From a virus (lineage: Duplodnaviria > Caudoviricetes): DNA of 44,859 nt. The stretch lies in IMG/VR virus record IMGVR_UViG_3300017747_003010, positions 1 to 44,859 of that record. One strand, 5' to 3'. Position 1 is the first letter of the stretch, and each line of letters begins with the position of its first letter. The notes under the pieces were generated by a model. That model was not told the origin of the DNA. It worked only from the letters and a program-made list of their open reading frames with translations, and ran no database searches. Below, piece by piece: positions 1-44,859 of the stretch. The translations under genes and the position numbers were made by a program.

Positions 1-2
1 TA

Positions 3-464
3 AATAATTTTTCATTTTCTAAATCAACCCCACCCACTAATGTTGGGCAATACGAAGGAAACCAAATCATTTTAAATTCAGGTAGATTAGTATTCAATGC
101 TAAATCAGATTCAATACTAGTTTTAGCTAATAAGTCAATACAATTATCATGTAATGAAACTGTAGGTATAGATGCTAAACAAATATCATTAACAGCTGAT
201 AAAGTATATTTGGGGTCATCTGAAGGTACAGAAGGTGCTAAAATACAATCTATAGTATTAGGCGAGAATTTAAATTTTGTACTATCAGACATAGCTACAT
301 TTTTACAAACACTTAATATAGCATTTAAATCAGCTACTGATAGTAACGGTGCTCCAATAGTATCATTACAATCTATAGCAAGTGATGCTGAAACTTTAGG
401 GAATGATCTTTTAAATATAGTTAATAGTAAAAATTTACTTTCAAAAACAGTTAAAACAATATAA
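3..464 (+). CDS. Baseplate hub/spike (gp5/GpV-like) C-terminal part, 5'-truncated by window
   Basis: Frame of the 210..464 ORF is open from the window start (NNFSFSK...QIILNSGRLVFNAKSDSIL...ADKVYLGS), a beta-strand-rich spike-type C-terminus upstream of gp25/gp6-like genes. Confidence 0.55.
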   Translation, partial: NNFSFSKSTPPTNVGQYEGNQIILNSGRLVFNAKSDSILVLANKSIQLSCNETVGIDAKQISLTADKVYLGSSEGTEGAKIQSIVLGENLNFVLSDIATFLQTLNIAFKSATDSNGAPIVSLQSIASDAETLGNDLLNIVNSKNLLSKTVKTI

Positions 465-466
465 TT

Positions 467-2029
467 ATGAATCAATTCAAAGGTCATGTTTTAGATGATA
501 ATGGAATAGGAGTAGGTGGAGTAGTTGTAACTATCACAGGTAATAATGTACCTCCAAATTCATCAACAACAACAGATGACAATGGGAATTGGTTAATTAC
601 TTTATATAATGAAGTATCTTCTAAAGATATTACTATTTTATTTTCAAAACCAGGCTTTGAAACTAGAACTATAACTAACCCACAACAAACAGCAGAATTA
701 TCAGGTTATGTAGACCCAGATATAGGAGGTACATTAGATTTAGCAGGTTTATATGATTCTGGAAAATGGAAAATAAGCTCATTACAACAAAGTACTAAAG
801 ATATCTTAGATCAAGAAATAAAAGATATATATGAGTTTACATCTAATAACCCTGGGAATTATATTTTAATAGTAGATTCTTCTGAGTCCCAAGTACCTAA
901 TAATGATAATGAAGAAGGTTCAAATAGAAATTTCAGAATACCAGGCTCATTAGCTAAAGCTAGAGCTGAATCTTTAAAAGAATATGTAGATCAAGAACTT
1001 TCTAAATTACACTCTCAAAATAACAATCCTGATCCTATACCTACTGTATTATTAGGTGTTATTGATAGAGTAGGAGATGTAGAATGGGACGGAGTAAATA
1101 GTAAAGACAATAAATATACTAAAGATCAATATACTAGAATTAAAGCTCAATTTATTAATGAACCAGATATTGATATTACTTTAAATAAATATTGTTATAA
1201 TGAATTTAAAATTCAAATAAATTATGTAGGTAGTGAACATACATGTAATGCCGCTGTATTTAAAGTATATGTGAATGACATATTATTATATAGAGATAAT
1301 GGTAGGGAATATGCTAGTTTAAATAATAATACAAATACATCATGGTTGAGTTCTCCTAAAGATTCTAATCAATATAAATTAGCAAACTTAGATAATGCTC
1401 CTGGTGATAAAGGGGGATATAGGTATAATACATTTATTATTAATAAAGAATTAGCTAAAACTTTATTAGAAAAAAATCCTAATGGGTATGTGATATCATT
1501 AATGTGTTATAACCCAACTAATATTACTGATGAAGATGATGCTTCTGAAGGTACTAATGGTTATGGAGGAGATTGCCATAAAGGAGTTGGAGAAATAAAA
1601 ATATTAACCCCAAATGGAGATTCATTTACATTAGATGTAAAAACCCCAGGAAAACGAGATCAAAAAACTCCTATAGCCGTGCTAGATCCATGTAGTCTTA
1701 TTTTTACATTAGATGATTTAGATGTGCAAGGAGAAATTAAATCTCAAGAAAAAACATATTATAATAGTATTAACTCTGCTAAATTTACTAGTCAATCAAG
1801 ATATAATAGTTGGTTTAAAGCAATAGAAGTAGCTAGAAAACAATATTTTTATCTTAATTCTACAAATTTAACTAATTATAATAGTAGAATAAATGCTATC
1901 ACAGATGATTTAAGAAAGTTAAAAAAACAAAAATTAATCACTGAAAGTGAATATAATAAATTAATTGATTTAACAAAAGGAGTAGGTTCATATTATAATG
2001 AGAACACTAGAACAAATTTATCATTATAA
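467..2029 (+). CDS. Hypothetical protein with N-terminal carboxypeptidase-regulatory-like beta-sandwich and degenerate OmpA-like domain
   Basis: GHVLDDNG-GVGGVVVTI...TTTDDNGNW; later SSESQVPN...SLAKARAESLKEYV resembles the OmpA C-terminal LS..RA..V motif. Confidence 0.5.
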   Translation: MNQFKGHVLDDNGIGVGGVVVTITGNNVPPNSSTTTDDNGNWLITLYNEVSSKDITILFSKPGFETRTITNPQQTAELSGYVDPDIGGTLDLAGLYDSGKWKISSLQQSTKDILDQEIKDIYEFTSNNPGNYILIVDSSESQVPNNDNEEGSNRNFRIPGSLAKARAESLKEYVDQELSKLHSQNNNPDPIPTVLLGVIDRVGDVEWDGVNSKDNKYTKDQYTRIKAQFINEPDIDITLNKYCYNEFKIQINYVGSEHTCNAAVFKVYVNDILLYRDNGREYASLNNNTNTSWLSSPKDSNQYKLANLDNAPGDKGGYRYNTFIINKELAKTLLEKNPNGYVISLMCYNPTNITDEDDASEGTNGYGGDCHKGVGEIKILTPNGDSFTLDVKTPGKRDQKTPIAVLDPCSLIFTLDDLDVQGEIKSQEKTYYNSINSAKFTSQSRYNSWFKAIEVARKQYFYLNSTNLTNYNSRINAITDDLRKLKKQKLITESEYNKLIDLTKGVGSYYNENTRTNLSL

Positions 2030-2410
2030 TTTTATATTACAATATTTAATTGTATCAACAATTATAAACCCATCATCTAATCTATCATGATATTTTTGAA
2101 TATCAAAATCTACTGGAGTAATCTCAATCTGTTTAGTTTTCCATTTTTTCTTACATTGAGTAATAAAAACATTATAATGATTTATTGTTTTAAATTTAAT
2201 ATTATAAACCTCAAACCAATAATTTAATGGTACATCCTCAAACTCAGACGAATCAATACCTATAACATATATTTTAGTATTAGTTTGAAAATATTCTAAT
2301 TGTTTAATATCTTTCTCTCCTTTACAACATCCATCACCAACAATATCTTTTTGGTATTTGCATGATGTGAATAATAAAGTCACCAAATTGATCAATATTA
2401 ATTTTTTCAT
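2024..2410 (-). CDS. Putative lipoprotein (128 aa), only antisense gene in the window
   Basis: Start moved to ATG 2410: MKKLILINLVTLLFTSC signal peptide with lipobox FTS|C; own promoter and AAATAAAGGTTATG initiation context identical to that of 37887. Confidence 0.7.
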   Translation of the reverse strand: MKKLILINLVTLLFTSCKYQKDIVGDGCCKGEKDIKQLEYFQTNTKIYVIGIDSSEFEDVPLNYWFEVYNIKFKTINHYNVFITQCKKKWKTKQIEITPVDFDIQKYHDRLDDGFIIVDTIKYCNIKL

Positions 2411-2427
2411 AACCTTTATTTTATATT

Positions 2428-2459
2428 TAAATATAATAAATATAGCTTGGAAAGCCAAA
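2428..2459 (-). promoter_or_regulatory. Host-sigma-type promoter TTTGGC...TATATTTA
   Basis: Minus strand reads TTTG-N20-TATATTTA (also TTGGCT-N17-TATATT), same as copies at 36603, 37835, 40925. Confidence 0.7.
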
Positions 2460-2502
2460 CAAAATCCCATACCTTCCGCATATTTATTATAAATAACCAA
2501 AC

Positions 2503-3879
2503 ATGAGTACACCTATATATAAAGTTAGTGATGGAAGTACAATTACTTTTAGTACTCAAGGTCCATTAATGTATGCTATTTTAGCTAGACCTAATGGGCA
2601 AGTAATTAAAGGATTCCCAACTTTAGGTAAAACATCAGATGAGTTAGCTTATAATATTTTATTAAATAATAACATAGTTGATCCTAATAGTGGTGAACCA
2701 TTATCTTACACCACTGAAGGCTCACAAGATCAGTCAGGGGTAAAAACAAATAATTATGTTTATGAGATGAAAAGAGTAACATTAAATGTTCCCCCAAATG
2801 AGACTATTTTAAATAATGCCAAGATCAATCAAAAAATACTAGAACAAGATAACCAAACTAAAAAAGAAATACTAGAATCAGAATTACCACCTGAGGTTAG
2901 GTTAATTAATTTTGTTAATTCTCAAAAAACAACTATTAAAAAAAGATTAATACCTTTTGTTATAAACTTAATTACTCCATATGCTCCTACAATAATTCCT
3001 ATAGTAGTTTCCCAATTAGGCATAAGTGGAGACTCATCAGTTGATTCTATAAAAGCAAACGCCCAAGCCAAAAAAGATGAAGCTCAAGCTAAAATAGATG
3101 CAGCTCGAGACCAAGTCAACACAGCTAAAGAAACAGCTAAAGATAAAGATAAATTAAAAGAGACAACTAAAAAAATATTAGCTACATCTGTAGGTGCTCT
3201 TTTATTAAGTCAAATTCCTATAGAACAATTAAAAAACCAAATAAATTGTCCATCCGCTGCTCTCATATCATCAATTATTAAAAAACGTGACTCATTAGCT
3301 ACTCAAATAAATGGTATATATAATTATGTTAAAAAAATTACATCTTTACAAGAAAGATCAGGCCAACTTATAACAGCAGTGACAATAGGGGTAAATCTTA
3401 TAGCAACTGCTCCCCCACAAACTGTACCTGGTGCGTTTATAATTAATCATGAAAAATTAGCTACCGCTTTAAAAGTAGCTAAAACTACAGTTAATACTAT
3501 CACTCTAGCATTGGCTTCATTTGGTGTATTATTGGGGACTATTATAAAATTGCTAGAAACATTGGATGTTATATTACAGATATGCTCCAGTGATCAAAAC
3601 TTGGACCCAATACAAATAAATGATGAAATCAATGCTTTAGCTAACCTTACAGTAGTTGCTACTCAAAATGATAATACTAACACTTATAAAGGATTTACTT
3701 TAGGAGTTAAAATTGATGAAACAAATGAAAGTCAATATATAAGAAGATACGCTGTAGCTCAAAATAAACAAGGTGTGCCTATTTTAAGAACTGAATCATC
3801 ATTTGCTTCAGATCCAAGAGTATTAATAAACCAATTAAAATTCATAATAGATTCAAACCCTAGCATAACAGCTGAATAA
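2503..3879 (+). CDS. Hypothetical virion/baseplate-region protein with coiled coil and hydrophobic helices
   Basis: 458-aa ORF; AQAKKDEAQAKIDAARDQ coiled coil; long hydrophobic helices near C-terminus; baseplate context. Confidence 0.55.
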   Translation: MSTPIYKVSDGSTITFSTQGPLMYAILARPNGQVIKGFPTLGKTSDELAYNILLNNNIVDPNSGEPLSYTTEGSQDQSGVKTNNYVYEMKRVTLNVPPNETILNNAKINQKILEQDNQTKKEILESELPPEVRLINFVNSQKTTIKKRLIPFVINLITPYAPTIIPIVVSQLGISGDSSVDSIKANAQAKKDEAQAKIDAARDQVNTAKETAKDKDKLKETTKKILATSVGALLLSQIPIEQLKNQINCPSAALISSIIKKRDSLATQINGIYNYVKKITSLQERSGQLITAVTIGVNLIATAPPQTVPGAFIINHEKLATALKVAKTTVNTITLALASFGVLLGTIIKLLETLDVILQICSSDQNLDPIQINDEINALANLTVVATQNDNTNTYKGFTLGVKIDETNESQYIRRYAVAQNKQGVPILRTESSFASDPRVLINQLKFIIDSNPSITAE

Positions 3880-3883
3880 TTCA

Positions 3884-3892
3884 ATATTTATA
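3884..3892 (+). promoter_or_regulatory. Late-promoter-like motif ATATTTATA
   Basis: In 19-nt gap, 6 nt before ATG 3899; recurs upstream of many structural genes. Confidence 0.5.
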
Positions 3893-3898
3893 ATAGAT

Positions 3899-4246
3899 AT
3901 GAAAACAGATGCTTTAAAAAAATTAATTAAAGAGGCAGTACGTGAAGCAATTCAAGATGAATTAAAAGATATTCTCCTTGAAGCAGTACGGGCTCCCAAA
4001 ACTGTAGTACAGGAATCATACACACCTGCTCCTACATACCAACAACCAGTCACATCAACTGTAAATCATGATCTTAGACGTAGTTTAAGAGGAATGATTG
4101 GTGGTGAATTTGACACTACTATTACTGCTAATTCATCACACGCTCAACCATCATACACTCCTCCTCCTGTAAATACAACAGGTGAAGGTTCAAGTCTACC
4201 TGGTGGTGAAGTAAGCTTAGACCAAATAATGGGATTAATGGGGTAA
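3899..4246 (+). CDS. Hypothetical protein with KKLIKE leader
   Basis: 115-aa ORF, MKTDALKKLIKEAVRE; TAATG overlap with next gene. Confidence 0.7.
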   Translation: MKTDALKKLIKEAVREAIQDELKDILLEAVRAPKTVVQESYTPAPTYQQPVTSTVNHDLRRSLRGMIGGEFDTTITANSSHAQPSYTPPPVNTTGEGSSLPGGEVSLDQIMGLMG

Positions 4247-4647
4247 TGGCATATAGAGTACCAAATATAAATCCATTAGATGTAGGACAGCAAGTTGCTA
4301 TAGGGGTACCTATTCCTTTTAATAATCCCCAAGTATTTTCTCAAACATACACTACCTCTGATCAAATAAAATCTAATTTAATTAATTTTATATTAACAGC
4401 TAGAGGTGAAAGACCTTTAAACCCAACATTTGGGACAACTATTAGACAATATCTATTTGAAAATATAAATAGTACTACTATACAAAATTTAGAAAACACT
4501 TTAAGAGAAGAATTAACCACCAATTTTCCTACAGTTACTATTGTTAATATTACATTTACACCACAATATGATACTAATGCTATTGATATAACTATTAACT
4601 ATTATTTACTTGGGGGTAACCCAAATACTCTTAACATAACAATATAA
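4246..4647 (+). CDS. Baseplate wedge subunit, T4 gp25/GpW-like
   Basis: QIKSNLINFILTARGERPLNPTFGTTIRQYLFE matches the gp25 signature (T..GER...P.FG). Confidence 0.9.
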   Translation: MAYRVPNINPLDVGQQVAIGVPIPFNNPQVFSQTYTTSDQIKSNLINFILTARGERPLNPTFGTTIRQYLFENINSTTIQNLENTLREELTTNFPTVTIVNITFTPQYDTNAIDITINYYLLGGNPNTLNITI

Positions 4648-4648
4648 C

Positions 4649-6490
4649 ATGGCCACTGAGAATAGAAATATAACATATTTAAATAAAGATTTTAGTCAAT
4701 TTAGATCATCTTTAATTGATTATGCTAAAACTTACTTCCCAACAGTATATAATGATTTCTCCCCATCATCCCCAGGAATGATGTTTTTAGAAATGGCTGC
4801 ATATGTAGGAGATGTTATGTCTTTTTATCTTGATAACCAAATTCAAGAAAATTTCATTCAATATGTTAGACAACAAAATAATATATATGCTTTAGCTTAT
4901 ATGTTAGGTTACAAACCTAAAGTAACTTCTGTCTCTATAACTGATATAGATGTTTATCAAAAACTACCAACAATAGGAGACCAACCTGACTATAATTATA
5001 CTTTATATATACCTGAAAATTTTTCTGTTAACTCACCACTTCAATCCGGAGCTAAGTTTCTAATTCAAGATCCTATTGATTTTTCATTCTCTAGTTCATA
5101 TGACCCTACAGAAATAACATTATATGATACTAATTATTATTTATTAAAGAAGACTAGAAAAGCTATCTCAGCAGAAATTAAATCAACTTCATTCACTTTT
5201 GGAGTACCTCAAAGTTTTCAAACAGTTGATATTAATGACTCTAATATTATAGGGATATTAGATATAACAGATAGTGATGGGAATAAATGGTATGAAGTAC
5301 CATATTTAGCTCAAGAGATGATTTATGATACTATTAAAAATACTAACATAAATAACCCTAATTTCTCTTCAGATTCTGGAGACACTCCTTATTTATTACA
5401 ACTTAAAAAAGTTCAAAGAAGATTTGTTACTAGAATTATTGACCCTACAACATTAAGAATCCAATTCGGTTCAGGAACAAATACAGCTAATAATGATGAA
5501 GAAGTTACCCCTAACCCAGATAATGTAGGAATAGGTTTACCTTATAAACAATCAAAATTAACAACTGCTTTTTCACCAACAAATTTCCTATTTACAGATA
5601 CTTATGGTATTGCTCCTTACCAAACAACTTTAACTGTAAGGTATTTAATAGGAGGTGGAATTCAATCAAATACTGGGGCTAATACTTTAACTACTATAAC
5701 TGATAGATCTACTATTAAATTTCAAAATGTTGGATTAGATACTACATTAGCTAATGCTGTATTTAATAGTGTAGCTGTTACAAACCCATTAGCTTCAAAT
5801 GGTGGTGGGGCAGGTGACACAGCTGATGATATTCGTTTAAAAGCAATGAATACATTCACTACTCAACAACGAACAGTAACTTTAGATGACTATATGGTTA
5901 GAGCTATGTCATTACCTTCTAATTATGGAAACATAGCTAAAGTATATGTTGAATCAGAAAAATTATCAAATTTACTCCCAGGTGAAACTCCATCAGTATT
6001 AAATTTATATGCTTTAACATTTAATTTTAATAAACATTTACAACCCGCTTCTAACGCTGTAAAACAAAATTTATCTACATATTTGTCTCAATATAGAATG
6101 ATGAATGATTCTATTAAAATAAAAGATGCTTTTATTATTAACATTGGTGTTGATTTTGAAATTAATGTTTTACCTAATTATAATAGTAATTTAGTTATAG
6201 CTAACTGTATATCTAAATTAAAAGAATACTTTAATATTGATAATTGGCAAATAAATGAGCCTATTTTATTAAGAGACTTATATATCATGTTAGATAATGT
6301 GGATGGAGTACAAACTGTTAAAACAATCAATATAATAAATAAATATGGCTCATTGTTAGGATATTCTAATTACTCATACGACATACCAGGAGCAACTGTT
6401 AATAATGTAATTTACCCATCATTAGACCCAATGATATTTGAATTAAAATACCCTGATAGTGATATTAAAGGTAGAGTTGTAACATTTTAA
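4649..6490 (+). CDS. Baseplate wedge protein, T4 gp6/baseplate J-like
   Basis: YLNKDF..R..L, NDFSPSSPGMMFLEMAAYVGD, LGYKP, FGSG, GGGAGDT..IR..A, QQRTVTLDDY motifs. Confidence 0.9.
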   Translation: MATENRNITYLNKDFSQFRSSLIDYAKTYFPTVYNDFSPSSPGMMFLEMAAYVGDVMSFYLDNQIQENFIQYVRQQNNIYALAYMLGYKPKVTSVSITDIDVYQKLPTIGDQPDYNYTLYIPENFSVNSPLQSGAKFLIQDPIDFSFSSSYDPTEITLYDTNYYLLKKTRKAISAEIKSTSFTFGVPQSFQTVDINDSNIIGILDITDSDGNKWYEVPYLAQEMIYDTIKNTNINNPNFSSDSGDTPYLLQLKKVQRRFVTRIIDPTTLRIQFGSGTNTANNDEEVTPNPDNVGIGLPYKQSKLTTAFSPTNFLFTDTYGIAPYQTTLTVRYLIGGGIQSNTGANTLTTITDRSTIKFQNVGLDTTLANAVFNSVAVTNPLASNGGGAGDTADDIRLKAMNTFTTQQRTVTLDDYMVRAMSLPSNYGNIAKVYVESEKLSNLLPGETPSVLNLYALTFNFNKHLQPASNAVKQNLSTYLSQYRMMNDSIKIKDAFIINIGVDFEINVLPNYNSNLVIANCISKLKEYFNIDNWQINEPILLRDLYIMLDNVDGVQTVKTINIINKYGSLLGYSNYSYDIPGATVNNVIYPSLDPMIFELKYPDSDIKGRVVTF

Positions 6491-6509
6491 AAATTTATAT
6501 TTATAACAA

Positions 6510-7637
6510 ATGGCAGTATATAAAATATTTCCTTCTAAAGATGCTACAATGTATTCTATTACATCTAGTAAAAATACTGGATTAGATGAAATACTAGAAT
6601 TAACTATTGATAATACATCTGGTGGTGGGCCATACCAAAGTAGATTTCTTATACAATTTGATCCTACTGAAATAAATGATGTTATTAATAATATTATAGA
6701 TGGTAATAATTATCAAGCTAATCTTAGAGTATATAACGCTGAGGCAAATAATTTAACTAGTGATATTACATTAGATATATATACTGTATATAATAATTAT
6801 AATGGTTTTGTTAATGGTTTTTGGTACATGGGTACCGGAAAATACCTATCAGACCCTGTAGTCACTAATGGGGTTAGTTGGACATATATGAGAGCAGAAA
6901 CTTCTCCATGGCCTACCACAACAACAGGTAGCTATGAAGTTTCTTATAGTAATGTAGTAGGTGGTGGAGCATGGTTTACATCTTCTCTTTATAAATTTTC
7001 TCAAGATATATCATATTATAAAACTAAAGATATTAATGTTAATGTTACAGACACTGTAGAAGCGTGGTATAATGGTGATATACCATCTGGTAATAATGGT
7101 TTCATTATTAAAATCCATAATGATATATATTATACTAGTATAAATGATTCTCCTTCTTTAAAGTATTTTTCAAGAGACACACATACTATTTATCCTCCTT
7201 GTTTAGAATTTAAATGGAATAACTCATCCTTTAACCCATCAGCTGGAATAAGTGAATTAAGTACACTTCCTGCTTTTATAGATATAGCTGAAAACCCAGG
7301 AGTATTTTATCCTGAAAGTATAAATAGATTTAGAGTAAATGCTAGACCTGAATACCCAACTAGAGTATTCCAAACTGCTTCTTATTATACTCAAAATTAT
7401 TATTTAGATTATAGTAGTACATGTTATGCTATTAAAGATTTAGATACTAATGAATATGTTATTGATTTTGATACTCAATTTACAAGATTAAGTATAGATG
7501 GAACTGGAAGTTATTTTGATCTTTATATGAATGGTTTGGAACCTGAAAGATATTATAGTATATTGATCAAAACTACTATTAATGGTAGTACTATTGTATT
7601 TGATAATAATTATAATTTTAAAGTAATAAATGGTTAA
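6510..7637 (+). CDS. Virion structural protein with DNRLRE/CBM96-like domain
   Basis: KDATMYS, NTGLDEILE, SRFLIQFD, NNGFIIK, YFSRDT..YPPCLEFKW pattern; baseplate context. Confidence 0.55.
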   Translation: MAVYKIFPSKDATMYSITSSKNTGLDEILELTIDNTSGGGPYQSRFLIQFDPTEINDVINNIIDGNNYQANLRVYNAEANNLTSDITLDIYTVYNNYNGFVNGFWYMGTGKYLSDPVVTNGVSWTYMRAETSPWPTTTTGSYEVSYSNVVGGGAWFTSSLYKFSQDISYYKTKDINVNVTDTVEAWYNGDIPSGNNGFIIKIHNDIYYTSINDSPSLKYFSRDTHTIYPPCLEFKWNNSSFNPSAGISELSTLPAFIDIAENPGVFYPESINRFRVNARPEYPTRVFQTASYYTQNYYLDYSSTCYAIKDLDTNEYVIDFDTQFTRLSIDGTGSYFDLYMNGLEPERYYSILIKTTINGSTIVFDNNYNFKVING

Positions 7638-7649
7638 AAACATTAATAT

Positions 7650-7994
7650 ATGCCTTTATATCCTTTAACAAAAACTACTTATGATAGAACTCAATACAAT
7701 AAAGTTATTGATACATCATTAACTCAATTTACTATTCCTCCCCCAACAGAAGATACTATCACAGTTGAAGAATTTTTTACATACTATAATAAAATATTTT
7801 ATGATATTCCCCCAACAGGAGATATTAATTCACATGAGTATTTAGTAAAAACAAGTGGTGTGTATATTAGTTCTACAACTCCAAATGAAGAAACACAATT
7901 ATTATTAGATGAGATAACATCATTAAGACAACAACTGTTGGATTCCCAACAGCAATTAATAAATTTTCAAACATCATCTAGTTTAAATATATAA
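7650..7994 (+). CDS. Hypothetical tail/baseplate protein with C-terminal coiled coil
   Basis: 114-aa ORF, QLLLDEITSLRQQLL. Confidence 0.6.
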   Translation: MPLYPLTKTTYDRTQYNKVIDTSLTQFTIPPPTEDTITVEEFFTYYNKIFYDIPPTGDINSHEYLVKTSGVYISSTTPNEETQLLLDEITSLRQQLLDSQQQLINFQTSSSLNI

Positions 7995-8000
7995 TTATAA

Positions 8001-11000
8001 ATGGCTGTAAAAACAACTCAAATAAATGAAATAAATGAGTACTCTTCAAATGATGGAAGTTTATTATTACCTATTAATACTATCCCAACATTTGACCCTA
8101 CCACTGACCATATTGAATTCACAATAGAAACAGTTGATAGTTCTTTTAGAACTACAACTTATTCTTATGAAAACTACTCATACCAGCCTTCCACCACAGG
8201 TCGTACTCCTGGAGTTGATATTAATCCATCTAATGACTTAGCTAAATTAGGTTATACATCAGGTCAATTTAATACTTATTATAATTTTTTACGTAATGAA
8301 TTAAATTCATCATATGATAATCCTTCTTATTTTATTAAAGAAATATCATTTGATAGAACAGAATTAAAATTAAGTTATGTTGATAATACTGTATCTTCAC
8401 TTTCTTTTGAGTCATTTAAAATTATAAATGGTAATAATTATTATTTAAATTTTGGAGACAATAATCTTATTTTAGCTGTTAATTTTAATTTTAATATTAA
8501 TAGTAATGAATTATATATTAAACTATATGAACCTTTACCTTTAAATTTTAATTTAAAAGATAAACTATGGATTGTTGTAAAAACAGCTGATACTTTAGGA
8601 TTTCAAGTTGAGATAACCCCAGATGTGGTTGCACCTTCAATCACATCTTTTCCATTAAAAGGTCCTAATCTTAATATAAACATTAATGACCAAATTAATA
8701 ACTCAACTGACTACCAGACATATAATACTTTAATTACAAGTTCTTTATTATCGACATCATATAGTCAGTTAGAGAATTTAATGTCTTCTTCTGGTGTTGA
8801 AGTAAATATAGATTATACTGATTTTGCTAACTTTATTAATTTCTCATCAGCTGTACAAAGAATTAAAAATTTTTCATATAAAGTTACTCAAATTTCTTCT
8901 TCACAAGCTGAAATTAATATATTAAGTAGTTCATTCTCAGGTTATACTACTTCTAGTAACATAAATATTCTAACAAATCAAATCAATAATATCATTAGTA
9001 ATTTTGATGGATATGAATATTTCTTATATTATGACTCTAGCTCATACGCTTGGCCTAAATCAAACTCCTCAGTCCCATATACTCTATACCCACCAACATC
9101 AACAGAAGTTATAGACTGGTTAGGAAATGAAGATCCATATAATCCCAGTTATGGAGGAATACTATCAAGTGCATCAGTATATGACGCTAATAACCCAGAT
9201 TATTTAATTAAATCTATTCCTGAGTACCTTAGGGATGATCCACAAAATGAACCTTATAATTTATTTGTACAATTAATAGGTCAACATTTTGATAATATTT
9301 GGATTTATTACAAAGACGTTACTGAATTACATAATACTGACAATAGACTAGATTATGGTATTTCTAAAGATCTAGTATCTCAAGCTTTACAATCATTTGG
9401 AGTTAAAATATATCAAAATAATTTCTCATCAAATGATTTATACTCATCATTCTTAGGATATGGTAATCCAAATCCTGAGATGACAAGCACATTACCTGTA
9501 AGTACAGGATCATTTCAAGACTATATTTCAAATTACATAACAGCTTCTTATGATGCTTCTGTCACACCATTAGATGATTATAATAAAGAAATATATAAAA
9601 GAATATATCATAACTTACCTTATTTAGCTAAAACTAAAGGTACTATACCTGGTTTACGTGCTTTAATAAATTGTTTTGGTGTACCTGATACTGTTTTAAG
9701 GATTAGTGAATTTGGAGGTAGAGACAAAGATACTTCAACTTATGATTATTTTGATCAACAATTTAACTATGCGGCCGTAGCCAGTTCGTCAGCTATCATA
9801 ACAACCCCATGGTTTTTAAGTACAGCTTGGAGTTCTAGTATTAACCAATTTAAAGCATCATCAGTACAGTTTAGATTTAAAACAAGTAATTTTGATACAG
9901 GATCAAATTACCAATTATGGGCGTTAAGCACAGATGGGTCAAATAATTACCCTTCATCATCATTAGTGATACAATATACTGGATCAGGTTTAATCTCAGG
10001 TTCATATAATGGATCAATTCCAAATCCTTATTATCAATACGCTCATTTAACATTCTATCCAAAAATAGATGACTTAACAAACACAGCTAGTGTTTATCTT
10101 CCATTATTTGACCATGATTGGTGGTCTGTTATGGTTAATAAATTAGGTGACACTTATACTTTATATGCCGGTAATAAATTATATTATGATGGATACGATG
10201 GTAATCAAGTAGGGTATTTAGCTTCATCATCTGTAACATTAGCTAATGCGACTTGGACTGGTAGTCAATCCTCTATATTCTTATCTTCATCAGTAAGTAT
10301 AGGAGGCACAACATATAATAGATTTACAGGATCATACCAAGAAATAAGATATTGGATTAAAACTGGAAGTGTAGATTCATTTAAAGATTATGTAATGAAT
10401 CCTCAATCTATAGATTATTCTGGAGAGATATTATATGATGATTATCTAGCTTTTAGATTACCTTTAGGTGGAGATTTATATATTAACTCTGGCTCAGTTC
10501 ATCCTCGAGCGACAGGTTCATGGGCAGTCACAGGTTCATTTATAGCCTCTAATGATGCTGTATTAACAAATGTTACTTTTACTCCTAATATAGAAACAAG
10601 ATTTTTAAACTCACCTGTAATAGGTTTAAGAGGAAGAGTAACAGATAAAATACAAATCGTATCTTCTAGTTTACCTACCGGAAGTGTTATATCACAATAT
10701 AGATCTATAGAACAATCATACCCTTTATTAGGAAGTGAATCACCAGATGTTAATTTATTAGAAGTAGCATTTTCACCTCAAAATGAAATTAATGATGATA
10801 TTATTGATTCATTAGGGTATTTTAATATAGGAGAATATATTGGTGACCCAAGACAAGTATCTTCATCTGCTACTACTTATCCTGATTTAGTAAATTTAAG
10901 TAATAATTTCTTCCAAAAGTATTTTGATACTTATGATTTAAAAGATTATGTAAGGCTAATTAAATACTTTGATAATTCATTATTTAAAATGATTAAAGAT

Positions 11001-11513
11001 TTTGTTCCCGCAAGGACAAGTCTTACATCAGGTGTTGTTATCAAACAGCATATCTTAGAAAGAAATAAATATCCTCAACCACAAGTTGAATGGGAAGAAT
11101 TAGATTATAGTGGTTCTATAGATACTGCTTTTATGAGTGGTAGTACTGGAGGTACATTTAACCAATATAATACTACAACATTTGCTCAAGATTGGATACA
11201 AACATATGAAGGTCCAACAGGTATATCATATATTTCTCACTCTTCACAAGATGAGTTTTATAATGGGGAATTACCAGGCACAGAATTTGTAGTGACAAAT
11301 GGTGAGTTAACCTCTGCTAATGAGTATACTTTGCCTTCATTAACAGAAAATTTATATTCACCTACATTATATGTTAGTAATATAACTTCATTAGAAGATT
11401 TTTTAAATATTAATACCTCACCAAATTTAGGAGAAGTATATTTATGGTATGACACAGGTAGTTTTCTTAATATAAACCCACCAGGAGTACCTACAGCTTT
11501 TGAACCAGGATAA
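8001..11513 (+). CDS. Large baseplate wedge protein (gp7/P2 gpI-like motif) with LamG-like domain
   Basis: IPEYLR...LPYLAKTKGTIPGLRALINCFG (gpI/gp7-type KGT motif); WWSVMV...FTGSYQEIRYW resembles a LamG/concanavalin domain end. Confidence 0.65.
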   Translation: MAVKTTQINEINEYSSNDGSLLLPINTIPTFDPTTDHIEFTIETVDSSFRTTTYSYENYSYQPSTTGRTPGVDINPSNDLAKLGYTSGQFNTYYNFLRNELNSSYDNPSYFIKEISFDRTELKLSYVDNTVSSLSFESFKIINGNNYYLNFGDNNLILAVNFNFNINSNELYIKLYEPLPLNFNLKDKLWIVVKTADTLGFQVEITPDVVAPSITSFPLKGPNLNININDQINNSTDYQTYNTLITSSLLSTSYSQLENLMSSSGVEVNIDYTDFANFINFSSAVQRIKNFSYKVTQISSSQAEINILSSSFSGYTTSSNINILTNQINNIISNFDGYEYFLYYDSSSYAWPKSNSSVPYTLYPPTSTEVIDWLGNEDPYNPSYGGILSSASVYDANNPDYLIKSIPEYLRDDPQNEPYNLFVQLIGQHFDNIWIYYKDVTELHNTDNRLDYGISKDLVSQALQSFGVKIYQNNFSSNDLYSSFLGYGNPNPEMTSTLPVSTGSFQDYISNYITASYDASVTPLDDYNKEIYKRIYHNLPYLAKTKGTIPGLRALINCFGVPDTVLRISEFGGRDKDTSTYDYFDQQFNYAAVASSSAIITTPWFLSTAWSSSINQFKASSVQFRFKTSNFDTGSNYQLWALSTDGSNNYPSSSLVIQYTGSGLISGSYNGSIPNPYYQYAHLTFYPKIDDLTNTASVYLPLFDHDWWSVMVNKLGDTYTLYAGNKLYYDGYDGNQVGYLASSSVTLANATWTGSQSSIFLSSSVSIGGTTYNRFTGSYQEIRYWIKTGSVDSFKDYVMNPQSIDYSGEILYDDYLAFRLPLGGDLYINSGSVHPRATGSWAVTGSFIASNDAVLTNVTFTPNIETRFLNSPVIGLRGRVTDKIQIVSSSLPTGSVISQYRSIEQSYPLLGSESPDVNLLEVAFSPQNEINDDIIDSLGYFNIGEYIGDPRQVSSSATTYPDLVNLSNNFFQKYFDTYDLKDYVRLIKYFDNSLFKMIKDFVPARTSLTSGVVIKQHILERNKYPQPQVEWEELDYSGSIDTAFMSGSTGGTFNQYNTTTFAQDWIQTYEGPTGISYISHSSQDEFYNGELPGTEFVVTNGELTSANEYTLPSLTENLYSPTLYVSNITSLEDFLNINTSPNLGEVYLWYDTGSFLNINPPGVPTAFEPG

Positions 11514-11526
11514 TACAAAATAATTT

Positions 11527-12516
11527 ATGCCAACAGGATATGGAGCCGTCTTTAGTGATGGTGTTAAATATATAAAAATTAATAAATTTGACTCTACTGG
11601 GGCAGATAAATCTGACTATTTATCTCAACTTCAAACATTTAGAATCAATCATCCTGATGTAGGAATATTACAATATAATATAGCTACATCTCAAGTTCAA
11701 AATGATTATTTTATATTTGGGTTAACATATCCTCAACCTACTACATCATCAGTTGGAGATATAAATGATTATAGTTTTTTAGCTACATCTGCTAGTTTAT
11801 TCACTTATAATTTTGTACCATTAGGATTAGATAATGAATATTATAATAATAAAGTATCATCATATGGGTCTATAACAGGTAACTCTTTAGGATTTATGAC
11901 AGCCTCATCTGGGACATACACCTCAGGTCAAACTCCTAATAAATTCATACAAGTTAAAATTAGTGGAAGTACTACATTAAGTGCTGGCACAGTTCAATTA
12001 TTCGCTTATATAACTAAAGATGGTGGAACAGTACTTAATGGAGGGACACAAACAACTTTAATAAGTTCTAGTTTCCCGGGTGGTAATTTTGATGTCACAT
12101 TATATCTAACATCTTCATTTTCTATAATAGAAAATGATCAAATTGGGTTTGGTTTAAGTAGAGATGCTGGGTTAAATATTTTATCATTAAAAGACTTCCA
12201 TGTAAGTATGTCATTATATGATGCTGCTCCATTTAATGGTTCATCATCATTAATAACAGTACCTAACCCAGACGCTATTAATTTTTTCACTAGTGATTAT
12301 AATCCATTGTTAAATAATGCTGAAATACCTCAATATTCAAATATTTGGATGGATATAGATTATTCTCAAAATCCCTTGACGCCTGTTAATTTTGGTCTTA
12401 TCATATCTGGAACAGCTGATAGAGCATATGTTCAAGATTCTAATTATAGTTCAAGAGCATGGTCTGGTATTAGATATAATGGTAGTAGAACAACATCATA
12501 TGTAAATAATGTATAA
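11527..12516 (+). CDS. Putative tail/baseplate structural protein
   Basis: 329-aa S/T/G/N-rich beta-type ORF in tail module. Confidence 0.55.
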   Translation: MPTGYGAVFSDGVKYIKINKFDSTGADKSDYLSQLQTFRINHPDVGILQYNIATSQVQNDYFIFGLTYPQPTTSSVGDINDYSFLATSASLFTYNFVPLGLDNEYYNNKVSSYGSITGNSLGFMTASSGTYTSGQTPNKFIQVKISGSTTLSAGTVQLFAYITKDGGTVLNGGTQTTLISSSFPGGNFDVTLYLTSSFSIIENDQIGFGLSRDAGLNILSLKDFHVSMSLYDAAPFNGSSSLITVPNPDAINFFTSDYNPLLNNAEIPQYSNIWMDIDYSQNPLTPVNFGLIISGTADRAYVQDSNYSSRAWSGIRYNGSRTTSYVNNV

Positions 12517-12524
12517 ATAAGTTT

Positions 12525-14114
12525 ATGGCTAACTTTACAACTGTATATAAAACAAAAAATAACTCACCTATACCTACAAATATCGATAATGACCCTCAAA
12601 AGTTTTTATTAGGTAATAGTATTATAGGTGATTTTAATACTACTACAACAAATGGTAGTGGGCAAGGGGCACTATCATCAGCCGAAAAAAATCAAACTTA
12701 TTTTGCTTATTTTAATGGTGTAGGAGGTACTGGACCTGAAATTATTGACCAAACAGCTTATTTTATTAAATACTTAATTGATTCTCAAGGTAATGTTGTT
12801 ACTCCTCAAGCTAATTCATTTGCTTTATTAAATTTAAACCAAAACTTTGAACCAGGAAAAATAGTAAATGTCACTAGTCTAGATGGTACTACATTATTCA
12901 CTACATTATTAGGAAACAAAAAAACTACAGGTGTAGGAAAAATTGAAACTATAGCTGTAACTGAAACTGGTTCTGGAAGAATGGATTATATTCCAACTAT
13001 GAGTTTTGGTCCAAGTTACTTAGCAGCTAGTTTAGAAACAGCGTATGATTATAGATTCCAAGCTAAAAAAGCCCAGTCAGCTTATATAAGTAATAATACT
13101 TATGCTACTTTAGATTTTGGAACAGAAATATCAGACAGTGGAAGTAACTATAATAATAGTACATATATATATACTTTTCCTAATAACACATCTGATCAAG
13201 GTACTCAAGTAGTATTTAAAACTATAATTCTTATTCAAAACCCAGATGATGATAGTGAAAGTAATGTTTTTTATGTTACAATAGAAAAATCAACAGATGG
13301 GGGAACTAATTGGTCTCCATTAATACTAGACAATAATAATACATATAAAGTATATCCTATTCCTTCTACTAATAGTGGTAATAATTTATTCCAAGATTAT
13401 GTTGGAATATATGCTAATTTATCTAATCGTATTGTTGTAACTGAAACTAAAACTTTACCCCAAAATTTCAATAATGGAGACAAAATAAGAGTACGTTATA
13501 AATTAGATAATAACTCCTCAGCGGCTCAATGTAGAATTATGGCTTTAGATAGTGGGTATTCTACTGTATTTAGTAGTACTCAAACTTATGTAGCCACTAA
13601 TTTTATAACTAGTTCATATTGGTCAATAGGAACATGGTCAATTAATCCATCAACTGAGTACTCTGTTTTAACAGCTTCTAAAGCGTTAACAGGATTATAT
13701 AGTGATCAATATACTCAACTTATGCCTACTGCTTCAACAGCATTTGGATTTTCAACTATAACTCAACCATTTCAACCACAACCTGGGGATTTTATTCGCT
13801 TTGAATATGATAAAAGTAAAGTCCATACTATATATGAGGTAGGAACAGCAGATACAGGAAGTGGAACAGATATATCAGGTAGTTTAACTTTAAAAGTCAG
13901 ACCAGGTATTCCTACAGGATCCATATTAGATCATTTTTGTATTTATAGAGTGATACCAAATGGTAATTATCTTATATTAGATATTAAAAAACCATCTGGT
14001 ACAACTGGTCAACCTTTAACTGGGTTTATTAAACCACGATATATATCTGAGGAATTAGAGAATAATTTTGAAAATATAATTAGTAAACTTAACGCAGAAG
14101 GCACATTATCATAA
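12525..14114 (+). CDS. Putative tail structural/receptor-binding protein
   Basis: 529-aa S/T/N-rich; C1q-like segment (LDFGTEISDSGSNYNNSTYIYTFP) and BNR/Asp-box-like KSTDGGTNW. Confidence 0.55.
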   Translation: MANFTTVYKTKNNSPIPTNIDNDPQKFLLGNSIIGDFNTTTTNGSGQGALSSAEKNQTYFAYFNGVGGTGPEIIDQTAYFIKYLIDSQGNVVTPQANSFALLNLNQNFEPGKIVNVTSLDGTTLFTTLLGNKKTTGVGKIETIAVTETGSGRMDYIPTMSFGPSYLAASLETAYDYRFQAKKAQSAYISNNTYATLDFGTEISDSGSNYNNSTYIYTFPNNTSDQGTQVVFKTIILIQNPDDDSESNVFYVTIEKSTDGGTNWSPLILDNNNTYKVYPIPSTNSGNNLFQDYVGIYANLSNRIVVTETKTLPQNFNNGDKIRVRYKLDNNSSAAQCRIMALDSGYSTVFSSTQTYVATNFITSSYWSIGTWSINPSTEYSVLTASKALTGLYSDQYTQLMPTASTAFGFSTITQPFQPQPGDFIRFEYDKSKVHTIYEVGTADTGSGTDISGSLTLKVRPGIPTGSILDHFCIYRVIPNGNYLILDIKKPSGTTGQPLTGFIKPRYISEELENNFENIISKLNAEGTLS

Positions 14115-14122
14115 TATTTATA
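14114..14122 (+). promoter_or_regulatory. Late-promoter-like motif ATATTTATA
   Basis: Overlaps upstream stop, 19 nt before ATG 14142. Confidence 0.5.
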
Positions 14123-14141
14123 ATAAAATCATAAAAAAGAA

Positions 14142-14798
14142 ATGGGATATTTAAATAACCAAATCATAACAGTAGACGCTATCTTAACTAAAAAAGGTAG
14201 AGAATTATTAGCCAAAAATGATGGCTCATTCAGAATCACACAATTTGCTTTATCTGATGATGAGATAGATTATACTCTTTACAACCCAACAAACCCATCA
14301 GGTTCTGCTTATTATGGTCAAGCGATTGAAGGTATGCCTTTATTAGAAGCATTTTCTGATGAAACTCAAATAATGAAATACCAACTTACTACTTTACCAC
14401 GTGGAACAGCTAAAATGCCTATTATTAATATTGGTTATACTAATATTACTTTAAAACAAGGAGCTTCATTATCAATTACACCCCAAACATTAAATTACCT
14501 AGGTGGATCACAAACATTTGAAACATCAGGATATAATTTTACTATTGGTGATGTTAGGACAATGAGTGTATTTAATGGAGTAGGTATTAATACAACTAAT
14601 GCTACTGCTTTAAATTCAACAACTACTCTTGGAACTAATGTGTCTAAGACAGTAATTGGTTCTACATTGAATATGACTGGAACTACTATTAACACATTAT
14701 TTGGTTCTCAAACTCAATTACAAACTATATTGATTGTTCAAGGTAGAGATAGTGGAGCAAGAGTAACTATTCCAATCACCATAACAAAAGTTAGCTAA
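14142..14798 (+). CDS. Virion structural protein, tail-collar/fibre-attachment N-terminal-like
   Basis: ILTKKGRELLA...ITQFALSDDEIDY resembles the N-terminus of tail-collar fibre proteins. Confidence 0.55.
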   Translation: MGYLNNQIITVDAILTKKGRELLAKNDGSFRITQFALSDDEIDYTLYNPTNPSGSAYYGQAIEGMPLLEAFSDETQIMKYQLTTLPRGTAKMPIINIGYTNITLKQGASLSITPQTLNYLGGSQTFETSGYNFTIGDVRTMSVFNGVGINTTNATALNSTTTLGTNVSKTVIGSTLNMTGTTINTLFGSQTQLQTILIVQGRDSGARVTIPITITKVS

Positions 14799-14816
14799 TA
14801 AAAATATTATAAAAAA

Positions 14817-15884
14817 ATGTCATATAAAGCTTTAGACCCTCAAGATTTTCTAGTTAGCGCGGATACAGTAACAGCTCCATGTTGGACTAATTATGTTTCC
14901 CCATTAACTGCTATGTATACATCCTCTGTACAAGTAGCAGGAACATCAGGAAATTATTACCTAAATGTTTATAATTTAGATCCCTCAACTAACTCATCAA
15001 CAACAGAACTACAATTCAACATTACTTATGGTAATAAGTTTGGATCTGGATCTTTATTATATGATGCGGGTATTAATGGATTATCACCAACTAGAACAAT
15101 CTATGGCCAATGGAGAAATATGATTTATGGAGATGAAAATACTGACTTCTCATTTTCAACAATCACCCCATCTCAACAAGATTTTTACGCCATTACAATT
15201 GATAGAGCAAGATACAAAGAATCATTATTCCCAGGTTCATTAAACTTAACTTTATACTCAGCTTCTAATTCTATTACTTTAACAGACAATAGTTTAGATA
15301 CAACAACTATTACTTATAGTGACGCAGGTCGTGTATTCCAAATTGTGTCAGGAAGTAATGGAACAGCTACAACTGCAACTATACTTGGAAGCATAAGTAA
15401 TGGTATGACAGTATCAGGTTCATATGGTTTATTCTTACCTGATGTTGGAACTATCATATTAAACGCGGCTGCTTTAGATTTACCATTTGCTAGTGGAGGT
15501 ATTGCTTTAAACACATTAAGAACCTCTAATACTAATGTTAATAACCCATTACGTTTATACTCAACTGCCTCAGGTAGAATAGGTATGACTACAGGATCAT
15601 TTACAAGTAGTTTCTCATTAAACTCACAAGAAACAATCACTTCAGATTTTGTATTTTGTAGAGCAAGAAACGCTGAATTTAACTATACTGAAAACCCAAG
15701 TTTTATATCAGGTAGCACAGGAACTGTATTATATGATTTGTTTATCAACAGCCCAACTACTTATATTACAACAGTAGGTTTATATAATGATTCAAATGAA
15801 TTATTAGCAGTAGCTAAGTTATCTAAACCACTTAAGAAAGACTTTACAAAAGAAGCATTAGTACGTGTTAAATTAGACTTTTAA
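14817..15884 (+). CDS. Virion structural protein, tail-collar C-terminal-like
   Basis: C-terminal YITTVGLYNDSNELLAVAKLSKP motif. Confidence 0.6.
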   Translation: MSYKALDPQDFLVSADTVTAPCWTNYVSPLTAMYTSSVQVAGTSGNYYLNVYNLDPSTNSSTTELQFNITYGNKFGSGSLLYDAGINGLSPTRTIYGQWRNMIYGDENTDFSFSTITPSQQDFYAITIDRARYKESLFPGSLNLTLYSASNSITLTDNSLDTTTITYSDAGRVFQIVSGSNGTATTATILGSISNGMTVSGSYGLFLPDVGTIILNAAALDLPFASGGIALNTLRTSNTNVNNPLRLYSTASGRIGMTTGSFTSSFSLNSQETITSDFVFCRARNAEFNYTENPSFISGSTGTVLYDLFINSPTTYITTVGLYNDSNELLAVAKLSKPLKKDFTKEALVRVKLDF

Positions 15885-15887
15885 TGA

Positions 15888-16874
15888 ATGAGCGCATTCA
15901 AACAATTTTTGAGTACGGATGTTATTGTATCTCCGTTAGTTGTTAATAAAAGTTTTACTTTTTATGGGAGTGCATCTTGTGCAGAAGTAGGAATTCAAAG
16001 ATTTATAGGAATCAATGTTTCACCCTTTGCTATTAGTAATGATATAACCAATATTGACAATTTTCAATCAATATCAGGATCATTAGTTTATAATTCTATT
16101 AAACAATTATATTATACTAATTATATTCCTAACCCAATTAGTGGTTCACCATATGTGACTAATTATTTAGGGCAAGTGGTTGAAGATAACTCCCAAACTG
16201 ATGTTTATAGTAGATTTTACAACTATGAACAAACTAGCTTATTCCAAACTAGTTCAGCTACTTATACTTCAAATTATGGATATAGTAGATATTTCCCTAC
16301 TCAATCTGCTAATTTTGTGACTCCCCAAGAAGGAATGATAGGAGTATTATCTATACCTAAAAATTTATTTGGAGATTATATAAACCCAAATTCATTTTAT
16401 ATGTCTATAGACTTAGAAGAATCTGGAAATCCATATATTTTTACAGACAATGGTGAAGGACTTTTAAATTTATCTGGCTCAGCAGAAACAAAAGGTATTA
16501 TTAATTACTCTCATGGAACAATAGTAATAGAATTAACTAATGCATCAGATCCTGTAGTTGATTGGGTAAGCACATATGATACATTATCCCCATTCACTTG
16601 TAGTTTCCAAAGTTCAAGAACAATATTTGAAACACAATATAAATGCACTATTAGACCTGAAGAATTTAATTTTAGTTTAAACCCATCATTAATATCAGGC
16701 TCTACAGAAGGTACTGTTTATAATTTTGTAACAAGTTCATATTTTAGTCCTTATGTTACAACAGTAGGATTCTATAATGAAAATCAAGAATTGTTAATGG
16801 TAGCTAAATTAGGTCAACCACTTCCAACAAGTACAACAACTGATACAACAATATTAGTTAATATAGATAAATAA
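15888..16874 (+). CDS. Virion structural protein, paralog of 14817..15884
   Basis: C-terminal EFNFSLNPS...YVTTVGFYNENQELLMVAKLGQP aligns by eye with the upstream gene. Confidence 0.6.
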   Translation: MSAFKQFLSTDVIVSPLVVNKSFTFYGSASCAEVGIQRFIGINVSPFAISNDITNIDNFQSISGSLVYNSIKQLYYTNYIPNPISGSPYVTNYLGQVVEDNSQTDVYSRFYNYEQTSLFQTSSATYTSNYGYSRYFPTQSANFVTPQEGMIGVLSIPKNLFGDYINPNSFYMSIDLEESGNPYIFTDNGEGLLNLSGSAETKGIINYSHGTIVIELTNASDPVVDWVSTYDTLSPFTCSFQSSRTIFETQYKCTIRPEEFNFSLNPSLISGSTEGTVYNFVTSSYFSPYVTTVGFYNENQELLMVAKLGQPLPTSTTTDTTILVNIDK

Positions 16875-16878
16875 GATT

Positions 16879-17325
16879 ATGATAAATTGGTTATATAAAG
16901 GTGAAAAGATAGAAAACATAGAAGATTTTGGTGACAAAACACCATTTGGTTTTGTTTATCTTATCTCTAACACTATCAATGGTAAAATATATATTGGAAA
17001 AAAATTCCTACAACATAAAAAAACTAAAAAACTAGGTAAAAAAGCTATGGCTGAACAAACTGGTCCTGGTCGTAAGAAAACTAAAGAAGTTACTTACGCT
17101 GAATCAGATTGGAAAACATATTGGGGTAGTTGTAAACCACTACTTGAAGATGTAGCATCATTAGGTGAAGATAAATTCTATAGAGAAATACTAGAATTAG
17201 CATGGTCATCAAAACACCTATCATACCTTGAAGCTAAATATCAATTTGTAACTGAAGTTTTAGAAAAAGATAGCTACAACGATAATATACAGGCTAGATA
17301 CTTTAAAAAAGATTTGGCTTTCTAA
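16879..17325 (+). CDS. GIY-YIG (Seg-like) endonuclease, short form
   Basis: FGFVYLISN..NGKIYIGKK, YWGS, F.REIL, E..YQ, YN motifs. Confidence 0.8.
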   Translation: MINWLYKGEKIENIEDFGDKTPFGFVYLISNTINGKIYIGKKFLQHKKTKKLGKKAMAEQTGPGRKKTKEVTYAESDWKTYWGSCKPLLEDVASLGEDKFYREILELAWSSKHLSYLEAKYQFVTEVLEKDSYNDNIQARYFKKDLAF

Positions 17326-17342
17326 TAGTTTGTTATTATCAT
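17313..17342 (+). promoter_or_regulatory. Host-sigma-type promoter for primase
   Basis: TTTGGCT-N17-TATCAT upstream of ATG 17349. Confidence 0.55.
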
Positions 17343-17348
17343 ATAACT

Positions 17349-18281
17349 ATGGTAAATCAAGCTTTAGTTTCAACATTAAACTCTGTTTTAGGTATAGGTA
17401 AAAAAACCTCTAAAGGTAATTATGCCTATCACTGTCCTTTTTGTAATCACCATAAACCAAAACTAGAAGTTAATTTATCTGAAAATGAAAAAGGTGAACA
17501 CCCATGGCATTGTTGGGTCTGTGATAAACGAGGTAAAAGTCTAACTAAACTATTTAAACTAATAGCAGCACCCGCTGATAAAATAGCTGAAGTAAAATCA
17601 TTAGTAAAATATGTTTCTGAACACTTAGAAGTAAACATAACTAATACTAAAGTAGAATTACCACCAGAATTTAAATCATTAATAGAACCTAATAATAGCA
17701 TTGAGTATAAGCACGCTATCAGTTATTTAAAACGCAGAAATATTACATCTGACGACATTATTAAATATAATTTAGGCTATTGTGATAACGGCAAGTACTC
17801 CAACTGTATTATAATACCTTCATATGATGAACATGGGGTATTAAATTATTTTACAGCTAGAAGCTTTGATAAAAATTCATCTATAAAATATAAAAACCCA
17901 GATGTATCTAGAAATATAATTCCATTTGAGTTGTTTATTAACTGGAATATACCAATTACATTATGTGAGGGACCATTTGATGCGTTAGCTATTAAACGTA
18001 ATGTTATCCCATTATTAGGCAAAAATATTCAAACAGCTCTAAAGAAAAAATTAGTAACATCTAAAGTAGAAAAAATATACATAGCATTAGATAAAGATGC
18101 TATTAAACAAGCACTTTCATTCTGTGAAGAATTATTAAACGAAGGTAAAGAAGTATACCTAGTGGATATGGATGATAAAGATCCTAGTGAAATGGGATTT
18201 GAAAAATTTACCTCCTTAATCCAAAATACTTTACCATTAACATTCTCAGGTTTATTTGAGAAGAAACTACAATTAATATGA
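17349..18281 (+). CDS. DNA primase (Zn-binding + TOPRIM), T4 gp61-like
   Basis: CPFC..H...HCWVC zinc domain; KYKNP; EGPFD, LDKDA and KDPSE TOPRIM motifs. Confidence 0.9.
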   Translation: MVNQALVSTLNSVLGIGKKTSKGNYAYHCPFCNHHKPKLEVNLSENEKGEHPWHCWVCDKRGKSLTKLFKLIAAPADKIAEVKSLVKYVSEHLEVNITNTKVELPPEFKSLIEPNNSIEYKHAISYLKRRNITSDDIIKYNLGYCDNGKYSNCIIIPSYDEHGVLNYFTARSFDKNSSIKYKNPDVSRNIIPFELFINWNIPITLCEGPFDALAIKRNVIPLLGKNIQTALKKKLVTSKVEKIYIALDKDAIKQALSFCEELLNEGKEVYLVDMDDKDPSEMGFEKFTSLIQNTLPLTFSGLFEKKLQLI

Positions 18282-19048
18282 GTAAAATCAAACATTCATA
18301 TGATCGAATTTTAGAAATATCAGACGACCATAAACAAATTACACTTCCTGATTCTAGATACTATAGAAGAAATGGAGACTACTACCCATCAGTAACTTAT
18401 GTCTTAAGTTCATATCCTAAAGGTAAACATTTTGAAGACTGGCTTAAAAAAGTAGGTTATGCTTCAGAATATATTGTTAAAAAAGCCGCTGAAGAAGGTA
18501 CTCAAGTTCATGAAATGATTGAAGAGTATTTAAATGGAGCAGAATTAACATTTTTAAATAAACAAGGCTACCCACAATATAATCCTGAAGTATGGATGAT
18601 GTTTTTACGTTTTGTAGAATTTTGGGAAACATATAACCCTAAATTAATTGAAACAGAAGTACATTTATTTTCCGATGAATTAAAAGTAGCAGGTACATGT
18701 GATTTAGTCTGTGAAATAGATAACGAGTTATGGATTATAGACTTTAAAACATCAAACCATTTACAAACAACTTATGATTTACAAACAGCTGTTTATAAAC
18801 AATGTTATAAAGAATGTTATGGTTTAGAAGCAGATCACGCTGCTGTGTTATGGTTAAAATCATCTAAACGTAAACTTAATAAAGAAAAAATGACAGGTAA
18901 AGGATGGGAAATATATGAATCTGAACGTTCCTTTGAAGAGAACTTAGACATATTTAAAACTGTACGTAAGTTATTTGACCTTGAAAACCCTAAATCAGCA
19001 CCTGTGTTTGAATCATTTAGAACTACTGCAAAACGACAGGATCTGTAA
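18278..19048 (+). CDS. PD-(D/E)xK exonuclease (RecB/Cas4-like phage exonuclease)
   Basis: YPSVT.VL, GTQVHEMIE, AGTCD...IIDFKTS, Q..VY. Confidence 0.85.
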   Translation: MSKIKHSYDRILEISDDHKQITLPDSRYYRRNGDYYPSVTYVLSSYPKGKHFEDWLKKVGYASEYIVKKAAEEGTQVHEMIEEYLNGAELTFLNKQGYPQYNPEVWMMFLRFVEFWETYNPKLIETEVHLFSDELKVAGTCDLVCEIDNELWIIDFKTSNHLQTTYDLQTAVYKQCYKECYGLEADHAAVLWLKSSKRKLNKEKMTGKGWEIYESERSFEENLDIFKTVRKLFDLENPKSAPVFESFRTTAKRQDL

Positions 19049-19058
19049 TATTTATGAT

Positions 19059-19096
19059 AAGAGGCTTGGTCTAGCTAGGTCTCTTTATTATATTTA
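19059..19096 (+). terminator. Hairpin terminator candidate overlapping a host-type promoter
   Basis: AAGAGGCTTGG/CTAGGTCTCTT stem (3 G-U) then TATTATATTT; also TTGGTC-N17-TATATT. Confidence 0.5.
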
Positions 19097-19101
19097 TGCA
19101 G

Positions 19102-19899
19102 ATGATAAAACTAGTAGATTTATTAAAAGAAATACAAGGTTCACCAAAAGCTATAATAATGGCTGGAGGAGCATCAGTAGGTAAATCAACAATCTTAAAA
19201 ACAATTGATTCACAATTAGGTGGGTTTGAAAATCTAAATGCTGATAAGTATGTAGAAGATAAAGATTCACCAATGTATGGTAATTTATCAGCTGCTTCAT
19301 CTCAAATAAGAAAACAAGATTTACCTAACGCTATAGCAGCTAAACGTAATTTAATTTACGACACCACAGCGTCTAATCTATCTACACTTCAACCAACATT
19401 AGATATGTTAAAAGAAGGTGGATATGATGTTATGATGTTGATGGTTTATGCTCACCCAATAGTATCATTTTTAAGAAACTATAAACGTGAACGTAAGGTA
19501 CCAGCTGCTGGTGTTTTAGGAACTTGGGCTAATGTTTACAATTTGTTAGACGAGTATAAAAACATATTCGGAGATAATTTTATTTTAGTAAATACACCAT
19601 CAGGCCCAGAGGAAGAAGCAGAAATCGCTAATTTTGAAAAAGCATATCAAGATGGTACTTTAAAAGAATATTTTGATAATTTGTTATCTACAGGTCAATT
19701 TACTTCATCATTTAGAAAAGATGATACTGAGTTGTCACCTGAAGAAAAAGCTAAACGAGAAAAATCAAGAGAAAAAACAAAACAACAACTTTATCAAAAT
19801 ATAGATAAAATAGCTAATACTTACGGGGATATTCAATCTAAATTAAATCCTATAGATAGTAAACAATTACCTACTATTATTAATAATTTTATTAAATGA
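19102..19899 (+). CDS. Zeta-toxin-like P-loop kinase
   Basis: IIMAGGASVGKST Walker A, NADKY, LIYDTT, RN.KRERKVP; probable start MIKLVDLLKE (track starts 19096). Confidence 0.75.
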   Translation: MIKLVDLLKEIQGSPKAIIMAGGASVGKSTILKTIDSQLGGFENLNADKYVEDKDSPMYGNLSAASSQIRKQDLPNAIAAKRNLIYDTTASNLSTLQPTLDMLKEGGYDVMMLMVYAHPIVSFLRNYKRERKVPAAGVLGTWANVYNLLDEYKNIFGDNFILVNTPSGPEEEAEIANFEKAYQDGTLKEYFDNLLSTGQFTSSFRKDDTELSPEEKAKREKSREKTKQQLYQNIDKIANTYGDIQSKLNPIDSKQLPTIINNFIK

Positions 19900-21527
19900 A
19901 CTCATTAACTAGATCACTCATATCATCATTTTTAACTGAGGCAACTCAAGAAACTATAGGTGTTTTTGGAGGTGGGTTTCAACCACCAACAAAAGGTCAT
20001 TTTGAAGTAGTTAAGAGAGCATTAGACGAAAATCCAACATTAGATAAATTTATTATATTTGTTGGGACAGGGGGTGGTAGATCAAATATAACTCAAGCTC
20101 AAACAGCTAAAATTTGGGAGATATATAAAAATTATTTATCACCAAAGATTGAAATACAACCATCAGCTAACCCTATTACTGATATTTACCGTCTAGCTAA
20201 AAATAACCCAGATGTTAAAATTAAGTGGTTTTTAGGTTCTAGAGAAGGTAATGAAGATGATTTTCTTCAATTTGATAAACGTACTAAAGCGGTAGATGAT
20301 AAACTCAATTTAGAACCAATTAATATTGTAACTGCTAACATAGCTAGTGGTACAGCTGCTAGAGCAGTATTAGATAATAAAGATTTATTCTTTACTTTTT
20401 TACCTAAAATAGAACTAAAAGACAAAGAAGAAATATATAGTATTTTACAAGGAGTATCAGAAGATGAAGAAATAACAACTTGGGTTAATGAAGTTGTACC
20501 TGAACCTGAAATTGATGATATTGATGATTACGCAGATGATGTGTTAGACCCTATTGATATTGATATTCCTCCTCATTTTATTGATAGAGTCAATGATAAA
20601 CGTAATCGCCCTGAAATTGAGACAGATGAGTTATATGATTTCTTCGATAAACTATCAGATGAAAAAGATGAATTAACAACTTTATTAGATCAAGGGGAAG
20701 TAGTAGCAACAGACTTAGACACTGATATTAATATTCCATTAACTAAAGATATTAGGAAAAGCCAATTGCGTGATAAAGTAGTAGCGGTGGCTAAAACTAT
20801 AATGCGTAAACCTAATTTTCAAACTACTAGTAATAAATTAACATTTGAACAAGTTCAAGGTGATAGTATAGTTTGTGATGGTTGTGGTTGGACTTGGAAA
20901 ATAGAAGATGGTGGAGATGATTTATTTATCTGTCATAAATGCGGTCATGATAATACACCTAAAGAAGACTTAAATAACTTTTTTGAACCATTACAAGATA
21001 AACAATTAGACCTAAATATATCCTCAGAACCAACAAGAGTAGATTATTATAAAAATTATTATAAAAATTTATCTCCACCAGATTTTAAAATAGATAAAGA
21101 TAAAGATAAAATTATAATATCTAATATTAATAAAAATGGTTTAGAAAACAATCCTGAATTTAAAGAATTGTTAGTATCATTAACAATGCATATGATGGAT
21201 CATATTGATATTGAACCATTACCTGATTTAATATTCATTGAAGATGATACTGAAAATGCTAAGGATTTGTTAGGCAAAACAGCATACTACAACCCAGATG
21301 ATAAATCAATCACTCTATACACATATGGACGTCATCCTAAAGATATATTACGTTCGTATGCTCATGAAATGATTCATCATAAACAAAACTTAGAAGGTAG
21401 ATTAACAAATATTCAAGGTCACAACATAAATGAAGATGATTACCTAAAAGAATTAGAAGCAGAAGCTTATACTTATGGTAATGGTTTATTATTTAGAGGT
21501 TGGGAAAATTCATTAGAAAATGATTAA
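19896..21527 (+). CDS. Multimodular protein: HIGH-type nucleotidyltransferase + HF.DR module + Zn ribbon + HExxH metallopeptidase-like domain
   Basis: GGGFQPPTKGH and SGTAAR (cytidylyltransferase-like); PHFIDRVNDKRN; CDGC..CHKC; LRSYAHEMIHHKQ...E.EAY. Confidence 0.7.
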   Translation: MNSLTRSLISSFLTEATQETIGVFGGGFQPPTKGHFEVVKRALDENPTLDKFIIFVGTGGGRSNITQAQTAKIWEIYKNYLSPKIEIQPSANPITDIYRLAKNNPDVKIKWFLGSREGNEDDFLQFDKRTKAVDDKLNLEPINIVTANIASGTAARAVLDNKDLFFTFLPKIELKDKEEIYSILQGVSEDEEITTWVNEVVPEPEIDDIDDYADDVLDPIDIDIPPHFIDRVNDKRNRPEIETDELYDFFDKLSDEKDELTTLLDQGEVVATDLDTDINIPLTKDIRKSQLRDKVVAVAKTIMRKPNFQTTSNKLTFEQVQGDSIVCDGCGWTWKIEDGGDDLFICHKCGHDNTPKEDLNNFFEPLQDKQLDLNISSEPTRVDYYKNYYKNLSPPDFKIDKDKDKIIISNINKNGLENNPEFKELLVSLTMHMMDHIDIEPLPDLIFIEDDTENAKDLLGKTAYYNPDDKSITLYTYGRHPKDILRSYAHEMIHHKQNLEGRLTNIQGHNINEDDYLKELEAEAYTYGNGLLFRGWENSLEND

Positions 21528-22020
21528 ATTAAAAGAGTTATTAGAAGAAGTTGAAAAAGACAAATATACTATTTATTGTGATTTAGATGGTGTATTAGTT
21601 GATTTTGAAAAAGGTTACGAAGAGGCAACAGGTAAACCATTTAGTGAGGCAGGTGAAGGTCCTGAATTTTGGGAACCAATACATAAAATGGGAGCTGCAT
21701 TTTGGATTAAATTAAAATGGTTACCTGATGGTAAAGAGTTATGGAATTATATCGCCCCATATAACCCAACATTACTATCAGCCCCATCACAAGAAGAATC
21801 ATCTAAAATAGGTAAACGAGTATGGAAGAAAAATAATCTACCAGATGCTAAAATGATTTTAACACCAGCTAGATTTAAACAAAAATACTCAGGAGAGAAT
21901 AAAATACTTATTGATGATATGGAAAAAAATATACAACAATGGAGAGATAAAGGTGGAATAGGAATATTACATACATCTACAGCAGACACAATTAAACAAT
22001 TAAAAGAATTAGGATTATGA
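21520..22020 (+). CDS. HAD-family 5'(3')-nucleotidase-like phosphatase
   Basis: IYCDLDGVLVDF motif I, LLSAP, K..W, LIDD..KN...W...GG.GILH. Confidence 0.85.
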   Translation: MIKLKELLEEVEKDKYTIYCDLDGVLVDFEKGYEEATGKPFSEAGEGPEFWEPIHKMGAAFWIKLKWLPDGKELWNYIAPYNPTLLSAPSQEESSKIGKRVWKKNNLPDAKMILTPARFKQKYSGENKILIDDMEKNIQQWRDKGGIGILHTSTADTIKQLKELGL

Positions 22021-22589
22021 AATATAGTTTAGTAAAACTAATGGAAAATGAAGGTGATGAAACTACTTTTTCTATTGGAAAAATATCAAATGATGTAAAG
22101 TTAACTCCATTAACAAAAACATCTGATGAAATTATTAGTATCATTAATGATCCTAAAAATTATAAAACATCTTTTATTAAAAATCCTACTTTAGTAAAAC
22201 AAGCAAAAGAAAATTACTTTGGAGTTGGAATACCACCAGCAGTTAAAAACTCAATGGAAAAAGATTTTTCTACTTTAAGTAAAGAAGAATGGATAGTAAA
22301 AAATAAAAAATATAAAGATCTTGAAAAAAAGTATAAAACATTATCTAATAATAATGGTAAATTTCATACCTATACAAAAGATACTAACACAGCGTTAGAA
22401 GCAGAGTTAAATTATATTCCCAAACCTACAGATTTATCACCAAATAAAGAAAAAAATTATATTCGTTTTATTCCTAATGATGTTGTAACTTACAGTAAAA
22501 TCGAAAGAAGTTTAGAAAAAATATTAACAAGTGCTGGTCTTAAAAAAGAAGAAGATTATACTATAACAGCAATACCCTCAAAATCATAA
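22017..22589 (+). CDS. Hypothetical protein
   Basis: 190-aa ORF, ATGA overlap with upstream gene. Confidence 0.65.
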   Translation: MKYSLVKLMENEGDETTFSIGKISNDVKLTPLTKTSDEIISIINDPKNYKTSFIKNPTLVKQAKENYFGVGIPPAVKNSMEKDFSTLSKEEWIVKNKKYKDLEKKYKTLSNNNGKFHTYTKDTNTALEAELNYIPKPTDLSPNKEKNYIRFIPNDVVTYSKIERSLEKILTSAGLKKEEDYTITAIPSKS

Positions 22590-22592
22590 GTT

Positions 22593-23165
22593 ATGGCAGA
22601 AAATGTTTTGAAAAAAGAATTTAAAGAAAAAGATATACAACGTCTTCGTAATTTAGTTCAAGGTAAATACGGTGAAAAAGCAACATTAAGTTCAGGTTAC
22701 ACTAAACAGCAAGAGTTCCATGAAGAAGGCGATATATGGGAAGAAGATGATCGTACTTGGACTATTAAAAATGGTATTAAACAAAATATCACTAAACTAG
22801 ACGCGGCTAAAAAGGAGATTAATCTACCATTATTTTGCCCATGCTGTAGTAAAGTAATGAAACCACATTTAGATAAAGCATTTTACCTACAACATAAAAG
22901 ATGCTTCAACTGCCAGGTAGACTTTGAAGCTGACCTTAGAAAAAAAGGATTACTTGAAGAATATGAAAAATTTGTCATCAACTCAGATATTGATGGAGTA
23001 ATACAAGAATTTAATATTTGGATAGACGAAGAAATAAATACATCTAATGAGTCATGGGTCACTGAAGCTGGTGAAGTAGAAAAATGGGTTGGGTCATCTA
23101 AACAAAAACTTCTTGAAAGTAAAGAAGAAACCATTAAGTATCTTGAGAGTTTGAAGAAACAGTAA
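22593..23165 (+). CDS. Hypothetical Zn-finger protein
   Basis: CPCC...CFNC; GDIWEE..RTWTIKNGIKQN. Confidence 0.65.
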   Translation: MAENVLKKEFKEKDIQRLRNLVQGKYGEKATLSSGYTKQQEFHEEGDIWEEDDRTWTIKNGIKQNITKLDAAKKEINLPLFCPCCSKVMKPHLDKAFYLQHKRCFNCQVDFEADLRKKGLLEEYEKFVINSDIDGVIQEFNIWIDEEINTSNESWVTEAGEVEKWVGSSKQKLLESKEETIKYLESLKKQ

Positions 23166-23174
23166 ATATTTATA
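23166..23174 (+). promoter_or_regulatory. Late-promoter-like motif ATATTTATA
   Basis: In 21-nt gap before ATG 23187. Confidence 0.5.
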
Positions 23175-23186
23175 ATAAAATTTACT

Positions 23187-23549
23187 ATGGATTTTGCTAA
23201 ATTAATTTCATATTTATTCCATTCTCAAACTCAAACTCACATATTTCATTTACAAACACAATCATATGCTGAGCATAAAGCATTACAAAAGTATTATGAA
23301 GGTATTGATGAATTAATAGATGGTATAGTGGAAGCATATCAAGGTAAATATGGTATAGTAAAAGGTTATTCTAATTTTAACTTAATGGAATATAATAATG
23401 TCCAACAAGTAATAGCATACTTAGATACACTTTGTAAAGCTGTTTATGCTACTTATGAAACAATTGAGGACAGTTATATCCTAAATCTATTAGATGGTAT
23501 CACAGAATTAATCAAATCTACCATCTATAAACTTCAAAATCTACGATAA
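23187..23549 (+). CDS. Ferritin/Dps-like four-helix protein (DUF5856-like)
   Basis: HIFHLQT.SYAEHKAL..YY..I..L.D..VE.YQG pattern. Confidence 0.7.
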   Translation: MDFAKLISYLFHSQTQTHIFHLQTQSYAEHKALQKYYEGIDELIDGIVEAYQGKYGIVKGYSNFNLMEYNNVQQVIAYLDTLCKAVYATYETIEDSYILNLLDGITELIKSTIYKLQNLR

Positions 23550-24157
23550 TGAAAAAAACACATGAGGCTAAACTTCACCCTGAAGAAAAAGAAATATTTC
23601 GTAATTGGTTAGATCAATTTAAAGAAGAAGGAGATAAGCAAAAAAAAGTCAATAAAGTAGTCGCTGCTAGAAAAGAACTAGATCGTGTTAGAAAAGACAT
23701 AACTAATGACGAGTACCAAGAAGCTAAAAAATACATTGATTCTAAAGCTAAAGAATGGGGAATTGAAGAAAATAATATTTATAGTAAAAATACAATGAAC
23801 GAATTAAGAACAGTAATAAACAAACTTGTTAAAGAGGAACTTGCTTTATTTGAAAAGAAAAAGAAAGAAGAAGAACCTACTGATGAGTTAGAATTAGATT
23901 TAGACACACCACAAGGTGATGAATCAGTAAATATAGAAGCCCCAGTTGAAGAACCAGCGACAGACACTGAACCAAACATGGATATGTCAGGTGGAGATTC
24001 AACAGAAAAAACTATTGGTAAAGGATTACAAATGGCTTTAGACGCGGCTAAACAACTACCAGATAGTGAAACTAAAAGTAAATTAATTCGCCAAATCGGA
24101 AATACAGCTTTGTTCTTCCTTAAGACTCAGATTCCAACAGGAAGTGAACAAGCATAA
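23549..24157 (+). CDS. Hypothetical acidic protein, with possible internal start at 23795
   Basis: 202-aa ORF; in-frame MNELRTVINKLVKEE preceded by ATATTTATA at 23775. Confidence 0.6.
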   Translation: MKKTHEAKLHPEEKEIFRNWLDQFKEEGDKQKKVNKVVAARKELDRVRKDITNDEYQEAKKYIDSKAKEWGIEENNIYSKNTMNELRTVINKLVKEELALFEKKKKEEEPTDELELDLDTPQGDESVNIEAPVEEPATDTEPNMDMSGGDSTEKTIGKGLQMALDAAKQLPDSETKSKLIRQIGNTALFFLKTQIPTGSEQA

Positions 24158-24180
24158 TACAAACAAATAAAATAAAATCT

Positions 24181-24354
24181 ATGAACAGTCAAGAGTTATT
24201 AGAAAAGTTGCATGGTTTACTAGAAGATCTAACAGCAGAACATGCTAAAGGATCTAAAGCAGCACAAGGACGCGCTCGCAAGATTGCAGGTGAAGTTAAA
24301 AAAGTAGCTAACGAGTATCGTAAAGCTTCTGTTGCTGAAAGCAAAACAAAGTAA
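24181..24354 (+). CDS. Histone H1-like Hc1-family small DNA-binding protein (57 aa; not in ORF track)
   Basis: Translated by hand: MNSQELLEKLHGLLEDLTAEHAKGSKAAQGRARKIAGEVKKVANEYRKASVAESKTK; matches Hc1 pattern KG.KAA..R.R....K....YRK.S; A-rich leader and downstream hairpin. Confidence 0.8.
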   Translation: MNSQELLEKLHGLLEDLTAEHAKGSKAAQGRARKIAGEVKKVANEYRKASVAESKTK

Positions 24355-24368
24355 GACATCAAAAAACA

Positions 24369-24399
24369 GTTATAGGGGAGCAAAGCTCCCCTTAACTTT
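24369..24399 (+). terminator. Intrinsic terminator-like hairpin
   Basis: AGGGGAGC-AAA-GCTCCCCT stem extendable by GTTA/TAAC, followed by TTT. Confidence 0.65.
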
Positions 24400-24411
24400 A
24401 AACTAAAAAGT

Positions 24412-25071
24412 ATGCCATACGAAAGAAAAGGAAAATGCGTTTATAATAAAGAAACAGGTAAGAAGAAAGGATGTTCTTCATCTGTTGCTAAGGCAAAGGC
24501 ATACTTAAAAGCATTATATGCTTCTGAACCAGAAGCTGCTAAAGAAGGATTATCACAAGGTGTTAAAGATAGAGCAGAAGGTATATATCAAGCAATTACA
24601 AAAGATCCTAAAGCGGTTAAAAACGCTATTAAAAAATATAAAAAAGAAGCTCAAGACGTATTATACGGAAGAGCAGTTAATATAGCTAAAAATCAAGTGC
24701 AACCTATGAACGAAGAAAGATTAAAAAAAGCAATCAAAAATGTCACTGAAAAATTAAAAGGTGGACAAAAGAAATTAGACGCTAATAAAAATGGAAAAAT
24801 TGATGCTGAAGATTTTAAATTGTTAAGAAAAGTTCATGAGGAAATTGATTATGAAGGTGAAATGGCTAAATCTGAACTTTATCGTTTAGTAGACAACGCT
24901 AAAAAATTAATGAGTATGCTTGATGACGATACTCAACTAGAAGGATGGGTACAAAGTAAAATCACCAAAGCAAATGACTACATAAACTCAGTTACACAAT
25001 ACTTAGAGTACCAATCAGTTAAATTAAATTCAATTGAAGAGAAAGCTGAGGAATATATCATAAAGAAATAA
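24412..25071 (+). CDS. Modular putative head-internal protein with EF-hand-like motif
   Basis: Basic N-module; LDANKNGKIDAEDF EF-hand-like loop; EGEMAKSEL...WVQSKITKA module. Confidence 0.6.
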   Translation: MPYERKGKCVYNKETGKKKGCSSSVAKAKAYLKALYASEPEAAKEGLSQGVKDRAEGIYQAITKDPKAVKNAIKKYKKEAQDVLYGRAVNIAKNQVQPMNEERLKKAIKNVTEKLKGGQKKLDANKNGKIDAEDFKLLRKVHEEIDYEGEMAKSELYRLVDNAKKLMSMLDDDTQLEGWVQSKITKANDYINSVTQYLEYQSVKLNSIEEKAEEYIIKK

Positions 25072-25072
25072 A

Positions 25073-25606
25073 ATGACTAATAGAAAGGAAATAGAAGATA
25101 AAATTAGAACAGTACTTAGACGAGTATATAGTACTAAGATTCAAAAAGATACTTTAGGTGTTACACCTGAAGATGTTGACTTTGATAAAGAAACATTTCC
25201 TATCTTAGCACAATTTGAGAACTTAAGACAAGTTTTAATTAACCTGTTAACTAAACAATACGAAGATTTTATTAAAGATATTTGGTGGGTAGCTCCACGC
25301 CCCACTACATTTAAAATCATTTTAGCTAATGATCAATTCTTTTATTTGATATATGGTGAAAGATCATGGACTGCTAAAGTAGAAGGTAAAAAATATTATT
25401 TAATGAATATTAGTGAAGAAGAAAGAGCAGCTGAAGCAATAGCCCGCATACTAATGTATGGAACAAGTGGTGGTGAAAAAGAAGAAGTAAGCGGAGAAGT
25501 CCCAACAGGAGGAGAAACACCAGCAGATGAAACCACCCCAGAAGCACCAGCAGAAGAAACACCACCAACTGAAGAAGAAACACCAGCAGAAACAGTACCA
25601 GCATAA
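25073..25606 (+). CDS. Hypothetical protein with acidic Pro-rich tail
   Basis: PRPTTFKI.L.N core; C-terminal ETP repeats. Confidence 0.65.
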   Translation: MTNRKEIEDKIRTVLRRVYSTKIQKDTLGVTPEDVDFDKETFPILAQFENLRQVLINLLTKQYEDFIKDIWWVAPRPTTFKIILANDQFFYLIYGERSWTAKVEGKKYYLMNISEEERAAEAIARILMYGTSGGEKEEVSGEVPTGGETPADETTPEAPAEETPPTEEETPAETVPA

Positions 25607-25935
25607 TGAAAACAATAAATAAGTTTATAAAAGATAATTGGTTTACTATACTACCTTGGTTTCTAGCTATAGCATTTTTAGTTCATTTATTAATAAAACC
25701 TGAACCTCCAAGACCAGTTGAACCACCTAAAGATAATCGTATTGATAGTTTAAGTCATATAGTTGATTCACTTAATATCGAGTATAATAAATTAAAACAT
25801 AATTACGACAGCGCACAAGCCAACGCTCGAGTAGAAATTCAAAAAATCTATATCCAAAATGCTAAAGACGTTTCTAACATTCGCTCTTACACTGTTGATC
25901 AACGCGACAGTATGTGGTCAACTCTTAACCCCTAA
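25606..25935 (+). CDS. Putative inner-membrane spanin-like protein
   Basis: N-terminal TM helix, Pro linker, coiled coil; overlaps next gene by 77 nt. Confidence 0.5.
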   Translation: MKTINKFIKDNWFTILPWFLAIAFLVHLLIKPEPPRPVEPPKDNRIDSLSHIVDSLNIEYNKLKHNYDSAQANARVEIQKIYIQNAKDVSNIRSYTVDQRDSMWSTLNP

Positions 25936-26311
25936 ACGTATTGTTTTAGGTGGAGACACAGGTATATTCTTTACTAATAAACAAGAAGTTGAATTATTAG
26001 TAAAATTCAAACAATTTGAAGGTTGTAAGTTAGAAGTAGCAAAATGGAAAAAATATGCTGATGATGCTGATTCACAAATTGATAGAGAAAGAGAAGCATA
26101 TGATGCTTTAGATAAACAATTTGACAGTATGCTTTTAGTAGCTAAAGATTTTGAAAAAAAGTATAATGATGAGTATACTGCTCATGAAAATACTAAAATT
26201 AAACTAGCTGAAATGACCACTAAAAAAGATAAATGGGTTAAAGCAACATTTATCACTGGTGGAGTTTCATTAGTAATAATCACACCTCTAGTTTATTTAT
26301 TAGCTAGGTAA
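25859..26311 (+). CDS. Putative spanin partner (signal peptide, coiled coil, C-terminal TM)
   Basis: MLKTFLTFALTLLINATVCG|Q signal; C-terminal hydrophobic FITGGVSLVIITPLVYLL. Confidence 0.5.
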   Translation: MLKTFLTFALTLLINATVCGQLLTPKRIVLGGDTGIFFTNKQEVELLVKFKQFEGCKLEVAKWKKYADDADSQIDREREAYDALDKQFDSMLLVAKDFEKKYNDEYTAHENTKIKLAEMTTKKDKWVKATFITGGVSLVIITPLVYLLAR

Positions 26312-26323
26312 ATATTTATCGAT

Positions 26324-27307
26324 ATGAATATATTCGATAAATTTCTTAACAGTGTTTCTTATAAATTTCCTAAGGGTTACCCAGACATGAGTAACCCTAA
26401 TGATGTTTTATTACTTAATTCTTTAATAAATGAGACATTAGGAGAAGATATAAATTTAAATGAAATGGGAATTTTAACTGAAACTGATAGTTCATTTGAT
26501 GAACGAATAAAAGCAGCTTTAGGAGTTAATGATATCCCAAAATGTAAAACCCCATTACAAGTAGGTCAATCTTTTAATTTAAGAGGAGACGATGAAAAAA
26601 TTTGGGCTGTATTATACCCAGTTAAACCATTAAAAGCTGACGGTACACCAACAGCCGGATCAGGAAATGGAGAAGTGGCTACTTATTGGGCTTACCAACA
26701 TAATATAAAATCAATAGATGTTATAGATGGTAGAGGAGGTAAAGGAGGAGAAAACCCAGATTTAATTATTGGTGGAGTTGGAGTTGAAGTTAAAGCATAT
26801 GACACTAAAACTATTACTTTAGGTAAATTTGGAACTGACACAGAAACAATCAGTCTTTTAAATAAAGTATTTGGTACATTATCATTATTTAATGAAGAAA
26901 CTATTAAAGCTAACACAGGTAATTTTAAACCTCAAGATTTATTAAATGGTTTTAAAATTATATCTGAAATTTATTCTAATAATGATTTAAAAAAATTAGA
27001 TATAGCTAAACCTTTTTTTAGTAAGATAGATACTTTATATAAAACATTAGGATTAGATTCTAACTCAACCCCTGAAGAAGCAACTATAGCTTTACTACGT
27101 AAACTTTTATGGACAAAGTTAATTAAAAAACCTAATATGAATCAAGAAGTAGGGTATATTTTAAATGTTAATGCTACTGGAAAAGGAGAATACACAGAAA
27201 TAACTAAAGCAATTATAGACAGTATCCCAGATGAGAATATCTTAAATAATGGAGTTACAGTTAAATCATCTGAAATATCAATGAACTTTAATCAATTGTT
27301 TAAATAA
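26324..27307 (+). CDS. PD-(D/E)xK restriction-endonuclease-like protein with N-terminal leader
   Basis: GNGE...PDLIIGGVGVEVKAY catalytic-type motif; leader with INE, LNE, LTE. Confidence 0.55.
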   Translation: MNIFDKFLNSVSYKFPKGYPDMSNPNDVLLLNSLINETLGEDINLNEMGILTETDSSFDERIKAALGVNDIPKCKTPLQVGQSFNLRGDDEKIWAVLYPVKPLKADGTPTAGSGNGEVATYWAYQHNIKSIDVIDGRGGKGGENPDLIIGGVGVEVKAYDTKTITLGKFGTDTETISLLNKVFGTLSLFNEETIKANTGNFKPQDLLNGFKIISEIYSNNDLKKLDIAKPFFSKIDTLYKTLGLDSNSTPEEATIALLRKLLWTKLIKKPNMNQEVGYILNVNATGKGEYTEITKAIIDSIPDENILNNGVTVKSSEISMNFNQLFK

Positions 27308-27927
27308 TGAAACAACCAAATAAAAAATGTGATTGTGGAGCACCTCTATTAAATGAGTCTCTTCAACATAAAATGCCTATATCGGAAGCAATGCGATATC
27401 ATTTGGGTAATAACATTCAAGTGCATAATAACATATTCCGCCCTGGTTCTAAAGCTCACATTGAATTACTCAATGAAACTCGCTTATTATGGGTTAAAGG
27501 TATTATTAAACTTCAAGATGCTGATAAAAGATTATTTGAAAATACTGATTTAGGTCGTTTTGGAATGTTTGAAGGTGAAATAGTACCTTTAGATTTACCA
27601 ATGATGGAAATTGAAATATTAACAGAAGTAGAGTTAGAAGAAGAAAAGAAACAACCTGCTTTAGGAAAACCAAAACGTGGTGGATCTAAAAAATTCTATG
27701 TTTATGTTAAAGATCCTAAAACTAAACGTATTAAAAAAGTATCATTTGGTATGGCGGGTGGTGGATTACGTGCTAAATTAAACAATCCTAAAGCACGTCA
27801 AGCGTTTTCAAAAAGACATGATTGTCCTAATAAAAAAGACAGAACAAAGGCGTCGTACTGGTCATGTCGCGTCCCCAGATATTCTAAGTTGTTAGGATTC
27901 AAAACCACTTTTACCGGTTATTGGTAA
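27307..27927 (+). CDS. Two-module hypothetical protein with basic C-terminal domain
   Basis: YHL...FRPGS..H module; KKFYVYVK...VSFG...AR.AF..RH.C...YWSC module. Confidence 0.65.
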   Translation: MKQPNKKCDCGAPLLNESLQHKMPISEAMRYHLGNNIQVHNNIFRPGSKAHIELLNETRLLWVKGIIKLQDADKRLFENTDLGRFGMFEGEIVPLDLPMMEIEILTEVELEEEKKQPALGKPKRGGSKKFYVYVKDPKTKRIKKVSFGMAGGGLRAKLNNPKARQAFSKRHDCPNKKDRTKASYWSCRVPRYSKLLGFKTTFTGYW

Positions 27928-27944
27928 GGTAAGCGACACCCCCA

Positions 27945-27953
27945 ATATTTATA
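27945..27953 (+). promoter_or_regulatory. Late-promoter-like motif ATATTTATA upstream of homing endonuclease
   Basis: 15 nt before ATG 27969. Confidence 0.5.
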
Positions 27954-27968
27954 ATAAATGGAGGGAAC

Positions 27969-28595
27969 ATGGCTTATGTTTATCTTATAACTAATATTAT
28001 TAATAATAAAAAATATATTGGATCTTCTAGAAAGACTCAAGTTGATGAAAACTATTATGGTAGTGGAAAAGCATTAAAAAATGCTTTAAAAAAACATGGT
28101 AAAGAAAATTTTATTAGAGAAATATTATGGGAAGGTGAGGGAGATGCTCGAGTTATGGAAACATATTATTTGACAAAATTTAACGCGGCTGGGAATTCAA
28201 TGTTTTATAATATGACTAATGATGCTAGAGGAAATAATCTTCATAAAGAAGAAACTAAAAAGACAGTTAGTGAAAAACTAACAGGACGTAAATTTTCAAA
28301 AGAAATTTGTGAAAAAATATCTAAAGCTAAAACAGGTTCAACAACATCTAAAAAAGGTAAATCTGATGGCCCTAAACCTAATGTATCTAAAGCTCATAAG
28401 GGTAGAGTAAGTCCTAATAAAGGAAAGGGTAATCCTGTGGCTTTATATAAAATATCAGGTGAATACATCCAAACATATCCTAGCTATCATGATTTAGCTC
28501 TTGATCTTCAAATTAACCCAGAAACAGTAAGATGTCAACTTATTGGGAAAGCTCAAACTATTAAGAATAAGCAATATAGGGCTCAATATGTATAA
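27969..28595 (+). mobile_element. Free-standing GIY-YIG homing endonuclease with NUMOD3-like repeats
   Basis: YVYLITN.IN.KKYIG, YYGSG, F.REIL, YN; HKEETKKTVSEKLTGRKFSKEICEKISKAK and SPNKGK NUMOD3-type motifs. Confidence 0.85.
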
Positions 28596-28599
28596 TCAT

Positions 28600-29232
28600 A
28601 TGAAACTAACACACATACTTAAACAACTCCTTGAGGAGCAAAAGAAAAAAGCAGATCGCTGTAAGCGTATTGCTGATCGTCGATATGATAAGCCATCTGC
28701 TTACAAATCAGGTGCTATTGTTAGATGTCGTCAAGGTAAAATCTGGAAAGATTTAAAAGAAGATAATAAACCCTCAAAAGAAATATATCAGCAAGCCTTA
28801 AAAGATATTAAACCATTAATACCTGTTTTATCACATAATCTTATTCATCAACAAGGTTTAGAACATAATGATAAAAATATGATTAAATTAAATCAAGAAA
28901 TATTTGATTTAGTTGAAAAAGGAGATGATGATACTCTTGATAAATTATGGGATTTAGCAGGAAATTCATTATTAAAAAATGCTATAAATATTATTACATT
29001 TTATCATAAATCTAATTTAACTGAAGATGAATCATTACATAAATGGTTTAAACGTAAAGGAGCACCTGGTAAAGAAGGTGGGTGGGTAGACTGTAATACA
29101 TGCCGTAATGGTAAATGTAAATCATGTGGTAGAAAAAAAGGTGAAAAACGAGCTAAATACCCTTCATGTCGCCCTACACCATCTCAATGTAAAACCAAAG
29201 GTAAAGGTAAAAAATGGGGGAAAACAAAATGA
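28600..29232 (+). CDS. Modular basic Cys-rich hypothetical protein
   Basis: Start moved to MKLTHILKQLLEE; PSAYKSGAIVRCR module; SLHKWF...WVDC...CGR...YPSCRP module. Confidence 0.65.
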   Translation: MKLTHILKQLLEEQKKKADRCKRIADRRYDKPSAYKSGAIVRCRQGKIWKDLKEDNKPSKEIYQQALKDIKPLIPVLSHNLIHQQGLEHNDKNMIKLNQEIFDLVEKGDDDTLDKLWDLAGNSLLKNAINIITFYHKSNLTEDESLHKWFKRKGAPGKEGGWVDCNTCRNGKCKSCGRKKGEKRAKYPSCRPTPSQCKTKGKGKKWGKTK

Positions 29233-29477
29233 TTAAATTAATAGACTTACTAGAAGGTAAACAAGAGGAAAAATACCCTCCTTACATGTACTCCCCAGTA
29301 GGGTTTGGCTGTCATGTCTGTGAGTATTATTATATGGAAGATAAAAAACATTACTGTAATAATAAAGAATACCAAAAATATAAAGGTACTAATGAATTAG
29401 TAGATGATAACGGTAACCAAATTAAAGATCCATCTAAATGGTGTTCTAATTGGTTTCATCCTAAAACTGAAGAATAA
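29229..29477 (+). CDS. Small Cys-rich (CxxC...C...C) protein
   Basis: Start at ATGA overlap, MIKLIDLLE; CHVCEYY...C...WCSNW. Confidence 0.65.
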   Translation: MIKLIDLLEGKQEEKYPPYMYSPVGFGCHVCEYYYMEDKKHYCNNKEYQKYKGTNELVDDNGNQIKDPSKWCSNWFHPKTEE

Positions 29478-29483
29478 TTGTCC

Positions 29484-29492
29484 ATATTTATA
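29484..29492 (+). promoter_or_regulatory. Late-promoter-like motif ATATTTATA
   Basis: 13 nt before ATG 29506. Confidence 0.5.
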
Positions 29493-29505
29493 ACAAATTA
29501 TTTTC

Positions 29506-32193
29506 ATGAAAAAAATTGCTATATTATTAGAATATATTAATGAAAACTATGATATCTTAGCAGAGGTATATGGTCAAAAGGTTATAGATACTATAAAGGC
29601 TGACTTTAAAAAACAAATGGAAGATAACCCTGGAGTCCCAGGATTTTCTGATCCAATCACTAAAAAACCATTTACTGATGCTCAATTAGATCAATTTATT
29701 AGTGCTTTTGATAAATTAAGAAGCAATTTACCTTCTCCTCAAAATGATATATACAATTATACAACATTAAAGGATGAATTTGAACTAGATGATTTCTTTT
29801 CACTTTTAGCTAATAAAGATAAAACAACTACAGAAAAAGAAAAAGAACTAGAGATACCAGATTTAATATACTCTAGTGAAGATGGTAATATAAAATTATT
29901 TAATGGTAATAGAGAAGATTTATGTACTCGATTTAAAGGAGAAGTTCCATGGTGTATAACTAAAGGAAGTTGGGCAGGATATAGATATAGCTCACGAAAT
30001 GGTTATCCAACATTCTATTTAGTTAAAAACTCTAACTTACCAGATGATAACGCGTTAAGTTTTGTAGCTATACAATCTAGAGCTAATGATAACTGGGTTT
30101 ATACTAATAGAAAAAACAGCCCATATGAGTCTCGTGTAATGACTTTTGATGAATTATTAAGAGAAGTTCCATGGTTATCTGAGATTCCTAATGTTAAATC
30201 TAAAATGCCTTGGGTTGATATTACAGATACTGAAAGAGAAGAACAAGAATATAAAAATACCCCAGTCTCATACTCTACTTGGAATTTATATTTTACACCA
30301 ACACAAAAACTAAGATATTTTAATATTAGAAGTACAGGTAATAATCCTGTAAAACTTTTTGATGATATGTCCCAAGAGAAATTTGTCTCTGACTATCTCC
30401 CAAAATTAGATAAAAATTTAAAGGAAAGTATCATTAGAAATCAACTAGTTGAAATGAAGTATCTAGTAGATAACTATGATAATCCTAATTTCACTGACTC
30501 AGATAAAAAATTAATATTAAGGTTTTACCTTCAAGAAGGTAGATTATCAATAAAACAAGCTGAAGAATTATTAGCTAAAACAACTGTTCCATTTGAACTA
30601 AAAAAAGATATAGTTAATAATGATAAGATAACTAAAAATGATGATCGAAGATTTTTTGTATCATCTAATGGAAATGACATTATTGAATTAATGTTTGAAA
30701 ACAGATTTCAAGATGTTGCTATTAGAGTATTTAAACTTAAACCTAATGGTACAACTGTTTCAAAAGTATTTGATAAGGTCTCATCAACAATAGCTTCTAA
30801 ATATTTATCTGTTTACCCTGATATAGACACACTTCCATTTAGTGTTATATTAAAATTAGTATCATCAGACGCAGCTACACCAGATTTAATTAAAAAAGTT
30901 ATTGATAAAGCTAAAACTGATGAAGAATCAGCTTTACTCGCTAAACAATTAGAAGATGGTTCAACTTTACTTATAGATACTAACGCCTTTACTGCTTATA
31001 AAATAGTAAATAATAAAGTAACATCATTACCATTTTCTAGTGAAGAAGTTCAAAATTCCTTAACTGACGCAGGAGAAAATGAAAAAATAACAAATAATAT
31101 ATTAAGTGTATTTACTAATGAAACGGGTAATATTCCTAGTAATATTTCTAAAGATGCTCTTTTAACTCTTGTTAACAGCATCCCACCTCAAAATAGAGTT
31201 GTTACATTATCAGGTACTCCGTATATTTTAAAACCAGCCGCAGATGATAATGATAATAAATTATTTACTCTTATTCCAACTCTTAAAGATGGAGTAACAG
31301 CTTTTAGAATATGGGTAAATAGAAATGATGAATATTGGAGACGAGCTAGTTATGATACTTCTATCCTTACACCTGAGTATTGTCAATTAATTTTTAATTA
31401 TCTTAGAAGTCAAAATATGACCTATACTAACAGAGATCTTATGGGAATATTTGGTAGTAATATAGGTAGAAGTCCACGTGGTTTTAGAGCTTTTATTGAT
31501 AATAACCCACCATTAGATAGTGCTAATACTTTAAGACCTATAATGTATGAAGATAGTCCATACTTACTTAACACTCAAAACCCAAGAGAAAGTTATAGAT
31601 TAGGAACTACTGGTAGAATACTTAATAAATCATTCTCACCTAGAGAGGTAGCAGCGATTACAGGACAACCAGCCCCAGCGGCTACTAGAAGAGGTAGACA
31701 ACCAGGAGCAGCCGCAGCAGCTACACCACCTGCAGCTGCTGGCCAAGTAAATGATGCTGTACGACAAGCAATTGATGCTGCAGGTTTAACCACTGGATTT
31801 AATGCTTTACCCACACCGCTTAAAAATAGAATATTATCAGGTACAGTAGTAGATAATGACAGTGGGGCAACAAGTCGTAATAGAGCATTAGGAGATAGAG
31901 GACGAGTTATGAGAATTATATCTGCTGGTCAAAGTAAAATGTATCTCATTCGATTATCAGCTAGTGGTACTATGATAGCTCAAGCCTCATTCCAACCTGA
32001 AGCAAGACACTTTATTATAACCTCTAATACTGCGTTTAATATGGGTAGAGTAGGTAACTTTATAGATGCATTAGATGCTCGTAACTTAAGAGAAAACGAA
32101 AAAAATATTTTAAAAAGAATAGCTCTAGGAGCAGCCACTAAAGAAGAGTTAGAAGAAATAAAATTAAAAAATATAAAAAATGAAGATCAATAA
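29506..32193 (+). CDS. Large hypothetical protein with PcfJ-like WCI motif
   Basis: 895 aa; PWCITKGS...Y...TFYLV; Ala/Pro linker before C-terminal module. Confidence 0.6.
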   Translation: MKKIAILLEYINENYDILAEVYGQKVIDTIKADFKKQMEDNPGVPGFSDPITKKPFTDAQLDQFISAFDKLRSNLPSPQNDIYNYTTLKDEFELDDFFSLLANKDKTTTEKEKELEIPDLIYSSEDGNIKLFNGNREDLCTRFKGEVPWCITKGSWAGYRYSSRNGYPTFYLVKNSNLPDDNALSFVAIQSRANDNWVYTNRKNSPYESRVMTFDELLREVPWLSEIPNVKSKMPWVDITDTEREEQEYKNTPVSYSTWNLYFTPTQKLRYFNIRSTGNNPVKLFDDMSQEKFVSDYLPKLDKNLKESIIRNQLVEMKYLVDNYDNPNFTDSDKKLILRFYLQEGRLSIKQAEELLAKTTVPFELKKDIVNNDKITKNDDRRFFVSSNGNDIIELMFENRFQDVAIRVFKLKPNGTTVSKVFDKVSSTIASKYLSVYPDIDTLPFSVILKLVSSDAATPDLIKKVIDKAKTDEESALLAKQLEDGSTLLIDTNAFTAYKIVNNKVTSLPFSSEEVQNSLTDAGENEKITNNILSVFTNETGNIPSNISKDALLTLVNSIPPQNRVVTLSGTPYILKPAADDNDNKLFTLIPTLKDGVTAFRIWVNRNDEYWRRASYDTSILTPEYCQLIFNYLRSQNMTYTNRDLMGIFGSNIGRSPRGFRAFIDNNPPLDSANTLRPIMYEDSPYLLNTQNPRESYRLGTTGRILNKSFSPREVAAITGQPAPAATRRGRQPGAAAAATPPAAAGQVNDAVRQAIDAAGLTTGFNALPTPLKNRILSGTVVDNDSGATSRNRALGDRGRVMRIISAGQSKMYLIRLSASGTMIAQASFQPEARHFIITSNTAFNMGRVGNFIDALDARNLRENEKNILKRIALGAATKEELEEIKLKNIKNEDQ

Positions 32194-32551
32194 ATTAAAA
32201 GAAATTATTCGTGAAGAGTTAGCTTCTATTAAAGAATTAGGATTTGATTATCCTGGTAAAACTAAATCATTAGATTTAGATCAAGAATCTGAAGATTACC
32301 GTCGTGGGTATACTGATGGTTTAAGAGATGGATATGATAGAGGATTTAAAGATGCTGAAACTGTAAGTGAATCTGAAACAAAAGAAGCGCCACCTAAAAC
32401 TACACCTAAAACAAAACCAGGTAACCCAGGTTTAACTCCAACACCCGGTAAAACTCCTAAAGAAAGACCAGCTAAAGCTAAAACAAATGAAGATAAAGCA
32501 GCTACTTTAGTAAAAGGAATCATGAATAAGTATAAAAAACTAAAGAAATGA
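32180..32551 (+). CDS. Hypothetical protein with KEIIREE leader and Pro/Lys/Thr-rich tail
   Basis: Y..GY.DG..DGY..GF repeat; PKTTPKTKPG. Confidence 0.65.
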   Translation: MKINKLKEIIREELASIKELGFDYPGKTKSLDLDQESEDYRRGYTDGLRDGYDRGFKDAETVSESETKEAPPKTTPKTKPGNPGLTPTPGKTPKERPAKAKTNEDKAATLVKGIMNKYKKLKK

Positions 32552-33912
32552 AAAAACTCCATGAAATGAAATATAGCGATATATTCAAAGACCCAGAAAC
32601 AATGTCTGGTGTTGAAAGAAGAAACGCTGAAACTAGAGCTAAATTACTAGGCAATGATTCTTTGATGAAGATAATGCAAAAATCTCAAGTATTGCTTAGT
32701 CAATTAATGTCAGCTGAAGCACCATATAAGACTCAGTTAGAAGAATTAGCTGTAGAAATGGTTAAAAAAATGTACCCAATTATTGATGAATATAATATCG
32801 AAATTGAGGCTACATTAGGTCAAGATCAATTACCTCCTCCTCCCCCTAAAGGAAAAGAAGAGGAAGAAGAAACACCTATGCCTTCTGAAGATCAACCTGA
32901 TCTTAAAAATGATGAAGTAGCTAAAAGACGTCTTATTAACGCTATTACTCAAGGAGCATCAATCTATGGTTCATTAGAAAAACCATTTGTGGATTTTTTA
33001 GATGATGTAGATGATAATCTATTACAAAGATATAGTGCTGTAGTTACAAATCTTGATGACTCAGTTTCTAAATATGGAGATACATTAAAGAAAGTATTTG
33101 GAATATTTTATGATAAAGAAGCTGTAGCGATGTTATTAGCTATGTTAGCTGGTAACCCAGAAGGTTCAGGTGGTAAAGGTGGAGAATCAGATGCTAGCTT
33201 TGATGATGAAGGTAATTTAAAAATCAGAGCAACAGGTTTAGTATTCCCATTTTTAGTCCATGAAATTATTAAAGGATTATATGAAATAGTTTCACTTCAA
33301 GGATTTACTAAAGATGTTTCTACTAACCAAGCCACAGTAGCGGCAGCAGATAAATTAGAACACGAACCAGAAGACTTTGGTACCGGTACTCATATATTAA
33401 GTGATTTAAGAGCATTATATAATAATGCTAATGTTCGTAATAAAATATCATTTGAATTATTTTTAGCTAATATATATCGAGAAGATGACGCTAAAGCATT
33501 TGTTGAATTTATTGAAAACTTACTAAACAATAGAATAACACCAGCACAAAAACGTTGGGCTGAAGATCATATGGAACCAACTCCTGATATTGAAGATGAA
33601 GATGATGATGATATAGATAATATCAACTTACCTGATTTTGGTTTAAATGAATCTAAACCATATAAAGATCTTGAAGTCACAGATGAATACATTATTCGTG
33701 AGTTTAATGAAAATATTGATCCAATTGAATTAAAATGGCACCGTGATAAAGAAGATCGTGTTGTTGAAATCATAGGTGAAACTGATTGGAAGATACAATT
33801 AGAAGATCAACTACCAACTTCTATAAATGAGTCAATATTTATACCAAAAGGACAATGGCATCGTGTTATTAAAGGTAATGGTACATTGACATTGAAGATA
33901 AACAAAAAATGA
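32548..33912 (+). CDS. Hypothetical protein with C-terminal cupin module
   Basis: KRRLINAITQG, FP.L.HEIIKG.YE core; after GLNE: WHRD.EDR...IFIPKGQWHRVIKG cupin motifs. Confidence 0.65.
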   Translation: MKKLHEMKYSDIFKDPETMSGVERRNAETRAKLLGNDSLMKIMQKSQVLLSQLMSAEAPYKTQLEELAVEMVKKMYPIIDEYNIEIEATLGQDQLPPPPPKGKEEEEETPMPSEDQPDLKNDEVAKRRLINAITQGASIYGSLEKPFVDFLDDVDDNLLQRYSAVVTNLDDSVSKYGDTLKKVFGIFYDKEAVAMLLAMLAGNPEGSGGKGGESDASFDDEGNLKIRATGLVFPFLVHEIIKGLYEIVSLQGFTKDVSTNQATVAAADKLEHEPEDFGTGTHILSDLRALYNNANVRNKISFELFLANIYREDDAKAFVEFIENLLNNRITPAQKRWAEDHMEPTPDIEDEDDDDIDNINLPDFGLNESKPYKDLEVTDEYIIREFNENIDPIELKWHRDKEDRVVEIIGETDWKIQLEDQLPTSINESIFIPKGQWHRVIKGNGTLTLKINKK

Positions 33913-34283
33913 AACGATCTCGTTTAATAGAAATAATTAGAGAAGAACTTCAACTTATCTTAAAAGAAGAGTCCACTCAATATAATATTGAGGGGCTACT
34001 TCTTACTAACACTGAAGAACGCCCTCAAAAAGATATACTATCTGATATTAGATCATTACCTGGTGTAACAATTGTATCAAGTAAGGATTATGATTTATCA
34101 GGCGAAACATCAGCATTTAGTAATCCTAACTATTATACAATAATTAAGATTAAAGTAGATCCACATCCATATCCTAATGGGTTCACAGATGAAGATCTAC
34201 AACAATTATTTACTGATATTAGAGCAATTAAAGGTGTTCGAAACTTTAAATTAAATAAATCTATAGAGAAAAAAACTGTTTAA
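33909..34283 (+). CDS. Small alpha/beta (ACT/ferredoxin-like) hypothetical protein
   Basis: DIRSLPGVTIV and DIRAIKGV internal duplication. Confidence 0.6.
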   Translation: MKRSRLIEIIREELQLILKEESTQYNIEGLLLTNTEERPQKDILSDIRSLPGVTIVSSKDYDLSGETSAFSNPNYYTIIKIKVDPHPYPNGFTDEDLQQLFTDIRAIKGVRNFKLNKSIEKKTV

Positions 34284-34293
34284 TAAAACACAT

Positions 34294-34302
34294 ATATTTA
34301 TA
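34294..34302 (+). promoter_or_regulatory. Late-promoter-like motif ATATTTATA
   Basis: 16 nt before ATG 34319. Confidence 0.5.
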
Positions 34303-34318
34303 ATAAAATACAACAAAA

Positions 34319-35140
34319 ATGAAATTAGAAAATTTACGTACTCTTATTCGTGAATCAATTAATGAGTATATTAAAGAAATAGATGAAGCTGGTACTAGAG
34401 CAATGTATGAAGCTAAAATGACAGCTTGTGATAAAGCCATAAATGAAAGAAAACAGAAAATTGAAATGGCTGAATCATTAGAAGAAATGCAAGGCATGTT
34501 TGATGAAACCAAAATGGGTGAATTAAAAAAAGAAATCAAAATGCTTGAAAAGCAAAAAGCCAAGTATGGTAAAATGCTTGAAAAAATGAACAAAGCTAAA
34601 AAATCTGCTCCTAAGGATGAAAAAGAAGTAACTACTGATGCTCCTATTGATGAAACAGATGTAATGGCTGAAATGGATGTAACTGAAGAAACAACCGAAG
34701 AAGCATTAAATGAGTCATTCTTAAAAATGCAAAAATTGGCTGGTGTGATTACTGAAGCTCAATATAATCAAAGAAAAAGTTTAATTGAGAACCAATTAAA
34801 TGAAGAAAAAAAATTTACTGAGATATTAGGGATGAATGGATATCATTTAATGATAACTGACAAAATGGAACAAGACATAAAAAATCAGTTAGGTTTAGGA
34901 GATGAAGATATTAAATTTGGATACAATGAAGAACAAGGTAATCGCTTCTATTGGTGGGCCACTATAAATATTAATCTTGAAGCTTTACCTGAAGACAAAA
35001 AATCTTCTTACAATGACATAATCATGAAAATTGTTAGACCAGGAAAAACAGATGAAAAAGCAACAGTTCCAACTAACTCTCCTAAAACTACAAAACCTAG
35101 TGGTTTCTTTAATAAATTAAAATCTTCGTTTTCTAAATAA
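34319..35140 (+). CDS. Coiled-coil/acidic putative head-internal (core/scaffold-like) protein
   Basis: Many [ILV]-x-E sites; internal ESFLKMQKLAGVITE motif. Confidence 0.6.
   Translation: MKLENLRTLIRESINEYIKEIDEAGTRAMYEAKMTACDKAINERKQKIEMAESLEEMQGMFDETKMGELKKEIKMLEKQKAKYGKMLEKMNKAKKSAPKDEKEVTTDAPIDETDVMAEMDVTEETTEEALNESFLKMQKLAGVITEAQYNQRKSLIENQLNEEKKFTEILGMNGYHLMITDKMEQDIKNQLGLGDEDIKFGYNEEQGNRFYWWATININLEALPEDKKSSYNDIIMKIVRPGKTDEKATVPTNSPKTTKPSGFFNKLKSSFSK
34717..34743 (+). repeat. 27-nt dispersed repeat encoding FLKMQKLAG (copy 1)
   Basis: ATTCTTAAAAATGCAAAAATTGGCTGG vs copy at 41265, 1 mismatch. Confidence 0.8.
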
Positions 35141-35146
35141 TTTATA

Positions 35147-35193
35147 GACAGATTCATAGCCTGTCGACTTAAACAAAACTAAATGGAGCTGTG
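35147..35193 (+). ncRNA. Candidate structured RNA (H-type pseudoknot)
   Basis: GACAG/CTGTC stem; loop CATAGC can pair with GCTGTG at 35188-35193; A-rich linker. Confidence 0.35.
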
Positions 35194-35220
35194 GCCCAAT
35201 CATTAGATTGGGCCTTCTCT
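35193..35220 (+). terminator. Intrinsic terminator-like hairpin
   Basis: GGCCCAATC-ATTA-GATTGGGCC perfect 9-bp stem followed by TTCTCT. Confidence 0.7.
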
Positions 35221-35228
35221 ATGCTTAG

Positions 35229-35259
35229 TTTGGCCTTAAAATAAAATTTATTATATTAA
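35229..35259 (+). promoter_or_regulatory. Host-sigma-type promoter
   Basis: TTTG-N19-TATATTAA upstream of ATG 35266. Confidence 0.6.
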
Positions 35260-35265
35260 TATTAT

Positions 35266-36573
35266 ATGAATAAGAAAATAGTAATTATAGGTGCGGGAGT
35301 AGCGGGTATAAACGCAGCTACTAAATTAGTCGATAACGGCTACCCAGGTGAATTGATCACCATTATAGACAAAGGAAATGATCCACACAATCGTTTACCT
35401 GAAGAAGTAATGACAGGTATGCTCGGATGTGGCGGATGGAGTGATGGCAAACTCACATACCATACAGCAATTGGAGGTGTACTATCAAAGTATTGTGGTG
35501 AAGAGAAAGCAATGGAATTGATGGATCAAGTTATCAGTAACTTTAGACGTTTCCATCCTAAACCAGAAGAAATATTTTGCTCTGACCCACAAGAAGAACC
35601 AGATTTTATTAAACCACATTTTGGATTACGTTTATTCCCAGTATGGCATATTGGTTCAAATTATCTACATGAAATTGCTAAAACATGGTATCAATATTTA
35701 GTTGATAAAGGTGTTAAATTTGAATGGAGAGCAGAAGTTAAAAATATAGATTTTAATAACAATGTAATTAAAATTATAAATGTAGTCCATACTGAACTAC
35801 AAGCAAGTATATCATATGATGAGCTTATCTTCGCAGTAGGTAAATCAGGTATTGATTTTGCTCAATCATTATCAAATGACTATAACTTACCAACAGAACC
35901 AAAATCAGTACAAATTGGAGTTCGTTTTGAAGCACCGCAAAAATACTTCCAAAAATTAATTGATATTAGTTATGATTTTAAACTATATCAAAAGTTTAAT
36001 AATGTATCATTACGTTCGTTTTGTACTAACAATAACGCAGCTTATGTAGCGGTAGAAGAAACATATGGTGATATTAGCTACAATGGTCATGCTAAAAAAG
36101 GAGAACAATATCGTAATGACATGACTAACTTTGGTATTCTAATGGAAATCAAAGGTATTGAAAATCCATTTGAATGGTCAAGAGATGTTGTATCCAAATT
36201 ACAAATGATGAATACAGGTTTATATTATTCTCCTAATATAAAAAATAGTGCTTCTAAAACATCTGAAGGAAACAAAGTTAATAGTTATCAAATAGTGACA
36301 GCAGAATTAAATAAAGTTAGAGAAATATTTGAAGGATATTTTGAACATATTGAAAACTTTATTGACAACATGAACGAAGTATTTGAATTTGGTGATGATT
36401 GGGGAATATATATACCTGAAGTAAAGTATTTAAGTCCTGAACCATTAGTAGACTATAAAAACTTAGCATTAATTGATTATCCTAATGTACATTTTGTAGG
36501 AGATGCTTTATCTGCTCGTGGAATTACAGTAAGTGGAGCGCAAGGAATATATGTAGCTGAGTCGCTTTTATAA
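35266..36573 (+). CDS. FAD-dependent oxidoreductase
   Basis: IVIIGAGVAG Rossmann motif, GGWSDGKL, HIGSN, AVGKSG, IGVRFE, RSFCTN, FVGD...GI. Confidence 0.9.
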   Translation: MNKKIVIIGAGVAGINAATKLVDNGYPGELITIIDKGNDPHNRLPEEVMTGMLGCGGWSDGKLTYHTAIGGVLSKYCGEEKAMELMDQVISNFRRFHPKPEEIFCSDPQEEPDFIKPHFGLRLFPVWHIGSNYLHEIAKTWYQYLVDKGVKFEWRAEVKNIDFNNNVIKIINVVHTELQASISYDELIFAVGKSGIDFAQSLSNDYNLPTEPKSVQIGVRFEAPQKYFQKLIDISYDFKLYQKFNNVSLRSFCTNNNAAYVAVEETYGDISYNGHAKKGEQYRNDMTNFGILMEIKGIENPFEWSRDVVSKLQMMNTGLYYSPNIKNSASKTSEGNKVNSYQIVTAELNKVREIFEGYFEHIENFIDNMNEVFEFGDDWGIYIPEVKYLSPEPLVDYKNLALIDYPNVHFVGDALSARGITVSGAQGIYVAESLL

Positions 36574-36597
36574 AGACTATACATAACATTTGACATG

Positions 36598-36634
36598 AAG
36601 GGTTTGGCTTTGCCGAACCCTTTTGTTATATTTA
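36598..36634 (+). terminator. Terminator hairpin fused with host-type promoter
   Basis: AAGGGTTTGGC-TTT-GCCGAACCCTT then TTGTT; the same bases give TTTG-N20-TATATTTA. Confidence 0.7.
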
Positions 36635-36653
36635 ACCATAATTACAAATACTT

Positions 36654-37847
36654 ATGGCGAATTTACAAGAAGACCTATCAAGAATAGGCAAGCAATTAAT
36701 GTTTAGTGAACCATTCTACGGTATATTCATGTCAACTCTTAATAAAGTTGTAAGAAAGGATTTACCTACTGCTGGAGTCTCCAAAAATAACATTAATTAT
36801 CAACTAGCTATTAATGAGGAATTTTGGAACTCATTAGATAATGATAAAAAGAAGATAGGTCTATTAAAACATGAACTGCTTCATATATGTTTTAACCACT
36901 TAGAAGATAGAGACTGGTATCCAAACCAAGAATTACATAATATAGCTGCTGATTTAGAAATTAACCAATATCTAACACCAGAGTATTATCCAATGGATGG
37001 TATTATATTATTATCGTCGTTTCCCGAATTAAATCTACCTGAAAAAGCTGGTACTAAAATATATTATGGGTTGTTACAACAAGCATTAGATAAAGGTACA
37101 AGCCCATCATTACAAGCATTAATGGATAGCTTAACAGGAATGGATGGTGGTTTACACCCAACATGGAAAGAATTTGATGGGATGAGTGAAGCTGATGCTA
37201 AATTAGCCAAAGCACAGATTGAACATCAAATTAAAGAAATTGTTAATTCACAAAATAATCAAGGTAGAGGATTTATACCTTCAGAATTACAAAGTTGGAT
37301 TGATAATATGTTTGAAGAAACAGAACCTTCATATGATTGGAAGTCATATTTTAGACGATTCTGTGGTACATCATCAAAAACATATACTAAAAAAACAAGA
37401 CGTAAGCTAAATAAACGTTTCCAAGAAAACCCAGCATTAAAAATCAAAACTAAAAAGAAAATATTAGTAGGAGTCGACACATCAGGTTCAGTTGGTGAAA
37501 AAGATTTAATTGAGTTCTTTAATGAAATTAATCACATGTATAAAACTGGTGTATCAATTACTATAGCTGAAGGTGATGCTGATATCCATAATGTATATGA
37601 ATATAAAGGCGATGTACCTGACAAAATAACAGGTAGAGGTGGTACTGATATGAATCCATTTATTACATATTTTAACGAGCATAGAGAGTTTAATAGCCTA
37701 ATCATATTAACTGATGGCTATATAGGTGAAAACACAGTTAAGACACTTAAACCAATGATGATGGTTATATGTTCAAATGGTGATGATGTAGAATCAGTAA
37801 AAGAAAATGGATGGGGTCATACAATCAAAATAAGTTTGGCTTCTTAA
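36654..37847 (+). CDS. VWA-like domain + N-terminal HExxH metallopeptidase (DUF2201-like)
   Basis: PTAGV, LLKHELLHI..H, N.A.D.EIN; DTSGS MIDAS, GRGGT, ILTDGY. Confidence 0.9.
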   Translation: MANLQEDLSRIGKQLMFSEPFYGIFMSTLNKVVRKDLPTAGVSKNNINYQLAINEEFWNSLDNDKKKIGLLKHELLHICFNHLEDRDWYPNQELHNIAADLEINQYLTPEYYPMDGIILLSSFPELNLPEKAGTKIYYGLLQQALDKGTSPSLQALMDSLTGMDGGLHPTWKEFDGMSEADAKLAKAQIEHQIKEIVNSQNNQGRGFIPSELQSWIDNMFEETEPSYDWKSYFRRFCGTSSKTYTKKTRRKLNKRFQENPALKIKTKKKILVGVDTSGSVGEKDLIEFFNEINHMYKTGVSITIAEGDADIHNVYEYKGDVPDKITGRGGTDMNPFITYFNEHREFNSLIILTDGYIGENTVKTLKPMMMVICSNGDDVESVKENGWGHTIKISLAS

Positions 37848-37866
37848 GATATAAATGTTATATTTA
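37835..37866 (+). promoter_or_regulatory. Host-sigma-type promoter
   Basis: TTTG-N20-TATATTTA upstream of ATG 37887. Confidence 0.7.
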
Positions 37867-37886
37867 ATTAAAATAAAATAAAGGTT

Positions 37887-39080
37887 ATGGCAAAACAAAA
37901 AACAAAACACACTGAAGTATCTCTAAACATTAAAGAGGCAAAACAATTTTTAAAACACATTATAAATAACAATCGTTATTTACAATCAAATGGTAAGTTA
38001 CCTGTAGCCGTTGAGGTAGTTGGTGATTCTGGTATCGGTAAAACATCAACAATTTTACAATTAGCCAAAGAAACGGATCTAAACTTTGTTAAGTTAAACT
38101 TAGCTCAAATTGAGGAGTTAGGTGACTTAGTAGGTTTTCCAATTCGTCAATTTGAAGTATGTAAAACTGATAATGACTGTTTATGGATTGATGAACATGC
38201 GGTAGAAGAGTACACTAAACAAGGTTACAAATTTACAGGTCTAAATCGTATGAGTTACTGTCCACCTGAATGGATTAGTGGCAAAACTAATGGAGGTATC
38301 TTATTATTAGATGACTGGAATCGCGCTGACGTTAGGTTTATTCAAGCTGTTATGGAGTTAATTGATAGACAACAATATATTAGTTGGACATTACCTAAAG
38401 ATTGGCATATCATATTAACAAGTAATCCTGATAATGGAGACTATTTAGTTAATAGTATTGATAACGCTCAAAAAACACGATTTATCACAGTTAATCTTAA
38501 ATTTGATATTAATTGTTGGAGTGAGTGGGCTGAAGATGCTACAATAGATAGTAGATGTATTAACTTCTTACTTAAACACCCAGAATTAGTGTCTACAAAT
38601 ACTAACTCAAGAAGTATTACAACATTCTTTAATTCAATCTCATCATTAAATTCATTTGATAGTGAGTTAGGTTTAATTCAAATGATTGGTGAGGGTAGTG
38701 TTGGTAGCGAATTCACAACTATGTTCACAATGTTTATCAATAATAAATTAGATAAGATTATCTCACCAGAAACTATTATGACTCATGATAGTGAAGAGTA
38801 TGTTTTAAATACTTTAAAAGGTATTGTTGGTAAGGGTGATAAATACAGAGCAGATTTAGCATCAATATTATCAACTCGTATTGTTAACTTTAGCTCATAT
38901 TATGCTAAGAATAATAAGGTTGAAAAACCATATATTGATCGTTTAGCGTTTTTAATGAATGAAGATTTGTTTGCTATGGATTTAAAATATAAAATTGTAA
39001 AATCAATCTATAATGGTGAACCAAGCAAATTCAAATCATTAATGTTAAATAAAACTTTAATTCAATTCTTAACTAAGTAA
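37887..39080 (+). CDS. MoxR-like AAA+ ATPase
   Basis: GDSGIGKT Walker A, DLVGFP, PPEW, LLLDDWNRA Walker B, TSNP, D.AQKTRF. Confidence 0.9.
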   Translation: MAKQKTKHTEVSLNIKEAKQFLKHIINNNRYLQSNGKLPVAVEVVGDSGIGKTSTILQLAKETDLNFVKLNLAQIEELGDLVGFPIRQFEVCKTDNDCLWIDEHAVEEYTKQGYKFTGLNRMSYCPPEWISGKTNGGILLLDDWNRADVRFIQAVMELIDRQQYISWTLPKDWHIILTSNPDNGDYLVNSIDNAQKTRFITVNLKFDINCWSEWAEDATIDSRCINFLLKHPELVSTNTNSRSITTFFNSISSLNSFDSELGLIQMIGEGSVGSEFTTMFTMFINNKLDKIISPETIMTHDSEEYVLNTLKGIVGKGDKYRADLASILSTRIVNFSSYYAKNNKVEKPYIDRLAFLMNEDLFAMDLKYKIVKSIYNGEPSKFKSLMLNKTLIQFLTK

Positions 39081-39082
39081 TT

Positions 39083-40192
39083 ATGAAAAATCAAAATATA
39101 GGACATCTAACAGCTATTAATTCTGGTCACCCTCACCGTATTGAAATATTTAGTGTAGGTTACAATTTAGTAGGAGGCATCATACCAGAAGGCTATCAAA
39201 CTAAAATTAAAAATTTCTTAAACGAAATAAAAGACAATAAACTAACTGATAACAGTACAGTATATGTTACTCCATTATCTGAATTACCTTCATATAAACT
39301 TAAAAATTATATTGAAGAAAATAAATTAAATATAACTACTGCTCGTAAACTTGAAAAATTAGATACTCTGATTGTTAATAAAGAATTCATTGAAAATCAT
39401 TACCATAATATCACAGTATGGGATCATAAAACAAGAACAAATAAAATTAATCATATAACTGATTATTTAATATTTCCAATAGATGTTTTAGTAAAAGATC
39501 CTAAATTTAAAAAACATATCAATCCAATGGGAAATAGATGGAATGATATAACTATAAAAGGAAAAAAACATATTACTCATTATTGTGTGTCAATAGATGA
39601 ATATAAAGATATATGTGCTAAAATTCCACATTTCCAAACTGTTAAAGATAAAGCTACAATACATAGAGGAATTAGACTTGAAGGATCACATGGTTCTAAA
39701 AAAGCATTTGATAGTTTAGAGTTTTATATTAATCTATTAGACAATGTTGAGAAACATAATTTAAAAGTTGTTCTTGATTCAAATGTAAATGAAGATATTA
39801 ATAAAGGATTAGTTATTGACTTTGATGTGTTCCAAAATTTATATGGAATGTTAAAAAGTTCTGATATTGGTAATTGGGAGGTAGCAAAAGAAATTATTGC
39901 TAACTGTGAGTTTGAAACCTCAAAAGCCTATATTATAGCTTTATATAATATGTTTCCTGATTTACGTAAAACAAGTGGTAATAAAAACTACAACTTAGTT
40001 AAAAAAGCATTAGACAACAAGAAATTAGGGATGAATATCCAATATAGAGGATACGTCCCAGCATTTGAATCATTATTAACACATTTTAGTGCTAAATGTC
40101 CTGAATTAATTTCACAATTAATGCCTTGTTTAATTTATCGCATAAATGATTTAGCTAAAAAAGAAGTGATTAAAGAGATAATCTTAGCTTAA
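39083..40192 (+). CDS. Hypothetical protein co-transcribed with AAA ATPase
   Basis: 369-aa ORF 2 nt after AAA stop. Confidence 0.7.
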   Translation: MKNQNIGHLTAINSGHPHRIEIFSVGYNLVGGIIPEGYQTKIKNFLNEIKDNKLTDNSTVYVTPLSELPSYKLKNYIEENKLNITTARKLEKLDTLIVNKEFIENHYHNITVWDHKTRTNKINHITDYLIFPIDVLVKDPKFKKHINPMGNRWNDITIKGKKHITHYCVSIDEYKDICAKIPHFQTVKDKATIHRGIRLEGSHGSKKAFDSLEFYINLLDNVEKHNLKVVLDSNVNEDINKGLVIDFDVFQNLYGMLKSSDIGNWEVAKEIIANCEFETSKAYIIALYNMFPDLRKTSGNKNYNLVKKALDNKKLGMNIQYRGYVPAFESLLTHFSAKCPELISQLMPCLIYRINDLAKKEVIKEIILA

Positions 40193-40200
40193 TATTTATA
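40192..40200 (+). promoter_or_regulatory. Late-promoter-like motif ATATTTATA
   Basis: AATATTTATACATAAA identical 16-mer to the copy at 41223. Confidence 0.55.
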
Positions 40201-40214
40201 CATAAACGATATTA

Positions 40215-40697
40215 ATGGCTAAAGTAGTACTTTTAAGTTGTACAAAATCAAAATTAGACCATACGGCTCCTGCTCAGGAGCTGTATTCTGCTTCTCCAAT
40301 GTTTCAAAAAACATTAGAATACGGTAAATCACTCAAACCAGATAAAATGTTTATCTTATCTGCTAAACACCATTTAGTTCCTTTAACTAAAGAATTAGCA
40401 CCATATGACAAAACATTAAAGGAAATGCCTAAAGATGAGAAAGAAAAATGGGGTGAAGAAACAATTAAGCAGATGAAATCTCATGGTATAAATGTGGATA
40501 AAGACCGTTTTATATTCTTAACCGGAAGTGAATATATGAAGCCATTAACTAAGTATATTCCCGAAGATAACATTGAAAAACCAATGGATGGACGTAGAAT
40601 GGGAGAACGTTTACAGTGGCTAAACAGTCAAATCAAGAAAATAAAAGAAGTAGTATCTAAATTTAAGAAACTTATTTATGAAGCATTCAAAAAATAA
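40215..40697 (+). CDS. DUF6884-like (YaaA/TGT-associated fold) protein
   Basis: LLSCTKSK, A.ELY..S..F, ILSAKH.L, PYDKTL, G.EY, G.RLQWL. Confidence 0.7.
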   Translation: MAKVVLLSCTKSKLDHTAPAQELYSASPMFQKTLEYGKSLKPDKMFILSAKHHLVPLTKELAPYDKTLKEMPKDEKEKWGEETIKQMKSHGINVDKDRFIFLTGSEYMKPLTKYIPEDNIEKPMDGRRMGERLQWLNSQIKKIKEVVSKFKKLIYEAFKK

Positions 40698-40917
40698 ACT
40701 AAACGAATATATACAGTTATATCTTAATGATTTAGAAGATTATGGTGGTGAGGGTGATAATTTAGTTATTAGCGAAATAGCTTTATCTGAATTTAAAACA
40801 TTATTAACCGAATCAGAACAAGATATAATACAACTATTACGTGAAGCTAAAAAAGATTCACGACCCGCTTATCGAGTTGTATATAAAGATTTTCTAAAAT
40901 ACCTAGAAAATATATAA
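40678..40917 (+). CDS. Hypothetical protein
   Basis: 79-aa ORF overlapping upstream gene. Confidence 0.55.
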   Translation: MKHSKNKLNEYIQLYLNDLEDYGGEGDNLVISEIALSEFKTLLTESEQDIIQLLREAKKDSRPAYRVVYKDFLKYLENI

Positions 40918-40924
40918 CATAATG

Positions 40925-40956
40925 TTTGGCTACCCAGGATTTTGATGTTATATTTA
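40925..40956 (+). promoter_or_regulatory. Host-sigma-type promoter
   Basis: TTTG-N20-TATATTTA upstream of ATG 40977. Confidence 0.7.
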
Positions 40957-40976
40957 GTATATAAAAAATAAAACAT

Positions 40977-41213
40977 ATGGGAGTAGATCCAACATTACAA
41001 GTTAAAAAATACACATCAAAAGATGGAATAGTACGTTACATGAAAGATGGTAAATTACATAACTGGGATGGACCAGCAGTAATTCACCCAGACGGAAAAG
41101 AAGAATATTTTATTAATGGTTTTGAACACACTAAAGATAGCTGGAAAAAAGCTAAAAGATCAGGTGATGGTTTACCATGGTACAAGAGTGGTGTTGCAAA
41201 ACAACGATTCTAA
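40977..41213 (+). CDS. Small protein with single GKLH..DGPA repeat unit
   Basis: DGKLHNWDGPAVIHPDGKEEYFING, a beta-hairpin repeat unit seen in phages and giant viruses. Confidence 0.7.
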   Translation: MGVDPTLQVKKYTSKDGIVRYMKDGKLHNWDGPAVIHPDGKEEYFINGFEHTKDSWKKAKRSGDGLPWYKSGVAKQRF

Positions 41214-41253
41214 TTTTTTTTAAATATTTATACATAAATAAAAACACTATATA

Positions 41254-41523
41254 ATGAATAAAGAATTCTTAAAAATGCAAAAGTTGGCTGGATTGATCAA
41301 TGAAAGCCAAGTTAAAGAGATAATTGGCGATATTGATGATACTCCATCTCCAGACGGAGATTTTGATCCAATGGATTATGCTGATGACCCAGCAGACTAC
41401 GATAAAGTTGCTTTTCTAGTAGACGCCTTCCAACATGTTTGGAATATGGGTAAAGGAAACAATACAGTTGATTTTAATGATTTAGCTAAATCTACTATCA
41501 AAGATTTGGAAACTAGATTTTAA
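41254..41523 (+). CDS. Small acidic protein with MQKLAG leader
   Basis: MNKEFLKMQKLAGLINE; ATATTTATA at 41224. Confidence 0.7.
   Translation: MNKEFLKMQKLAGLINESQVKEIIGDIDDTPSPDGDFDPMDYADDPADYDKVAFLVDAFQHVWNMGKGNNTVDFNDLAKSTIKDLETRF
41265..41291 (+). repeat. 27-nt dispersed repeat encoding FLKMQKLAG (copy 2)
   Basis: ATTCTTAAAAATGCAAAAGTTGGCTGG. Confidence 0.8.
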
Positions 41524-41546
41524 TCTTTAAAAACATATTTTAAAAT

Positions 41547-41579
41547 AGGCTTGCAAATGCAGGCCTTTTTTATTACATT
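41547..41579 (+). terminator. Terminator hairpin fused with promoter
   Basis: AGGCTTGC-AAAT-GCAGGCCT then T-run; also TTGCAA-N17-TACATT. Confidence 0.65.
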
Positions 41580-41585
41580 ATAAGT

Positions 41586-42116
41586 ATGAAGATAGGATTA
41601 ACAGGAACAATGAGTGTTGGAAAAAGTACACTCGTACATGCTTTAAAAGAATTACCTGAATTTAAAGATTATTATTTTGCTACTGAACGTAGTAAATACT
41701 TACGTGATTTAGGTATTCCATTAAATACTGATAGTACATTAAAAGGTCAAACAATATTCTTAGCTGAACGTTGTTCTGAATTGATGAGAGAAAACGTTAT
41801 TACTGATAGAACAGTGATTGATGTTATTTCATTTGCTAAATGTGCTCAATCAATTCATAATGAAGATAAAACATCATTTGTTGAGTATGCTGCTCCATTT
41901 ATTTGGGAATATGATTATATATTTTATGTATCTCCTATTGGAGTAGATATTGAAGATAATGGAGTTAGAGAAACTAATGCTGAATATCGTGAGTTAATTG
42001 ATTTAACAATTAAAAGTACTATCACTGACAATTTAAACCATATCCAAAACTTTGGTATCATATCAGGCACTACTGAACAACGTATTGATCAGATTAAACA
42101 TTACCTAGGTTTTTGA
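41586..42116 (+). CDS. P-loop nucleotide kinase (AAA_28/NadR-Ttd14-like)
   Basis: IGLTGTMSVGKST, E.S, ITDRTVID, YDYIFY, EDNGVR. Confidence 0.8.
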   Translation: MKIGLTGTMSVGKSTLVHALKELPEFKDYYFATERSKYLRDLGIPLNTDSTLKGQTIFLAERCSELMRENVITDRTVIDVISFAKCAQSIHNEDKTSFVEYAAPFIWEYDYIFYVSPIGVDIEDNGVRETNAEYRELIDLTIKSTITDNLNHIQNFGIISGTTEQRIDQIKHYLGF

Positions 42117-42117
42117 T

Positions 42118-42126
42118 ATATTTATA
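42118..42126 (+). promoter_or_regulatory. Late-promoter-like motif ATATTTATA
   Basis: 18 nt before terminase ATG. Confidence 0.5.
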
Positions 42127-42144
42127 TACAAAACTTAAGGTTTT

Positions 42145-43716
42145 ATGAGTCAAGATTTAAAACAAATTATTAGAGAAGAATACTTAAAGTGCGCTCAAGA
42201 CCCGGCGCACTTTATGCGTAAATACTGTTATATCCAACATCCACAACGTGGTAGAGTATTATTCAATTTATACCCATTCCAAGATAAAGTACTTAATTTA
42301 TGGAAAGACAATCCATATGATATAATACTTAAATCAAGACAGTTAGGTATCTCAACTTTAGTAGCAGGTTATTCATTATGGTTAATGTTATTCCATAAAG
42401 ATAAAAACGTTCTATGTATAGCTACTAAACAAGAAACAGCTAAAAACATGGTAACGAAAGTTAAATTCATGTTTGAAAATCTACCATCATGGCTAAAAAT
42501 ACCAGCTGAAGAAAATAATAAATTAACATTACGATTAAGTAATGGTTCGCAAGTTAAAGCAGTATCAGCGGCAGGTGACGCAGGACGATCTGAAGCTGTT
42601 TCACTTCTTATTATAGATGAGGCAGCATTTATTGATGGTATTGGTGAAATATGGGCTTCTGCTCAACAAACCTTAGCTACTGGAGGAGGAGCAATTGTAT
42701 TATCTACCCCATATGGTACTGGTAACTGGTTTCATCAAACTTGGGTTAGAGCAGAAGCAGGTGAAAACCAGTTCCTACCAATTAAATTACCTTGGTATGT
42801 TCATCCTGAACGAGATGAAAATTGGAGAAAAAAACAAGATGAATTACTAGGTGACCCAAGATTAGCTGCTCAAGAATGTGACTGTGACTTTAATACATCA
42901 GGTGATGTTGTATTTTATCCTGAATATATTGACTTTATAATGTCAACTTATGTTAAAGATCCTTTGGAGAGACGAGGAGTAGACCGTAACTTATGGATAT
43001 GGGAACCAGCAGATTATAGCCGTAGTTATATGGTTGTAGCTGACGTTGCTCGAGGAGACAGTAAAGACTTTTCAGCATTCCATATAATAGATATTGATAC
43101 TAACACACAGGTAGCTGAGTATAAAGGTCAATTATCACCAAAAGAATTTGGTTATCTATTAGTTGGAATAGCAACAGAATACAATGAAGCGTTGTTAGTT
43201 GTTGAAAATAATAATATAGGATGGGCAACTTTAGATGCGATTCAAGAAAGAGGATATAAAAATTTATATTTCTCTCCTAAAACTGAAGCAATAAATGCTG
43301 AATCTTATTTAGAAAAACTAGATGATCCATCAAAAATGGTACCTGGTTTTACAATGAATTTAAGAACTAGACCACTAGTTATTAATAAATTTAGAGAATA
43401 TATTGGAGATAAAAGTGTTATCATACAATCTAAACGATTAGTTGAAGAAATGAAAGTATTTGTTTGGAAAAATGGCAAAGCAGAAGCACAATCTGGATAC
43501 AATGATGATTTAGTTATGAGTTTTGGAACAGCAATGTATATAAGAGACACAGCTCTTAAATTTAAATCACAAGGAGTTGATTTAGCTCGCGCTATGTTAG
43601 CAAATATATCAAATGTAAAACCAAATTCTCAAGGGGTTTATAGCCCAAATACATATAATAACCCATACAAAATAAACTATGGTCACGGCGATGAGGACAT
43701 TAGCTGGTTACTATAA
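42145..43716 (+). CDS. terL: Terminase large subunit, T4 gp17-like
   Basis: LYPFQ, KSRQLGIST, LIIDEAAF Walker B, STPYG, DVARG..DFSA, VENNN.G, DDLVMS. Confidence 0.95.
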   Translation: MSQDLKQIIREEYLKCAQDPAHFMRKYCYIQHPQRGRVLFNLYPFQDKVLNLWKDNPYDIILKSRQLGISTLVAGYSLWLMLFHKDKNVLCIATKQETAKNMVTKVKFMFENLPSWLKIPAEENNKLTLRLSNGSQVKAVSAAGDAGRSEAVSLLIIDEAAFIDGIGEIWASAQQTLATGGGAIVLSTPYGTGNWFHQTWVRAEAGENQFLPIKLPWYVHPERDENWRKKQDELLGDPRLAAQECDCDFNTSGDVVFYPEYIDFIMSTYVKDPLERRGVDRNLWIWEPADYSRSYMVVADVARGDSKDFSAFHIIDIDTNTQVAEYKGQLSPKEFGYLLVGIATEYNEALLVVENNNIGWATLDAIQERGYKNLYFSPKTEAINAESYLEKLDDPSKMVPGFTMNLRTRPLVINKFREYIGDKSVIIQSKRLVEEMKVFVWKNGKAEAQSGYNDDLVMSFGTAMYIRDTALKFKSQGVDLARAMLANISNVKPNSQGVYSPNTYNNPYKINYGHGDEDISWLL

Positions 43717-43742
43717 TATTTATTGGTATAATTTAATATAAA

Positions 43743-44859
43743 ATGGCAGATACTAGTGTATTTTCACGTCTACAGCGATTATTTGCAACTGATGTAATAA
43801 TCAGAAATGCTGGAGGAAATGAATTAAAAGTAATGGATGTTAACAGCATCCAGATGACAGGTGAATATCAAACAAACTCTTTAGTTGACAGATACAATCG
43901 TATATATTCAAGTAATAGTACCTCACTTTATGGTGCTCAACTAAACATTAACTGGAAATATCTTCGTACTCAGATTTATTCTGATTATGATGCTATGGAT
44001 ACAGATGCAATCATTTCTTCTGCTTTAGATATTATAGCTGATGAGAGTACTCTTAAAAATGATATGGGAGAAGTACTCCAAATTAGAAGTAGTGATGAAG
44101 ATACACAAAAGATTTTATATAACTTATTCTATGATGTATTAAACATTGAGTTTAATCTATGGTCTTGGATTCGTCAAATGTGTAAGTATGGTGATTTCTT
44201 CTTAAAATTAGAAATTGCTGAAAAATTTGGTGTATATAATGTTATACCTTACACTGCCTACCACATTGAAAGACAAGAAAATTACGATCCTAAAAAACCA
44301 GCTGAAATAAGATTTGCTTTCTCTCCTGATGGTTATGCAGGTGGATCAGGTTATTATGGTATTGGGGGTCAAGGTACTCAGTCATCTAAAAAGAATGATA
44401 AAAATATTTATTTTGACAACTATGAAATGGCTCACTTCAGATTAATTACTGATGTGAACTATTTACCATATGGAAGATCATATTTAGAGCCTGCTCGTAA
44501 ATTATACAAACAATACATCTTAATGGAAGACGCAATGTTAATCCACCGTATTGTTCGCGCTCCAGAAAAACGTATTTTCTATATCAATGTTGGTTCTATT
44601 CCACCAAATGAAGTAGAAAACTTCATGCAGAAAACTATCAATACAATGAAGAAAACTCCATTTATTGATCCTCAAACTGGTGAATATAATATGAAGTATA
44701 ACCAACAGAACATTTTAGAAGACTTCTACATCCCAGTAAGAGGTAATGACAGTGCTACTAAAATTGAACCTACTAAAGGTATGGATTATACCGCAATTGA
44801 AGACGTAGTTTATTTAAGAGATAAATTATTTGCTGCCTTAAAAGTACCTAAAGCATTTA
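43743..44859 (+). CDS. Portal protein, T4 gp20-like, 3'-truncated by window (not in ORF track)
   Basis: Translated by hand: MADTSVFSRL...ALDIIADE...YGRSYLEPARK...MEDAMLIHRIVRAPEKRIFYINVG...EDFYIPVRG...LFAALKVPKAF. Confidence 0.95.
   Translation, partial: MADTSVFSRLQRLFATDVIIRNAGGNELKVMDVNSIQMTGEYQTNSLVDRYNRIYSSNSTSLYGAQLNINWKYLRTQIYSDYDAMDTDAIISSALDIIADESTLKNDMGEVLQIRSSDEDTQKILYNLFYDVLNIEFNLWSWIRQMCKYGDFFLKLEIAEKFGVYNVIPYTAYHIERQENYDPKKPAEIRFAFSPDGYAGGSGYYGIGGQGTQSSKKNDKNIYFDNYEMAHFRLITDVNYLPYGRSYLEPARKLYKQYILMEDAMLIHRIVRAPEKRIFYINVGSIPPNEVENFMQKTINTMKKTPFIDPQTGEYNMKYNQQNILEDFYIPVRGNDSATKIEPTKGMDYTAIEDVVYLRDKLFAALKVPKAF

Follow-up and report, generated by a model that had tools for sequence, protein, structure and literature searches.

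Short N-terminal leaders on unrelated proteins of an uncultured T4-like phage point to a probable enlarged capsid-targeting system

The principle of capsid targeting by N-terminal sequences is already known. In the leader of phage T4, residues 4 and 7 act in targeting and residues 8 and 10 direct processing (PMC9026906), and the three internal proteins of T4 are all now known to be anti-defence factors (PMC12373910). Conserved N-termini on diverged protein bodies, with a suggested targeting role, have been described in phages phiKZ and SPN3US (PMC5694885), and the N-terminal signal of the phage P1 protein DarB is enough to package a reporter (PMC9024508). The tag set described below, from phages related to Flavobacterium phage vB_FspM_immuto, was not found in print.

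The window, i.e. the whole stretch of 44,859 nucleotides analysed here, comes from an uncultured T4-like phage from water. Since the leaders of its proteins line up with the load-then-clip signal of T4, it is likely that the particle takes up about 10 unrelated proteins, of which three resemble enzymes, and that they are trimmed there. An enlarged capsid-targeting system of the T4 type is the best reading of the leaders and, in our judgement, probably the correct one. We also infer that the tagged cargo is injected into the host.

The leader motif in the window and in related genomes

The preliminary description had quoted 11 N-termini from the block at 19102–35140, all 11 of which are exact translations at their coordinates, and the similar leaders reported outside the block, in genes 3899 and 41254 (genes are designated by their start positions), are present as well. 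The AAA gene, said to lack a similar leader, does contain the [ILV]-x-E triplet, at E17. As a definition of the leader ending, this loose triplet proved marginal, being found in the first 22 residues of 13 of the 22 block genes and 9 of the 27 others (Fisher p=0.065; shuffle control mean 9.2, p=0.026), and it was dropped as the motif, whereas a longer 7-residue form, [LIFMVY]-x-x-[LIFMV]-[LIV]-x-E (hydrophobic-x-x-hydrophobic-hydrophobic-x-Glu), gave a strong signal. This strict form is present in 8 of the 11 quoted leaders (the exceptions being 22017, 29229, and 29506) and in 3899 and 41254. It was found in 8/22 block genes, 0/11 tail genes, 0/8 replication or metabolism genes, and 8/200 internal 22-mers of the same proteins, and 5,000 shuffles of the same N-termini gave a mean of 1.2 and a maximum of 6. 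For this strict form, equal frequency in replication genes or shuffled sequences, named beforehand as a possible refutation, was thus not seen.

The features of the window, all on the + strand, are:

3899–4246, +, conserved small gene preceding the baseplate genes, class A leader, Glu12; promoter box at 3884
19090–19097, +, late-promoter-like ATATTTAT box preceding the kinase gene
19102–19899, +, zeta-toxin-like P-loop kinase (Pfam PF06414, E 2e-13), class B leader at 19102–19131, Glu10
19896–21527, +, modular protein, leader at 19896–19940, Glu15; profile matches below curated cut-offs
21520–22020, +, HAD 5'-nucleotidase-like enzyme (phrog_2643, E 2e-25), class B leader at 21520–21549, Glu10
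22017–22046, +, loose leader of an orphan protein, Glu10; fails the 7-residue motif
23795–24157, +, acidic protein, class A leader at 23795–23836, Glu14; promoter box at 23775
28600–29232, +, two-module Cys-rich protein, leader at 28600–28638, Glu13; internal L-T-E joint at 29017–29025
29229–29477, +, protein with a class B-like leader, Glu9; fails the strict motif
29506–32193, +, 895-aa protein, fold not recognised; [LIV]-x-E sites at residues 9, 13, and 20
32180–32551, +, low-complexity protein, class A leader at 32180–32215, Glu12
32548–33912, +, 454-aa protein without a tag; last module begins after an L-N-E joint at 33643–33651
33909–34283, +, protein with a class A leader at 33909–33968, Glu12 and Glu20
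34319–35140, +, two-module protein, class A leader at 34319–34366 and class C tag at 34715–34756, between the modules
41254–41523, +, gene with a class C leader at 41254–41304, Glu17, copying the scaffold C-terminal motif; promoter box at 41224
42145–44858, +, T4-type large terminase and gp20 portal, the portal truncated where the contig stops

The strict form was drawn post hoc from the window and T4, and the fair test is therefore provided by other genomes. In five of these, which are relatives rather than independent draws, the motif was found in 49 of 143 block genes, compared with 13 of 250 structural genes (p ~1e-13) and 45 of 724 non-late genes (p ~1e-17), or 58 of 974 other genes when pooled.

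Tagging of the block is patchy, with about half of the genes lacking a tag, and tagged genes also occur singly throughout the genome. The motif was absent from all homologs of the untagged block genes 22593 (0/16), 23187 (0/9), 25073 (0/15), and 26324 (0/11). The idea that the whole block is cargo was rejected, because several conserved genes are never tagged, the products of 25606 and 25859 resemble membrane proteins, 27969 encodes a GIY-YIG endonuclease, and an Hc1-like gene occupies 24181–24354. A tRNA and Rfam search of the window gave no match. Gene 23795 starts in frame within a longer ORF that begins at 23549, but a ATATTTATA box of its own precedes it at 23775, and in genomes G001 and G006 it forms a distinct gene.

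Tagged proteins, leader classes, and the promoter box

The leader is best conserved in the kinase encoded by 19102, where 115 of 120 homologs contained the motif: L4, L7, L8, and E10 were near-invariant and positions 5, 6, 9, and 11 to 14 variable. A PDB sequence search with this kinase gave no match. Gene 19896 encodes a cytidylyltransferase-like domain, a phrog_14518-like domain, a Cys4 finger, and a C-terminal HExxH module, which are found apart in relatives, and the motif was present in 12 of 19 related N-termini. For the HAD protein encoded by 21520, the motif preceded the domain in 77 of the 102 scorable homologs (of 120), and in 10 of 34 within the kinase loci, where the domain is often fused behind other modules.

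Several homologs differ in leader or in module arrangement. The homologs of 23795 in genomes G002 and G003 carry a class D leader and the homolog of 33909 in G002 a class B leader, while the second module of 28600 is a gene of its own, with its own leader, in locus L073. The loose site was present in 26/27 homologs of 29506 and the strict motif in 0/27, and in relatives this protein forms fusions with modules from 32180, 32548, or 33909. In the fusions of 33909, the last I-I-K-E site alone was retained (12/12). The last module of 32548 occurs as an independent gene in G001 and in 5 loci among the matches listed. The predicted structure of the 895-aa protein (pLDDT 78, pTM 0.49) matched nothing in the PDB and gave one weak viral match without a name, and neither 29506 nor 32548 could be usefully named from the ESM Atlas. 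Residues 31 to 112 of 34319 shared 47% to 51% identity with a module encoded by the head-core gene, which is located between the portal and protease genes, and in that gene the module follows an L-N-E joint.

Across the genomes, the 72 tagged genes fell into 52 clusters of unrelated bodies, with about 5 to 17 strictly tagged genes per genome and four leader classes. The classes were mixed within 5 of the 13 body clusters that had more than one member, and near-identical leaders were found on unrelated bodies. Distinct matches to the class C motif were located at scaffold C-termini (25), at N-termini (12), at internal positions (2), and nowhere else. As judged by comparison of the sequences, leaders are swapped between cargoes and modules are fused at Glu joints.

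Further copies of the late-promoter-like box precede 3899, 23187, 23795, 26324, 27969, 29506, 33909, 34319, 41254, terminase, and portal. In all, 14 nine-base matches were found against a shuffle mean of 6.4, and the box was enriched ahead of structural genes. It was located upstream of 40/90 tagged and 160/985 other genes, and, for the non-late regions only, of 14/45 tagged and 75/679 others.

Head genes of near-identical contigs and published virion proteomes from more distant T4-like phages

The window stops inside the portal gene, but the gp21-like protease sought downstream was found in contigs with a near-identical portal. The head genes follow in L001 (portal 100% identical), L022 (99%), and G006, in which the protease is a Peptidase_S77 protein (PF03420, E 6e-28) that matches the T4 gp21 structure 5JBL (E 3e-13). 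Its His, Ser, and Asp align with the triad H85, S140, and D168 of T4. The same contigs encode a scaffold, for which a PDB sequence search gave no match, and a Gp23 capsid protein. Sites of the form [LIV]-x-E occurred at 6.5 per 100 aa in the first 62 residues of Gp23 and 0.6 in the remainder, and at 6.4 in the scaffold and 7.4 in the core, whereas the densities for three tail proteins and the body of the capsid protein were 0.6 to 1.0; this contrast partly reflects Glu content. About 2300 stored stretches fit the portal patterns.

In the published virion proteome of S-CREM2, the motif was found in 5 of the 18 detected proteins and in 5 of the 125 undetected proteins (p=0.003). With Glu at position 10, the numbers were 4/18 and 0/125; the four are gp6, gp13, gp14, and gp154, and they include a cytidylyltransferase. 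The other 13 of the 18 proteins detected within the tested range did not carry the motif, and the similarity of the cytidylyltransferase to 19896 was weak (E 0.012); co-purification is possible according to the authors of that study. In Atu_ph07, gp53, a virion protein detected by 31 peptides, includes a region homologous to the kinase encoded by 19102 (E 7e-14). The gene product of 87 kDa peaks in a gel band in which 10 of 12 other proteins are 18 to 24 kDa, and the kinase module between its L-x-E sites amounts to 23.0 kDa, although breakdown could also have produced the small band. The Atu_ph07 leaders are a shorter variant that the strict pattern does not match, and the sample was PEG-purified, with terminase, SSB, and reductase also in the protein list. 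Within these limits, both proteomes appear to fit the capsid-targeting reading.

Interpretation and comparison with known systems

The earlier proposal of capsid targeting stands in part. It is favoured by the gp21-type protease in near-identical contigs, the T4 register, the leader swapping, the late-type box, and the distant virion proteomes. Points at which it falls short are a motif longer than [ILV]-x-E, the existence of several leader classes, the absence of tags from about half of the block, and the scatter of tagged genes over the genome.

The alternative that survives best, which we nevertheless regard as unlikely, is that the leaders load and cut proteins that serve mainly as disposable prohead core or filler, comparable to gp67, gp68, and gp22 of T4, rather than as injected effectors. 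Such a role would suit the resemblance (about 50% identity) of the 34319 body to the portal-adjacent head-core gene, the class C gene located between protease and scaffold in G006, the copying of the scaffold tail by class C, and bodies that are mostly acidic (net basic in 23/72) and small (median 148 aa). However, in several cargoes an enzyme fold whose motifs look intact starts directly after the Glu, the 52 unrelated bodies exceed the variety needed by a structural core, and enzymes of homologous or the same families persist in the mature virions of S-CREM2 and Atu_ph07.

Somewhat less probable still is that the leaders are helices of late proteins with another job, for example in oligomerisation, in docking where replication or assembly takes place, or as a degradation signal, or that they are a by-product of the A/T-rich gene starts that translation would favour in a host lacking Shine-Dalgarno signals. 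Gene starts were indeed very A-rich with no obvious Shine-Dalgarno sequence, the 25073-like proteins have a similar N-terminal helix that lacks the Glu, and the N-terminal helix of terminase 42145 fits the strict motif, as it does in 29 of 45 relatives, which also counts against capsid targeting. As cargo, the terminase was rejected: its helix is probably a chance match, the Glu often being Asp or another residue. Against another job or a by-product, composition-preserving shuffles of the N-termini abolished the signal, and within the same loci the motif was found in all 39 distinct kinase N-termini, compared with 0/28 for primase and 0/26 for exonuclease. Furthermore, the Glu keeps the position it has in T4 whereas the residues around it vary, and the I-x-E site is retained in fusions.

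Chance, given common residues and an A/T-rich genome with a Glu/Lys-rich proteome, might explain the marginal loose triplet and many of the roughly 6% of non-late genes that fit the 7-residue form, but is highly improbable overall and refuted for the four strict classes, which matched 66 of 1337 N-termini against a shuffle mean of 1.5 (maximum 5), with peaks of the Glu at positions 10 and 12 and near-identical leaders on unrelated bodies.

Under the capsid-targeting reading, the tagged genes would be expressed late, as suggested by the promoter box common to structural genes, and each leader would form an amphipathic helix that docks on the prohead core. The probable partner of class C is the capsid protein, bound in the manner of a scaffold tail, and that of classes A, B, and D is the scaffold or core, as for the T4 leaders. 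By analogy with T4 and with the Atu_ph07 gel data, the gp21-type protease would remove the leader by cutting after [LIV]-x-E and split multi-module chains at their internal Glu joints. Most tentatively, the freed kinase, nucleotidyltransferase, nucleotidase, and small orphans might enter the next host with the DNA and there target nucleotides or defences ahead of phage gene expression.

A broader scheme, which we consider possible but short of probable, is modular delivery with several address codes. Class C would steal the capsid-binding tail of the scaffold and the other classes bind the core, the head protease would double as a polyprotein processor, and the injected set would number at least a dozen enzymes and small effectors, swappable by a tag of 10 to 20 codons; the same rule would extend to virion enzymes of cultured jumbo phages and cyanophages. 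If the tag rule is true, delivered cargo would be predictable from sequence alone in very common uncultured water phages, so that candidates for anti-defence and host-takeover screens could be narrowed down, and the recurring kinases and cytidylyltransferases in cyanophage virion proteomes would be explained.

The closest cultured relative is Flavobacterium phage vB_FspM_immuto (Immutovirus), and by portal identity (64.8%), protease identity (46.7%), and gene order the source phage is best called only Immutovirus-related. Immuto shares the gene order, and its 10 strictly tagged genes represent all four classes, but class D is dominant and the tagged genes are annotated mostly as hypothetical. 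Examples of its tagged genes are those at 1803, 24569, 25061, 102294, 103366, 111675, 117631, and 118632 of NC_055915.1. A literature search identified neither a virion proteome of immuto nor a paper on Mel-JY01.

Many head proteins are likewise cut after Glu in phiKZ and SPN3US (proteases gp175 and gp245), but there the site is S/A-x-E and the propeptides mostly long, whereas short leaders here accompany a T4-type portal and capsid. The Dar proteins of P1 have no common consensus, in contrast to the clear repeated motif seen here. Relative to T4, which has one leader class and three internal proteins plus Alt, we found four classes by sequence and about 5 to 17 strictly tagged genes per genome, together with enzymes among the cargo and chains of several modules linked by internal joints. 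The C-terminus of the scaffold is copied by class C, whereas gp22 of T4 does not end in that motif; the T4 internal proteins are basic, whereas the tagged bodies are mostly acidic, which counts against the capsid-targeting reading, and PHROG and Pfam searches gave no match to the T4 internal proteins. The gene order gp20-core-gp21-gp22-gp23 is the same as in T4. Class B is in exact register with T4 IPII/IPIII (MKTYQEFIAE) and gp24 (MAKINELLRE), with hydrophobic residues at 4, 7, and 8, Glu10, and a putative L/I-x-E cut site, and, as in IPI, IPII, IPIII, and Alt, which are processed by gp21, a short, constant N-terminal tag is joined to unrelated and variable cargo.

Leader motif in the window

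The window spans an entire contig (44.9 kb, 30% GC), with nearly all genes on the plus strand in the order baseplate and tail, primase and exonuclease, the block (19102..35140), a MoxR-type AAA/vWA pair, a T4-type terminase and a gp20 portal, the last of which is incomplete because the contig end cuts the gene. The nearest cultured phage is Flavobacterium phage vB_FspM_immuto (immuto), which shares this gene order and has a portal that is 64.8% identical, suggesting that the host belongs to the Bacteroidota.

All 11 leaders quoted in the preliminary description were exact in translation. The motif proposed there, [ILV]-x-E, was weak in that form: when N-terminal residues 1-22 were considered, it turned up in 13 of 22 block genes against 9 of 27 others (p = 0.065). 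Alignment on the Glu revealed a longer core, [LIFMVY]-x-x-[LIFMV]-[LIV]-x-E, which was identified in 8 of the 22 block genes, in none of 11 tail genes and in none of 8 replication or metabolism genes, while 5,000 shuffles gave a mean of 1.2 matches and never 8. The leaders of genes 3899 and 41254 outside the block, previously noted as similar, match the core. The terminase also does so, both here and in 29 of 45 relatives, which counts against reading the leader as a tag, and the mostly acidic bodies of the tagged proteins count against capsid targeting. None of the 27 homologs of the 895-aa protein encoded at 29506 contained the core; loose sites at positions 9 and 20 are nonetheless conserved. 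The leader pattern of this phage is judged to be real.

Other features of the window:
2024-2512 (minus strand): the sole long minus-strand ORF between genes; its product is probably a lipoprotein starting at an internal ATG (MKKLILINLVTLLFTSC)
23549-24157: an ORF starting at 23549 with the 23795 gene in frame within it; relatives keep two separate genes, so the upstream gene seems to have been fused to the 23795 gene, or its stop lost
24181-24354 (plus strand): a 57-aa Hc1 histone-like gene in the block (PF07432, E = 9e-11), under the usual ORF cut-off and kept without a tag in relatives
25606-26311: two overlapping genes midway through the block, a possible spanin-like pair; both products have a hydrophobic N-terminus and a coiled-coil body
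36654-39080: a vWA-metallopeptidase (DUF2201) and MoxR-type AAA ATPase pair, similar to pairs for which a role in virion assembly has been suggested in jumbo phages of group 2.2 (PMC7824862)

Head genes and the scaffold tail

A gp21-like protease, expected past the portal, was located in 2 related contigs, L001 and L022, whose portals are 100% and 99% identical to that of the window and are followed by 2 or 3 core genes, the protease, the scaffold and the capsid gene. For the protease, E-values were 6e-28 against PF03420 and 3e-13 against the T4 gp21 structure, and its aligned His, Ser and Asp face T4 gp21 residues 85, 140 and 168, which we take to be the catalytic triad. The density of [LIV]-x-E per 100 amino acids was 6.5 in capsid residues 1-62 and 0.6 in the remainder, 6.4 in the scaffold and 7.4 in the core.

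The scaffold C-terminus reads R-[MW]-Q-x-L-A-G-[IL], a pattern with distinct matches in 25 scaffold C-termini, 12 N-terminal leaders and 2 internal positions. In all aligned leaders but one it is followed by I-[TN]-E, and the leader here called class C is, judged by these sequences, a copy of the scaffold tail joined to a predicted cut site. The scaffold tail binds the capsid protein in other phages, and by analogy would do so here.

Two genes of the relative G006 were also noted to have class C leaders: one of 280 aa that lies between the protease and scaffold genes (C1:156449), and one of 932 aa (C1:12790) whose leader has the scaffold-like part only, the Glu site being absent. A Gly/Ala/Thr-rich peptide of the E-M-S-A-T-G-T-G type, directly after Glu, recurs in head-core genes of distant T4-like phages (L001:3184-3687, immuto 123355, S-CREM2 gp160 and the end of Atu_ph07 gp53).

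Tagged genes in related genomes

Since the core was derived from the window and T4, it was tested on five other genomes (G001, G002, G003, G006 and immuto), with genes from our own simple ORF caller and regions drawn by eye from landmarks. The core was present in 49 of 143 block, 13 of 250 structural and 45 of 724 replication or early genes, in genomes that are all kin of the window phage, which was counted against the tag reading. Across six genomes, 66 of 1,337 N-termini fell into four stricter leader classes, where shuffles gave 1.5 on average:
Class A: for example MKINKLKEIIREE
Class B: for example MIKLVDLLKE
Class C: for example MNKEFLKMQKLAGLINE
Class D: for example MENFDLKKFLVE, from immuto

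In 79 loci around the zeta-toxin-like kinase (19102), the core was found in all 39 distinct kinase N-termini, in none of 28 primases or 26 exonucleases, and in no homologs of 22593 (0/16), 23187 (0/9), 25073 (0/15) or 26324 (0/11). G006, a complete genome, has further tagged genes that occur singly among replication and early genes. Several conserved block genes thus lack the core and tagged genes lie outside the block, so that the tag is a property of single genes and not of the block.

The 72 strictly tagged genes represent 52 unrelated body clusters, and differing leader classes were observed on one body in 5 of 13 multi-member clusters. Comparison with relatives showed that Glu joints are the places where modules separate or become fused. 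In the window, L-T-E precedes the second module of 28600, which has its own leader in the related locus L073; the last module of 32548, after L-N-E here, is a stand-alone gene elsewhere; 12 homologs of 29506 have the 33909 body fused behind other proteins, with only I-I-K-E retained in every case; and the 34319 body is also found within the head-core gene, after L-N-E.

The top-enriched 8-mer upstream of structural genes was ATATTTAT (25/92 versus 21/277). TATTTAT was present in the 60 nt upstream of tagged genes in 40 of 90 cases, against 160 of 985 for the remaining genes; within non-late regions, the figures were 14 of 45 and 75 of 679. We infer that this box is a late promoter. The ATATTTATA box precedes late genes in the window at 3884, 6497, 14114, 23166, 23775, 27945, 29484, 33835, 34294, 40192, 41224 and 42118; its core, TATTTATA, is the reverse complement of the T4 late promoter, two bases off. 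A second box, TGTTATATTTA, lies upstream of 36654, 37887 and 40977; in G001 and immuto it did not occur ahead of any structural gene (0/92 versus 24/277).

Virion proteomes and comparison with T4

For CsCl-purified S-CREM2 virions, we considered the 143 annotated ORFs gp1-83 and gp142-201, tail regions left out (PMC10665884). Among the 18 detected proteins, 5 had the core, as did 5 of the 125 that were undetected (p = 0.003); with the Glu at position 10, the counts were 4 of 18 and 0 of 125, the 4 being a SAM lyase, a kinase, a small protein and a cytidylyltransferase. According to the authors, kinases and cytidyltransferases are frequent in cyanophage virions, and co-purification is possible. 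In Pelagibacter phage HTVC008M, kinase, cytidyltransferase and nucleotidase genes adjoin again, with the core in the kinase only.

Atu_ph07 gp53, with 31 peptides detected (PMC6102473, Supplementary Table S5), contains a module bounded by L/V-x-E joints that is homologous to the kinase encoded at 19102 (E = 7e-14). The 87-kDa gp53 product peaked in band 9. Of the 12 other proteins listed for that band, 10 have masses of 18-24 kDa, and that of the kinase module by itself is 23.0 kDa. All 12 genes of gp16-76 with a shorter leader (Glu8), chosen by eye and mostly from one tandem array, are in the same table, for a preparation that was PEG-purified only. The array, gp53-63 (L126:29484-40592), comprises 11 virion-detected genes with a common eight-residue leader ending in L-x-E, and provides a cultured test case of the same tag rule.

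In the literature accessible without subscription on capsid targeting sequences, immuto, Mel-JY01 and Far-T4 (including PMC4360716, PMC7824862 and PMC13326640), no description of these leaders in Immutovirus-like phages was found. What this analysis adds is the held-out genome counts, the residue-level register with T4 and the comparison with 2 published virion proteomes; the principle behind the leader system is already known from T4. In the T4 record, IPII and IPIII start with MKTYQEFIAE and gp24 with MAKINELLRE, and gp23 contains FGSFLTE, the last residue of which is 65, in line with published propeptides of 65 and 10 residues (PMC9958956). Cleavage by gp21 occurs after L/I-x-E, with residues 4 and 7 of the targeting sequence serving targeting and 8 and 10 processing (PMC9026906). 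Among the best 120 kinase homologs, positions 4, 7, 8 and 10 were L, L, L and E in 114-115, with four truncated gene calls and a single swap to class D making up the remainder, whereas positions 5, 6, 9 and 11-14 were variable; the positions fixed in the kinase leader are the functional positions of T4.

Follow-up and report, generated by a model that had tools for sequence, protein, structure and literature searches.

The window analysed here (the whole stretch of 44,859 nucleotides) derives from an uncultured T4-type phage from water and, as judged from its sequence, represents part of a phage that has a T4 portal and is kin to Flavobacterium phage immuto. Gene and profile annotation identifies the terminase large subunit and the start of a T4-type portal at 42145..44859 (+ strand, as for all features below). 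The window itself is without a head-protease gene; contig L001, alike at 1509 of the 1525 overlapping nucleotides (99%), carries on past the portal start and encodes a gp21-type protease (Peptidase_S77), a scaffold and gp23. An S77/gp21-type head protease was found in all ten large relatives searched; its presence was established for L001 and these ten separately from the 150 representatives of the 27307 family considered below. According to section 9 of PMC9026906, T4 gp21 cleaves after L/I-X-E, and cleavage was first seen at a Glu-Ala bond. The motif [ILV]-x-E also marks the scaffold and the N-termini of the capsid protein and of the protease itself, and it occurs within the first 20 residues of 12 of the 21 genes in the block at 19096..35140, compared with 8 of 27 genes elsewhere in the window.

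A first-pass annotation had described five ORFs as chains of unrelated domains joined at such sites; all five were recovered where it had placed them, together with every site it had named. The 543-aa chain at 19896..21527 consists of a leader, a HIGH-type nucleotidyltransferase-like domain, an HFIDR module, a Zn ribbon, a middle segment and an HExxH domain. In the motif map its N-terminal leader (19896..19940) ends in LTE15|A, and a site is present in 38 of 40 N-terminal contexts of the nucleotidyltransferase-like domain. An acidic linker (20454..20492) holds VSE189 and VNE199 and is followed by the HFIDR module (20493..20849), which ends in TFE318 (V-F-E in relatives) and is found alone or in other fusions in immuto gp080, Melnitz gene 31 and phiM12 gp159. 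The Zn ribbon, middle segment and HExxH zincin-like domain (20850..21524) follow each other without a canonical site between them. The 219-aa chain at 24412..25071 comprises a basic module up to AKE45, a middle module, an internal leader (Met99 to VTE113), an EF-hand-like 30-mer closed by VHE143 and an EGEMAK module followed by IEE210; the layout proposed earlier holds as named but had overlooked the middle module and internal leader of this chain. Internal leaders keep a methionine of their own, Met99 here and Met83 in 23549.

The 206-aa chain at 27307..27927 carries a leader (LNE17), a folded module A, a linker (27607..27642; pLDDT about 43) with LTE107 and LEE112 that is an insertion hot spot in relatives, and a basic KKFYV module. 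The 210-aa chain at 28600..29232 begins at an in-frame ATG inside an ORF listed from 28543 and is composed of a leader (LLE12/LEE13), a PSAY module, LKE54, an 88-aa insert, LTE142 and a Cys-rich basic module; the insert (28762..29025) is flanked by 12-nt near-repeats, alike at 10 of 12 positions, which encode both sites, and a homologue search of the catalogue returned none for it. The 454-aa chain at 32548..33912 has a leader (LHE6), a large domain with an Asp-rich linker, LNE368 and a cupin-like module that is mostly a gene of its own without a leader. Two further features involve the C-terminal tag of the scaffold (F-x-K-M-Q-K-L-A-G): an internal copy lies in ORF 34319 between LNE132 and ITE146 (34715..34756), and at 41254..41304 the scaffold-tail tag forms an N-terminal leader closed by INE17.

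The domain names assigned in the first pass find matches in profile scans, but these are weak, with no score reaching its curated cut-off: E is 0.0055 for cytidylyltransferase-like, 8e-4 for EF-hand, 0.012 and 0.15 for the cupin clan, and 0.027 for MPTase-PolyVal in the HExxH domain of 19896. PDB sequence searches gave no match for the cupin profile and nothing usable for 19896, and an Atlas search with the large domain of 32548 gave nothing above 0.76. The structure predicted for 27307 contains two confident domains and, between them, a low-confidence linker that holds the sites; its fold search found no PDB match at E 0.001, and matches in a viral fold library were only to uncharacterised, XkdF- or ChaB-labelled proteins. 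Packing in 19896 was judged from the pTM of its Atlas model (0.37), and neither of these two chains is predicted as a single packed unit.

Searches with each module separately bear out the earlier proposal that modules are shuffled: they are found alone, in other fusions and in other orders, with varied partners across relatives rather than in one fixed fusion, and enzymes are among their inserts and partners. At one junction of the 27307 family inserts are present in 101 of 150 representatives and fall into 73 insert families, one insert being a Tad3 homologue. The site is kept in 146 of these 150; the residue after Glu is Ala in 98, P4 and P5 being unconserved, and all 76 insert-free junctions retain a site despite variable linker sequence. 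The modules are mobile units, and the motif marks their starts and leaders. We rejected the idea that the stand-alone cupin is joined to the gene before it by a programmed fusion, since the two genes most often overlap by 4 or 1 nt, an arrangement that ordinary translational coupling explains.

The observation that modules are joined at [ILV]-x-E is confirmed, and the signal lies in the position of the motif and not in its total count. Whole-protein counts are uninformative for three of the five ORFs (8 against 9.3 in shuffled sequences for 19896, 3 against 4.1 for 24412 and 10 against 10.2 for 32548) and exceed the shuffle in 27307 (6 against 2.7) and 28600 (5 against 1.8). Among the 11 window junctions between profile-defined modules, seven have a site within 16 residues at the start of the next module where 2.4 are expected (P about 0.003), a test that is partly circular because the module seeds were set with the first-pass boundaries known. 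The claimed coincidence of boundaries with gp21-type sites stands for these seven and fails for four: in 19896 the HFIDR module meets the Zn ribbon at T-F-E, and neither the junction of Zn ribbon and middle segment nor that of middle segment and HExxH domain has a site, while the first junction of 24412 reads A-K-E (INE, VNE or IKE in relatives).

Four tests are independent of those boundaries, namely the BLAST breakpoints, the 27307-family junction, its residue preference and the protease-class switch. In 1020 windows around BLAST-found breakpoints the motif occurs 708 times against 394 expected from composition-preserving shuffles, a 1.8-fold enrichment among sequences that are related, hence not independent, and from loci gathered with these modules as queries; 55% of the windows hold at least one site against 33% by chance. 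Module interiors (1.04x) and junctions of other proteins (0.77x) are not enriched, nor are xD (0.81), xQ (0.95) or adjacent registers (0.70-0.94), and the reversed motif is somewhat enriched (1.27x). Grouping the breakpoints into families of modules was rejected, as 1115 of 1549 fell into a single chained family; families with three or more members lie above expectation in 18 of 22 cases and below it in 4. In fused contexts a site accompanies KKFYV in 116 of 126 (46 expected), the Cys-rich module in 59 of 61 (32), the Zn ribbon in 17 of 18 (7) and PSAY in 18 of 20 (10), and the cupin has one in 9 of 13 fusions (3.4 expected) against 2 of 40 when N-terminal. The mark is weak or absent for HExxH (33 of 60, with 20 expected), for the middle segment (3 of 11) and for the M46 module (7 of 16, with 7 expected).

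Short N-terminal propeptides ending in a site are present in four of the five ORFs, 24412 being without an N-terminal site, and across the network 1163 of 1607 proteins have one, compared with 614 after shuffling. Leader patterns cannot map cargo alone: a strict regular expression found 1-9 genes in each of six near-complete genomes and a loose one matched about a third of all genes. Most module cores are poor in sites (HFIDR 0.2, HExxH 0.5, KKFYV 0.42 and Cys-rich 0; other proteins stand at 1.25 and have a background rate of 1.7 per 100 residues); the exceptions are module A, which is enriched (2.45x), and the cupin (1.1x).

The strongest control for a role of the head protease is the switch between protease classes. 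T4-type copies of one module carry [ILV]xE in 114 of 134 cases and xxKA in none of the 134, whereas its copies in fusions with an XkdF protease carry hydrophobic-x-K|A in 62 of 68 and [ILV]xE[AS] in none of the 68. XkdF-type proteases may accordingly have Lys specificity, and the pattern offers a candidate specificity for them.

We consider it probable that these ORFs encode chains of swappable modules that are loaded into the prohead by their leaders and cut at [ILV]-x-E by a gp21-type protease to give several products per gene. The modules are likely packed as one chain and cut in the head because the motif at the joints fits the rule of the T4-type protease and switches with protease class. 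Late expression would proceed from TATTTATA promoter-like sites; a short leader, copied in one leader family from the scaffold C-terminal tag, would load the chain into the prohead, and the protease would cut after Glu with a preference for Glu-Ala. The folded cores, the majority of them poor in the motif, would survive cutting, basic pieces would stay with the DNA in the head, and enzymes and anti-defence modules would be ejected. With some boundaries lacking a site, some modules would exit as multi-domain pieces. New cargo would be acquired by recombination of a gene or module into a linker, in many cases along with its old leader; linker insertion is a likely route, as a site-bracketed insert would need no separate targeting signal to be packaged and released. 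The first-pass interpretation is supported overall, and none of the three contrary outcomes that it had named (fixed fusions, single packed units, boundaries without enrichment) appeared; the release of modules during head maturation is what the sequence patterns suggest.

Virion data are available from cyanophage S-CREM2, whose virion proteome table includes gp154 (cytidylyltransferase), gp156 and gp160 and thereby lists homologues of two window modules; gp160 holds a PSAY module (E 7e-15) within a site-punctuated chain. Its authors note that co-purification is possible. Across S-CREM2 gp131-199, a site in residues 4-16 is found in 3 of 9 detected non-structural proteins and 7 of 50 undetected ones, a small sample. 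In the literature listings searched, there was no virion proteome for immuto and no paper on Mel-JY01.

The sites could also be cut in chains that merely fill the prohead core like T4 gp22, gp67 and gp68, with pieces that exit or stay as basic DNA-neutralising peptides and no delivery, which we regard as unlikely. Module A resembles scaffolds in its density of sites (5.9 per 100 residues in its core, 6.0 in scaffolds), several predicted products are basic peptides of 30-95 residues with predicted pI 9.8-10.7, and, according to section 9 of PMC9026906, T4 core proteins are cleaved to pieces, most of which leave the head. However, sites are avoided in most of the module cores and several of these cores are short of Glu (E/(D+E) 0.06-0.35 against 0.53), the well-formed fold predicted for module A would shield its sites, enzymes and Tad3 are among the inserts and partners, and the turnover of inserts at one junction goes far beyond a filler's need.

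Still less probable is that the motifs are uncut relics of leaders kept upon fusion, in proteins that act as whole chains. Such relics would account for the internal leaders with their own methionine in 24412 and 23549, and the near-repeats around the 28600 insert are what recombination at site-coding DNA would leave. Yet the cupin is leaderless when alone and has a site in most of its fusions, insert-free junctions retain the site while linker sequence varies, and the motif tracks protease class; an exposed site on a packaged protein would moreover be expected to undergo cutting. It is very improbable that these are polyvalent proteins whose HExxH metallopeptidase cuts them, either ahead of packaging or inside the host: PMC5512222 proposes autoproteolysis of this kind, and the MPTase-PolyVal resemblance and an ART-PolyVal match in one relative (E 1.6e-5, under cut-off, in 1 of 63 related long proteins) agree with it, but four of the five ORFs are without the HExxH domain, and the motif, found as well at capsid, scaffold and protease N-termini, changes along with the head protease. 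Chance, or acidic amphipathic linkers, is the least credible source of the coincidence, for although the motif has two fixed positions only, is frequent in other proteins and is enriched even when reversed, this reading is largely refuted by the composition-preserving shuffles, the register and residue controls, the Ala preference and the Glu-to-Lys switch.

Should the chains of swappable modules undergo the predicted cutting, many late genes now labelled 'hypothetical' in the T4-type phages that abound in water would be virion-delivered protein libraries, and the ends of the delivered proteins would be readable from sequence. A single junction supplies 73 insert families in which to look for anti-defence or host-takeover functions, one already a Tad3 homologue, and the prediction is directly testable in cultured immuto, S-CREM2, Melnitz and CRP-6. 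More tentatively, with the odds slightly against it, a plug-in cargo system may be general in tailed phages, in which protease-coded linkers serve as insertion sites for a large common pool of small effectors, Tad3-like anti-defence proteins among them, that would be loaded as polyproteins, trimmed in the head and injected before phage expression, the joint code being rewritten whenever a module enters a phage of a different protease class. Were this so, both the injected proteome and protease specificity could be read from sequence.

Polyprotein processing is a textbook strategy among eukaryotic viruses. The closest cultured relative with these modules is vB_FspM_immuto (Immutovirus), which is alike in gene neighbourhood, modules and motif and fuses its modules otherwise: gp079 joins two EGEMAK modules to one that stands here as a gene of its own, 25073. 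With the T4 prohead core proteins gp22, gp67 and gp68 the chains share many internal gp21 sites and head association; those proteins, however, are cut throughout and mostly exit, whereas here sites gather at module ends and run throughout the chain only in module A and the scaffold.

Polyvalent proteins (Iyer et al. 2017, PMC5512222) likewise combine unrelated, variable domains, as do the late proteins of the window, and are predicted to be packaged; zincin peptidase, ART and, in relatives, Pol-beta nucleotidyltransferase domains are possible common types, at weak scores. Most modules here are small and outside Pfam, in contrast, and profile searches of the window ORFs and 63 related long proteins gave no match to LPD or PBECR domains. 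The joints bear a head-protease motif where that paper proposes an internal metallopeptidase, and in its text 'linker' is absent and 'prohead' occurs in a reference only.

In the T4 literature, as far as the relevant sections go, the head protease trims single cargo proteins or shreds the core (PMC9026906, PMC5694885, PMC7411985). The T4 internal proteins IPI, IPII, IPIII and Alt share with our chains a gp21-class protease, L/I-x-E and a short leader ending in the site (PMC9026906, sections 9-10; PMC5694885; PMC7411985); cargo also varies between related phages, and Alt is trimmed at both ends. None of the four families appeared in the Pfam and PHROG library scan. In the sections cited each T4 precursor yields one mature product, whereas here unrelated modules lie on one chain with internal sites, junctions accept dozens of different inserts and a family of leaders reproduces the scaffold's C-terminal end. 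The five ORFs probably encode cargo polyproteins cut by a gp21-type protease, a variant on the way T4 loads its internal proteins.

The window of 44,859 nt is one virus record in its full length, with a G+C content of 26-33% and nearly all genes on the same strand, running from baseplate/tail-type genes through primase and nuclease to a mostly unannotated block (19096-35140), the terminase and a T4-type portal. The block holds five ORFs named by their starts (19896, 24412, 27307, 28600 and 32548); these, and every [ILV]xE site named in them by the first-pass annotation, were found in place. Whole-protein counts of the motif are ordinary in three of the five, so the proposal that domain boundaries coincide with protease sites depends on site position. 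Seven of 11 window joints between profile-defined modules carry [ILV]xE at the start of the next module (2.4 expected, in a partly circular test), and four miss, namely HFIDR/Zn ribbon (T-F-E in the window, V-F-E in relatives), the two joints following the Zn ribbon in 19896, and the first of 24412 (A-K-E). Every match behind the modules' domain names lies below threshold. Two GIY-YIG homing endonuclease genes (16879-17325 and 27969-28595) are present, the second of them sitting between 27307 and 28600, where it breaks up the cargo block; a MoxR-like AAA ATPase gene adjoins a DUF2201 metallopeptidase/VWA gene (36654-39080), and two overlapping membrane-anchored coiled-coil ORFs (25606-26311), without leaders, resemble by eye a spanin/lysis pair.

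Modules are shuffled between genes, as had been proposed. Our catalogue (6019 proteins, 399 loci) is biased towards these modules because the portal and five of them served as queries; 1607 of its 5240 non-redundant proteins form a single homology network containing all five ORFs, and a Dps-like DUF5856 protein as well. Complete ORFs include the cupin alone (126) or behind the large domain (nine), PSAY followed by Cys-rich (75, a further 14 with an insert) or in reverse order, Zn ribbon-cupin-PSAY-Cys-rich, large domain-PSAY, and nucleotidyltransferase-x-EGEMAK. Other arrangements occur in cultured phages: immuto gp079, gp080 and gp088, phiM12 gp159, and Melnitz gene 18, where a nucleotidyltransferase precedes module A-KKFYV. 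The nearest cultured carriers are the Flavobacterium immuto phages. Two enzyme genes, one for a zeta-toxin-like kinase and the other for a 5'-3' deoxyribonucleotidase, start with leaders that finish in a site, and relatives have them fused into chains (19096-19899, 21520-22020 and 23187-23549, ranges that include the DUF5856 gene). An 895-residue protein (29506-32193) matches no family and bears three sites near its N-terminus; two relatives have the cupin joined to its C-terminus, with no site at the joint.

Enrichment at boundaries was confirmed at breakpoints defined as internal alignment starts in all-against-all BLAST within the network, with at least three supporting subjects (1549; 1020 after dereplication). 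Windows from -10 to +6 around the 1020 hold 708 occurrences of [ILV]xE against 394 in composition-preserving shuffles, and 559 windows against 333 contain it. Module interiors stand at 1.04 times expectation and joints in other components at 0.77 (178 windows, at least two supports), a control that omitted two small head-region components which also bore the motif. Control motifs gave 0.81 ([ILV]xD), 0.95 (xQ), 1.13 (xK), 0.70 ([ILV]E) and 0.93 ([ILV]xxE), and the reversed motif 1.27; the peak corresponds to alignments whose first position is the motif's hydrophobic residue, with 12.7% at +2. The z-scores are inflated because related sequences are not independent; by breakpoint family, 18 of 22 lie above expectation and four below, one chained family taking in 1115 points. 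Fused contexts carry a site for KKFYV in 116/126, Cys-rich 59/61, Zn ribbon 17/18, PSAY 18/20, module A 28/32, HFIDR and nucleotidyltransferase 9/11 each, cupin 9/13, EGEMAK 57/93, HExxH 33/60, the middle segment 3/11 and module M46 7/16. The joint-motif pattern is real, non-random and widespread.

The joint between module A and KKFYV takes up inserts. The KKFYV module has 7383 longer homologues; of the best 120, 117 were scorable and 41 carry inserts (36 unique, 10 clusters). All 36 unique inserts are flanked by sites on either side, where 23.6 and 14.9 would be expected, and all 76 insert-free joints retain one. Clustering at 50% identity leaves 3503 representatives; of the best 150, 101 have inserts (73 families), 45 have none and four are unscored. 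Sites lie at the left end in 85/101 (39 expected), at the right end in 75/101 (19 expected, fixed 14-residue window) and mid-insert in 17/101 (22 expected); since inserts can inherit flanking sites from a multi-site parent linker, left and right sites should not be counted as separate events. A 24-residue window captures a site in 146 of these 150, with Leu (89), Ile (43) or Val (14) at P3, Ala directly after Glu in 98, and P4 and P5 free. Pfam searches of 75 of these proteins identified Tad3 (E 1.3e-30), Imm5-like and DUF5661 domains in the insert region and gave no match for most. Tad3 binds the Thoeris sensor ThsB, according to PMC13728456; homologues of this type I Thoeris inhibitor sit between module A and KKFYV in P0225 (185-296) and P0013, followed by a leader-like helix with a site at its end.

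The head protease lies outside the window. The last 1525 nt match contig L001 at 1509 positions, and downstream of this overlap L001 encodes a protease of gp21 type (Peptidase_S77, E 6e-28) together with an acidic scaffold protein and gp23; all ten large relatives searched have a gp21-type protease. Roseobacter phage CRP-6 carries the KKFYV module in one chain with an XkdF serine protease. Among the best 120 such homologues, mostly close relatives (119 scored, 68 unique upstream strings), hydrophobic-x-K|A precedes the module in 62/68 (3.0 expected) and [ILV]xE[AS] in 0/68. The presumed T4-type set, that of the 150 representatives, shows [ILV]xE in 114/134 and xxKA in 0/134. The motif switches between protease classes, and the residues following the site can be identical in both; it therefore goes with the protease and not the module. 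The pattern suggests Lys specificity for XkdF-type proteases. KKFYV, DUF5824, ChaB and other modules are fused ahead of an XkdF head protease in non-T4 phages (L455:2435-3124; P0269-P0387), the hydrophobic-x-K|A joints representing the same layout with a presumably different specificity.

Sites also end leaders, falling within the first 20 residues of 1163/1607 network proteins (614 expected) and 1159/3560 others (859 expected). Leader families reappear on unrelated proteins, some internal joints retain an entire leader including its Met, and the N-termini of capsid protein and protease carry the same motif. One leader, F-x-K-M-Q-K-L-A-G, is a match to the C-terminal end of the scaffold; 37 N-termini carry it, and it recurs at 19 internal positions and on 22 C-termini. 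This scaffold tag (L001:7180-7216) appears on unrelated proteins as leader, as internal cassette between two sites and as C-terminal tag, with window copies at 34715-34756 and 41254-41304. A putative late promoter, the TATTTATA-type element, lies upstream of 13/33 leader genes against 151/1321 others. One copy lies within ORF 23549 (23776-23836), 19 nt ahead of Met83. This Met opens a leader with VKE96 at its end, and almost every homologous match begins at residues 80-85, so Met83 may be a second start or mark a recent fusion. PMC10665884 lists S-CREM2 gp154 (cytidylyltransferase), gp155, gp156 and gp160 in the virion table, its authors allowing for co-purification; gp160 contains a PSAY module within a chain punctuated by sites, and the module of gp156 occurs fused within network proteins.

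As the proposal of separable domains envisaged, an AlphaFold2 model of 27307 (54 sequences, pTM 0.46) has two confident domains and a linker (101-110, pLDDT ~43) containing LTE107; a fold search of solved structures with this model gave no match. The 19896 Atlas model has pTM 0.37, its HFIDR part matching proteins of 231-927 residues (TM 0.86-0.90). Relative to shuffles, sites are depleted in the cores of HFIDR (0.2), M46 (0.33), KKFYV (0.42), HExxH (0.5), EGEMAK (0.62) and nucleotidyltransferase (0.7), against 1.25 in other proteins; module A, at 2.45, shows no such depletion, nor do the EF-hand piece (1.9) and the cupin (1.1).

Modules are mobile, and the motif occurs at joints, leaders and head proteins and switches with protease class. 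We consider it probable that these are mobile-module chains loaded by leaders, cut after Glu in the head and ejected as cargo with their cores surviving. Leaders would target chains to the head, maturation would cut after Glu, folded cores would survive, basic pieces would be kept back, and enzymes and anti-defence modules would be ejected. That chains are cut and then disposed of is unlikely, the site-rich core of module A weighing for it and the depletion of most cores against; that sites are uncut relics is more doubtful still beside their retention at insert-free joints. Self-processing, for which the HExxH module could speak, is very improbable given the switch with protease class, and the shuffles leave chance coincidence scarcely credible.

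The literature considered comprises PMC9026906, PMC10665884, PMC5512222, PMC7411985, PMC5694885, PMC7824862 and PMC13728456. In a library lacking most subscription papers, titles and abstract openings yielded no prior description of head-protease-cut cargo polyproteins; virion-proteome peptide tables could bear on cleavage. The working principle would resemble T4 loading by CTS and gp21, as described in PMC9026906, PMC7411985 and PMC5694885, whereas the chains differ from T4 internal proteins in homology and in number of products. They are probably a variation on T4-style loading, distinct from the T4 internal proteins proper.
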